Shown here: positions 1-64,000 of the stretch, piece by piece
Layout: every line of letters begins with the position of its first letter
Position numbering within the stretch: position 1 is the stretch's first letter
The notes under the pieces: generated by a model
What the model saw: the letters and a program-made list of their open reading frames with translations, nothing else
What the model was told of the DNA's origin: nothing
The model's database searches: none
Source of the DNA: Octopus vulgaris
Lineage: Eukaryota
Direction: 5' to 3'
DNA length: 64,000 nt
NCBI GenBank assembly: GCA_951406725.2
Contig: OX597815.1
Coordinates: forward strand, 15,438,001-15,502,000
Translations under genes and position numbers: made by a program

Positions 1-713
1 AATTAACTGAATGAATGAATGAGGATTCATATATTCATTACCAAATAATTATTGTAATTAAAACAAAAACAAAAAATAAATTACACGAACATATATAAAC
101 AGGAGATACAAATATTACAGGCATACCCCCACACACACACTAACTAAACATAGACACACATAGAGGTATACACATGTGCAAATGAAGACACATACAATAG
201 GAATACAAAATACAAAACGGCTGACCGTTAGTAAGGAGAGACACACAAATAAGAAAGAAGAAAGCAAAGGACCACTGATGAGGTCACAGGAGTGTGACGA
301 AAGAACTCTGGCCGAAATAAGATTAAGATTAATGTAAAAAATAAATAACACTGAAGCAAAGTAACACCAAATATATAGTGCATGTGTTTTTATTGGCTAA
401 ACTGGCAAAATGACCATTCCGAAATACAACAATATTGTAATTAAACTTTTAAAGTAACCATTATGAATATTTAGCATTTATTCTGCACAATTAAGTTTTC
501 ATTTTTATGATTTAACAAAAAAATTCTTTAAATTGGAGAATTGTGAAGTAGGAGCAAGATATAGAAACTATTTCTAAAGTGCATATGTCCTAATAAGAGT
601 TTTGAGAGAAAGATGCTGAGAGATAATGATTATTAGAGATGAGAGAATTGGTGAGTGTAGGGTTAAGGGTGCATAGCATATAACTCTTGTGTCTAGTATA
701 ATTCTGTTTTATT

Positions 714-1082
714 AAGGTGGCAAGCTGGCAGAATCATTAGCATGCCGGGTGAAATGCTTAACGGTATTTCGTCTGCCATTATGTTCTGAGTTCAAATTCT
801 GCTGAGGTCGACTTCGCCTTTCATCCTTTCGGGGTCAATTAAATAAGAACCAGTTACGCACTGGGGTCGATATAATCGACTTAATCCGTTTAAAATCAAA
901 AAATTAAAAAAAATTAAAATTAAATCATTAGGTATTTCGTCTGCCATTACATTCTGAGTTCAAATTCTGCCGAGGTCGACTTTGCCTTTCCTCCTTACGG
1001 GGTCAATATAATCGACTTAATCCGTTTGTCTGTCCTTGTTTGTCCTCTCTGTGTTTAGCCCCTTGTGGGTAGTAAAGAAATA
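714..1082 (+). mobile_element. tRNA-derived SINE family A (Meta-SINE-like core), body duplicated, 19-bp TSD
   Basis: A-box-like TGGCAGAATC and B-box GAGTTCAAATTC; core GCCTTTCATCCTTTCGGGGTC; TSD AGTATAATTCTGTTTTATT at 695-713 and 1083-1101. Confidence 0.85.
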
Positions 1083-1105
1083 AGTATAATTCTGTTTTAT
1101 TTCAG

Positions 1106-1293
1106 CTATATTCACCAAACATTCCAGTGACTGGGAACCTGCCTTACGTATCTACAGGGGCCCATTTTTACTCATACTTGATGTCTTCTTACTTGGGATG
1201 AATACTTATGGATGGAGAACATCAGGTGTTAATCATGTTTTAATATTCGAACTTGATCCTCGAAATCATTTGACCCATCAGCAGCTACTCGAG
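1106..1293 (+). CDS. XPR1: XPR1 internal exon (first in window; gene starts upstream)
   Basis: ttcag/GT boundaries; translates ..[54 protein letters not shown], matching the XPR1/SYG1 motif [21 protein letters not shown]. Confidence 0.95.
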
Positions 1294-1342
1294 GTCAGTA
1301 TAGTGTTTATCATCATCATCATTACTATCATCATCATCATCA

Positions 1343-1605
1343 TCGTTTAGCGTCCATTTTCTGCGCTAGCACGGGTTGGACGGTTTGACCGGGGTCTGGG
1401 AAGCCAGGGGCTGCACCAGGCTCCAGTCTGATCTGGCAGTGTTTCTACAGCTGGATGCCCTTCCTAATGCCAACCACTCCGCGAGTGTAGTGGGTGCTTT
1501 TTACGTGCCACCTGCACAGGTGCCAGAGAAGTCTGGCATCGGCCACGATTGGTTGGTGCTTTTTATGTGCCACCGGCACGAAAGCCAGCCAAGGCGGCGC
1601 TGGCA
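1343..1605 (-). mobile_element. RTE-type 3' end copy
   Basis: Reverse complement of the terminus at 3060-3242; (GAT)n tail. Confidence 0.82.
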
Positions 1606-1802
1606 GTCATTAATCAGTTCTACAACCATTATTACTACTTCCATTGTCAAAGTATACCCCATTGCCAGCCACCTTCGTCATTACCACCATGATCATCAAC
1701 ATCAGCATCATAAACTACCGAATAACCACAGTAAGTTAATAATTAGGCAGCACATCAATCACATAACTCTCTACCATGACTACCATTATTATTAATATCA
1801 AA

Positions 1803-3242
1803 GCACCATCCGAATCGTGGCCGATGCCAGCGCCGCCTCGACTGGCTTCCATGCCGGTGGCACGTAAAAAGCACCATCCAAATCATGGCCAAAGCCAGTG
1901 CTGCCTCGACTGGCTTCCATGCCGGTGGCACGTAAAATGCACCATCCAAATCATGGCCAAAGCCAGTGCCGCCTCGACTGGCTTCTGTGCCGGTGGCACG
2001 TAAAATGCACCATCCAAATCATGGCCAAAGCCAGTGCCGCCTCGACTGGCTTCTGTGCCGGTGGCACGTAAAAGCACCATCCAAATCATGGCCAAAGCCA
2101 GTGCCGCCTCGACTGGCTTCTGTGCCGGTGGCACGTAAAAAGCACCATCCAAATCATGGCCAAAGCCAGTGCCGCCTCGACTGGCTTCCATGCCGGTGGC
2201 ACGTAAAATGCACCATCCAAATCATGGCCAAAGCCAGTGCCGCCTCGACTGGCTTCTGTGCCGGTGGCACGTAAAAGCACCATCCAAATCATGGCCAAAG
2301 CCAGTGCCGCCTCGACTGGCTTCCATGCCGGTGGCACGTAAAAGCACCATCCAAATCATGGCCAAAGCCAGTGCCGCCTCGACTGGCTTCCATGCCGGTG
2401 GCACGTAAAATGCACCATCCAAATCATGGCCAAAGCCAGTGCCGCCTCGACTGGCTTCTGTGCCGGTGGCACGTAAAAGCACCATCCAAATCATGGCCAA
2501 AGCCAGTGCCGCCTCGACTGGCTTCCATGCCGGTGGCACGTAAAATGCACCATCCAAATCATGGCCAAAGCCAGTGCCGCCTCGACTGGCTTCTGTGCCG
2601 GTGGCACGTAAAAAGCACCATCCAAATCATGGCCAAAGCCAGTGCCGCCTCGACTGGCTTCCATGCCGGTGGCACGTAAAAGCACCATCCAAATCATGGC
2701 CAAAGCCAGTGCCGCCTCGACTGGCTTCCATGCCGGTGGCACGTAAAGCACCATCCAAATCGTGGCCGATGCCAGTGCCGCCTCGACTGGCTTCCATGCC
2801 GGTGGCACGTAAAAAGCACATCCAAATCATGGCCAAAGCCAGTGCCGCCTCGACTGGCTTCCATGCCGGTGGCATGTAAAAAGCACCATCCAAATCATGG
2901 CCAAAGCCAGTGCCGCCTCGACTGGCTTCTGTGCCGGTGGCACGTAAAAAGCACCATCCAAATCATGGCCAAAGCCAGTGCCACCTCGACTGGCTTCTGT
3001 GCCGGTGGCACGTAAAATGCACCAATCCGACTGTGGCTGTTTGCCAGCCTCGCCTGGCACCTGTGCTGGTGGCACGTAAAAAGCACCCACTACACTCGCA
3101 GAGTGGTTGGCGTTAGGAAGGGCATCCAGCTGTAGAAACTCTGCCAGATCAGACTGGAGCCTGGTGCAGCCATCTGGCTTCCCAGATCCCCGGTCGAACC
3201 GTCCAACCCATGCTAGCATGGAGAATGGACGTTAAACGATGA
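1803..3242 (+). mobile_element. 3' end of an RTE-type LINE with an expanded internal 67-69-bp tandem array (18 units, 1803-3018)
   Basis: The array runs into the conserved terminus GGCGTTAGGAAGGGCATCCAGCTGTAGAAA..GGACGTTAAACGATG seen in many copies across the window. Confidence 0.85.
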
Positions 3243-3623
3243 ATGATCATCATAATTACTACTATTATGATACCAGATGACTGAAAGAGATTGGCTGATA
3301 TTTGTTTGTGTATTTATAATTTTGTCAATCTAATTTGCTAAACCAAGAACAATGGGATTCTATTCTTATATCAGGTTTGATCTGTGAATAACTTGAAAAG
3401 CTCTGAGATGTCAGTTCATTCTCATTAATCTCTGTGCAAAAGGTGAAAACAATAGGCCAAGAACTTGTCAGGCTATATGGAAAAATATGGAGTCAGTTTT
3501 TAATCTTAACTTAGCTATTCTGCATTTGTCCACTACACATACGCACACACAAATTTTGATGATGTGATTGTTTATCTTTAGAATAACATTGTAGGGTAGG
3601 TGTGAGAGGCTGAATCTCATAAG

Positions 3624-3899
3624 GGCAATCTTTCGTCTCTTAGTAGACCTTTCCGTCGATTTCCGTAAAAAAATTATTTCTTTTTACATATGGGCTTGCG
3701 GGAACTTTTGAAGTAATGAGAGCGAAAGAGACTAAGAGAAAGCGATTGTATGATGAGGGAAGTTCTTTTGAAGTTACCGTGCATGGGAGCATTGATGTAC
3801 AATGTGTGTGTGTGTGTGTGTGTGTGTTTGATGGGGTGTGGGAGACAGACAGTATGTTGTGTAATTGACGGAAAGGTCTACTAGAGACGAAAGATCGCC
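3624..3899. mobile_element. MITE with 9-bp TSD (Merlin- or Mutator-type)
   Basis: ~38-bp TIRs starting GGCAATCTTTCGTCTC..; TSD TCTCATAAG at 3615-3623 and 3900-3908. Confidence 0.82.
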
Positions 3900-4362
3900 T
3901 CTCATAAGTTTGAACATAAAACAAGGATGATATTCTGGCCAGATATGGCCAGTTTAAACACTGGAGGAGTGAATTCGTCAATAATGCAAAGTAGCTGAGT
4001 TATTTCATGGGCAAATCGGTTTGTTCTAAGGTTATTAAATCCATTTTTTTTTCATTTTATCTAGTTTCAGCTCACAAGCTGTGGCCATGCTGGGGCACCA
4101 CCATGTATATATGTTTTTTACTGTTGACTTACAACAATTTCAGTGGAGTGTTATTTTCATTAGTTTTGTAGTCTCTACCTCTTCCTCCAAACCTATCTGA
4201 TGTGTGTTTCAATGATGCTGTTTTATGGCCAAGGAACAAATCCGTTCACATAAGATGAAATGAGTGACTTGTGTTTTTGTCTTACCTTGTTCTGTTTTAA
4301 CCAATTTTATAAATTACTTCATCAAACACTATTATAAACTTGTTTCCCTGTTCTATTTTCAG

Positions 4363-4542
4363 ACTGCTTCAGGACTATCGGTTCTCTGGGCCGCCAGCGT
4401 CTTGCTCTATCTGTTTAGTAATTCATTAAACATCCCAGCATTCATCAGTCCATTTACCCTTGTCATCATCCTTGTTGCATACCTAATTAACCCTTTACAA
4501 ATATTCCATCATCGAGCAAGATTTTGGCTCATCAGAATATTG
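4363..4542 (+). CDS. XPR1: XPR1 exon (TM region)
   Basis: tttcag..gtaagt; TASGLSVLWAASVLLYLFSNSLNIPAFISPFTLVIILVAYLINPLQIFHHRARFWLIRIL; phase 0-0. Confidence 0.93.
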
Positions 4543-4771
4543 GTAAGTAGTACATTTGTTATTTCACAGATATTTCAAACTTTGCTTGCACAGTCCATAA
4601 TGTTCTGGTTTAATCAACTTCTACACACAGTAGTTGAAATCATGCTTCTAGTAGTGCAATATATTATGAAAAGATATATTACTCTTTTACGGAGATGTAC
4701 TTGCATAGCGAGTGACTTGATCTGAGATCGTGTGCTGGAACGAAAACAATTGCAGCGTGGAAGGTGTTTAT

Positions 4772-5008
4772 AAGCCATTTAAGAAACACACAAAAGCCGT
4801 TCGATTCACTTCAACATTTAAATTTAATTTGTCAAAATATTTTCATCGCTTTGAGACCGCGACCTGTTCACTGACAAAACTTCGTGCTGCATCTCGGATT
4901 TTTGTCAGTGAACAGGTCGCGGTCTCAAAGCGCCGAAAATATTTTGACAAATTAAATTTAAATGTTGAAGTGAATCGATCAGTTTTTGTGTGTTTTTTTA
5001 AATGGCTT
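4772..5008. repeat. Long inverted repeat (~108-bp arms)
   Basis: 4772-4879 is the reverse complement of 4900-5008 with few mismatches. Confidence 0.92.
4901..4951 (+). ncRNA. Hammerhead motif with G3-C8 core variant in a fold-back
   Basis: TTTGTCA GTGAACA GGTCGC-GGTCTCAAA-GCGCC GAAA ATATTT TGACAAA. Confidence 0.6.
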
Positions 5009-5439
5009 GTCTGTTTGATAGCCCACCTGTCTCTTGAAGTATGTTCCAAATTGTGATGGTTGAATGCAGAAAGTACCTGTCCAGATTATACATCTTAGCA
5101 TCAAGTGTGTGAGAGGACATGTGCTGTCATGAATGTACTATCCCTTGGAAAACATCCTTCATAGTATTACTCTAAGGCTTGTGGCTTGTATGCATTTTGT
5201 GTGTGTGTGTGTGAAAAAGGATCAAAGGTCCATCCCTAACCATAGGCTCATAAGGTCAGTTTCTGTAGCATATATGCTCCAAATGACCGGGATGGGACAC
5301 CAGTCCATCATACGGTCACTCATTTTTGCCAGCTGAGTGAACTGGAACAACTTGAAAGGAAGTGCTTTGCTCAAGATCACAATGCCTCACTTGGTCCAGG
5401 AATTAAAAACCACAATCTTAGAATCATGATTGCAACACT

Positions 5440-5900
5440 CTGTAGCATGGCAGTTCACACACATGCATCATATAGTCTACCTTTCACCCTGATGAAGAGG
5501 CCTTTAGTTGCCAGCATAGGTAGGAGCTCCCTGAACTTTCCCCAGGCTATTCTTACTCTAGCCACTACACTCTTAGAGCAACCACCCTCACTACAGACTT
5601 GGTTGCCTAGGTAGCAGAAGCTTTTAACTACTTCTAGTTTCTTCCCATGGCATGTGATGGAATCTGTTGTCTGTATATCATCAGTGTTTATTGCCCCTGT
5701 GCATCTGCCACACACAAAAACTATTTTCCCAGTTAACCTTCCTTTAATATTGCTGCACCTTTTATGTGTCCATAGCTTACACCAAGTACATCATGTAGAG
5801 CTTCTACCCATGCCTTTTCTACAGATCAAGCAGGGCCATCTACCTGAAGGGGGTTGTGATTTGACAGCATTCCTACTTACTAAGACTTTGGTTTTAGCTA
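5440..5900 (-). mobile_element. RTE-clade LINE RT fragment
   Basis: LEVVKSFCYLGNQVCSEGGCSKSVVARVRIAWGKFRELLPML..VKGRLYDACV. Confidence 0.85.
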
Positions 5901-5933
5901 GGTTAATATTAATTTATCATTATAATATCTTAT

Positions 5934-5979
<46 letters not shown>

Positions 5980-6101
5980 CATACACACACATATACATAC
6001 ATACACACATATACATACATACATACATACACACATATACATACACATACACATATACACACACATGCACAAAAACTGTATGTTTTGTTATCTCTCTTCA
6101 G

Positions 6102-6255
6102 CTCCGAATCGTCTCTGCACCATTTCATCATGTAGGATTCGCAGATTTCTGGCTTGCTGACCAATTGAACAGCTTGGCACCGGTCATGTTGGACTTCTAT
6201 TATTTTATATGCTTTTATGCAATTGTTTTTAATTGGCAAACGACAGAATATAAAA
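6102..6255 (+). CDS. XPR1: XPR1 exon (EXS domain)
   Basis: LRIVSAPFHHVGFADFWLADQLNSL, a hallmark XPR1 motif; cttcag..gtaagg. Confidence 0.96.
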
Positions 6256-6588
6256 GTAAGGACAAGTCTTGTTTATTTATATAGCACTAGACTATTCCCT
6301 AGACTATTACCTTGAGATACCCACCACCCCATAAAACAATTGTTGATCATGTGAAGATAAAATTAATGCTGAAAGCAAAAATAATTGTAATTATCTGAAA
6401 TGTCTGATGTTATGAAGAAACAAAACTATTGTGCTTATCTTTCATTCTCTCACATTTAGAAGTAATTTTGATTTTTTTTTTTTTTTTTTTTTTTTGCTCC
6501 CTACATTTAGTATGTTAGGACTCACTAGTAAAACTGATTGCTGATACTATGCCAATATAATTATATCTCTTCTGTTTACTTATTTCAG

Positions 6589-6783
6589 CCGCCTCAACAT
6601 GCCTTCAGACAAAATATGGTATCCGAGCTATTGTCAACTGCTTGCCTGCATGGTTCCGTTTTGCTCAATGCCTTCGACGGTATAACGATACTCACCTAAA
6701 ATTCCCTCACATTGTAAACGCCGGGAAGTATGCTACCACTTTTCTGGTTGTGATATTTCACTCGATTTACAAAATGTACAAAG
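6589..6783 (+). CDS. XPR1: XPR1 exon (EXS domain)
   Basis: CLPAWFRFAQCLRRYNDTHLKFPHIVNAGKY; tttcag..gtaaga; phase 1-1. Confidence 0.96.
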
Positions 6784-7056
6784 GTAAGATGGATTCTCCT
6801 ATGTTATGTGTTCCTATTCCATTTCATATTTGGGTAGAATGACCCAATGTACTCCATATAAACTTTTGATAAACACAGCATATTAGATGTTGTTATTGTG
6901 TACGAATGTAACATCAATAAACCTTTCGTGAGAAACTGGCAATTCTCATGTTTGTCATCATCATGAGGAAGGGCAGACAGTTGTAGAAAATCTGCCTCGA
7001 CAAATTCTGTCTGACCCATGCAAGCATGGAAAAGTGGACACTGATAATGATGATGA

Positions 7057-7570
7057 TCATCATCATCGTTTAACGTCCGTTTTCCATGCTAGCATGGGTT
7101 GGACAGTTCGACCGGGGTCTGGGAAGCCAGAAGGTTGCACCAAGCTCCTGTCTGATCTGGCAGTGTTTCTACAGCTGGATGCTCTTCCTAACACCAACCA
7201 CTCCGTGAGTGTAGTGAGTGCTTTTTATGTGCCACCGGTACAGGTGCCTGGCAAGGCTGGCAACAGCCACGATAAGTTGGTGCTTTTTACTTGCCACCGG
7301 CACGGAAGCCAGTCAAGGTGGCGCTGGCATCGGCCACGTTCGGATGGTGCTTTTTATGTGCCACCGGCACAGGGATCACAACTGCAATTTCCATTGATTT
7401 TTGATGTTGATGTATTTGACTCAATGGATCTCCTCAAGCACAGGGTCGAAACGGTGTTTCTTTACTTACCACCTGCACAGGAGTCAGTCCAGCGGCACTA
7501 GTAATGGCCGGGTGCCAGTCATGGCATGGTCTTTACAGTTGGATGCCCTTCCTAAAACCAACCACTCCAT
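7057..7570 (-). mobile_element. RTE-type 3' end copy
   Basis: Same terminus with 2-3 internal units. Further copies at about 9565-9722, 9920-10095, 24655-24776, 30330-30560, 49388-49670, 56410-56631 and 63610-63800. Confidence 0.8.
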
Positions 7571-7759
7571 AGAGTGGGCTGAGTGCTTTTTACTTGGTAC
7601 TCACACAGGCAAGGTCAGTTTTGGTGTGGTTTTTACAGTTGGAATGTGGGGGATGTAGTTTGGTTTCTTGGTGTAGGGTGTATGAAAGTTTTATTGTGGG
7701 ACACAACACTTCTAGAACTCAGGGTCACTGATGTGGACGAATCTTCTCTAGAACCTCGC

Positions 7760-8630
7760 ATCACCAGACATCTTGGTCCAGTGTCCTTTCCTCTGTGCAT
7801 CCCAACATCCTGAGATCAGTCCTCACCAATTCATCCCATGTCTTCCTGGATCTCCTTCTTCTGCAGGTACCATCCACTTTCAGTGAGTGGCAATTCTTTA
7901 TGTAGCTGTCTTCATTCATATGCATCATATGTTCAAACCAGCATAATCTCCTCTCTTGCATGTTGCATCTGATTCCTCTTATGTCCAACTTTTCTCTCAA
8001 CACATTTTGTTGTTTATGCACATTGATGTTGCACATCCAGCAGAGCATACTATTTCTTTATTACCCACAAGGGGCTAAACACAGAGGGGACAAACAAGGA
8101 CAGACATAGGTATTAAGTCAATTACATCGACCCCAGTGCGTAACTGGTACTTAATTTATCGACCCCCGAAAGGATGAAAGGCAAAGTCGACCTCGGCAGA
8201 ATTTGAACTCAGAACGTAACGGCAGACGAAATACCTATTTCTATTTCTTTACTACCCACAAGGGTATAAACACAGAGGGGACGAACAAGGACACACAAAC
8301 GGATTAAGTCGATCATATCGACCCCAGTGCGTAACTGGTACTTAATTTATCGACCCCGAAAGGATGAAAGGCAAAGTCGACCTCGGCGGAATTTGAACTC
8401 AGAACGTAACGGCAGACGAAATACCACTAAGCATTTCGCCCGGCGTGCTAACGTTTCTGCCAGCTCGCCTTTCATCCAGCAGAGCATACTGCCTTCATTT
8501 CTCTCCAGTCTGTGTATGTCCTCTGCAGTCAGAGCTCATGTTTCCCTACCATAGAGTATAGCTGTTCATACACAACCATCATACAGTCTGTCTACCTTTC
8601 ATTCTCGGAGAGAGTCCTTTTGTTACCAAC
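7760..8630 (-). mobile_element. RTE-clade LINE RT C-terminal fragment, split by a SINE
   Basis: MLCWMCNI..LREKLDIRGIRCNMQERRLCWFEHMMHM..RSRKTWDE. Confidence 0.8.
8052..8472 (-). mobile_element. SINE family A, dimeric, inserted in an RTE fragment
   Basis: Two tandem bodies; TSD CATCCAGCAGAGCATACT at 8034-8051 and 8473-8490. Confidence 0.88.
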
Positions 8631-9229
8631 ACACACACACACACACACACATACAATCCAATGAATCAGCCTCGATGTGAGTGCTCATATCAGAAATAGG
8701 AACCACATCTCATTTAAATTATCTTCAACTTCTCCAGAATAGTTTGTTGTGGAATTTCTTCCCATCCCATTTTCCCCTTCAGGCAATGCTTCAATATTCA
8801 AACAAAAAATTACCCACATCAGCCTCACTAGTTTTCAAAAAATTAGATATATTTCATTCCTTTTTTAACATATATAATAATAATAATAATGAAATTAATT
8901 GTATACAGTGCTCAGGTGCACCACAACTTGTCAGAAAGTGCGTATAGAGTATATGCAGTAATGTAGAAATGTCTGGAAAGCGAACAATGTATGAGTCAGA
9001 TACATGCTTGCGTGTGTAGTGTTGGCGAATCTCAGGAAGCATGGAAGTTTTGAAGGATGCAGTGCTCTAACAACTGATGCCGGCAGTTTGTTCCATGCTT
9101 CAGCAACTCTCAGCGTGAAAAAATGTTTCCTGAAGTCATGGGAGCTGTGCTGTTTTCTGACTTTGTAAATATGTCCATGTAAATATAAATGATGAAAATA
9201 AACTGTGTTCTTTATTTGTATTTTGACAG

Positions 9230-9441
9230 AGAAACACGCTGCTCTTCCTGATGCTGGCAGTGACGAGATGGATGTCAGCTATGAAACAGAACAAACCATC
9301 TTCTATTACACCTGGATTGTTGCACTGCTAATTAGCTCCTGCTACACTTTCACCTGGGACATCAAGATGGATTGGGGTCTCTTAGAGAAAACTAAAGGTG
9401 AAAACAAGTTTCTGCGAGAAGAGTGTGTTTATGCCTATAGC
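9230..9441 (+). CDS. XPR1: XPR1 exon (EXS domain)
   Basis: ..[34 protein letters not shown]; gacag..gtgagt. Confidence 0.95.
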
Positions 9442-11693
9442 GTGAGTAGTACACTTGATGCTTGTCTGTCTGTTGTCTCTAACCCCACCCATGACTACAA
9501 CATGAGTAAAACTGTTGCTGTCTGTGTGTCTCTGATTTCATCCAACTAACTTCCACAATTTTACATCATCATCATCATCATCGTTTAACGTCCGCTTTCC
9601 ATGCTAACATGGGTTGGACAATTTGACTGAGGTCTCGCGAACCAGATGGCTGCACCAGGCCCCAATCTTGATCTGTTTTTACAGCTGGATGCCCTTCCTA
9701 ACGCCAACCACTCCGAGAGTGGGAATATCAATGTTGCAAATATCATATATGTATGTGGTAAATCCTTGGTCATCGTCTCCCACACTTAATAGCAGATTTC
9801 ATATCCATCAACAGATCTATTATTATCTCCATTATTATCCCTTCTTCATCTCCATTACCATCATCATAATCATCATTATCACCATCATTATAATCATCCT
9901 CATTACGACCATCATCATCATTTAACATCATTTTCCATGCTAGCATGGGTTGGACGGTTCGACCAGGGTCTAGGAAGCCAGGAGGCTGCACCAGGCTCCA
10001 ATCTTGATTTGGCAGTGTTTCTACAGCTGGATGCCCTTCCTAACGCCAACCACTCCAAGAGTGTAGTGGGTGCTTTTTACGTGCCACCGGCACAGCACCA
10101 TCATAATTATGATGATGATCATCATCAATTATAGGGCTGAGTAATTATTACTGATACTGCATTGTCTTACATAAACATCTATGAAAAACTGGATGTATTT
10201 CCTTACAACTGTGAAATACTATCACTTTTATTGCTGGGTTGTCCTTGCTATGATAGGATAGCACTGACACTAAGCCTTGCTTTTGTTTGAGTAGCCTTGT
10301 CATTGCCAATTACACCTTGCATTTAGTCATTACTCTTTGTTATATTCATTAAAATGTGATATTGTTATTAACCTTTGCTGTTCTGGTGTAGCTCTTTGTG
10401 GTTTTTACTGGTTTCTGAATATCCCTCCCTAGTCTGGAGCTATTCTGACCAAGGTAGAGTATCACTGACTAAAGTTGCATTGTTTTTTCTGAAGCAGAGT
10501 AATATATCTTTTCTTAAGAATATATTGCACTACTAGAAGCATGAGTTCAACCATTTGCCTTTCATCCTTTCGGGGTCGATAAATTAAGTACCAGTTACGC
10601 ACTGGGGTCGATGTAATCGACTTAATCCGTTTGTCTGTCCTTGTTTATCCCCTCTGTGTTTAGCCCCTTGTGGGTAATAAAGAAATACATATTGCACATA
10701 CATCAGTTTTTTAGCTGGCATAATAATCATATATTTAAGTACTTGTTCTTTCAAACTCCACCTGTCTAACACCCGTGGACATGTTTACAAAGTCAGAAAA
10801 CAGCACAGCTCCCATGACTTTCAGAAACATTTTTTCACGCTAAGAGTTGCTGAAGCATGGAACAAACTGCCGGCATCAGTTGTTAGTTGTCGGAGCACTG
10901 CATCCTTCAAAACTTCCATGCTTCCTGAGATTCGCCAACACTACACCTGATTTTCTCCCCTCCATACACATGCAGGCATGTATCTGACTCATACACTGTT
11001 CACTTTCCAGACATTTGTACATTAATGCATATGCTTTATATGCACTTTTTGACAAGTTGTGGTGCACCTGAGCACTGTATACAATAATTCCATTATTATT
11101 ATTATTATTATTATTATTATAATACTTACTCACATTTCTAAATTTATCAGAGTTATCCTACAACAAATAACCAAGCCATGGGAAACTATTTTAGTCATGG
11201 TTAATGTTGTGGAAGGATTCCATCCCCTGCCCAGTAACTAAAGGTGGACTGACTCATTCTTATAAATTAAAGAACTGTGAGTGAATGGCAGTTCGTGTTG
11301 GTAGCAGTTTACTGTGAGCTTTTGATATAGAGCATTGAGTCTCGTGTAATGGTAATAGTAGTGCGCCGTGCATATACTTTCTTCCCCACTGCTTTGTTAT
11401 ATTATATATCCAATACAAGGATATAAAAGTGGCAATGAGTTGTCTGAAGCTTGTGTTGGACATTTAAAATTTTTTTATTGGTACATAACCAAAGAAAAAT
11501 TCATTTAATATGGAGAACTTATTGGCCTCTGTGGTGTAGTTGCAACAGCAACAGTTCAAGAATTTGGGCCTGGAGATGGAGATTTCCATTTCCAGCAACT
11601 AATAATAGTAATAGTAGCAGCATCAGCAACAATAATAACAACAACATCAAAAAATACCTTAGGAATGAGAACCCAGGTTCAAAATTTCCCCAA

Positions 11694-11732
11694 GACACCT
11701 GATGAAGGCTATATTAGCTGAAACGTTGTGTT
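11694..11732 (+). ncRNA. Minimal type I hammerhead ribozyme motif (Penelope-like)
   Basis: GACAC CTGATGA A GGCT-ATATT-AGCT GAAAC GTT GTGTT: stem I, core, stem II, palindromic stem III AACGTT. Confidence 0.72.
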
Positions 11733-12033
11733 AACAACAAACAAAATGAGGACAAATATCCATCAAAGGTAAACAATGTAAATAATGTATTCTATAACTT
11801 GTCACCATATATTGTAATATTGTCCCTTCTCCTGCAATCAAAATTCACAGTGGGTTCAATCCATTTGGGTTCAAAAAGGTAATATGAATGATGTACAGCC
11901 TATATTTGGAGGCTGAAAAATTAAAGTCTGTAAACTATCATGTTTAGAAAGAAATATAAATGTTATATCAGAAAATATAGAATGTGATTATATAAACATG
12001 AAATTCTCAAAAATTGTTTAAATTTTATTTCAG

Positions 12034-12167
12034 GGTTATTATTACTTTGCTATTTTAGAAGATTTTATTCTTCGTTTTATATGGACTCTGAAAGTGTCTG
12101 TTATTGAAAATGGAATGGTCCAGAAAGAAGTTGCTAGTACTATACTAATGATTTTAGAAGTCTTCCG
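12034..12167 (+). CDS. XPR1: XPR1 exon (EXS domain)
   Basis: GYYYFAILEDFILRFIWTLKVSV..LEVF; tttcag..gtgagt; not in the ORF track. Confidence 0.94.
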
Positions 12168-12707
12168 GTGAGTTTTTTTTTTTTTTTTTTTTCATTTACT
12201 CCCTACTTTTATTCAGTGCATTTTAAGCCTGGCAAATACTACTGCCATATGACCATCACTAACCAACATCACTACCACTAAAACTGCAATTATGGAGTAC
12301 AATAATACAACATGTGAGAACTGAGATCAATAAATTGACTACCCCTCCCCACAAAATTTCAGGCCTTGTGCCTATAATAAGAATTGTTGTTATTATTGGA
12401 TTGACAGGATTGTCAGAGCACTATATAAATGCCTTGTGGTATTTGTTTCCACTCTTTATGTTCAAATCCTGCTGAGATCAACTTTGCATTTCATCCTATC
12501 AGGGTTTGACAAGATAAAATACCAGTCAAGTACTAGGGGTGGTATAATCGACATTCCACTGCTGCTCAAAATTTCTGGCTTTGTGCCACATCATCATCAT
12601 CATCATCATTAAATGTCCCCTCTCCATGCTGGCATGGGTCGGACAGTGTCATTCACATGGCATTGGTATCAACCACGTTGATTCACAGGTGCCTTTTACA
12701 TGGTACC

Positions 12708-13122
12708 TGTTTCTTTATTACCCACAAGGGGCTAAACATAGAGCAGACAAACAAGGACAGACAAATGGATTAAGTCGATTACATCGACCCCAGTGCGTAA
12801 CTGGTACTTAATTTATTGATCCCAAAAGGATGAAAGGCAAAGTCGACCTCGGCGGAATTTGAACTCAGAACGCAGCGGTGGACGAAAGACCTATTTCTTT
12901 ATTACCCACAAGGGGCTAAACATAGAGGGGACAAACAAGGACAGACAAACGGATTAAGTCGATTACATCCACCCTAGTGCGTAACTGGTACTTAATTTAT
13001 TGACCCCGAAAGGATGAAAGGCAAAGTCGACCTCTGCGGAATTTGAACCCAGAACGTAACGGCAGACGAAATACGGCTAAGCATTTCACCCAGCGTGCTA
13101 ACAGTTCTGCCAGCTCGCCGCC
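12708..13122 (-). mobile_element. SINE family A, dimeric
   Basis: Two tandem bodies; flanking direct repeat TTACATGGTACC. Partial copies also at about 10541-10686, 16941-17110, 28865-29021 and 34619-34825. Confidence 0.85.
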
Positions 13123-13764
13123 TTTTACATGGTACCATCAACAACCATGACTACGATGCACAGGTACCATTTACGTGGCACAGGCAACAGCCATGATGCA
13201 TGGATGCAATTTACATGACACTGGTATGGCTACAACTACGATTTCACTTGGTCTGATGAGTCTTCTCCTGCACAGTATATCACCAGAGTTCTCAGTCACT
13301 TGTCATCCCCTTCTTGAGGCCCAATGTTCAAAGATCATGCTTCACCGCCTCATCCCAATGTCTTCCTGGGACAACTGATGCTGGTGTATTTGCATCCCCA
13401 TAACTTAGCTGTTTGGCAGAAGAGACTGATAGAATAAGCACCAGGCTTACAGAGAATAACTCCAGGGTTCGATTTCTTCAACTAAAGGGTGGTGCTCCAG
13501 CATGGCCACCGTGAAATGACTGAAATAAGAAAGAGAATAAAAGAATACCAGGAGAACATTCAGTACCACTAAACCAAGAAAGTTCTTTGAATATGTATGA
13601 TGCATTCTAAGGCTAAATAGTAATTCTGTTACGTTTGCATAACAGATGTTTTGGTTGGATTCTATAGTTATCAGTTTTACACTTCTTTCTATATTCTGTA
13701 ACTGTCACAATATAGAAACATTTCACAAGGCACCAGCACACGATTTATGGATGGTTACATTTTG

Positions 13765-14029
13765 TATTCTGTTGTGTCTGGGGAGAGTCATTTTCTTTTT
13801 GTGCCTTATAATGTAACACACTCACTGGTAAAATTTCCACTTATTTCCTATTTTAATTTTCCTAAAATTTTTGTTGCGTCTTGCAAGAGTCAAGACTATT
13901 GAAAAGGTTGCAAGACGCAATGAAAATTTTAGGAAAATAAAAATAAGAAATAAGTGGAAATTTTACCGGTGAATGTGTTACATTATAAGGCACAAAAAGA
14001 AAATGACTTTCTCCAGACACAACAGAATA
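13765..14029. repeat. Long inverted repeat (~122-bp arms)
   Basis: 13765-13886 pairs with 13908-14029; a related diverged sequence lies at about 46100-46285. Confidence 0.9.
13896..13932 (+). ncRNA. Hammerhead motif with U3-A8 core variant in a fold-back (short stem I)
   Basis: CTA TTGAAAA G GTTGC-AAGAC-GCAAT GAAA ATTT TAG. Confidence 0.5.
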
Positions 14030-14520
14030 TGCTTCAACACACGAACTCATATAAAGAATCTTGCAAACCAAATCAAAAAACAAAATACATTTCGTATGTT
14101 TCCTGTGAATTTTTCACTGGTCCAGCTAGTTATTATTATTATTATTATTATTATTAGGCCAACGATGGACAATCATCCTGAAACACATGTCCCTAGATGC
14201 AGCCCGGGTGGCTGGGGGTATTTGTCTCCCCTTTGTAAATGTATATAAGGACACAGGAAAAATGTGTCAAAGCCATCAGGAGGCGTCGATGCTTCCTAGG
14301 GCTAAACAGCGGTGGTGTACCCGCCTACTGTCACGTTCGTGTTAGATTGACAGTATACAACCATTCCATTATTATTATTATTATTATTATTGTAAATATT
14401 GCACAGTATATAATATCGTGAGGTTGTTGATTGAAGATATTGTGTCTACCGGGGGTTTGTACTGTTTGTCAAGTCACAACAAGGATCTCAGACAGACAGT
14501 ACTTTACGCAATATGCACAA

Positions 14521-14555
<35 letters not shown>

Positions 14556-14730
14556 CATCATCATCAATATTATTATTATCATTATTATTATTTTTTTCCT
14601 TCTGTCTTCAAATTTTCTTCCATTTCTCGCCGAGTGTTTTCCGTACACCTAGAGCAGAGAAGCTCATTGTATGCATTCCCTGTGCTGCCGTTGTATGTTC
14701 TCATATCTACCCCCCTTTTCCATTTTACAG

Positions 14731-14913
14731 AAGATTCATTTGGAACTACTTCCGTCTGGAGAATGAGCACCTGAATAACTGTGGTCAGTTCCGAGCTGTG
14801 CGGGACATTTCTATTGCCCCAATTGAATCGAATGATCAAGCCTTATTGATGGAAATGATGGATGACCCAGACGGGCTAGGGCCACGAAAGTATCGAGACA
14901 GGTTCATGGAACG
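14731..14913 (+). CDS. XPR1: XPR1 exon (end of EXS domain)
   Basis: RRFIWNYFRLENEHLNNCGQFRAVRDI, an invariant EXS motif; ttacag..gtatgt. Confidence 0.96.
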
Positions 14914-15957
14914 GTATGTTCTCTTGCTTTATTATTTCAAAGTTTATGAATGAGCCAATGAAGAAACAACTCCTTTGTCACTCAAACTGTTAGAAATAAC
15001 AGCCAAATCATCTCCCCCCAAATAACATCTGAAATGCTTAAAATAATGGCAGAACACATTAGTTAATGTAATCTTAGGTACCCTTAAATGATGGGAGACA
15101 TGGCCAAAATACCTGTAATCATTAGGGTGTTGGTTCAGGATTGATTTGAGATTATACTGCAACATTTTGTTGAAGAACTTCTATGTAGATGATTTGAACT
15201 GCTAGGAATACATGTTTGATTTATACTAGCCATAGACATTGTTAGAATGTTCCACTCTTGAACAACATATACTTACTCTACTTGCCCTAAAGCAACTACA
15301 GAAACCAAAGCACAAGATTGTTTAACAGTTATGGAAATTGTATAAATCTTTTTAGAGATTTATGACTCTAACAAAGAAAGCCTTTTTTTTTTTTTCGCAA
15401 TCAGAGGTGAGATGGGTTTACCAATTTAGGCATTTAATTATGAGATGATTGAATAAATATTTTTAATACTTACATTTTTCTTGTTATTAATTTCTCAACC
15501 ATCAACTGAATTTCATGATTCATTCACCCATGTAATGGGAAGTAATACACCACTTACACATAAAACCAGCATAATCCATTCACCCATGAATGTAGGCTGC
15601 TTTTAGTGTTGTGGAGGCCTTGTACAGCTCACCTTTAAACTGATATCAAAAACTACTTGCCCCTAAAGTGAGCAGATCATAAGCTACTCAGTAAGTGAAA
15701 GTCTCTATTTACTTATAAAGGCCATAAACTACTCATTTATGAAGCGGAGGAATCATGCACCTGCAAGTGTGACAGTTGTCACAAAACTCATGTGAAGTGA
15801 GAAGTGGGTTCATAAGCCTCTAATTTCTTCCATCAAATAGAAGCCATTATACACTCACACACGAAGAAAGTTTAGAGGAGTAGATAATAACATTGTAACC
15901 AGCCACACAAATCTGTTTGTTGTGATATTGATGTTGTTTTTGATTTTTATATTTCAG

Positions 15958-16009
15958 AAATCGCAAAGATCCAAAGATTTGGATGAATTATGAAGATGAT
16001 AATGACTAA
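15958..16009 (+). CDS. XPR1: XPR1 terminal coding exon
   Basis: atttcag acceptor, phase compatible with the previous exon; RNRKDPKIWMNYEDDND* with TAA at 16007-16009. Confidence 0.75.
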
Positions 16010-16206
16010 AAGTTCCATCTTTTCTGACATGACCCTTGTGACCACTATATTAAAGATTGCAGGAAATACAACAACACACATTTACATAGTTATACATATA
16101 CATGGTTGATATACGACAGAGACAAGTCTAAAAATTGGATGATATTTTTTTAACATATCTGACTAACTTAACGGGTGAAAGAATAGTTTATATGAAATAT
16201 TTGTTT

Positions 16207-16212
16207 AATAAA
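16207..16212 (+). promoter_or_regulatory. Candidate polyadenylation signal of XPR1
   Basis: AATAAA about 200 nt after the stop codon, followed by U/GU-rich sequence. Confidence 0.5.
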
Positions 16213-16424
16213 TGGAAACTGAAGAGTTTGTAATCTTGTCTTCGTCTTTTACTTTATTTTTATGCTATATACATATAAATATACACACATGCACACACTT
16301 ACACACACACACATGCACACTCATTATCAGATTGAAGAGCATAAGCAGAAATAATGTTGATGTATTTTTCAAAAAAAACCTAAGCTTAACTACTCTATCA
16401 CATACTCTGACTACCTCAATCACT

Positions 16425-16640
16425 TTATCAGCTCATTTCTCTTCCAAAAGTATACCTGCACCTCCAACACTGTCACTGTTGCCAAAAGAATTCATACCTT
16501 TGTTCCTTTGCTGTGTGAAGAGTTTGGCTGAGGCACCCCTCCATCTTACCTCTTGCATGCTGCATATGTTTACACACCTCCGTCCTAGCATTTCAATAAC
16601 TTTACCCAACCTATCTTTCATTGAGCCTACATTGATTGTG
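16425..16640 (-). mobile_element. LINE AP-endonuclease fragment
   Basis: EMLGRRCVNICSMQEVRWRGASAK..VGGAGILL, the RTE endonuclease N-terminus. Confidence 0.75.
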
Positions 16641-17375
16641 GCTGCTCTAAAGTTGTAGACTTGATACGAAGAGCTGGGAGACAGTTTTCAGCATCCAAAA
16701 AGAGCAAGGTTTGTTTGAATATTTGTCTACAGGCTGAGGGCTCCTGCACTTGTCCAATTATACAAGTGTTACAACTCACTGAATAATTATTTCCTTCAGA
16801 TCCTCTCACTGTCAGGAGCAAGCAACAAGAAAAAAGTGGGAGTAAGCTAGACACCAAGCAGTTTCTACTGGATAAAGGAGAGAAAAGGCATAGATACAAA
16901 CATGTTTATTTATATATATATATATAAGCTAAGCTAAGAATACGTTCTGAGTTCAAATTCCACTGAGGTCGACTTTGCCTTTCATCCTTTCAGGGTCAAT
17001 TAAATAAGTACCAGTTATGCACTGGGGTCGATATAAGCGACTTCATCCATTTGTCTGTCCTTGTTTGTCCCCTCTGTGTTTAGCCCCTTGTGGGTAGTAA
17101 AGAAATAGGTACAAAGCCAACTCCTTCAATACTATTCTCCACCTTAGGTGAGAGGTCTTGTCTTGTGAGTTATTTGGTCACCTCACTGTTGCTGGTGCCA
17201 TGTTAAAAAAAAAAGAAACCAGTACACTTGACAATAGGTGGCATTAGGAAGGGCATCCAGTGATAGAAAACACACCAAGGCAGACGATACAGCTTGATAC
17301 AGTCTTCTGACTTGCCAACTCCCATCAAACAATCCAGCACATACCAGCATGGAAAATGGAAATTAAATGATGATG

Positions 17376-17408
<33 letters not shown>

Positions 17409-17574
17409 TCATGGTTTCATGAAAAAGAATTGAACAAGAAATTAAACAATTATTATTATTATTATTATTATTACATCATGGAAATCTTTTATTTTGCTGG
17501 GTATGATGAAAAGTGTCAGCTGTCCTCAGCCAGTAGACTAAGGTGACACTTGTTTACTGATTTATTATTATTAT

Positions 17575-17930
17575 TAGTCAGTAGTTTTATTTTTATTGCG
17601 TGCTTTCACTTCACTACCGAGCGCAGCTCTGTGTGCCTTGGGTATGTGCTGTGGTTTGTTGTGATGCTCTGATGGTTACTGTATTGAAAGTGTTCTGCAT
17701 AGAAAGTGGGCAGTGCCCAGTAGTGCAATTTTCTGTATGTTATATGTGTTTGTAAGTCCTGGTGTTTTTGTTATGTCTGAATATTTTTTATCATACCTAG
17801 TGCGCCTACTATGATAGGAATTGTTTCTGTTTTTAGATTCCACATTCAAGTTACCTCTATTTCCAGGTCTTCGTATTTTGGAAGTTTCTCCATTTCTTTT
17901 AGAGACACGTTGTCATCTGCTGGTATTGAT
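17575..17930 (-). mobile_element. R4/Dong-like retrotransposon 3' end in (AAT)n
   Basis: IPADDNVSLKEMEKLPKYEDLEIEVT*MWNLKTETIPIIVGALGMIK, flanked by (AAT)n. Confidence 0.78.
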
Positions 17931-17942
17931 TATTATTATTGA

Positions 17943-17974
<32 letters not shown>

Positions 17975-18172
17975 GATTATTTTTATTATTATTATTATTA
18001 TTATTATTGATTATTTTTATTTTTATTTTTATTATTATTGATTATTATTATTTTTATTTTTATTTTTATTTTTATTATTATTATTATTGATTATTATTAT
18101 TATTGATTATTATAATTTTTATTATTATTATTATTATTATTATGATCATCATCATCGTCATCGTCATCATCA
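17928..18172. repeat. (ATT)n/(ATC)n microsatellite
   Basis: Directly visible; just downstream of the cadherin stop codon. Confidence 0.92.
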
Positions 18173-18225
18173 TTGTTACATGAATGACTAATATCACGAA
18201 AGCTTAACCAGAGAGTAACGCCATA

Positions 18226-18573
18226 TTATCTAGCTTCATCTAGTTCTGTTACAATAACAGGTTCGTCTTCAGGTGGTGGTGGAGGAATATAATCTGGATT
18301 CTGGAATGGCTCTGGTTCAACATCAGGCTCTATTTCACATTCAATTTGTGGTTCTTCAACTGGATCTGCGATAGACGTTGTAATAACAGGCTCTGGATCT
18401 GAAAATGCATCTGAAGGGGTCGGTTCAGGCTCCTCTATGGTATCAGGAAATTCTGGGGTTGGATCAGGATGTTTGTTAACAACTGAATAAAGTGGCATGT
18501 CATCCGGATCAGAGGATACCATTTCATCAGGAAAATCAAATGTGTTGGGGCTTGGTTCCGGTGTCAGATTATT
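18226..18573 (-). CDS. Cadherin-related protein terminal exon (Pro/Glu-rich)
   Basis: ccttcag NNLTPEPSP..PLYSVVNK..FQNPDYIPPPPPEDEPVIVTELDEAR*; phase 0. Confidence 0.8.
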   Translation of the reverse strand, partial: NNLTPEPSPNTFDFPDEMVSSDPDDMPLYSVVNKHPDPTPEFPDTIEEPEPTPSDAFSDPEPVITTSIADPVEEPQIECEIEPDVEPEPFQNPDYIPPPPPEDEPVIVTELDEAR

Positions 18574-18704
18574 CTGAAGGAATAGAAAGAATAATATTAA
18601 TGTTTTACTTTTACGAAGGAAGCACAAACAGTTAAGTTACATTACATAGCAATGAATACTGCACAGCACCAAATTGATGGAGACCCTGAGAAACAAAGTG
18701 GAAT

Positions 18705-19385
18705 TATTATCAACCATCTTACAAACAATAACCCTGGCACCTTTTCAAACTCCACCTGTCTAACACCGGTGGACATGTCTACTATGGTGCGACCTCACCT
18801 GGAATTTGCATCACCAGTCTGGAACCTGTATCTTGCCCAGGATATTAATTGTCTGGAAGCCATTCAGCGACGTGCAACCAAGAGAATACCCTCCATCAGG
18901 CATTTGCCATATTCTGAACGCCTTACTTCCCTAAGCATGGATACATTGAAACTCCAACGTCTGGCAGCTGACTTGGCAGACACCCATAAAATTATTAACC
19001 ATCTTACAAACAATAACTCTGAGCACCTTTTCAAACTCCACCTGTCTAACACCCATGGACATGTTTACAAAGTCAGAAAACAGCACAGCTCCTTCTATGA
19101 CTTTCGGAAACATTTTTTCACGCTAAGAGTTGCTGAAGCATGGAACAAACTGATGCCGGCATCAGTTGTTAGTTGTTGGAGCACTGCATCCTTCAAAACT
19201 TCCATGCTTCCTGAGATTCGCCAACACTACACCTGATTTTATCCCCTCCATACACACGCAAGCATGTATCTGACTCATACACTGTTCACTTTCCAGACAT
19301 TTGTACATTACTGCTTATGCTTTATACGCACTTTTGACAAGTTGTGGTGCACCTGAGCACTGTATACAATAATTTCATTATTATT
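18705..19385 (+). mobile_element. CR1-clade LINE 3' fragment
   Basis: MVRPHLEFASPVWN..LEAIQRRATKRIPSIRHLPYSERL..FFTLRVAEAWNKL, followed by a 3' UTR and (ATT)n. Confidence 0.88.
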
Positions 19386-20644
19386 TTTTATATGGAAGCA
19401 AACACATCATATGTGTGTGTGTGTGTAATGTTATGTACATTTATATTTAACATACTCATGTGCACTGAAGCATAGGAAGACTTTTGTTGCAATAATTATC
19501 TCAGAGAAGGTATTTTCCTTATAGACTATATAATGCAAAAGCAATATGGAGCTGAGTTCTTCTCATTAATGACAATGAACTGTAGAACATGTTTCTGCAC
19601 AGTTGTACCTCATCAGTTATGGGCACTTATTCAGCTATTCACCGCTCAGTAAATACTGCTGATCTTGTATGAAAATACCAAAAAATACATTTGCTAAACT
19701 TTAAGAGGAAATTAATTTAATCCCACTAAGCAGAGATGATTAAAATGAAGCTGTCTACATTTACACTTAACACATTCATGTACATTCAAATGTGGAAAAA
19801 CTTTGCAGTATTTGTCTTGAAGATATTCTCCTTATAGACTGTGTATGTAAAATAATATATTAAGCCATTAAGCTGGGCTCTAAATTACATCATCAGACTT
19901 TAAGTCATGTATTTCTGCATGGTTATATTTCATCAGTAACAAACATTGATGAAGTCATTTATAGTCCAGTAAGAACTACCGTCATTTATGTAAACCACGA
20001 ATTTCCATTTGCTGGCATGTATTAAGATTTGTCAATCTGGAATTTAAAAAATTTAAGCACATGCGCACATGTGTGCACACACGTGCATATATATATATAT
20101 ATAACTATCTCCATGTACATACACATGCATGCACACACACACAAACATACACAGAGGGAACATCTTTCTGGCATATTGAAAGCATACCATTTCAAAGTTG
20201 CTTTGCTTTCATCATGAATTCTTGCAGTTTATTTAAAATTTTCATTTCCATCATTATATTGAGGATAGATAATCAGCCGTTGAAAAAAATTGCCAAGAAC
20301 TCAAAATTAAGAAAACTAAAACACCATCATGTTTCCAATACAATGTATGATGTGTGTGTGTGTGTACATTCAAATGTGGAAAAACTTTGATTGCAGTATT
20401 TGTTCCTGTTCTTGGGTGATAAAATAATCCATTGCACACTTTAACATTACCACCTGGCCATTGAGCATCTTTAGTAAAGTCCAATCTGCTACAGACATTT
20501 GCACCTGGTCTTTGATCTCGGATTAATTGTCTTACACATGCTTAAGAAGCTCTACTGATGATCGTGGATGGTGCCTTTCTTCTCATGATTAAAACTTAAA
20601 AAAACAACCTTCTTATGATCAAACCTTAAAAGAAAACAACCTCA

Positions 20645-20900
20645 ATGTCACAACACACCAACAATGTAAATATAACCATCATATCACAACTTACCGATAG
20701 TGTCACAAGTTGCCAACAATGTTACAGCTTATCCCTGCTGTCACAACTTACCAACAGCATCACAACTTATCCTCAGTGTCACAACTTACCATCAGCGTAA
20801 CAACTTAACCATCATGTCATAACTTACCCTTCCTGTTACAATTTACCTTTGTGTCACAAATTATCTTCATGTCATAACTTGATACTTGTGTTACAATTTA
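20645..20900. repeat. Degenerate ~19-20-bp tandem repeat (TGTCACAACTTACC..)
   Basis: Recurrent TCACAACTTA units. Confidence 0.75.
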
Positions 20901-22981
20901 TCTTTATAACGGAGCTGTTGATACCGAAAGCTTCAAAGTCATGGAAGCTAAGCAGGTATGTACACATGGAGCGAGTTACCAGAGTGTCAATACAATATCA
21001 AATACTCACTTCAGCTGATAATTATTCTATTGTTGGAAAATAGTAAGGATCTGAGGGAGGCTTATGAAAACATACTAAAAAACAAAGACCATTCTAAACC
21101 AGAACTATTTATGGTGTTGGCATCATATAGCTATTCATCTGTGATGGAGACATTTTGTCTTTTAAAACTATGTATAGAATGACCACCATAACATGGACAA
21201 TTCTAGACTGATATAGATTAATCATTAAATGCATTGGTAGAATGACCAATGGACATGGGAGACTCACATATGCTTGGAACTTAAAATCATAGATCATGCT
21301 TCAATTCCCGCTGGCATTACAAAGAGGCAGGTAATGACAAGAACATTGCCTGTCTCAACATTGATTACATGGAATGAACCTGGGCTTCTATGCAATTGCT
21401 TAGCCTGCTAGAAACAGTAGGCAAATCACTCTCATATCACATCCTTACTATCTTTAAAAAAAGGAAGACCACATTAGACAATGTAGTCCTGATACAATAT
21501 CAAGAACAAAAAAATAGAATGGTAACGGCTGGAATAGCTTTGCTCAGAAGTTTGTTTCACAAGAGCTGTCCTGGGAAATTAAGCTGTTCAGATTGGTGTT
21601 AGTGTCATAGTTTCATCAAGCATCGTATTCATATTAAATTGGTGTTTTATACAAAGCCATGCACTACCATCCCACTTGCACATAATGAATTCATACTCGT
21701 CTCCTGTATTTGCCAACAGAATGTAACAATATTAGTCATAGTTGAAAGTCAGAAAACAACACAGCTCCCATGACTTTCGGAAACATTTTTTCATGCTCAG
21801 AGTTGCTGAAGCATGGAACAAACTGCCTGCGTCAGTTGTTGACTGTCATGACACTGCATCCTTTAAGGCCCTCATGCTTTCCGAAATCCGCCAAAACTAC
21901 ACCTGATTATACATACACTTTAGATGAGTTGTAGTGCACCTGAGCACTGTACACAATGTTTTATTATTATTAATATTCACAAGCATAGAGAGAAAATGTG
22001 AATATTTTTTATCCATTGAATGTTGTAATCAATAAATATTCTTTCATCAATGTAACAATTCCATTAAAACACAGATAGCTTCCAGCTACTGCAATTGTTG
22101 TCTATATAAACAGATCAGCTGTTTGTTTCCCTGGAATTGGTCAAATTGATGTAGAACTCTGGTGAGAACCCAATAAGGTTTGAAAATCAATTAAGGCTGT
22201 TCGTCATTTTTTCAATTTAAGGAGTAATGGCTAAATTAGCCCTAAAAATTAAAATTTCAATATATTAAGTTCACCATCATTGTCATAAAACAATAAGAAC
22301 CTACAATAAACAAGATGGTCAGATTTAGAACCACTCATTAAGTACTTTCTGCTCTTGGCCATCTCTGTACCTTAGACATATTCTTGTAGACCCAATCAGG
22401 GCAACACAATAACAGTGAGAAAATAAGTGTAACCAAAAATAAAATGCTGAAAATATTCATTCTAAAGCAAAAAAAAAAAAAACTTTCTCTATGTTTCTTT
22501 TCTTTTGATACTCCTGGGATGACAAGCAGTAGACTTAAAATCACAGTTCATGCTTCAATTCATGCAGGCATTACAAAGAGGCAGGTAATGACAAGAACAC
22601 TGCCTGTCTCAACATTGATTACATGGAATGAACTTGAGCTTCTATGCAATTGCTTAGCCTGCTAGAAACAGTAGGTAAATCAGTCTCATATCACATCCTT
22701 ACTGGCACAATAAGGAATTAGCAAAAACATGTTGACCAAGGAACTGCATTTCACATCTATCCAAGTTTGGTTTGGTCTTATATTCTTCTATGGGTTTACA
22801 AATCCATTTTTACTAAAAGGAATAATTGTAGTTGATTGATCTTATTGTATTATATTACAGGTACTTATGCCAATGAGTTGCACAAGAAGAAATAAAAGAG
22901 CAAAATTGACTGTCTCAGTTTGAACCAGAAATAAATGTTATCAAACAATCTGGTTTTCTACAAGCAGAATTGAATTTAATG

Positions 22982-23110
22982 CTCCTCCTCTTCCTTCTCC
23001 TCCTCCTCTTCCTTCTCCTCCTCCTCTTCCTTCTCCTCCTCCTCTTCCTTCTCCTCCTCCTCTTCCTTCTCCTCCTCCTCTTCCTTCTCCTCCTCCTCCT
23101 CCTTCTTCCT
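22982..23110. repeat. 18-bp pyrimidine tandem repeat (CTCCTCCTCCTCTTCCTT)n
   Basis: Directly visible. Confidence 0.92.
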
Positions 23111-23148
23111 AAACAATAAAGAATTTTGTTGTTGGAAATGAGACTTAC

Positions 23149-23391
23149 ACTACTCCCATGGGGATATTCTTGAACGTAAGGGGCAAATCTTTTGCCACTA
23201 CCATCATGGGAATATGGTGAAATTAGTTCTGCCGGCTGTTCACTCACATCACCAAGACTCCTAGAGTAAGGCGTTTGGAGTCTTTCTTGATGAACACTCC
23301 CACTGTTACTTGCAGGATATTGTGGGAGCATTCCTCCATCGTATGCAGAACCTCTTCCATAAGATGCAGTATCATATGCATTTTCATTTTG
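23149..23391 (-). CDS. Cadherin-related protein cytoplasmic exon
   Basis: tttattcag QNENAYDTASYGRGSAYDGGMLPQYPASNSG..YPHGSS gtaagt; 243 nt, phase 0-0. Confidence 0.8.
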
Positions 23392-25108
23392 CTGAATAAA
23401 AGAAAAATGTTAGTCAAAATATGTTAGTCTCTCTTTAGTAGTAGTATGGCCAATTTGAGAATAACGATGATGATGTTTTTATAGTCGTGACTGTTATTAT
23501 TATTATTATTATAATTATCATTAATATTTGATTATTATGGGAAAAGATGACAAAGGATCATAACAAGTGACATGCAAGATAAAAAAAAAGATGTTAAAAG
23601 TTATTATTATTATTATTATTATCATTATTATTATCGTTGTTGTTGTTGCTTTTAATGTTATCATTATTGTTATTGCTATTATTATCATTATTACGATCAT
23701 CATCATTGTCATCATCATCATCATCATCATTATTATTATTGTTTGTTTCTATTTCGACATTATCATAATTTTATTTATTTATTTTTTTTTTTTTACATAT
23801 TACTCATGTTTAAATTACAGTGGTAAAGAGATGAAACTAAGATTAAGGAGTTAACTTCTTTCTCTAATCTGCTCTTCATGAGGAACTGAGCTAGAAATCA
23901 GAAATCAGTGGCCTTGTTCGTGTGTCTGGGAGTCTTGTACTCTGAGAAATGCATCAGTTATGAAGGGGACACTCAAATATTATATTTCAGTTATTGGGTA
24001 GCTTACTATTATTAATTTTGTATTTATACCTATAATAGTCTTGCAACCAGATTCCACTGAGAAATACTTTCCACCACAATTCTCGGAGAGGCTGTTGTGT
24101 TCCAATAAAACCACTTTAAAGAGGAGAAACTACGTAAAAATTCTAAACTGTTGCCTTTTATTTTACGGCTTTTCAATTTATAGTGTTTTCTACATTGATT
24201 TCAGTTTAGCTTATAGAAATTGTTCATAATAAAGCCTGAAATTTATTAGAGGTGACCACAATCATACATTGAAATGAATGAAAGAAAACCAGATCACAAA
24301 TGAAAGATGCTGGTCACAAGGCATGTGGTCAGTTTTTGTTGGAGACAGTCACAGAGTTGCAACAGATTCCAGTATAACATATGTATTTATTTAATCAATC
24401 CTCACAAATTAAAGCTAAATTTAATCTTGCAATCAAGGAAGACAAGTCCTTAATCAGATTTTTGGGCCTGCCAGCTTACTTTACTGGAGTCTTTTTCCTT
24501 ATTTTCAAATACCGATTTCCTTAGACAAGGTATCAAGCCGAATGTTTGATTCAAGGAGGGCTGTTTAGTCAGCTGAGTGGACTTGGTGTATTACTAGTAA
24601 TTACTAGATGAACAAATGGTAAATTTAAACTTAAGCAGGATTTGAACTTGAAATCATCATCATCATCATTTAGCGTCTGCTTTCCATGCTAGCATGGGTT
24701 GGACGGTTCAACTGGGGTCTGGGAAGCCTGAAGGCTGCACCAGGCCCAGTCTGATCTGGCGATGTTTCTACGGCTTGAAATGAAGAGAACAAAACCAAAT
24801 AATGCAGTATATTTAGTTCAGCTCAATACAGCATGCGTCAAATTCATCTTCTTTCTGGTACTTTGTAAAAGGAATTTCTTTGAACAAGGTACAAATGGCT
24901 ATTTTCATAGTGAACGTAGCATAAGTTCTAGAATAAGTTCAAGTAAAGATAATTTTGGCCACTTGCTACATTAACATTCAGAAGAGAGAAGAGCCAAGCT
25001 AACAAGTGTTAAGCATGTAGTGTGATGTTCTTCCGTTTCTTTCCAATCACTGATACTTCTACGACTATATTAAATCATCTCATTTACCTTATATTGTAAG
25101 TAATATCA

Positions 25109-25505
25109 TCTTTATATATAAAAGTGAGGTTGTGTGCTGTCTGTCTCCTACGATTTAGATTCCTAACTACTCCCACATTTTGCGGTGCAGTTTAACCAAA
25201 ACCGGGTATCTTATAGTCGTGATTCATATCGAGCCCTTCTGGGTATTAGCGCACGTCTACGATGAGTCTACGATTTAAAAAAATTTACCATCATTTTTTT
25301 CCCTTTTAATGCATTTTTTCACTATTATATAAGGGAAGTAACTCTCTAAAAATGTCTACGATGAGTCAACGATTTTTAAAAAAATTTACCCTCATTTTTT
25401 TCCATTTTTAATGCATTTTTTGCTATTTTTTGGCTATAACTCTCCAAAAATGCTTATATAGTTATTTCCCTTACAAACCCGAGCAACACCGGACGATACT
25501 GCTAG
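25109..25505 (+). mobile_element. Non-autonomous Helitron
   Basis: A|TC start, subterminal GC hairpin CCGAGCAACACCGG, CTAG|T end, no TSD; second copy at 50708-51169. Confidence 0.8.
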
Positions 25506-25719
25506 TCATTTATAATATGATAATAATGAAATTATTGTATACAGTGCTCATGTGCACCACAACTTGTCAGAAAGTGCATATAAAGTATATGCAGTAATGT
25601 ACAAATATCTGGAACTCCTTAATCTTAGTTTCATCTCTTTACCACTGTAATTTAAACATCAGTAATATGTAAAAAAAAAAAAAACAATATAAAATTATGA
25701 TAATGACAAAATAGAAATT

Positions 25720-26060
25720 TATATCAACAAAGCCTTATAGTGTAAGTAATATCTTGTCAGTAATGGCATTTATATGAAGAAAACTTTATGAAATAAATAT
25801 TATATATTAAGAGTTACATTGACAAAACCTTATATTGTAAATCTTATATAGTAGGTAATATCATTTATATTAACAAAACATATTGTAAGTGACATATTAT
25901 ATTATATTGTAAGTAACATTATTCACGTTAAGAAAAACTTTAAATGTTAAGTAATACTATATTAACAAAACATTATTTTGTAAGTAATATTATTTAAATT
26001 AACAAAAACTTTATATTGTAAGTAATATTTATATTAATAAAACATCATACTGTAAATAAT
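25720..26060. repeat. Degenerate AT-rich tandem repeat (AAAACTTTATATTGTAAGTAATAT)
   Basis: Recurrent TATTGTAAGT units. Confidence 0.7.
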
Positions 26061-26448
26061 CTCTCTTTGCACTCCATCGGTTACGACGATGAGGGTTCCG
26101 GTTGATCCAAATCAACGGAACAGCCTGTTTGTGAAATTAACGTGTAAGTGGCTGAGCACTCCACAGACACGTGTACCCTTAACGTAGTTCTCAGGGATAT
26201 TCAGTGTGACACAGAGAGTGACAAGGCCGGCCCCTTGAAATACAGGTACAACAGAAACAGGAAGTAAGAGTGAGAGAAAGTTGTGGTGAAAGAGTACAGC
26301 AGGGACCACCACCATCCCCTGCCGGAGCCTCGTGGAGCTTTAGGTGTTTTCGCTCAATAAACACTCACAACGCCCGGTCTGGGAATCGAAACCGCGATCC
26401 TATGACCACGAGTCCGCTGCCCTAACCACTGGGCCATTGCGCCTCTAC
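26061..26448 (-). mobile_element. tRNA-derived SINE family C with TSD
   Basis: tRNA-like head GGCGCAATGGCCCAGTGGTTAGGGCAGCGGACTCG..GGTTTCGATTCCC; TSD ACTGTAAATAAT at 26049-26060 and 26449-26460. Confidence 0.87.
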
Positions 26449-26481
26449 ACTGTAAATAATATTAGTTACATCAACAAAATG

Positions 26482-26862
26482 CAGGCATGGCTGTGTGGTA
26501 AGAGTTTTGCTTCCCAACCACACAGTTCCAGGTTCAGTTCCACTGCACATCACCTTGGGCAAGTGTTTTCTACTATAGCCTTGGGCCAACCAAGGCCTTG
26601 TGACTGGATTTGTTGTATGGAAACTGAAAGAGGCCATTTATATATCTGTGTTTGTTTTTGTCTCACACCACTGCTTGACATCCAGTGTTGGTGTGTTTAT
26701 GTTCCCATAACTTAGCAGTTCAGTATAAGACACCAAGAGAATAAGCACCAGGCTTTTAAAAAAAATTAATAATGAGGTTGATTCATTCGACTAAAAATTC
26801 TTTAAGGTAGCGCCCCAGCATGGCCACAGTCTAATGACTGAAACAAGTAAAATATATAAAAA
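26482..26862 (+). mobile_element. SINE family B, diverged copy
   Basis: Same head, CORE-like block and tail with more substitutions. Confidence 0.72.
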
Positions 26863-27031
26863 GTTTTTGTAAGTTTTTAATGTAAGCTATCATTTACCCT
26901 ATTTAAACTGGAATATTTCCCCACTTGAATACTAAACAGTCTTAACTATTTAAAGTAAGAAATCTACCAATCACTAAGTCGTCACTACAAAATGAAATCT
27001 ACAGATGCAGATGTTTTAAGATTCTACTTAC

Positions 27032-27115
27032 TCCACTCCTGCGACTATTCCTCTCAGAATAAGGTGCAGGGGTATCAGGACGTCGAGAAACTGCATCATA
27101 CATGAATTGATCTGG
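27032..27115 (-). CDS. Cadherin-related protein cytoplasmic exon
   Basis: tttttacag PDQFMYDAVSRRPDTPAPYSERNSRRSG gtaagt; 84 nt, phase 0-0. Confidence 0.75.
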
Positions 27116-29039
27116 CTGTAAAAAATATTAAATATTAATTTTTATTTATATTTTTGATTAGACTGGTTTGAAACCAGTGCAACTGATGCAGTTAATGTAC
27201 TTCTTCAAAAGCCCCAAGTCAATGGTCACAACGAAAAAACATATGCAAGAAGGGAATGTAAAGAAGGTGCTCACTGGAAGAATTAAAGGAGGGATAGTCA
27301 CTGTAAGGCTGAGAGAAGGAGAATTATATTGTAGGCTTGGAAGAAGAAAGAGTACATTGCAGGACTGGGAGAAAAGGATGTACCATGTAGGATGGGAGAA
27401 AGAGGTACATATTATTGGAATGGGAAAAGGAGCATATTGTCAGGTTATGAGAAGGGGAGCATATTATAGGACAGGCCTTATCCACTAAATATCCAGGCAC
27501 TAGCCCTGAGTTTGAAGGTTCTAATTCCATGCAGTTCATGCTCAGAGGGATGGAGTGACTGCAAATAGGTAGTTCATGTTTTGACTGAAGAGTGAAGGGA
27601 ATAGAATTGAACCTTGGAGCACATCACAGATGATTAATTGTGGATCAGAGAGAGTTACCTCAGTATGTACCACAATTGTGCAGATTGGAAGATATTTATC
27701 CAAATGCCAAAAGATTAAGAGCCTAAGATGGGAAGTGTTGTAAATAGATTCATGTATTACATATGGCCAAAAGCTTTGCTGATATCTAAGGCAGCAACAC
27801 TGTTTTCATCCAACTTCTTGATGATGAGGACCTACTGGTGAGTGACAATAGGAGATTTGATCTCCAGTAAATCTGGTTTTACAAGAAACATAACTGTAGT
27901 AATTGAGAAGGGGAAGAGATTTAAGATCAGTGTTAATGATTGTCTTCATCATCATAAGTTGGAAATGAGTATGATAAGATGATAGCAAATAGGGTGACTA
28001 CAGGAATGGGGGACTTTACAGAAATGTTTCTAGAATCAAGAGTCTGCAAAGTAAATCTAGCAAAGATAAAAGTTCTGACAGGAAAGAAAATTACTTGCTT
28101 CTGCCATTCAGGAAGTGGACATGCTTAGTATGCAGAAAAGGAGTTCAAAAGAATTCCACACTGTAGCAAGTGTAAACTTCCAGTGCACAAGAGATCCAGA
28201 AGGATGACAGACTGGATGACAAGCAAGACAGACTTTATAAGTTGAGGACGCACAGGAATAGTCAGCAGTTGTAAAAGGAATTCTTTTAGATACTAACACA
28301 TCCACAGTATTAGTTGATAACTTCTCTTACTTAGGTAACCTAATTAACAAAAACGGTGCATGCTCTGAAACAGGCTATGAACAGGGTGAAGAAAGTTCAT
28401 GGGGATACTATTTCTTATGATAGCAAATGGAATCAGTCTTTAAGTGAAAGGTAGATAGTATGATACTATGTCGGATGACAGCAAAACACAAACATTGAAA
28501 ATCAAAGACATGAGAAGGCTGTTGTGCAACCACTGTTAGTGGCACACCCACTGATGATCCCACAGCCACAGATATTAACATACCCAGAGATATCTGTGTC
28601 CATACTGATACTCGTGAACCCACTGAAATCTATATACGTATTTATTTTAATATAGCCATTGATAATCGCGCACATACCAATATACTAGCAATCAAATTTA
28701 CTGGTATTTCCACACCCGATCGTAATTGCATACTACTTATGATTGCACATTCCCTGATAATTTTTGTACATCCCTTGATATCTATGTACGTACTGATATT
28801 TGTGCATGCACTGATATCCATACACATATTTATATTCATGTAGTCTCTGATAATCATGAACATACCTATTTATTTACTACCCACAAGGGGCTAAACACAG
28901 AGGAGACAAACAAGGACAGACAAATGGATTAAGTCGATTACATCGACCCAGTGCGTAACTGGTACTTAATTTATCGACCCTGAAAGGATGAAAGGCAAAG
29001 TTGACCTCGGCGGAATTTGAACATATAACAACCCAGAAA

Positions 29040-29651
29040 ATTGCTCACAAAGTGGGAATAAGCACAAGATCGGTGCAATCGATTTTAATGGAGATTTGTG
29101 AATGCAGAAGGTGATGGCAAAATGAATTCCCAAGGTTCTAAGGTAGCAGTAGAAGCAACTCTGCTTGGAAATCGCTCAGGACTCGCTGGACTATGCAAAA
29201 CTACGACCCAGACTTTATGATGTCTATCATCATTACTAATGAGAGATGGCTTTATGGTCTCTGCTTGACATGTTCACTTACCTTATGTGAAAACGAAAAT
29301 TCAACAAGCATGCGCTACATGTCTGTACTCTAGGTGTAACAGCCAAGAATTGACACAGCCTACCAGAGCAAAAATTTACATGCGTACGCAAGAAGGGTGG
29401 CATCGCCTTCCACCCAAATTCCATGAGCACAAAATCCTTCGGGTAGCAGGTGATGTCACCCTTCTTGGGCATACATGTAAATTTTTGCTCTGGTTGGCTG
29501 CATCAGCTCCTGGCTGTTATGCCTAGAATACAGACATGTAGTGCATGCTTGTTGGATTTTTGCTTTCACATAAGAAGAATGAACAAATCAAGCAGAGACC
29601 ATAAACCCATGTCTCATCACTAGTGATGATAGTCTTCATGAAGTCTGGGTC
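29040..29651. mobile_element. Mariner fragment forming a fold-back with ~210-bp arms
   Basis: Arms 29205-29418 and 29439-29651; the right arm on the minus strand reads DPDFMKTIITSDETWVYG (first catalytic D of mariner). Confidence 0.75.
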
Positions 29652-29667
29652 ATGGTGTGTGTGTATA

Positions 29668-29695
<28 letters not shown>

Positions 29696-29698
<3 letters not shown>

Positions 29699-29941
29699 CT
29701 GTAAATGTAATATGTGATAATTATTCGGTAGCCAAGATAAAACTCTAAGTTTCGGATGATGAGGTGAAAATCCACACCATCATCTCTTCAGTTATCTGGC
29801 TATCGGAAAAACGCAATTCATAGCGTTTTTCCGATGGCCGGATAACTGAGGAGATGGTGGCGTGGATGTCCACCTCGGCATCTGAAACTCAGAGTCTTAT
29901 CTTGGCTACCGAATAATTGTCACATATTACATTTACAGATA
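29696..29941. repeat. Long inverted repeat (119-bp arms, 8-nt loop)
   Basis: 29696-29814 pairs with 29823-29941. Confidence 0.92.
29841..29901 (+). ncRNA. Type I hammerhead motif in a fold-back (mirror copy on the - strand at 29736-29796)
   Basis: GATAA CTGAGGA GATG..CATC T GAAAC TCAGA GTC TTATC; canonical GUC triplet. Confidence 0.68.
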
Positions 29942-30003
29942 AATTCCTCTATTTACATAATATCGAGGTCTCTTTCTTTCTTTTTTTATCTTACCGTTTT
30001 TAT

Positions 30004-30049
<46 letters not shown>

Positions 30050-30737
30050 GAAAATGGAGGAATAGATTCCTTTCATCATCAACTTATGAATTGGTATTAT
30101 CTGTAAGTTGATGATTGAAAGGAATCTATTCCTCCATTTTCTTATTTTGTATTATGAATTTGAGGTAAAACATTTTATCTTCGCCCATATAATACAATAA
30201 ATGAATTAATTGCATTGCAATTGTAAGCATTTATGTATTAGCCTTTTGGGTACTTCACTGGCAGTATATTGGATAAGTGATATCCCATAGTGGGTTACAC
30301 TCATAACCCCTATCGCACAAGCTCCAACTGATCGTGGCCGATGCTGGACCCCCCTGGCACCTGTGCAGGTGGCACATAAAAAGCACCCACTACACTCGCG
30401 GAGTGGTTGGCGTTAGGAAGGGCATCCAGCTGTAGAAACACTGCCAGATCAGACTGGAGCCTGATGCAGCCTCTTGGTTTCCCCAGACCCCGGTCGAACC
30501 GTCCAACCCGTGCTAGCGCGGAAAACGGACGTTAAATGATGATAATGATGATGATGATGATATATGCGCGCGTATACATGCACACACACTCACATATATA
30601 TATATGTCTGTATAGCTGTATATATATATGTATGTGCATGCATATTCTTTCTCTTCTGAATGATATTGTATCAAAATTCCTGATACTGTATCAAAAATCT
30701 ATTTCAGTTATTGTTGCGCCGAAAGCATAGGACTTAC

Positions 30738-30839
30738 ATAATCTCTGCCATGACTGCCACCCGAAGTTGCCATGTGCAGGTTCTCTTGTGACATTGCATT
30801 ACCATCAGGCGGGGCCTCATCAAAGGTGAATATAATGGG
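30738..30839 (-). CDS. Cadherin-related protein cytoplasmic exon
   Basis: ttttacag PIIFTFDEAPPDGNAMSQENLHMATSGGSHGRDY gtaagt; 102 nt, phase 0-0. Confidence 0.75.
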
Positions 30840-32269
30840 CTGTAAAACAGAAAGAGGAACAGCGGGTAGAATTACCCTTGTTAAATACTATTGAAGTAAT
30901 CCCTATAGAATAACACTTCTACAGTCTTAGAAGAGCAATCAGCTGAATGATCCAGGTAAGTTAATTTGAGTAGATTAAATGAACTAAGATAATTATTATC
31001 GATTTTGTTTCTATTGTTGATATTTCTTATGGTTTTGTTGTTATTGATATTTATATTTATATTTATATTTATATTACATTGGAATTTGGTAAACAATAGT
31101 TTGTTTGGTTCAGTTTTCTAACAGACCAATGACTGATTCACTACATTTTTGATGGTGACTATAACAAAGAAGTGTTTGCAAGATAATGCCAAGCAAATAT
31201 TGTAAAGACCTTCAACTGAAAATCATGAGCTCTTCATTTTCCTAGTCTGTTTAAATCTTTCACCAATATGCAATGAAAGAGATACAGATACACACATACA
31301 TACACACACATGCACACACACACACATGCACACACACACATTCAATTTACAATGAGTTAGACAACCCAAGACAAAGGTAGAAAAAAAACTTGCCCAAGGT
31401 GCCATGCAATGATCATGCAGTTGTGAGGTGAACTTCTAAACCACACAACTATGCCTGATCTTATGGCAGAGAGGGCTGTTGCTACAACAACAGCTTGATA
31501 ACATGTATTGTTATGGCTGCTGTTTAGCCCCAGGTCTGCAATGATTGACCAGACGTATGATCAAAGATTTCGACTTTAATCATCAACTTTAATCATGAGA
31601 TGGATCGAGATGGATTGAGATGGACCAAAGTCTGGGCAAAGATTTGCTTCCAGTGATGAGAACGGTGCACAATTCTTCACCACACAACATGACTCATCCA
31701 TGATTGTTCCAAAGGCAAAGAGGATATTCAGGACAACTAGGGTCGGTGACAAACTGCAGCAAACCTCTGTGGTGGGGCAGCCCTTTTGGCTTTATTCTAT
31801 TGTAGCTAATAGCTGAACAAAACTCACAACTTGCCACCAAATGTCGAATAGATGCAGAGGGTGTGTGACCAGGGCAGCCACCAGATGCTGGAACAGAGGC
31901 TGTTCTGAAGTTGATGACGGAAGGAAGGTAAGGCACGGCTTAGTCAACATACTAGTTAACCCATAGTTAGGACTCTAAAAGGTGCTACTACTCCATGCTA
32001 GAGTTGACTTGGGAACAGTAGTAGTTAAGAAGTGGTTCCACATTCCTCAAAACCCTGGAACTCCTATGTATATATACATCCCATGGGTGTGTGTGTATGT
32101 GTGTGTGGTGTGATATTATTTTAGCAATATTTGGCCGTTGTTTCTTACAAGATGAGCAACCAGATAGATAGAGGCTTCCTCAGTTTTGAAGTGTTTATTG
32201 TTGCTACATATATGTTGTTGTTGTTGTTGGCATTTGTGTCACTTTCATGAGTCATGATTTTACACACTA

Positions 32270-32510
32270 CTGTCGCCACCATCACCACCACCACCACCAC
32301 AAACACCACCACGACTACAAACCTCATCACCATTACCACCACATTCATTGCAACAACGACCACTGCCACTACCAAAATCAACCACCACCGTCACCACCAC
32401 AACAACAACCACAACTATTACCATCACCACCACCACTACCAACAACAACAACTGCATCACCATAACAACAACCATAATCATTACCCTGACCATGACAATA
32501 ACTACCACAG
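32270..32510. repeat. (ACC/ACA)n degenerate microsatellite
   Basis: Directly visible. Confidence 0.88.
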
Positions 32511-33017
32511 AAGTGTCTTTCTCAAGCTGTGCGTGGGTTAGATAGATTTCAAATTTCCACATCAGCCAGTGCCTTACCAGGACTACTGACCATTCTGTGC
32601 CTTTCAGTGACTCTGAAATTCCTTCCTCACTAATTTGTTTTTATATCTTAATTAGTGGTTTTATATCTTAATTAGCGGTGGTGCCCCAGCATGGCCGCGG
32701 CCTTCGGGCTAAAACATTTTTAAGGATTTAAGGATTTAAGCTCTATAGTGTTTAGATGTTCCCTACAGTTCTGTCATATCACCACTGACTAAGTTTTTGG
32801 ATAATCTTGTACCCACAATCTTGACAGATGAATCTTGTTAATTACTGTTTTATATTTTCACTAATTGGTGCAGAAGCAATATGGATTATGTCAAACATAA
32901 ATTTTTCTAATGCAATAACAAAGAAATGATGAAAACTTTGCAGGTGAGAAGAACCTACTGAGTAAAGTGATGAGTTGTTCACTACAAGTGAACTAAACGC
33001 ATCATAACATAACTTAC

Positions 33018-33425
33018 AGGGGCACCGTTGTTGCTCAGTCCACCTTGGAGCATTTCATCACGTTGACCAAAGCTATTGTTTCTGCTACGCAAACTCTTTC
33101 TGCTATGTCCACTGTTACCAAGGCCAGCCATAGCAATTTCCTCGTGCTGACCATTGATATTTCCACCACTATTCTTCAAATCTTCCTCTTCAAATAGTCT
33201 ATCATGAAATCCAGCATTTCCTCCTTGAAATCCAGAGTTTCCTCCTTGAAATCCAGAGTTTCCTCCTTGAAATCCAGAGTTTCCTCCTTGAAATCCAGAA
33301 TTTCCTCCTTGAAATCCAGAATTTCCTCCTTGAAATCCAGAATTTCCTCCTTGAAATCCAGAATTTCCGCCTTGAAATCCAGAATTTCCTCCGTGAGATG
33401 TAGAATAAACTACCATTTCACTTTG
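33018..33425 (-). CDS. Cadherin-related protein cytoplasmic exon with (GGNSGFQ)8 repeat
   Basis: cttttcag QSEMVVYSTSH(GGNSGFQ)8GGNAGFHDRLFEEEDL..NNGAP gtaagt; 408 nt, phase 0-0. Confidence 0.8.
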
Positions 33426-33459
33426 CTGAAAAGGAAAATATAAAGAAACACATATATCA

Positions 33460-34425
33460 TCAGCAGTGGTGGCAGCGACAGTAGCAGCGATGGTAGCAGC
33501 GCTAGCAATGGCAGCACCATCGACGGCAGCGCCATTGACAGCAGCGCTATTGACGGCAGCGCCAGCGACGGCAGCACAAGCGACAGTGCTAGTGACGGCA
33601 GGCAAGCGACGGCAGCGCAAGCGACGGCAGCGCCAGCGACGGCAGCGCCAGCGACGGCAGCGCAAGCGACGGCAGCGAGCAACGGCAGCGCAAGCGACGG
33701 CAGCGCCAGCAACGGCAGCGCCAGCGACGGCAGTGCCAGCGACGGCAGCGCCAGCGACAGCAGTGCCAGTGATGGCAGCGCCAGCGACGGCAGCGCCAGC
33801 AACGGCAGCGCAAGCGACGGCAGCGCCAGCAACGGCAGCGCCAGCGACGGCAGCGCCAGCAACGGCAGCGCAAGCGACGGCAGCGCAAGCGACGGCAGCA
33901 AGCGACGGCAGCGCCAGCAACGGCAGCGCCAGCGACGGCAGCACCAGCGACGGCAGCGCCAGCAACGGCAGCGCCAGCGACGGCAGCGCCAGCAACGGCA
34001 GCGCCAGCGACGCAGCGCAAGCGCGGCAGCGCCAGCAACGGCAGCGCAAGCGACGGCAGTGCCAGCGACGGCAGCGCCAGCGACAGCAGTGCCAGTGACG
34101 GCAGCGCCAGCGACGGCAGCGCCAGCAACGGCAGCGCTAGCGACGGCAGCACCATCAACGGCAGCACCATCAATGGTAGCACCAGCCACGGCAGCGTGAG
34201 TGACGGCAGCGGCAGCGTGAGCGACGGCAGCGCCAGCGACGGCAGTGCAAGCGACGGCAGCGCAAGTGACGGCAGCGCGAGCGACGGCAGCGCTAGCGAC
34301 GGCAGCGCCAGTGACAGCAGCAGCAGCAACAGTAGCACCAGCAACAGCAGCGCAAGCGACAGCAGCGGCAGTCCCAACGACAGCAGCACCAGTGACAGCA
34401 GCACCAGTGACAGCAGTGACAGTGT
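33460..34425. repeat. GC/CpG-rich 14-15-bp minisatellite (GCGCCAGCGACGGCA)n
   Basis: Directly visible tandem units, degenerate at both edges. Confidence 0.92.
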
Positions 34426-35194
34426 TATCATCATCATCATTATTATTTTTTATGACTGATTCTCCTTCCATGGGCTGGATCACAGAACACTGCCCCCACC
34501 CCCACCCCCCCATCACGTGTTGCTTTACTTCTCTGTGAGGTTCAGCTTTCAGAAGAACAGAGAAGCCTAGATATGGCTAAGAAGTTCTCTTGCATTCGTG
34601 TCAATATGAAGTGAGTATAAGGTGGCGATCTGGCAGAACCATTAGCACACTGGGCAAGATGCTTGGCAGCATTTCATCCGTTTCTATGTACCAAGGTTGA
34701 TTTTGCCTTTCTTCCTTTCGTGGTTGATAAAAATAAGTACCAGTTGAGCACTGGGGTTGATTTAATTGACTTGGCTCCCCCCTACAAAACAAACTGCTGG
34801 CCATGTGCCAAAACTTGAAACCAATATGAAGAGAACATCAGTGGTACCCCTGCCTGATGCAAAGATATATGTTATTGCGCGCTTGTGTGTGGATGTCATT
34901 CTCATAAAATGTCCTAAAATTTCTTCAGCTTTTAATGTGAGAAGACCAATGGAAATAAAAAATGTCTTATTTGGCAAACAGGTAAAAGTTGGCAGCATGA
35001 AGAGCATTCAGAAAGAGAAAATCAAATTGAGCATGCCTCATCTGAGCCATGCTTACAAAGTAAAACAGATGTAAAACAGAATGACTGAATGGACAAACTT
35101 AAATATATGTAAGGTGAGATGGGTAAATTGTTACCATTTTATGTTTTTGATTTCATATATGTCATTGCTTGTTTTTGATTTTGTCAACTACACA

Positions 35195-35994
35195 GTATAG
35201 TAGGGTCAATTAGGCACCATCTGTGAGAAAAACAGCACCATGACGCAATTCACTCTGCCAGAAATTTGGAAGCGACTTTCTGTACTGCTTGGCATTCATG
35301 TTGGAAGATGCAATACAAATATTTCAGAGTGTTTGGGTGTGAATCGGAGAACAGTGTAATCTCACAACATGTACAGAGAGTGATAAAAATCAAACATCTA
35401 GTCAACATCATGATGTTCGGAGTGATCACTAGTGATGGTGAGGTTATGCCTCCATCTTCCCACACGGCATCACACTCAACACAGATGCCTATATCAAGTG
35501 CCTGGAGAAGGTAATACTGCTCTGGGTCAAGAGGGTGGCTGCTGGAAGACCCTATGTCTGGCAACAGGACTCTGCACCATGCCACACAACCAGGAGAACC
35601 CAGCCGTGGTTGTCAGACAATTTCTGCAACCACAACACCCCTAGCATCTGGCCACCTTACTCCCCAGACTGCAATTCCCTTCATTATTATATATGAGATG
35701 CAGTTGAGCGAGAGACCAACAAAACTTCTTGTAACACCAAAGATGAACTGAAGGCAAGGATTATGGCAGCTTTCACCAACTTAAACAAGGAGACCATTCA
35801 GAAGAGTTGCAGGAGATTCTGAAGTCATCTGGAGGCTGTGGTTGAAGCCAATGGCGATTTTATTGAAGAAATTTATTCTTTAGTATTTCAAGATATTTTT
35901 ATGTAATTTTGGTAAATATATCTTTTAAAATGAGATGTCAGTGTTATTTTCATTTTTGCATAATTTAGACAACAATTTATGCACCACACCCTGT
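35195..35994 (+). mobile_element. Decayed Tc1/mariner-superfamily (maT/DD37D-like) element
   Basis: MMFGVITSDGEVMPP, VWQQDSAPCH and WPPYSPDCN motifs across frameshifts; ends ..ACCCTG/TA. Confidence 0.72.
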
Positions 35995-36191
35995 ACATAC
36001 ATACATACATACATACACACATGCATGCATGCATTCATGCATGCAAGCAAAAATACCCTGCTGATGTTGTTGAAATTCCAAGGAAGGAGCCTTGGATCTA
36101 GGTCAGAAACTGTTTTTTTCTCTATTGGCAAGAAGCTTGAAATAAAACTGAATAATGACATATATACATAAATACATAAATACATAAATAA

Positions 36192-36248
<57 letters not shown>

Positions 36249-36501
36249 AATATAAATAATATATAAATATATGCATATATACATACCTATATATATATGT
36301 ATATACGCATGCATATATGGGTACAGCACATCAAAACAACATTGAACACAATGAGAAACGAAAATATAAAAACAAAAACATAGAAAAACGAACATTTTTC
36401 AAACAACAAAAAAAACCCAGAGAAACGAGACATACAACGTAATGAATATTCCCCTTCTTCAGTTGTCCCTGTTTCATCTACTCTGCGTTTCGAAGGTAAG
36501 G

Positions 36502-36586
<85 letters not shown>

Positions 36587-36754
36587 GCACACAAACACGC
36601 GTGCGCACACACGCACGCACACACACACACACACACAAAGGAAGAGAAAGAGCAATAAAGAAAGAAGCATATTACTAAATGAACCCGTGCCAAAAGAGGT
36701 AAAGGTTAATTTCTCATCCTCTAATATCCACATACAAATTCTTGTATTACTTAC

Positions 36755-36823
36755 TGGTGGTCCATCATCTTCAGGAAGGAAACCCTTATTGTGGTAGATT
36801 GAACTCATTGTAAAATCATTGGG
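36755..36823 (-). CDS. Cadherin-related protein cytoplasmic exon
   Basis: ttttcag PNDFTMSSIYHNKGFLPEDDGPP gtaagt; 69 nt, phase 0-0. Confidence 0.78.
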
Positions 36824-36834
36824 CTGAAAATAGC

Positions 36835-36890
<56 letters not shown>

Positions 36891-36891
<1 letters not shown>

Positions 36892-37340
36892 GTATCTGTC
36901 AAGACCTACCAAAAACTGAGCAAATATAAAGATCTTGAAATAGAAATCAGCAAAATGTGGAAGCTGAAGACTAAAACAATACCTGTTGTCATAGGTGCCC
37001 TGGGAATGATAGCAAAAGGGGCTGATTGCTACCTAACTCAGATACCAGGAAACCCAAAAATGGCAGAAATTCAAAAGATAGTGCTCATAGGAACTGCTCA
37101 TATCCTACACAAAATACTTTCTATGTAATCTCAAGGTTTAGAACAAACATAATTTTCGTTTTTTTTTTTTTTAGACATTCACTAGTACAACACCAAAAAA
37201 AAAACAAATATATGGCACACTAGGCATAACAACAACATGAACTTCCAACCTGTTGTCTCTTGAGGTCTCTGGGTGAGACTTGGAGCCAACTTGTACAAAT
37301 ATAAAGCAAAAGTCAAACATAGAATAATAATAATAATAAT
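36891..37340 (+). mobile_element. R4/Dong-like (restriction-like endonuclease) non-LTR retrotransposon 3' end in (AAT)n
   Basis: VSVKTYQKLSKYKDLEIEISKMWKLKTKTIPVVIGALGMI..IQKIVLIGTAHILHKILSM*, flanked by (AAT)n. Confidence 0.8.
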
Positions 37341-38089
37341 AAATTTTTTTGATTTAAAAAATAAAATCTCGAGAAGTGCGTGGAATAAATAGGGGCTGCA
37401 GTAAGGGTGGAGCACTTGCAGAAAAACAGCATTGCTTGGGACTTCTCGAATACTCCGGAAGGTGCTCGAAAAATAAGGGAGGAGGAGGAGGAGGAGGAGG
37501 AGGAGGATCTACCTAGTTCATTTACCAAGAAATCCAAAAATGGAAGAAATTTAAAAAATAGTGCTCAAGGGAACTGCCCATATCCAATGTATAATATGTC
37601 TTCTGATCTTAACTGATTGGAAGTGTTATCATGTACATTGTTTTGTCTTGGTATAAAAGATGGGCTACAGTGAATATTCTGTTAAATACCACAGATTTGC
37701 TTGTCAGTTGTTTGACCTTAGCCAGTTAGGCATGTCCCTTATTGGCTGACGATATGTACATCTCTGATCATGAGCAGAAGTAGTGGGGGAGCATCATAGC
37801 CATGTGTTGAGAGGGATTCTTTGGGGTTTGAATAATTCACCTCTGGAAACATGGGTGTTTCATTCAACATCCTTAAACAACCCTTATTCAAGGACCATTT
37901 GAGCAGGATGGGTTACTCGACCAGAAGAAAATTCTAACTGGGCCCCACCTGCAAGGTCATGTGCTGCTTCTCTTCATATGAGATCAATGTTATAGGAAAA
38001 TGTAACCTAACTCCCTTCTATTATCTGGACTTTCAGTACCATCTTTAGAAGAACATTGGAAATAAAAACTAGATATAGCTTTAGCTTAC

Positions 38090-38102
38090 CTTTTCAGGAG
38101 GT
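38090..38102 (-). CDS. Cadherin-related protein 13-nt microexon
   Basis: tttacttccag ACCTCCTGAAAAG gtaagc; (P)PPEK; phase 2-0 restores the frame for the next exon. Confidence 0.65.
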
Positions 38103-38716
38103 CTGGAAGTAAATATAAATTGAAATTTAAATAAAGTGAAAATTTAATATCTTACAAGACAACAATAACAAAGCAGAAAATATAAATAAAAGCAGGACTA
38201 TTTGGTTGTGTCTTCTCATGATGTTCTGTCATGAAGATGAGCGAACCTTTAGCAGCATTCATCACAACCTTTTGGCTAAAATATGATCAATGTTGACTGA
38301 GAAATGGTTGACACTCACTGACGATACATCGAAGCGGCCAGGGAACAGAAGAAAGAAGAAGAAAGAAGACATGTACTCAACACCAGAGCTGAAGACACCT
38401 CCGAAAGGGGGCGGAGGCACCACATCAAAACGGTAGAGGAGTAGGGGCTGAAACTGGACATGGTTCCTCTTGATGATGTCTTGAGCTAACTGGATCCTAT
38501 AAAGGAGCTGTTGTGGTAGCAGACCATGAAACACAGTTGTAATTCCTGGTGATCAAGACACTGCACACACACACATTTTATCTATGTGTGAGCATCTTTT
38601 CGCTATATGCAAGAAAATCTTGAAAAATGTTTCTTTTATCTTCCATCTTAGTAAATTAATTAAAAACATTTTCTTTTTTTTTTCTGTATTTAATTTCAGT
38701 TTAATTTCCCTATATT

Positions 38717-39003
38717 TGCAATGGCTCAGTGGTTAGGGCAGCGGACTCGCGGTCGGAGGATCGCGGTTTCGATTCCCAGACCGGGCGTTGTGTGTGTTTA
38801 TTGAGCGAAAACACCTAAAAGCTCCACAAGGTTCCGGCAGGGGGTGGTGATCCCTGCTGTACTCTTTCACCACTCTTTCTTCTGTTGGCCTGCTCGCTTA
38901 GCCAGCGGGGTGGCGTCATTCAAAGGCTAAAACAATGCAAACGCATTGTGACAAGCGATGTGTAACAACATCTGATGGTCTGGTCGGTCACGTGATCACG
39001 TGA
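38717..39003 (+). mobile_element. SINE family C head with an alternative 3' tail
   Basis: Same head up to CTGTACTCTTTCACCAC, then an unrelated tail ending (TCACGTGA)2. Confidence 0.75.
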
Positions 39004-39098
39004 TATTTGCACCAATTGCACTCTATATTTTCAGACAGGTAGTTGCAATATTTCATGTCATCTTAAGTGCAAAGTATTTTTGCTACTATATTAATTAT

Positions 39099-39487
39099 AC
39101 TCTCTTTTACTTGTTTCAGTCATTCGACTGCAACCATGCTGGAGCACAGCCTTTAGTCAAGCAAGTCGACCCCAGGACTTATTCTTTGTAAGCCTAGTAC
39201 TTATTCTATCAGTCTCTTTTGCCGAACCACTAAGTTACGGGGACGTAAACACACCAGCATCGGTTGTCAAGCGATATTGGGGGGACAAACACAGATGCAC
39301 ATACACACATATATATACATATACATATATACGACGGGCTTCTTTCAGTTTCCGTCTACCAAATCCACTCACAAGGCTTTGGTCGGCCCGAGGCTATAGT
39401 AGAAGACACTTGCCCAAGGTGACACGCAGTGGGACTGAACCCGGAACCATGTGGTTGGTAAGCAAGCTACTTACCACACAGCCACTT
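39099..39487 (-). mobile_element. SINE family B copy
   Basis: Reverse complement of the 60373-60836 family. Confidence 0.8.
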
Positions 39488-39990
39488 CTGTGACAAGAAT
39501 CTATGACTGTAAAGGTGGACACAAGTAGATAAAAATATTTGATAAAAATTGATTAAGCTTGCTGCTCGTTTCAAAACAAACAGAAAGAAAAATTGATTGA
39601 AATACAACTTTACAAAGTGGTTAAAAGTATATCTTCTCTGCTCAAATTTTCCAGAGATGAGTAACAGACCATCCTTAGATAACATGGACAAGATTTTGAT
39701 TTTGACCACTCTGTACATGAATACAGCAGAGTCTTTGAAAAATATACACTCATATCTCTATGCATTTAACAAAGAACTTGTCTTTTGAAATCTTTCCTAT
39801 ATTATTAAATATATACCCGGTGCCTACATACAACTTGGTGAACTGCACTAGTTAAGTATTTATAACGAGCTTTTGACTTCTATTAACTTCTTTTAACTTA
39901 GCTTTGCTTCTCCTGACTTATTCAGATACAATACTTCTCTCTCCCCTTTCACCTTCCTAACCTCTTCTACTAACAACATTACCCTGTTGT

Positions 39991-40280
39991 CATGTAATGT
40001 TATGGGTTGGCCCTGCCCCCCTAGCGAATCTCCAACATGTCGTGTAATGTTATGGTTCGCCCTGCCCCTCTGGCGAATCTCCAACGTCATGTAATGTTAT
40101 GGGTTGGCCCTGCCCCTCTGGCAAATCTCCGACACATCATGTAATGTTATGGATCGCCCTGCCCCTCTGGCAAATCTCTGACATCACGTAATGTTATGGG
40201 TTGGCCCTGCCCCTCTGGCGAATCTCCAACACGTCGTGTAATGTTATGGGTTGACCCTACCCCTCTGGCGAATCCCCAAT
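39991..40280. repeat. ~49-bp minisatellite, 6 units
   Basis: Unit CATGTAATGTTATGGGTTGGCCCTGCCCCTCTGGCGAATCTCCAACACGT. Confidence 0.9.
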
Positions 40281-40422
40281 ATTAGTTAAGTGATTATATA
40301 CCAGTGCCAATGGGAAGATATGAACTACCAATCTTTTAATTACTAATCTGATACCATATCAACTCTATGTCTTTGCTAATACAAGAATAAAACAAAGGAA
40401 GTATAAAATGCATTTTACTTAC

Positions 40423-40438
40423 GGAGCCAAACTCTGGG
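40423..40438 (-). CDS. Cadherin-related protein 16-nt microexon
   Basis: ttttattttattacag CCCAGAGTTTGGCTCC gtaagt; (A)QSLA(P); phase 1-2. Confidence 0.65.
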
Positions 40439-40579
40439 CTGTAATAAAATAAAATAAAAACAATTATCATTGGTGTTGACAATGCCAGTATTGTTGTTTT
40501 ACATTTATTCTTCTATGCAAGCCTAAAGCAAAAGGGCTTAGGAAAGCTGGGACTTTGTAATTATCATTACAGTTATATA

Positions 40580-41200
40580 ATAATAATAATAATAATAATT
40601 GTGTACAGTGCTCAGGTGCACTACAACTCATCTAAAGTGTATATATAATCAGGTGAAGTTTCGGCGGATTTCGGAAAGCATGAGGGCCTTAAAAGATGCA
40701 GTGTCATGGCAGTCAACAACTGACGCAGGCAGTTTATTCCATGCTTCAGCAACTCTGAGCGTGAAAAAATGTTTCCGAAAGTCATGGGAGCTGTATTGTT
40801 TTCTGACTTTGTAGGCATGTCCACGTGTGTTAGACACATGGAGATCAAAAAGGTGTTCAGTGTTGTTGTTGGTGAGGTGGTTGATAACTTTGTGGGTGTT
40901 TACCAAGTCCGTCGCCAAACGCCGGAGCTTCAGTGAATCCATGCCCAGGGAAACAAGGCGCTCAGAATATGGTAGGTGTCTGATGGAGGGTATGCGTTTG
41001 GTTGCACGTCTCTGGACAGATTCCAGGAGGTCAATGTTCTGTGCAAGATAGGGGTTCCAAACTGATGATGCGAATTCCAAGTGTGGTCGTACCATAGCTG
41101 TATACAGTTTTAAATAGATGGCTGGAGAGCGGCTAACAAAAGACCTGCTGAGTGATGCCAAGACACCCTCGGCCTTCCTGACAATCTTAGAGATATGCTT
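40580..41200 (-). mobile_element. CR1-clade LINE 3' fragment
   Basis: KLYTAMVRPHLEFASSVWNPYLAQNIDLLESVQRRATKRIP.. Confidence 0.88.
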
Positions 41201-41394
41201 TGATATGTCCACACTACCACCATAAAATCCAAGTGAAACCTGTTGTTGGCCTGGTACCCTGAAGTAAGCAGAGCTATGCCCTTTGCCAATGGACAACTAA
41301 TGAGTGTATTAAATTCTTTTGTAAGTCATTAGTTGAAATTTACTGCAATTGTTTTATTGTTTCTGAACAGAATATATAATTTGATAAACTGCCT

Positions 41395-41970
41395 GACTGG
41401 CCCTCATGCTGGTGGCACGTAAAAGCACCCATTACAATCTCAGAGTGGTTGGTGTTAGGAAGGGCATCCAGCTGTAGAAACTCTGCCAGATCAAGATTGG
41501 AGTCTGGTGCAGCCATCTGGTTCTAGCACGGGTTCGACGGTTCGACCGGGGTCTGGGAAGCCAGGAGGCTGCACCAGGCTCCAGTCTGATCTGGCAATGT
41601 TTCTACAGCTGGATGCCCTTCCTAACGCCAACCACTCCGTGAGTGTAGTGGGTGCTTTTTATGTGCCACTGGCACAGGTACCAGGGGAGGCTAGCAGTGG
41701 TCATGATCGGTTGGTGCTTTTTACGTGCCACCAGCACAGAAGCCAGTCAAGGCAGCACTGGCATCGGCCACGTTCGGATGGTGCTTTTTACGTGCCACCA
41801 GCACTGGTATCACAACTACAATATCCATTTGATATTTATTTTTATGATGATGTACTTGACTCAATAGGTCTCCTCAAGCACAGCAGGTCATGTGTCACCG
41901 GCACAGAAGCCAGTCAAGGTGGCGCTGGCATCGGCCACATTCGGATGGTGCTTTTTACATGCCGCTGGCA
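41395..41970. mobile_element. Two RTE-type 3' ends fused tail-to-tail
   Basis: + copy at 41395-41522 directly joined to a - copy at 41523-41970. Confidence 0.78.
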
Positions 41971-42149
41971 CAATTTATTGAAAACATTTCCCTCTACCAC
42001 CTGAAACTACTTCTTTTTGAGATGGGTAAGCTATTTTAGAAAAACCTTCAGTTGTTTGTAAGGAAATATATTATTTTCCATTTGTTGATTTTTTTGTTGA
42101 TTATTTGTTGATTATTTTCCATTTTTCCATTTGTTCCATTTGTCCCAGC

Positions 42150-42665
42150 AGGACAAGTGAGTCCATAACCCGTGGCCTTCTACATGGGATGGAGCCAGCC
42201 TACGTATGCATACCTTCCCTTCTTGGGACACAAAACTCTACTTGTGAAGACCTGTTGAGGCAAGTGAGGATCAGAATCGAAATCGATCAATGGAAACTGC
42301 AGATGTGTTACCAGTGCCGGTGGCATGTAAGAGAACCTTCCGTTTCGCGACCGTTGCCAGCACCGCCCCGTTTCGTGTCCATTGCCAGCCTCGCCTGGCC
42401 CTCGTGCCGGTGGCACATAAAAAGCACCATCCGTTCGTGGCCGTTTGCCAGCTCTGTCTGGCACCTGTGCAGGTGGCACGTAAAAAGCACCCACTACACT
42501 CTCGGAGTGGTTGGCGTTAGGAAGGGCATCCAGCCGTAGAAACACTGCCAGATTTGACTGGGCCTGATGAAGCCTTCTGGCTTCACAGACCCCAGTAGAA
42601 CCGTCCAACCCATGCTAGCATGGAAAACGGACGCTAAACGATGATGATGATGATGATGATGATGA
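42150..42665 (+). mobile_element. RTE-type 3' end, young subfamily
   Basis: Near-identical to 52700-53105. Confidence 0.8.
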
Positions 42666-42979
42666 TATACAATAATTGTGAAATTAAAATAAAATGTCAT
42701 GAAATCATTCTGTCATTCACTGAAACTTATCTTTTACTACTTGATTTATGTATGAGGAATTTTGGTTATTTCTCTGAAATGTTATGTTAATATTGTAGAC
42801 ATAATTATCCTAAAACAAATTCCCTTTTCGTATTAGTTGTCTGCCTCATACCCTATTTTTCAAATATGAGAGTTTTTATGTGGTTACTCAGTCTACTAGA
42901 TATAGCAGCCAAGTCACATTAAAATCAACCAGAAAGACATTGTAATGATGAAAACAAAATAATAACGGCTGATATTTAC

Positions 42980-43011
42980 CATATGTGACTTTCTCAATTG
43001 TCTTTTTCTTC
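42980..43011 (-). CDS. Cadherin-related protein 32-nt juxtamembrane exon
   Basis: ctacag (S)KKKTIEKVTY gtaaat; basic stop-transfer residues follow the TM helix; phase 2-1. Confidence 0.7.
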
Positions 43012-43879
43012 CTGTAGTTGAAAATGAAAGAAAAATGAAGTAAATAATGGGATAAATTATTAATAAAGGAAATATGAGAAACAGAAAATAAATCTATGTT
43101 TTAATATAAATTTTTGTTTTACTTTATTTTATTTATTTATATATTCATTTACTTGTCATCTACATGCTACCCAAATTGAATTGAGGATGTGCTGAAGGAT
43201 AGCGTTCACATCTCGGAAATAAAGTTCCAATCAGCTTTGTTCCAGTCAAAGTAAATATCTTGAAGGTAGTGGCAGCCTTTTCTTGTGCCCATAACAGGAA
43301 GTGGCAAAGAGAGCATTGTGTATCTTATCTTCTGCTATAATTATTAATAAATTATATTTCTCTGTCATTTGTATTGAATCCTGCAATTTATCACATCTGG
43401 TAAGGTGGTGAGCTGGCAAAAAAGGTGCTACGCAGTGAGACTGAACCCCGAACCATGTGGTTGGTAAGTAAGCTACTTACCACACAGCCACTCCTACACC
43501 TATTATTAGACTTTTTAGCTGGATTCCCAAGCATAACTAACTGAGATTATGGATATTATCCAGCCATCTTTTTTTTGTCTGTCCGTAGGTCTTCTACGAG
43601 TTGGTTTGGCTTGAAGAATACATTTTGCAATTCTTTCCCGCAATATTCGACTCATATGTTCATAGTACTGGAGCTGTGACTTCTCAATATAATGCCTTGA
43701 CCTGGAGAAACTAACTGGAGTTCAAGCCCTGTTAAAGCATTTAACAAAATACAAAAGGATAAAACAAAAGAAACAATGGAAAGTTCAAGTTTTATTGTCA
43801 GAATAGATTTTAGCATTTTATATATTATATTGTGTTAATTATTGTGTAACGAGGAGGCAAGTTGAACGGGTGGGGATGA

Positions 43880-44472
43880 TAAGGAAGAGAAGAGGAGGGG
43901 TGAGAGATGCAGAAGGAAGAGGAAGAGGAGAATAAAAAGAAGGAGAAGGAGAAAGAGAAGAAGAAGAAGAAGAAGAAGAAGAAGAAGAATGAGAAGAAGA
44001 AGGAGAAGAAGAAGAAGAAGAAGAAGAAGGAGAAGAAGAAGAAGGAGGAGGAGGAGGAGAATAAAAAGAAGGAGACGGAGAAAGAGAAGAAGAAGAAGAA
44101 TGAGAAGAAGAAAGAAGAAGAAGAAGAAGAAGAAGAAGAAGAAAAAGAAGAAGAGGAGGAGGAGGAGGAGGAGGAGAAGGAGGAGAAGGAGACGGAGAAA
44201 GAGAAGAAGAAGAAGAATGAGAAGAAGAAAGAGAAGAAGAAGAAAAAGAAGAAGAAGAAGAAGAAGAAGAAGAAGGAGGAGGAGGAGGAGGAGAATAAAA
44301 AGAAGGAGACGGAGAAAGAGAAGAAGAAGAAGAAGAAGAAGAAGAAGAATGAGAAGAAGAAAGAGAAGAAGAAGAAGAAGAAAGTAAAGATAAAGATTAG
44401 ATACTGTAGTAATAGAAGCAGTACAATAGTTACAGTATTAATAGTAGCAATGGTACAGTAGTAGTAGTAGTG

Positions 44473-44506
<34 letters not shown>

Positions 44507-44531
44507 CAGCAGCAGCAGCAGCAGTGGTAGT

Positions 44532-44564
<33 letters not shown>

Positions 44565-44614
44565 CAGCAGCAGTAGTAGTTAGTAGTAGTAGTAGTAGTA
44601 GCAGCAGTAGTAGT

Positions 44615-44699
<85 letters not shown>

Positions 44700-44705
44700 C
44701 AGTAG
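43880..44705. repeat. Compound (GAA/GAG)n and (AGT/AGC)n microsatellite
   Basis: Directly visible. Confidence 0.95.
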
Positions 44706-44726
44706 AAGGCAGGTAAAAATACTCAC

Positions 44727-44851
44727 GACTGAGCTATACAACAACATGCAACAGCAAAGAGGAGGAGGGCCAGTAGGACGAAGAGGATCACTAGAATCAT
44801 GATGAGCAGTAATGAGAAGTTGTTTTCTGAGTCATCCGATGTTTGAGCAAC
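44727..44851 (-). CDS. Cadherin-related protein transmembrane exon
   Basis: VAQTSDDSENNFSLLLIMILVILFVLLALLLFAVACCCIAQ: one hydrophobic helix plus a CCC cluster; tacaag..gtgagt; phase 0-2. Confidence 0.88.
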
Positions 44852-44864
44852 CTTGTAAATATAT

Positions 44865-44896
<32 letters not shown>

Positions 44897-46287
44897 AATC
44901 ACCATCATCATCATCATCATCATTGTCATTATCACCATCACCACCACCACCACCACTACTATTAGTACTATCACCACTCCCATAACTTTTCCCTTATTGA
45001 GTCTTCATCAAGACCACGTAACACATCCAATCTTCAGCAAGTTCTCACTAATCCATCGCCAAATCCTATACAAGTTGTCACCAAGACCTCATCAACACTA
45101 CACCTGAACTCTTTGCATGAACACCACCCTGTACATAACTCCATGTCCCCCTACATGGCCTTGCTTTTTGCTTTTTGAGCCAAAAAATTAACTTAACTTA
45201 ACTTAACTTAACTTAATTTAACACCAAATACTCATCAAGCCTTCACCAAACCCTCACTATATATACCCTGGAATATAGATTTCTTTATTAAGCCACACAG
45301 GGCCAAACACAGAGGGAGCAATGCAATGTAGAATTTTTCTTTTCAAAACTGATCAATAGGGATTGAAAACGTTTTGGGAGACAAAGGATAACAAAGTGTC
45401 ATTTTAACAACTGAAATTCTCAAAAGAGGTGGGGAAATAAAACACTGACTAGGGTTATCTGTGAAAGAAAAATCTACGAAAAACACCACAGTAACCTCAG
45501 TAAAAACCATGAGATCAAAGTGCCGTTTGTCTTTTTGTTCTATAGGTTCATGTTCAAAGTGTGTCCATTATTCATGAGTACCATCCTTGCTACATTCACC
45601 CACCTTTTATTGATGCTACATTCACCCACCTTTTATTCATTAGATGAAACTTCCCTCTCTACTTTCACTTTCCTTTTCAGGTAATACTTGAAAAAGTTGA
45701 TGAGAAGTGGGCCAGAGAGGAAAGCAATTGTCTCTAAGCCTTTCAAGCAAGTCTACCCTAGAATATGAGTTCAACCATTAAAGGAATGACCAATGATACA
45801 AAGCTATCTGTTTGTGAGTTTCCGTTCTTTAGTATTCCATTGACTACTTCCATTCAACAATCTGCTCATTCAGATCCAGCTGAAGCAACCCAACAATTAT
45901 GATAATGCTTCTTCTACTCATACTTCTCATGGTTAGCCGAACACCTACCATTTCCACTGACTCAAACATATATTGTCTTGAGTCTAAAAAGAGCCTCTAA
46001 GTGTTTGATCTATCTGCTAGAAATAGCAATCAATTCTAATTCAGATAACACCCTACTGTTTTAATAAAAGAAAGACATATTAAATAATTGGTTTTGGTAT
46101 CCGGTTTGCAAGATTCCCCTTGTGAATTCGTGTGTTGAAACAAATTTTGTTGTGTCTGGGGAGACTGGTGCCTAAATATAACACACTCACTGGTTCAGTT
46201 TCCATTTATTTATTTATTCTTCCTATTTATTTCAGAAAGCTTTCTTGTTGCCATATTTGCAACTGTTTCAATGGATTTTGACTGACC

Positions 46288-46704
46288 TCTTTTACTCTTT
46301 TACTGGTTTCAGTCATTTGACTGTGGCCATGCTGGAGCACCGCCTTTTAGTCGAGCAAATCGACCCCAGGACTTATTCTTTGTAAGCCTAGTACTTATAC
46401 TATCAGTCTCTTTTGCTGAACCGCTAAGTTACAGGGATGTAAACACCACCATCAGTTGTCAAGCAATGTTGTGGGGACAAACAGACATACACACACATGC
46501 GCACACACACACACACACACACATGTATATATATATATAATATACAACGGGCTTCTTTCAGTTTCCATCTACTAAATCCACTCACAAGGCTTTGGTCGGC
46601 CTGAGGCTATAGTAGAAGACAATTGTCTAAGGTGCCACGCAGAGGGAATGAACTCGGAACCATATGATTGGTAAGCAAGCTACTTACCACACACCCACTC
46701 CTGC
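46288..46704 (-). mobile_element. SINE family B copy
   Basis: Reverse complement of the 60373-60836 family. Confidence 0.8.
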
Positions 46705-47114
46705 ACTTTACCCACTCCATCCATGCTTTGCTCACTGTGACTTTCCCCAGACACAACATATCAAATAGTGTAGCTCTAAATACAATATATATATGAATAA
46801 CAGATGGATTAGTCACATCTGGAACACATTTGGTCTGCTAGATCAAGGCCGACTTAGGATTAAACAATAACACTGGATATGGAACATGGAGTAGGCTGCT
46901 TAAAGTATTTCTCTGGCCACACTTGAGAAGTTTTTGCATATTGTTGTTGTTATTTAATCCAGGTCAATCATTTTTGCACAGACTTCTGATCAGAGGTATT
47001 CCAACCATGATACTCAAATCACATCCTAACATTTAAAAAAAAAGTTAAAGACTCATCAGATAATGTGGTCCTAGTATCTGGAACTATATTATCAAATGCC
47101 TATCAGTTTTTTAA

Positions 47115-47335
47115 CCCTTTTGTTACTGTATTTATTTTGAGATGCTCTGTGTTTCTTCCAATTATTTTAAATGTAACAAAGAATTTAGTAAAATAATATT
47201 GTTATCATTGAGCTAGTGTTAAGAACATAAATTGTGACTAAGGTTTGGTGGAAGATTTGAATTCAAAACTTATGAAAACAAGACATTTGTACTAAAGAGC
47301 CAGAACCGGTTTCAGCCGGGTTGGTAACAAAAGGG
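47115..47335. mobile_element. piggyBac-type MITE
   Basis: TTAA on both sides; TIR CCCTTTTGTTAC / GTAACAAAAGGG. Confidence 0.82.
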
Positions 47336-47718
47336 TTAATGATAGGATGTCATTTGAATGAAATCTAGGTGCTGTTTCTATCATCTCATTTTTGGCTCAT
47401 TATTTTATATTTTTATATATTTAACGTAAAGTATACTAGCCATCTCAATATGGCTAACCACTAAGGGTGGGTGTTACTGTAGCTTTTAGCCCCAGGAGAT
47501 CATCGTCTCCAGCTGGCTTTAGGCACACTTTCTGTGCTCTTATGGTATTTGCAAAGAGAAGTCATCCCTCTCTCGTAAACCTATGGCTAGTATACTTTAC
47601 ATTGTCGAGGGGTTACTGTTTACATCTCGTTCAGAGATTTATTATTCCTTTATATATTTATTTTTATTAATTAAAACATTTATCTAATCAGAAGAACAGT
47701 ATAATTATTTCAACATAC

Positions 47719-47860
47719 CTGTATTTTCTGTATGTAAATCCCGCTGAATACTGGTTCATCCTTGGACCTCTCCATGTTTAGCTGAGCCGCTGCACTCTCT
47801 GCTCCCTTTACAGTATATTGCCCATCTTTATAGTCAATTACATATATATACATATCTGAC
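47719..47860 (-). CDS. Cadherin-related protein exon (membrane-adjacent domain)
   Basis: ctcaag WSDMYIYVIDYKDGQYTVKGAESAAAQLNMERSKDEPVFSGIYIQKIQ gtatgt; phase 2-0. Confidence 0.82.
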
Positions 47861-47901
47861 CTTGAGAGGGAGATAAAATACAGGAAAATAATAATAATAA
47901 T

Positions 47902-47932
<31 letters not shown>

Positions 47933-48049
47933 GATAATAGGAGTCGGGAAGACACTCGGCAAGAAATGGAAGCAAATTTGAAAGAAGAAAAAAAAAGTAA
48001 TAATAATAATAATAATAATAGTAATAATAATAATAATAAAAATAATAAT

Positions 48050-48650
48050 GATGAAATTATTGTATACAGTGTTCAGGTGCACCACAACTTGTCAAAAGTG
48101 CATATAAAGTATATGCAGTAATGTACAAATGTCTGGAAAGCGAACAGTGTATGAGTCAGATACATGCTTGTGTGTGTACGGAGGGGAGAAAATCAGGTGT
48201 AGTGTTGGTGAATCTCATGAAGCATGGAAGTTTTGAAGAATGCAGTGCTCCGACAACTAACAACTGATGCCGGCAGTTTGTTCCATGCTTCAGCAACTCT
48301 TAGCATGAATAAAATGTTTCCGAAAGTCATGGGAGCTGTGCTGTTTTCTGACTTTGTAAACATGTCCACGGGTGTTAGACAGGTGGAGTTTGAAAAGGTG
48401 CTCAGAGTTATTGTTTGTAAGATGGTTAATAATTTTATGGGTGTCTGCTAAGTCAGCTGCCAGACGTCAGAGTTTCAATGTGTCCATGCCCAGGGAAGTA
48501 AGGCATTCAGAACATGGCAAATGCCTGATGGAGGGTATTCTCTTGGTTGCATGTTGCTGAACAGTCTCCAGATGATTAATATCCTTAGCAAAATAGGGGT
48601 TCCAGACCAATGATGCAAATTCCAGGTGAGGCCACACCATAGCTATATAA
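48050..48650 (-). mobile_element. CR1-clade LINE 3' fragment
   Basis: Same family as 18705-19385. Shorter copies at about 8890-9180, 10750-11095, 21745-21965 and 25520-25612. Confidence 0.85.
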
Positions 48651-48769
48651 AGCCTTAGATAAATAAATGAATTGTTTCTTGCTCTTTATCTTTAGTATCA
48701 TAATGTTAGGTTTTTGGAGTTCGGCTGACCAGAACAGAGTCAGCATAATTGCTGAGAGTCTAAGACTCA

Positions 48770-49390
48770 ATGTTTTTGGTTTGATACTGCTAAGATTGTT
48801 AATGCAGCTGTGATTGTGTTACTAGGTTAATATAAGTAGAACTGTGTCACAGGGTTGATGCTGCAAAGATAGCATTACTGAGTTAATATTGCTGACAATG
48901 AGTCATTGGTTTGAAAATGCTGTGACAGAGTCTTCAGGGTTATTATCACTGGGTATTATCACTGGGTTAATTAGTATGAAATATCACTGCTAAGGATTTC
49001 TTGCTATGTTGATATTTCTGAAGCAATATCTCTGAGTTAATATTTCTGAATCAGTATTACTAATTGAATGTTACTGTCATGGTTAACATGGTTAGCATTA
49101 CTAAGGAAGTGTAGTTGGATTAACATTGCCAGGGACAGTATTAGAATGTTAACATTGTTAGGGCAATACTACAGAGATAACATTGCTGGGCACGTGTCAT
49201 TGAACTTTTCTGGGTTAACACTAATGAGGAAGTCTTATGTGATTAACAATGAGAGGGTTAGTAATCACAGAGTGAAAATTTATGGGAAATGTTATCGGGT
49301 TAATATAACTAGAACACTGTTGCTGGGTTAATAGAGTGAAGGCAAAATCATTGCGTTTATGTAGATAGATCTTACACTGGGTTAATATCA
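48770..49390. repeat. Highly degenerate tandem repeat (CACTGGGTTAATATT-like)
   Basis: Recurrent CTGGGTTAA units; resumes at about 50420-50560. Confidence 0.6.
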
Positions 49391-50707
49391 TCATCATCAT
49401 CGTTTAACATCCACTTTCCATGTTAGCATGGGTTTGACGATTTTGACTGAGGGTTGGCTAACCATATGGCTGCACCAGGCTTCAATCTTGATCTGGCAGA
49501 GTTTCTACAGCTGGATGCCCTTCCTAACGCCAACCACTCCGAGGGTGTAGTGGCTGCTTTTTACGTGCCACCGGCATGGGGGCCAGTCAGGCAGTACTAG
49601 CAATGACCTCGCTCGAATCTTTTTACACATGCCACCAGCACAGGTGCCAGTGAAGCAACGTTGGTAATGATAAAATCCGTTCTGTCTGTCTGTGTGTGTC
49701 TTCTAGGATCTCGGGCATCCTCCATCTGATTGCACTCAAATTTGATATGTAGATACTGACACTATCAGAGTGTGTATAAGTCTTGAAAAAATTACAAAGA
49801 TCGATTCCAGGTGAGAATGCGATATATAAAGCTATGGGAACATGCATTTGTACGTGCAAGTACATCAGCTGTTGCGATCGATATTACACGTATGCGAGAA
49901 AAATGCACGTGCAGTTTCCTACATGTTTTATCAGATAAACTTATTATTGTCCCAGGTATGTTCTCATAAATTCATTATGCTTTTCCATCTAGATTTACCT
50001 CCAGCAAACCCATTTGCATGCATCGTTTTTGTCTTGCATTTCTTCCGTCAACCAATACATAACTGCACCATCCATTATTTTTTTGTTGTTTTTGTACTGC
50101 TTAAAGGCACGTTTCTTTCCTGCCAAGCTTACTGTTTAAACCATGTTTGTGTTCTCCCAGTCAACAGCCTTATCGTTACCGGTACTTTAAATTCTTTGGT
50201 TGCATATTTGTGTGAATAAAACCGTTTTTCTTTGGAATAGGAAAAAATGTCTATCTTTATTTCTTCTTTTGCTGGTGTCTCAAATTTAGGGTAAACCAGT
50301 GTTTCTCAAAGGGGAGACCTATGGAACGGTCGGACAAGTTGTTTTGAGAAAATTTGGTTTAAATGTTTGACAACTCACCACCGTCCATAGGACTGGGGTG
50401 GGGCGTTTTGCTCGTAGTTAATACAGCTGGTGCTGAGTCACTAAATTAATATTGATGGGGAAAGTGCCATTGGGTTAATATTGCAGGGGTAGTGAAAGGT
50501 CTGCAGTGTCAATGCTGCTAGAACAGTATCACTGGGTCAATGTCAATAGGCCGGTATCATTGACTTGTAGAATTTCTATTTGCTTCACGCAGAAGGTCAG
50601 CTTTGACTTCTATGCAAAGTAGTCTATGATTTGTATGACTCAACAGCTTGATAAATAGCAAGTGAATGATTGGCTACTTTCAGAGTAATAGCATGTTCTA
50701 TGAGTAA

Positions 50708-51169
50708 CTAGCAGTATCACCCGGCGTTGCTCGGGTTTGTTTCGACTCTTTAGAATTGGAATTTTTGAAAAGTAAAAATTTTGCATTATGTAGCTTGTTA
50801 TTCTCTTTAAGTGGACATTTTTCTGGTTGAAATACACAAAAATTTGGCCACACAGTAGTAAAAAATCGTAAAAAATAGGGATTTTCATAGAAGGAAAATA
50901 ACTATATAAGCATTTTTAGAGAGTTACTTCCCTTATATAAACCGAGCAAAAAATGCCTTAAAAATGCGAAAAAATGATGGTAAATTTTTTTATCATTGTA
51001 GACTCATCGTAGACGCGCGCTAATACCCAGAAGGGCTCGATGTGAATCACGACTATAAGATACCCACTTTTGGTTAAACTGCACCGCAAAATAAATGTGG
51101 GAGTAGTTAGGAATATAAATCAGAGGAGACAGACTCTCACACACACAACTTCAGTTTTATATATAAAGA
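50708..51169 (-). mobile_element. Non-autonomous Helitron (same family as 25109-25505)
   Basis: TCTTTATATATAAAA..CCCGAGCAACGCCGGGTGATACTGCTAG on the minus strand, inserted between A and T. Confidence 0.8.
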
Positions 51170-51186
51170 TTATCTTCATAAACCTA

Positions 51187-51383
51187 CGAGGGAATGCTGA
51201 AAAGTTCTTAGCTTTAAGGATATCATTAACCCTCCGAGTTCTTTTACAGGGCATAGAAGAACTGAAGGACTGGTGCAATGAGTGTGTGAATCTGAGAGGG
51301 GAAAATGTTAAATACAATCATAATTAACTGATCCTCCTTTATTTTCTTTTACCAAAAGCCAAGAACTTTTCGGCAACCCCTTG
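51187..51383. mobile_element. Mariner-derived MITE
   Basis: TA-flanked imperfect TIRs CGAGGGAATGCTGAAAAGTTCTTAGCTTT / AAAGCCAAGAACTTTTCGGCAACCCCTTG. Confidence 0.75.
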
Positions 51384-51591
51384 TAAGTGACTTACCATGT
51401 TTACTACTTTGCTCCATTTATTGCAGTGTTGAATAGCTGAGAAATAGATATATTCCCTGGTTATCACAGTTTTACAGTCCTTAATGATTTAGTATCTATT
51501 CCTGATATAGTTAGATGTGCTGAGGCAATGTTCAGAGGAAATGAAAATTAATTCTTCCATGGGATAGCAGAAGTATAGCAAGATGATCTGG

Positions 51592-51808
51592 CAGAAACGT
51601 TAGCACGCCGGGCGAAATGCTTAGCGGTATTTCGTCTGCTGTTACGTTCTGAATTCAAATTACACTGAGGTCGACTTTGCCTTCCATCCTTTTGGGGTCG
51701 ATAAATTAAGTACCAGTTACGCACTGGGGTCGACATAATTGACTTAATCTGTTTATCTGTCCTTGTTTGTCCCCTTTATGTTTAGCCCCTTGTGGGCAAT
51801 AAAGAAAT
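51592..51808 (+). mobile_element. SINE family A monomer
   Basis: Same family; flanked by direct repeat AAGATGATCTGG. Confidence 0.85.
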
Positions 51809-51903
51809 AAGATGATCTGGTAGCTGGTCCTGAGGAAGTTAGGTGGACCGAGATAATGTAGAATAAAATCTTAGAAAGGCAGCAAAGTGGAATGAATAGA
51901 ATG

Positions 51904-51935
<32 letters not shown>

Positions 51936-52471
51936 AGTTAGCTATGACACACTGTGAGACATGTCAGGGGGGACCACTCATGATATTCTTTGCTCCAGAA
52001 ATGAAGAAGTGTGGAGCAAAAGACTAGAAACGTCTATTCTCAAAGAAAAACTGTTAACTTAAATCTTCCAAGAATGGCCCAGTGAGCAGGAAAACACAAA
52101 AGAGAAATTAAGAAGAGCAATCTTAGAAAAAGAAAGAAAATACAGTGGAAAATGTAGTGATAAGTATACGATGCCAGAGGAAAAGACAGAATGTTATGGA
52201 TGAAATACCTTTGAGCCTAAGTCTACCTGGTCAGAGTTAAGCAACAATATGTTCACTTTGACAAAAATAGCTGCCAACTCTCACTCAAATCATGACCTAT
52301 CATAAAATGACCTATTGTGACCTATCATAAAAATAAGGACAGGCACATTGGTTGTAGCCCCTTACATAGAAAAAAAGACAGGATGGTCATGGTTAGAAAG
52401 CTTTTGAAGAGGGTTAAACAAAAAGTAACAACAGAAACTTATGTTCCTTTACAAATAGTTCTTCAACTTAC

Positions 52472-52561
52472 CAGTGAGTATTCAGTAATCCAGTGGGTAG
52501 AACGTGCTCTCGTACGTCTGATATACAAATGTAGCTGTCATCAGACTTTTGGGAAAGTAAT
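52472..52561 (-). CDS. Cadherin-related protein exon (membrane-adjacent domain)
   Basis: cttatag KLLSQKSDDSYICISDVREHVLPTGLLNTH(W) gtaagt; phase 2-2. Confidence 0.8.
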
Positions 52562-52699
52562 CTATAAGAAAGAGAAATGATCCAAGAAAATCTATGATAA
52601 TCATGTACAAATCATCCAACTACATCCCACCCAATCATTCTTCATACCCTTAATCCTAACCCTGAAAATGTATTTTATAATGATGATTACTTTTGGTCC

Positions 52700-53105
52700 G
52701 TTGAGGCAAGTGAGGATCAGAATCGAAATCGATCAATGGAAATTGCAGATGTGTTACCAGTGCCGGTGGCATGTAAGAGAACCTTCCGTTTCGCGACCGT
52801 TGCCAGCACCGCCCTGTTTCGTGTCCATTGCCAGCCTCGCCTGGCCCTCGTGCCGGTGGCACATAAAAAGCACCATCTGTTCGTGGCCATTTGCCAACTC
52901 TGTCTGGCACCTGTGCGGGTGGCACGTAAAAAGCACCCATTACACTCATGGAGTGGTTGGCATTAGGAAGGGCATCCAGCAGTAGAAACACTGCCAGATT
53001 TGACTGGGCCTGATGAAGCCTTCTGGCTTCACAGACCCCAGTAGAACCGTCCAACCCATGCTAGCATGGAAAACGGACGCTAAACGATGATGATGATGAT
53101 GATAA
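52700..53105 (+). mobile_element. RTE-type 3' end, young subfamily
   Basis: Near-identical to 42255-42665. Confidence 0.8.
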
Positions 53106-53404
53106 TGATATGACCAAAAACACTGCTCAGTTTATCACACATCCTAAATCAGTAAGTCAAAGTTCACATGTCTCTAAAAGCAACGACTTTGCTGAAGTAA
53201 TGAACTCACTAGCATGTTAGTTCATCCACCTACACTGAAGATATGAAGTAGAAAGTGTAGGATATAGTAGGGAGTGGATGAGAGAAGGAGTGAGAAAGAA
53301 AGGGAAGGAAGGAAGAGGAAGAAAGGAAACAATAAGGAGGGGAAGATGAAGGAGAAGAAAGACAATTATGTGGGCAATTCTGTTGAGCAGACAGCAATCA
53401 TATA

Positions 53405-53621
53405 CTCTTTTGCTCTTTTACTCTTTTACTTGTTTCAGTCATTTGACTGCGGCCATGCTGGAGCACCGCCTTTAGTCGAGCAAATCGACCCCGGGACTTA
53501 TTCTTTGTAAGCCCAGTACTTATTCTATCGGTCTTATTTGCTGTACCGCTAAGTGACGGGGACGTAAACACACCAGCATCGGTTGTCAAGCAATGCTAGG
53601 GGGACAAACACAGATACACAA

Positions 53622-53676
<55 letters not shown>

Positions 53677-53843
53677 TACGACAGGCTTCTTTCAGTTTCC
53701 GTCTACCAAATCCACTCACAAGGCATTGGTCAGCCCGGGGCTATAGCAGAAGACACTTGCCCAAGATGCCACGCAGTGGGACTGAACTCGGAACCATGTG
53801 GTTGGTTAGCAAGCTACTTACCACACAGCCACTCCTGCGCCTA
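53405..53843 (-). mobile_element. SINE family B copy
   Basis: Reverse complement of the 60373-60836 family. Confidence 0.82.
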
Positions 53844-54030
53844 TATAGTTAGTCAATCTGCAAAAAATAGCAGTCAAAAATCTCTCAAATTTCGCTGTTT
53901 CATTTTGAATGACAAGTTTTTTGAGCAATAGAGTTCCTGATTTGCAATAACAATAAATTCATCGAATGCTCTGAGTGTTTTTACCTTCACTTCATCTAAA
54001 CAACATCAACAATACTTGTACAACACACTA

Positions 54031-54417
54031 CGTGGAGGCGCAATGGCCCAGTGGTTAGGGCAGCGGACTCGCGGTCATAGGATCGTGGTTTCGATTCCCA
54101 GACCGGGCGTTGTGAGTGTTTATTGAGCGAAAACACCTAAAAGCTCCACGAGGCTTCGGCAGGGATGGTGGTGATCCCTGCTGTACTCTTTCACCACAAA
54201 CTTTCTCTCACTCTTACTTCCTGTTTCTGTTGTACCTGTATTTCAAAGGGCCGGCCTTGTCACTCTCTGTGTCACGCTGAATATCCCCGAGAACTACGTT
54301 AAGGGTGCACGTGTCTGTGGAGTGCTCAGCCACTTACCACGTTAATTTCATGAGCAGGCTGTTCCGTTGATTCGGATCAACCGGAACCCTTATCGTCGTA
54401 ACCGACGGAGTGCTTCC
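54031..54417 (+). mobile_element. SINE family C with TSD
   Basis: Near-identical to the 26061-26448 copy; TSD ACAACACACTA at 54020-54030 and 54418-54428. Confidence 0.87.
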
Positions 54418-54803
54418 ACAACACACTAAATGTCCTCCAGCAAATATAGCAGCTTCACTCTTTTCCAACTCTTTTTACTCATTTCTGATTCCTTTTCTCT
54501 TATCTCTTTCCTTCTTCACCTTCTTTATTCCTTTTTTCTCCTCTTCCTTCATCCTCTACCCTCACTCTTCAATCTCTCCTCTTGTGTCTCTCTCTTTTCT
54601 CTTTCAGTATCGCAGCCCATGTCACATTCTGTGTCACACTTATTATAACACTTAGTGTCACACCCAATATTGCATCAGTATCGCCACTGATGTTACACCT
54701 AGCGTTTCACCCGTTTTAATATCCAGTATCCCACCATCCTACACCACAAATTATGTCACACTCAATGTTACAATGCAGTGTAACAGAACGTCGGGTTACT
54801 TAC

Positions 54804-54892
54804 TTTTTTATTTGTGGTACAAAATAGTGAACGTCTGTTGACGGTTGAGTTACAACTACTTTCACTGCTTGACTTTTTTCTGTCACAAATAT
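54804..54892 (-). CDS. Cadherin-related protein exon (membrane-adjacent domain)
   Basis: ttttccag IFVTEKSQAVKVVVTQPSTDVHYFVPQIK gtaagt; phase 0-2; open and in frame. Confidence 0.8.
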
Positions 54893-54970
54893 CTGGAAAA
54901 GAAAATATATCAGTCATGATGATGATGATGATGATGGGTGTAGTAATATTGGTAAAGAAATATTGGTTAT

Positions 54971-55121
54971 TGTAATGTTATGGATTGGGTCTGCCCTCCT
55001 GGCGAATCTCCTGGCGAATCTCTGATGCCATGTAATGTTATGGGTTGGCCCTGCCCCTCTGGCGAATCTCCAACACGTCATGTAATGTTATGGGTCTCCC
55101 TGCCCCTCTGGCGAATCTCCG
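54971..55121. repeat. Same ~49-bp minisatellite, 3 units
   Basis: Unit matches 39991-40280. Confidence 0.88.
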
Positions 55122-55409
55122 AACTACTACATATACTATTGCACTGCACTACACTATGGAATGGTATCTAGTCACTGCTGTCTGGGACCACACTACACCC
55201 ACACTGCACCATATAACAGCACACTAAACAACACTACACCTCACTGCACTACATTACTCAACTCTACACGACACTTCATAGCTCTATGCTGCACCACACC
55301 TCACCACCGTACACTAAATTATGCCATACTATTTCTATATTACCTCATTTCTATAATCATCATCTCCATCATCATCCACTGTTTTACATTTTTATGTTTT
55401 ACATTTCTA

Positions 55410-55932
55410 CGACAGTCACCCATGCCAACCCTCCTTTGCTTGCGAAGACCTGTTGGAGCAAGTGAAGTCGAAATCGAAATCGGAATCGAAATTGAACCAA
55501 TCCTATGACTGGCACCCGGCAGATGCCAGGACCCCTGGACTGGTGGTACGTAAAAAGCACTATCCGAATCGTGGCCGATGCCAGTGCCACCTCGACTTGC
55601 TTCCATGCTGGTGGCATGTAAAAAACACCATCTGAATCGTGGCCGAAGCCAGTGCCGCCTCGACTGGCTTCCGTGCCGGTGGCACGTAAAATGCACCAGT
55701 CCGACCGTGGCCGATGCCAGCCTTGCCTGGCACCTGTGCAGGTGGCACGTAAAAAGCACCCACTACACTCACAGAGTGGTTGGCATTAGGAAGGGCATCC
55801 AGCTGTAGAAACATTGCCAGATAAAACTGGAGCCTGGTGCAGCCTTCTGGCTTCCCAGATCCCCGGTCGAACCGTCCAACCCATGCTAGCATGGAGAACG
55901 GACGTTAAACGATGATGATAATGATGATGATG
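55410..55932 (+). mobile_element. RTE-type 3' end with 2-3 internal 67-bp units
   Basis: Same unit as the 1803-3018 array at low copy number. Confidence 0.8.
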
Positions 55933-56341
55933 TCTAAAACATTGGATAAGTCACTATTGCTCTTCTACACAAGTCAGGAGGCCCCATCCCATTCATAAGT
56001 TTCGTTTTTGGCTTGGTTTCTATGACTGGATGCCCTTCCTAACACCAACCACCAAAGCAAGAATAATTCAGCATCCAGTTTATAACTTCTACTGAGAGTT
56101 TTCTTTCATAATTAAAACAAACCAACACTCCATCTTATTTTCATTCCTCTGCTTTCAGGTTTCAAATGCCACTTCAGTCAACTTTGTTTTCGTTTTTCCA
56201 GGTTTGGTAAAATTAGTACTAATAATATGCTGGTAGTGAATTAATCAAGCAGTGAAGAACCCCTATGCTTCATCTTCTGCAGAAATTGGTTTTATACCTG
56301 GCTAAACTAATTTTATAGCCTATATAACTCTTATTGTATTA

Positions 56342-56401
<60 letters not shown>

Positions 56402-56630
56402 TATAATAATCATCATTTAACGTCCGCTTTCCATGCTAGCATGGGTTGGACGGTTCAACTGGGGTCTGTGAAGCCAGAAGGCTGCTTCAGGCCCAGTCTG
56501 ATCTGGCAGTGTTTCTACGGCTGGATGCCCTTCCTAACGCCAACCACTCCGTGAGTGTAGTGGGTGCTTTTTATGTGCCACCCGCACAGGTGCCAGACGG
56601 AGCTGGCAAACGGCCACGGACGGATGGTGC

Positions 56631-56668
<38 letters not shown>

Positions 56669-56684
56669 GTAGTAATAATAATAA

Positions 56685-57160
56685 TAATGAAATTATTGTA
56701 TACAGTGCTCAGGTGCACAACACCTTGTCAAAAGTGCGTATAAAGCGTATGCAGTAATGTACAAATGTCTGGAAAGCGAACAGTGTATGAGTCAGATACA
56801 TGCTTGCATGTGTATGGAGGGGAGAAAATCAGGTGTAGTGTTGGTGAATCTCAGGAAGCATGGAAGTTTTGAAGGATGCAGTGCTCCGACAACTAACAAC
56901 TGATGCCAGCAGTTTGTTCCATGCTTCAGCAACTCTTAGTGTGAAAAAATGTTTCCGAAAGTCATGGGAGCTGTGCTGTTTTCTGACTTTGTAAACATGT
57001 CCACGGGTGTTAGACAGGTGGAGTTTGAAAAGGTGCTCAGAGTTATTGTTAGTAAGATGGTTAATAGTTTTATGGGTGTCTGCCAAGTCAGCTGCCAGAC
57101 GTCGGAGTTTCAATGTATCCATGCCCAGGGAAGTAAGGCGTTCAGAATATGGCAAATGCC
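56685..57160 (-). mobile_element. CR1-clade LINE 3' fragment
   Basis: PYSERLTSLGMDTLKLRRLAADL..FFTLRVAEAWNKL. Confidence 0.85.
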
Positions 57161-57539
57161 CCTAATCTTTAGATTAGGGGCAGTGCTTTTGCATCTATGA
57201 TTCCCTAACCTCAACCACTCTACCACTAGCTCCAACAACAGCAATAACAGGCTATGGACACAGCTTTTTCCACAAGAACAAAAGAAAAAAGAAACAAAAA
57301 ATAGCAATTTAAGCCAATGAGACAACTTCTATTGCAACAAATGTGGAAGCTTCTAAATGAGATGTTTTAAATACTATTACAACACACCTGTGGGCAAAAT
57401 ATTGTCTGTAAGCTTTTGAGATAAGTCGCAAAATGCAAGGATATGTTTTAATGCACTGCATCAAAGCATTGTATTACTTTGAGGTAAATGCTATGTGTGC
57501 ACTCATCTTTATTTTTATTTATTTTAATAATTGCATCTA

Positions 57540-58816
57540 TCAGGTCATCCCATAAGTTCTGTCTGATCTTACCGTTTTTAAAATTGAATGAAATTTAATA
57601 GTATTTTAGAATGTCCAATGGAATTAAAAATTATTTTTATGCATTTGTGTACATTTAAACTAATTGAATATTATTTTATAGAATAATAGAATTAAAATTT
57701 CTTTGATTAAAACCCTTTCTGACATGCAAGTATCCAAAGAGCATTTAAGGCACAGAATGCTTTATGAGTACAAAAAAGGAAACTCTACAGTCGAAGCGAC
57801 TTGAGATATACACTCAGTTTATGAGAAAGAATGCTTGAATGAAAGAACTTGCAGAAAATGGTTTGCAAAATTCAGAAGTGGAGATTTCAGCCTTGAAGAT
57901 GAAGATTAAACAGGACGTCCATTTGAGTTTGATGATAAGCTCTTTGAGGCATTACTTGAAGAAAATCCTGCATTATCAATTGAAGAATTGGTAATAAAGC
58001 TTAGTTCAAACCACACAACTGTTCATCATCATCTTCAACAACTTGGAAAGTTTCCTAAACTTGGAAAATGAATTGTCCAAAAGCAACTGCAAATTCCGAC
58101 TTGACATCTGCTCTTCTCTCCATTCTTGCAAACTCATTTCACCCTTTTTGGATAGACTTGTGACTGGTAATGCAAAACAGATCTTCTATTGAAATGTTAA
58201 ACGTCGTAAACAGTGGCTTGGTAAAAAAGAAAAAACTCAACCACAACCAAGAAGGGAACTTCATGGGAAAAAAGTTCTTCTCTCTATCTGGTGGGATTGC
58301 AAAGGAGTAATTCACTTTGAAATGTTACCACCTAATGCAACAATCAATGCTCAAGTCTACTGTCAACAATTAGAGCATTTGAACCAAGCTTTGAAGAAAA
58401 AAAGACCCACTTTAGTGAATCGAAAAGGAGTGATGTTTCATCAGGACAATGTGTGACCCCACACTGCAAAGATCACATCACAGAAGATTGAAGAGCTTGG
58501 TTGGGAAAAAATTCCTCATCCACCTTATTCTTCCGACCTTGCTTCTTCAGACTACCTTATGTTTCGTAGTTTACAGAATCATTTGGGGGACATAACTTTC
58601 GCAAGCCAGGAGGAGGTGGAAACTGACATTTCAGAGTTCTTCGCTTTGAAACCAAAAGAGTTTTACATTGATGGGATTAAAAAGCTTGTAAATAGATGGA
58701 AGGAAGTCATAGATAATCAGGGAAAGTACATTGATGATTAAATTTCAATTAAATATAACATTTGATCACTTGTTTTCTTTATTCAAAATTCAGACAGAAC
58801 TTATGGGATGACTTGA
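57540..58816 (+). mobile_element. Full-length decayed mariner (DD34D-type) transposon
   Basis: TA-flanked ~27-bp TIRs TCAGGTCATCCCATAAGTTCTGTCTGA / TCAGACAGAACTTATGGGATGACTTGA; 1277 bp. Confidence 0.93.
57724..58741 (+). pseudogene. Mariner transposase pseudogene
   Basis: MQVSKEHLRHRMLYEY..WFAKFRSGDFSLED, HQDNV*PH, HPPYSSDLASSDYLMF; in-frame stop codons and a deletion. Confidence 0.9.
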
Positions 58817-59042
58817 TATATATATATATATAATAAAACTTTAAAAAATGCTGTTGACGTGGCATAATACTTTTAACATTTTATTCAGAGTATTATATAT
58901 TGAAAAAGGTTGAGAACTACTACTCTATATAGTTGCTTGGCCTGTTAGAAATAACAGCCAAATCAGCTACAAAAAGCATGCAGGTCAAAGTTTACTCAAT
59001 TTGGGTTCTCTAGGGGATAAGCAAAAAACAAGATAAACTCAC

Positions 59043-59314
59043 CAGTCCTTTGGCTGTGTCGCTTGCATTTTTAGCTTCCGTATCATTAGCTATGATATCC
59101 ATGAGGAACACGGTATCTTTATATTGATTCATTGATTCTTGGTTCCGAATGATACCATTTTTCTTCCCAATGGTTAATATTTGTTTCTTGATAGCCGAAC
59201 CATCTTGTGTTCGAAGTTTGGCAAATGAGTATTTTAACGAATCTGAGCTAATGTCTTTGTCGATGGCCTTCACAGTGAGGATGCTTCTCATGAGGCCATC
59301 GTCAGCCGAAATAC
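59043..59314 (-). CDS. Cadherin-related protein exon (last cadherin repeat)
   Basis: CISADDGLMRSILTVKAIDKD..GIIRNQESM..FLMDIIAND; AxDxD motif; aatcag..gtgagt; phase 1-0. Confidence 0.9.
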
Positions 59315-59489
59315 CTGATTGAAACAAGCGTAGAAAAAGGTTTTTTAGAAATAACAGGTTTGTAAAGAGGGTTCATAGACGATATCAGGAGGATAAAATT
59401 GGTAGGGCATTGAACGAAATGTCTTGTAGTTTGAAATTAGAACTGATCTGATATCTTCCAAGGATGGCCCAATGAGTAGTATAACACAG

Positions 59490-60037
59490 TAGGAGGAGGA
59501 AGGGGAGGAGGCGGTGGTGGTGGAGGAGGGGGAGGAAGAGGTGGAGGTGGAGGAGGAGGTGGCAGAGGAGGAGGAAGTGGTAGAGGAGGAAGAAGTGGTA
59601 GAGGAGGAGGAAGTGGAGGAAGAGGAGAAGGTTGTGGCAGAGAAGGAGGAAGTGGCAGAGGAGGGGGAAGTGGAGGAAAAGGAAGTGGTAGAGGAGGAGG
59701 AAGTGGTAGAGGAGGAGGAAGTGGAGGAGGAGGAGAAGGAGGATGTGGTGGCAGAGAAGGAGGAAGTGGCAGAGGAGGGGGAAGTGGAGGAGGAGGCAGC
59801 AGAGGAGGAGGAGGTGGAAGAAGAGGGGAAGGGGGGGAGAAGGTGGAGGAAGAGGGAGATGAGGAGGAGGAGGGGGAATGTGGTGGAGGAGGAGGAAGAG
59901 GAAGAAGAGGAGGGGGGAAGTGGAGGAGGAAGAGGAAGAAGAGGAGGGGGGAAGTGGAGGAGGAAGTGGTAGAGGAGGAGGAAGTGGAAGAAGAGGAGGA
60001 GGAGGAAGTGGAAGAAGAAGAGGAGGAGGAGGGAGGA
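59490..60037. repeat. Purine-rich (GAGGAGGAAGTG)-type low-complexity repeat
   Basis: Directly visible. Confidence 0.92.
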
Positions 60038-60372
60038 TAGTGAAACTATGTATAATATCAAAAGTTCCTAAATATGGAGAATCATATAGACAACTCGTAT
60101 TTGCTTTCCTGTTCTACACTCAGTTTTTCCATGCTTTCCATGGGTTCAGGTAATTTCTTTCGATCTGTACGGTAAGGACCCAGCTTTTGTCATTCATGTA
60201 AACTGGGTTGATGCAAAAGGAAGTTATGTGTTCAAGGATTACTGATAAAACGATGACAGTAAAATTTGAACTTGTGACCATATGATAAATAGCTTAACTG
60301 CTCAGTAAAGAAAATGCTTACACCCCTGGGTTTCCTGAGCAATCAGCCTTCTAAGAACTAACAAAACATCAA

Positions 60373-60564
60373 CAGGAGTGGCTGTGTGGTAAGTAGCTTG
60401 TTTACCAACCACATGGTTCCGGGTTCAGTCCCACTGCGTGGAACCTTGGGCAAGTGTATTCTACTATAGCCCCGGGCCGACCAAAGCCTTGTGAATGGAT
60501 TTGGTAGACGGAAACTGAAAGAAGCCCGTCGTATATATGTATATATATATATATATATATATAC

Positions 60565-60612
<48 letters not shown>

Positions 60613-60836
60613 ATGTATGTTTTTGTGTCTGTGTTTGTCCCCCTAGCATTGCTTGACAACCGATGCTGGTGTGTTTATGTCCCCGTCACTTAGCGGTTCG
60701 CCAAAAGAGACCGATAGAATAAGTACTGGGCTTACAAAAAGAATAAGTCCCGGGGTCGAGTTGCTCGACTAAAGGCGGTGCTCCAGCATGGCCGCAGTCA
60801 AATGACTGAAACAAGTAAAAGAGTAAAAGAGTAAGA
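60373..60836 (+). mobile_element. tRNA-derived SINE family B (CORE-like) with internal (TA)n(TG)n
   Basis: Head GGAGTGGCTGTGTGGTAAG..GGTTCAGTCCC, CORE-like ACCTTGGGCAAGT, tail (GTAAAAGA)n; several copies in the window. Confidence 0.82.
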
Positions 60837-61318
60837 GTATGCTTTACTTTGCTGCCCAGACAAGAAGCAATATTCTTTATGTGACACTGCTATAAACTGA
60901 TATAATATTTATTCATCAAAAGTATGGTTGTATTTCTGGTATAATAGTGTCATAAACTATCATTGCTATCATAAGCTGTTAAAAAGGTGTCTTTGTCATT
61001 TTTTCGTGGTAAATATTTAGTGGCTGAATATACCACAGACGCATATGTCCTTAATGTAATTCTCAATTAGAATCGGTGTAACACAGTGGACTCTTAAATT
61101 TCTAGTAAAATCCATCCAAAAGGCTTCCACCAAGTTTCCTTTTTTGCGAACAATTCTAACAAGACTTCATCAACCTGAAGCTATGATAAGCATTTTTTCA
61201 AGATATCACGCAGTGGGATTGAACCCCCACACCGCATGACTGTGGAGTGGTCTTCTTAAACACTCAGCCATCTTGTATTTATAAGTTAGAATATTACTGC
61301 TATATTACTGGTACTTAC

Positions 61319-61582
61319 ATCCATAATAATCTTTCTGTGAAAACTTTGGCACCTCATCATTTACATCAATAATTTCTACATTGATATGGGCTACATTCAG
61401 ATCAGCCCACTTCCTTTCCAGTCTCCTTATATGATTTGGGGTTATAAGATCATAGCTGGTAAGACTGTCCATTGCCTCTATATTCAAAGAAAAAGAACTG
61501 ATATTGTCACGGTCAACTGGGTTCTCCAGTGATAGGGCTCCAGTAATTTGGTTCAAACTGAATATATTTTCTGAATTCCCAG
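61319..61582 (-). CDS. Cadherin-related protein exon (cadherin repeat); gene starts beyond the window end
   Basis: GNSENIFSLNQITGALSLENPVDRDNISSFSLNIEAMD..INVEIIDVNDEVPKFSQKDYYG: DRD, AxD and DxNDxxPxF calcium motifs; ttccag..gtaagt; phase 1-1. Confidence 0.93.
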
Positions 61583-61647
61583 CTGGAAATAAAAGAATAG
61601 AAAACAAAAAGTATAATTATAAAATAATATTCCAGTTAAAAGATATA

Positions 61648-61868
61648 TTTCTTTATTACCCACAAGGGGCTAAACATAGAAGGGACAGACAAAGGGATTA
61701 AGTCAATTACATAGACCCCAGTGCGTAACTGGTACTTAATTTATCGACCTCGAAAGGATGAAAGGCAAAGTCGACCTCGGCGGAATTTGAACTCACAACG
61801 TAATGGCAGACGAAATGCGGCCACGCATTACGCCCGGCATGGTAACGTTTCTGCCAGTTCGCCGCCTT
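61648..61868 (-). mobile_element. SINE family A monomer
   Basis: Same family; TSD AGTTAAAAGATATA at 61634-61647 and 61869-61882. Confidence 0.87.
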
Positions 61869-61984
61869 AGTTAAAAGATATAGCAACATCATGGTTAAAC
61901 ATAATAAAAAAATAAACTTTACTGCAAGAACTGTGTATTGGCTGAATCATCAACATCATCACCATCATCATCATCCGTTTTCAA

Positions 61985-62750
61985 TTGTCTGTTTTCCATG
62001 CTACCATGGGTTGGACGGTTCAACCAGGGTCTGGGAAGCCAGGAGGCTGCACCAGGCTCCAGTCTGATCTGACAAGGTTTCTACAGCTGGATGCCCTTCC
62101 TAACGCCAACCACTCCGTGAGTGTAGTGGGTGCTTTTTACGTGCCACCGGCACAGGTGCCAGGGGAGGCTGGCATCGGCCACGATTGGTTGGTGCTTTTT
62201 ACATGCCACTGGCACGGAAGCCAATCAAGGCAGCACTGGCATCGACCACGTACGGATAGTACTTTTTACATGTCACCGGCACAGGTGCTAGGAGAGGCTG
62301 GCAACGGCCACAATCGGTTGGTGCTTTTTATGTGCCACTGGCATGGAGGCCAGTCAAGGCAGCGCTGGCATCGGCCATGTATGGATGGTGCTTTTTACGT
62401 GCCATCGGCCACGTACAGATGGTGCATTTTATGTGCTACCGGCACAGGTATCACAACTGCAATTTCCATTTGATTTTTTGATGTTGATGGTGATGTACTT
62501 GACTCAATAGGTCTCCTCGAGCCCAGCAGGTTGCCCTATGATCCAAGGTAAGCACAGCAGGTTGTCCCGCGATCCAAGGCACTTTAAAAAGGCTGGGGCT
62601 TCTATGTGAAGCTGGTGCAGGAAACAGCCATGAACTCACATTATTTGTCGGGTCTTCACAGTCACAGCATATCTCCAGAGGTCTCGGTCTTTCATCATTG
62701 CCTCTGTGAGATCCAACGTTCAGAGGTCATGCTTACCACCTCACCCCATG
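61985..62750 (-). mobile_element. RTE-type LINE 3' fragment (ORF end plus 3' UTR)
   Basis: The minus strand encodes a decayed RT C-terminus (EVVSMTSERW..DRDLWRYAVTVKTRQ) continuous with the repeat-bearing 3' UTR and (GAT)n tail. Confidence 0.75.
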
Positions 62751-64000
62751 TCTAATATATTCATTGATAGCAGCAACAGGAGAGGGTTGATGGTATTGGC
62801 AATGTTATCATCATCCGTAGCAGTACAAACATCAATTTACCATCAATTTAACATTTATTTTCTATGCTGGTATGGATTTGATGAATATGTGATCCATAAT
62901 ATCATTATTCTTTTTCAGTTTCGTGTCATATTGTCTGTGATTTATCAAATCTTCAGATAAAAACCTCGTTATCAGTAATAATAAAGCTAGAAGTGCAATA
63001 AACAGTTACTCACACAGAATTTGATAATAAACGCTAGAATTCAGATCTCTGTCCCTAGCAAGAACACTTCCAATATAGAAAACGGGTTGAGAATCTTCCT
63101 TTACTTGGAAATTGTAGGGTAAAACTTGGCCATTCTGTAAATGGAAATCAGTGAAATGTTAGATATTTTAAAGAAATTTCTCTCTAATTGCAAAAGAACG
63201 TTTAGTTTATCAGATGTTAATAAATACAGACTTAACTAAATACAGATGTTAATAAATACAGACGTAACAAGTTGTTTAGATATATGGTACTATACACACA
63301 CAATCTGGATGATAATTTTAATGTAATATGATGAGAATCCTGAGATGATGAGCTGTTACAGAGAATCTTTATGGCAACAGATTCTTTGAGTGACACAAAC
63401 TTGTTTTGTCACTGATCTTATTATAGCTTACTGCTCCCTTTTACTGAATTTGCATTTTACAAATACCGGACATTAAACGATGATGATAATGATGATGATG
63501 ATGATGATGAAGTCCTCATGTTTGCAAAAACAAAACCAAAAACAAAAATTAAAAATTTAATAAAACAGAAACTAATTTTGATGTGTGGCTTATTAAACCT
63601 TATTCTATCCAGGTGGCATGTAAAAGCACCCACTACATTCTCGGAGTGGTTGGCGTTAGGAAGGGCATCCAGCTGTAGAAACTCTGCCAGATCAAGACTG
63701 GAGCCTGGTGCAGCCATCTGGTTTGCCAGCCCACAGTCAAACCGTCCAAGCCATGCTAGCACGGAAAGCGGACTTTAAACGACGATGATGATGATGATGA
63801 TATCTGCATGGACTAGTACTCCCTACATTAAATTTTAATAGAAATTGCTAATGAAGTCAAGGAATTATATAATGACAATATACTGGACCTTGGTGCATCA
63901 TCAGTCATGTTTCCGCACACTGATAATACAATGTCCTACTCATATTCTAATCCTGACAAAAATTTCCTTAAAAATATGTATAAATATAAGAATTGTACTG

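What the first reader, a model, noticed from the sequence alone, without database searches (positions are those of the whole stretch)
4772..29941. Set of fold-back elements carrying minimal hammerhead ribozymes with covarying cores
Seen: four otherwise unrelated intronic repeats share one layout: stem I, NUGANNA, stem II, GAAA, a short near-palindromic stem III, UH, then the stem I complement. The cores are CUGAUGA (11699), CUGAGGA/CUGAAGA (29846 and its mirror), GUGAACA (4908) and UUGAAAA (13899). Positions 3 and 8 are always complementary (C-G, G-C, U-A). Three of the four sit in 108-122-bp-arm palindromes. Known: the 3-8 tertiary pair covaries in natural hammerheads; minimal type I hammerheads with palindromic stem III that work as dimers, and inverted terminal-repeat arrangements, are hallmarks of Penelope-like elements and retrozymes. 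Inference: these are several families of short non-autonomous ribozyme retroelements with no ORF. The fold-back could silence the ribozyme in cis, or produce dsRNA, inside host pre-mRNAs.
Basis: partly seen in the sequence, partly recalled or inferred. Interest (0 to 1): 0.82.

Follow-up and report, generated by a model that had tools for sequence, protein, structure and literature searches.

The report
Fold-back stubs of octopus Penelope retroelements
The four hammerhead ribozyme motifs are real and sit in short leftover end-pieces of Penelope-like jumping genes in an octopus genome, where the hairpin shape is likely a known by-product of insertion that is predicted to switch the ribozyme off, the one unusual point being a very abundant family with a naturally swapped G3-C8 core pair.

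Summary
The motifs are real: 6 hammerhead matches in 4 elements, all with a complementary 3-8 pair, against 0.22 in shuffles. They are not ORF-less retrozymes. The element at 4687-5010 carries the first 30 codons of a protein 29/30 identical to an Octopus sinensis record. Overlapping octopus records link it to reverse transcriptase plus C-terminal GIY-YIG proteins: a Penelope-like element (PLE). Contigs of three runs show a huge family with two 3' ends about 60 nt apart and a non-fixed fold-back centre (0.3-1.1% of arm depth). The 13.8-kb element has the same one-sided tail at two loci. The 29.8-kb element matches Hydra-clade PLE hammerheads and their (TA)n target. Head-to-head inverted pLTRs with one tail are the published PLE insertion signature. 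The fold-back costs the hammerhead fold 33-73 kcal/mol. Of note: a family-wide natural G3-C8 core, not found in my literature searches, and a depth step at the predicted cut site in 2 of 3 runs. Cleavage is untested. The scan noted similar stubs and G3-C8 cores in other genomes.

The parts
4687..5010 (.). Element E1: head-to-head pair of pLTR stubs of a PLE family with a G3-C8 hammerhead
   Evidence: Family depth confined to about 4680-5000 and loose ends at 4686-4687 in 3 of 3 contig runs; arms by BLAST
4687..4894 (-). E1 left copy, reading outward, with the roughly 60-nt tail (4687-4745)
   Evidence: Two 3' ends, 4686-4687 and 4744-4749 (table 7)
4689..4778 (-). Start codon and first 30 codons of the parent PLE ORF
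   Evidence: 29/30 identical to P0006 residues 1-30 and 22/24 to P0001
4828..4878 (-). E1 left hammerhead, core GUGAACA at 4871; predicted cut before 4834
4895..5010 (+). E1 right copy, 10 nt more 5'-truncated than the left, no tail
4901..4951 (+). E1 right hammerhead, core GUGAACA at 4908, 7-bp stem I, 6-nt palindromic stem III; predicted cut before 4945
11694..11732 (+). E2: single minimal hammerhead (CUGAUGA, one extra nucleotide before stem II, 4-nt palindromic stem III), sense to the host gene; likely solo pLTR stub (about 11648-11790, ends not determined)
   Evidence: no second copy in the window; parent not identified
13765..14070 (.). Element E3: head-to-head pair; left copy (13765-13886, -) truncated inside stem II; right copy with hammerhead and tail
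13896..13932 (+). E3 hammerhead with U3-A8 core (weakest motif, 3-bp stem I); predicted cut before 13930
   Evidence: the related locus at -46271 also begins UUGAAA
14030..14070 (+). E3 tail of about 40 nt or more, on the right copy only; continues an open frame similar to PLE ORF starts
29699..30005 (.). Element E4: head-to-head pair inserted in a (TA)n tract; likely tail 29943-30005 on the right copy
   Evidence: (TA)n on both sides; the tail is inferred from the flanks only
29735..29797 (-). E4 left hammerhead, CUGAAGA at 29791, stem III of 4 bp with a one-base loop
   Evidence: layout as in the Hydra-clade table
29840..29902 (+). E4 right hammerhead, CUGAGGA at 29846
46070..46290 (-). E3b: second, diverged member of the E3 group with a decayed UUGAAA core and the tail (46103-46140)
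46738..46762 (+). E3b inverted partner, truncated to about 21 nt, no tail; separated from the left copy by another repeat

Best explanation
These elements are short end-pieces (pseudo-LTRs) of Penelope-like retrotransposons, shown for E1 and likely for the other three, each carrying the minimal hammerhead such elements normally have, and the fold-backs are likely head-to-head double insertions in which the ribozyme is predicted to be trapped and inactive. Shown: E1 holds a hammerhead and the first 30 codons of an RT/GIY-YIG ORF; its family has two 3' ends, a one-sided tail, variable junctions and AT-rich flanks; E3 and E3b repeat the one-sided tail. Inferred from the PAc in vitro work (PMC11167929): the PLE protein nicks AT-rich DNA on both strands and starts reverse transcription inside the first codons of its own ORF at one of two sites (short end, tail end), then copies towards the 5' end of the RNA. 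This yields 150-300-nt stubs; two such copies joined at their 5' ends give the palindrome. Inferred for E1: most copies stop just past an intron-like 3' splice site, so they may be complete copies of the short 5' end of the spliced mRNA. Computed: in head-to-head geometry a read-through host transcript makes the antisense arm first, and the hairpin outcompetes the hammerhead. In these copies the ribozyme is a passenger; in the parent it would cut only as a dimer or with protein help.
For: ORF link: tail-peptide profile finds P0001 at E 3.7e-7; P0006 29/30 identical; P0006 and P0001 overlap P0007; P0068 runs into an RT motif A-like stretch (motif recalled); 29 of 29 longer homologues of P0007 carry YVDD and TDKS; 16 of 18 proteins of 900 aa or more have the CX2-5CxxC linker (several share clusters); P0016 hits RVT_1 (E 5.6e-4) and GIY-YIG (E 5.7e-4). 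Geometry: every hammerhead reads outward from the centre. E1's short end lies about 11 codons into the ORF; Pen2a_Av's pLTR holds 12 codons, 22 with tail (PMC3846280). E1's short end is 86-91 nt past the cut; PAc starts RT 85-92 nt past it (arithmetic). Family data: 18,957, 12,828 and 8,168 contigs laid; centre depth 1.1%, 0.4%, 0.3% of the arms; inverted partners end at 4709, 4750, 4756, 4790, 4794, 4826 among the 15 joints shown of 160. E3/E3b share arm end and one-sided tail with different centres. E4 matches the Hydra-clade hammerhead table and (TA)n target, and Penelope-13_HM is listed there with an inverted copy and hammerheads on both strands. Folding penalties 72.9, 71.4, 33.1, 64.9, 62.5 kcal/mol in palindromes and 0.6 for E2.
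Against: No full-length parent was seen as DNA: no genome is held and tblastn finds no RT or endonuclease in the window; the link runs through overlapping protein records, one a chimeric gene model (P0006). Pfam RT and GIY-YIG hits are below curated cut-offs, with RVT_1 in only 3 of 18 proteins scanned and GIY-YIG in 1 of 18. For E3 the ORF link is weaker: hhalign places the three-peptide profile (which includes E1) at residues 3-27 of P0009 with E 4.2e-5, but an independent HMM of homologue N-termini ranks E3 second at E 5.6 and does not list E1; the synonymous-change test gave p 0.012, 0.053 and 0.21 for the three pairs. E2 has no family or parent evidence, and E4's clade rests on resemblance. 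Most E1 copies share a rather sharp 5' boundary (95% of depth lost between 4884 and 4894 in X2), which a short non-autonomous element would also give. Contig depth is not a copy number.
Confidence: 0.85

Rival explanations
1. The roughly 200-nt single units (not the palindromes) are true non-autonomous PLE derivatives that are transcribed and re-mobilised in trans by the parent's protein, SINE-like, which explains their very high number.
For: Summed depth about 1e5 times the flanks in 3 of 3 contig runs and a sharp 5' boundary; the unit keeps the RT start region, which suffices for insertion in vitro in PAc; putatively non-autonomous PLEs such as MRC1 are in print; a few head-to-tail joints exist (4977 to 4895, table 5c).
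Against: The same boundary is expected if RT starts in the first codons of full-length mRNA and runs to its 5' end; a minority of contigs continue into shared intron-like upstream sequence (83, 55, 38 contigs). No promoter or transcript was tested. This rival is compatible with the main reading for the palindromes.
Confidence: 0.3
2. The palindromes are self-propagating fold-back elements (retrozyme- or MITE-like) whose hairpin is part of the life cycle.
For: Near-perfect symmetry to the centre in E1 and E4; both arms keep an intact core.
Against: Centre depth 0.3-1.1% of the arms and many different junctions; E3 and E3b have different centres; tails on one side only; ORF start present; opposite-strand ribozymes cannot dimerise in cis, whereas animal retrozymes are same-strand tandem repeats. 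Family data exist for E1 only.
Confidence: 0.06
3. The 13899 motif is a chance or decayed look-alike rather than a U3-A8 hammerhead.
For: 3-bp stem I and an unstable stem III duplex; the related copy at -46271 has a broken core and no stem I; loose settings give 0.22 chance hits per window.
Against: Both loci start UUGAAA at the same place; stem II (5 bp, extra base, G-C closing pair in the left arm and in E3b) fits the published consensus; it faces outward about 100 nt before the short end; U3-A8 cores are reported in PLEs.
Confidence: 0.15

Closest known systems
Insertion units of endonuclease-bearing Penelope-like elements (Arkhipova et al. 2013, PMC3846280; Craig et al. 2021, PMC8557442)
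   Same: Head-to-head inverted 5'-truncated pLTR, palindrome at the junction, optional tail on one copy, pLTR overlapping the first codons of the ORF, AT-rich or (TA)n targets.
   Different: Here both copies are reduced to the pLTR; the E1 tail is about 60 nt rather than 30-40; no target-site duplication is evident by eye.
Minimal PLE hammerheads (Cervera and de la Pena 2014, PMC4209133)
   Same: Extra base before stem II, G10.1-C11.1, tiny palindromic stem III, U3-A8 variant, dual motifs on opposite strands 100-700 bp apart.
   Different: E1 has G3-C8, which the two parts I read do not report; dual motifs here are only 37 and 55 nt apart.
Hydra-clade PLE hammerheads, including Hydra-1_oBim of Octopus bimaculoides (PMC8557442, File S2)
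   Same: E4: CUGA(A/G)GAG core, an extra base before GAA, stem III of 4 bp with a one-base loop (identical to Penelope-3_HM in the right arm), (TA)n target.
   Different: E4 is not the Hydra-1_oBim sequence (different stems; two E4 motifs absent from the supplement); its ORF was not found.
PAc, Poseidon element of Anolis (Frangieh et al. 2024, PMC11167929)
   Same: Hammerhead just upstream of two RT start sites within the ORF start; C3G/G8C partly rescues cleavage.
   Different: There the swap is engineered; here it is the natural state. E1's parent has a Neptune/Nematis-type linker (definition), and its ORF starts 56 nt after the cut.
Non-LTR retrozymes (PMC7229834; bioRxiv 10.64898/2026.07.22.740005)
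   Same: Type I hammerheads, PLE ancestry, no full ORF.
   Different: Retrozymes are same-strand tandem repeats with canonical hammerheads that yield circles; these elements are inverted or solo.

Membership tests
Minimal type I hammerhead of PLEs | Core NUGANNA / GAA / UH with a complementary 3-8 pair | tested here: met
   6 of 6 motifs; no core variant at 6% or more among the 40 rows shown of 43 for the E1 family
Minimal type I hammerhead of PLEs | Extra base beside stem II and G10.1-C11.1 closing pair | tested here: met
   E1 family majority letters give it (C4933A 97-99%, A4845G 71-87%); single copies carry G-U or mismatches here
Minimal type I hammerhead of PLEs | Short palindromic stem III permitting dimers | tested here: met
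   Self-complementary in all; duplex energies -0.2, -0.2, -1.7, +2.2, -7.4, -4.2 kcal/mol
Minimal type I hammerhead of PLEs | Compensatory changes in stems I and II across a family | tested here: inconclusive
   E1 family too homogeneous: one change keeps a G-U pair in stem I (A4947G/T4832C), others look like CpG decay
Minimal type I hammerhead of PLEs | Self-cleavage at NUH | not testable with these tools
   No assay; no raw RNA reads were laid
Penelope-like element (EN+) | Parent ORF with RT and C-terminal GIY-YIG | tested here: met
   E1 only, through overlapping protein records and homologues; inconclusive for E3; not found for E2 and E4
Penelope-like element (EN+) | pLTR overlaps the first codons of the ORF | tested here: met
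   E1: about 11 codons to the short end, 30 with tail
Penelope-like element (EN+) | Optional tail on one copy | tested here: met
   E1, E3 and E3b; E4 inferred from flanks
Penelope-like element (EN+) | Head-to-head inverted, variably 5'-truncated copy | tested here: met
Penelope-like element (EN+) | Full-length genomic copy flanked by these pLTRs | not testable with these tools
   No genome held
Neptune or Nematis clade (E1 parent) | CX2-5CxxC linker and CCHH endonuclease; clade placement by RT tree | tested here: inconclusive
   Linker in 16 of 18 long homologues, none of them from octopus; no tree with reference elements was built
Hydra clade (E4) | Hammerhead layout and (TA)n target | tested here: met
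Hydra clade (E4) | ORF with DKT motif and endonuclease lacking CCHH | not tested
   No ORF linked to E4
Non-LTR retrozyme | Same-strand tandem repeats each with a hammerhead | tested here: not met
   No same-strand pair of one family in the window; only scattered head-to-tail joints in the E1 family
Non-LTR retrozyme | Circular RNA intermediates | not testable with these tools
   No raw RNA reads available
Self-propagating fold-back element (MITE-like) | Fixed internal junction shared by copies | tested here: not met
   E1 centre 0.3-1.1% of arm depth; E3 and E3b differ; E4 not tested

The most novel reading that the evidence does not exclude
One of the most abundant octopus repeats (order 1e5 arms, rough) is a PLE whose hammerhead naturally uses G3-C8 and does cut in vivo: about four in ten copies would start at the cut site, being reverse transcripts of the ribozyme's 3' product. 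This would be genomic evidence that hammerhead cleavage feeds PLE retrotransposition, which in vitro work found dispensable. Basis: mirror-summed depth falls 43% and 44% across the cut in X6 and X8 but only 13% in X2, and 3 of the 15 joints shown land 2-4 nt past the cut. A subfamily with a different 5' part explains the step as well: variant A4822G has shares of 42%, 40% and 28%.
Probability: 0.15. Interest if true: 0.6.

Novelty: new member of a known kind. Interest (0 to 1): 0.3.

Why it matters
As a class this is ordinary: PLEs make up 6.83% of the Octopus vulgaris genome in 190 families, and inverted pLTR stubs with minimal hammerheads are their published footprint. The useful residue is threefold. 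(1) A natural G3-C8 core fixed in a very large family, which C3-G8/U3-A8 descriptors would miss; my searches found G3-C8 only as an engineered change, but Lunse et al. (PMC5785218) was not held and the supplement of PMC4209133 was not seen. (2) With so many copies, the 5' ends of this family make the open question of whether PLE hammerheads cut in vivo testable from genome data alone. (3) Hairpins of 110-125 bp in host introns would be substrates for A-to-I editing, which is extensive in cephalopods (recalled; not tested).

Tried and rejected
Whole genome: none held. Rfam: no hammerhead family among 62 matches at E<=5. Collections: E2 21-mer gave 0 in metagenomes; E1 18-mer gave 0 in viral contigs, 31 in metagenomes and 25 in GTDB, all chance: longest alignment 34 nt over 56 loci. 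Raw-read run X22 laid 1 read of 12.9 million and was uninformative. No RNA holder listed, so expression is open. E3 peptide alone found no longer homologue. P0002, P0004 and P0005 are repetitive proteins and were dropped; P0003 resembles the E3 peptide at residues 7-26 but is an unnamed 77-aa record. Independent N-terminal HMM was not significant. Atlas: P0001 gave nothing (0.75); P0007 gave unnamed eukaryotic clusters with DUF8422 in 16-41% of members. PDB: nothing. The 148 nt after the E1 cut fold worse than all 200 shuffles (z +1.9), so I found no support for a conserved stem-loop at the RT start. Repeats at 21276 and 22530, flagged by peptide score, are a separate repeat with no hammerhead hit. 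Fold-backs at 29200 and 30043 have no hammerhead under a relaxed scan. The descriptor hit at -45037 was rejected as chance.

Full report
Observation. The sequence holds the four motifs at the stated places, two of them with a mirror copy on the other strand. A descriptor written after seeing them gives 7 hits at loose settings against 0.53 in 30 shuffles. With the 3-8 pair left free it gives 6 hits, all Watson-Crick, against 0.22 complementary and 0.53 non-complementary hits in 60 shuffles. The six are four independent elements. Rfam has no hammerhead among 62 matches. Three elements are long palindromes, and in each the hammerhead reads outward from the centre, so the copies meet at their 5' ends. 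E1-E3 lie between exons of an EXS-domain gene on +. Named protein records place the DNA in Octopus.

E1 is the end-piece of a coding element. Contigs of three public runs laid on 4560-5159 (18,957, 12,828 and 8,168 records; the fourth run, raw reads, gave 1) show a family confined to about 4687-5000, with summed depth some 1e5 times the flanks (a rough indication, not a copy number). It has two 3' ends, at 4686-4687 and 4744-4749, and AT-rich flanks. Depth at the fold-back centre is 1.1%, 0.4% and 0.3% of the arms, and the joints shown (15 of 160) have the inverted partner cut at many points. No core position varies at 6% or more in the 40 rows shown of 43, so G3-C8 is the family state. The majority letters complete a five-pair stem II with the extra base and G-C closing pair that Cervera and de la Pena describe. 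Reading outward, an ATG at -4778 opens 30 codons that run to the tail end. A profile of this peptide and the two E3-type peptides found P0001 of O. bimaculoides (E 3.7e-7; 1 of 5 hits). P0006 of O. sinensis is 29/30 identical. These overlap P0007 and P0068 of O. vulgaris, whose 29 longer homologues all carry YVDD. Of 18 proteins of 900 residues or more, 16 have the CX2-5CxxC linker. Pfam support is weak: RVT_1 in 3 of 18 and GIY-YIG in 1 of 18, below cut-off. The architecture is that of a C-terminal-endonuclease PLE of Neptune/Nematis type; the clade is not resolved. No RT or endonuclease lies in the window.

E3, E4 and E2. A second E3-type locus at 46070-46762 has the same arm end, a tail of about 40 nt on one copy only, a different centre and again a UUGAAA core start. 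The E1 tail's two best ungapped matches in the window are the E3 and E3b tails (33 and 32 of 60; next 31), in frame and at the same distance from the short end. The coding signal is modest (p 0.012, 0.053, 0.21), hhalign puts the three-peptide profile at the N-terminus of P0009 (E 4.2e-5), and an independent HMM was not significant. So E3 is likely, not certainly, a relative of E1. E4 sits between two (TA)n tracts with about 63 extra bases on its right copy; its hammerhead layout and target match the Hydra-clade table, which includes an octopus element and one element with an inverted copy and hammerheads on both strands. E2 is a textbook minimal hammerhead with no partner, family or parent found here.

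Mechanism. Published PLE insertions have an inverted 5'-truncated copy joined head-to-head, a palindrome at the junction, a tail on one copy and a pLTR that overlaps the first 12-22 codons. In vitro, the PAc protein cuts AT-rich DNA on both strands and starts RT at two sites inside the ORF start, which define the tail; its hammerhead needs protein, tolerates C3G/G8C partly and is dispensable for insertion. E1's short end lies 86-91 nt past the predicted cut, as the PAc start does (85-92 nt). I infer that these elements are short reverse transcripts running from those start sites to the RNA's 5' region. In E1 most depth ends between 4884 and 4894, and the minority of contigs that continue read, on the element's strand, as a branch point and pyrimidine tract ahead of the AG at 4894-4893 (read by eye). 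This recalls the intron ending next to the hammerhead in D. virilis Penelope. The palindromes raise the cost of the hammerhead fold by 33-73 kcal/mol, against 0.6 for E2. Any transcript meets the antisense arm first and holds only one sense ribozyme, so neither monomer nor cis-dimer cleavage is expected. Cleavage and expression were not tested.

What remains open. Depth summed over both arms falls 43% and 44% across the predicted cut in two runs and 13% in the third, and 3 of 15 joints shown land 2-4 nt past it. This could mean copies made from cleaved RNA, or a subfamily with another 5' part. The sharp 5' boundary also leaves room for the single units being re-mobilised as non-autonomous elements.

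Literature seen. PMC4209133: parts 1-2 of 4 of the text, supplements not seen. PMC8557442: passages, three supplement searches and part 2 of 59 of the supplement. PMC11167929: passages and the second half of the main text. PMC3846280, PMC3088659, PMC6765202, PMC6155905, PMC7229834, PMC8495972, PMC3884650: passages. PMC13282606: passages (no mention of hammerhead or ribozyme) and a supplement search. bioRxiv 10.64898/2026.07.22.740005: part 1 of 5. Lunse et al. (PMC5785218): not held, known only as cited. Natural U3-A8 is in print. I found natural G3-C8 in none, but the unseen paper and supplements may hold it.

Verdict. Real motifs, known kind: pLTR stubs of several octopus PLE families, with fold-backs as insertion by-products. 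Interest 0.3, for the family-wide G3-C8 core and the testable depth step at the cut site.

Noticed in passing
window 4884-4894 and upstream in family contigs: Contigs that continue past the E1 centre share an upstream sequence that reads as an intron 3' end (branch point, pyrimidine tract, AG) 14 nt before stem I; an ATG follows the AG and opens a short frame across the hammerhead.
   Followed up: partly
window 29200-29656: A larger fold-back (219-nt arms, 83%, 19-nt spacer) ending at the same (TA)n tract as E4; no hammerhead found; possibly a stub of a hammerhead-less PLE.
   Followed up: partly
window 30043-30148: A small fold-back (33 nt perfect, about 45-nt arms) starting at the (TA)n tract right of E4; with the two neighbours it makes three fold-backs clustered on TA repeats.
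   Followed up: partly
window 41421-41659: An abundant SINE-like repeat (81 BLAST hits in the window) whose two halves are inverted copies of each other.
   Followed up: no
window 21270-21450 and 22530-22700: Two copies of another short repeat of about 170 nt, with no hammerhead hit.
   Followed up: partly
window 1090-14950: EXS-domain gene (XPR1-like, name recalled) on +, exons near 1150, 4350, 6560, 9230, 12110 and 14700.
   Followed up: partly
window 59010-61616: Cadherin-domain exons on the - strand; the gene probably extends left over E4.
   Followed up: no
window 58193-58741, 35442-35696, 36814-37128, 40649-41296: Remnants of a mariner-type transposase (Pfam Transposase_1), a DDE transposase, and two non-LTR retrotransposon ends (recognised from memory; no relevant Pfam hit).
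   Followed up: no
P0006: The O. sinensis gene model is a chimera: a PLE ORF start joined to a methyltransferase domain.
   Followed up: partly
window 4847-4861: Family variants in stem II are mostly C-to-T and G-to-A at CpG sites, as expected from methylation decay after insertion.
   Followed up: no
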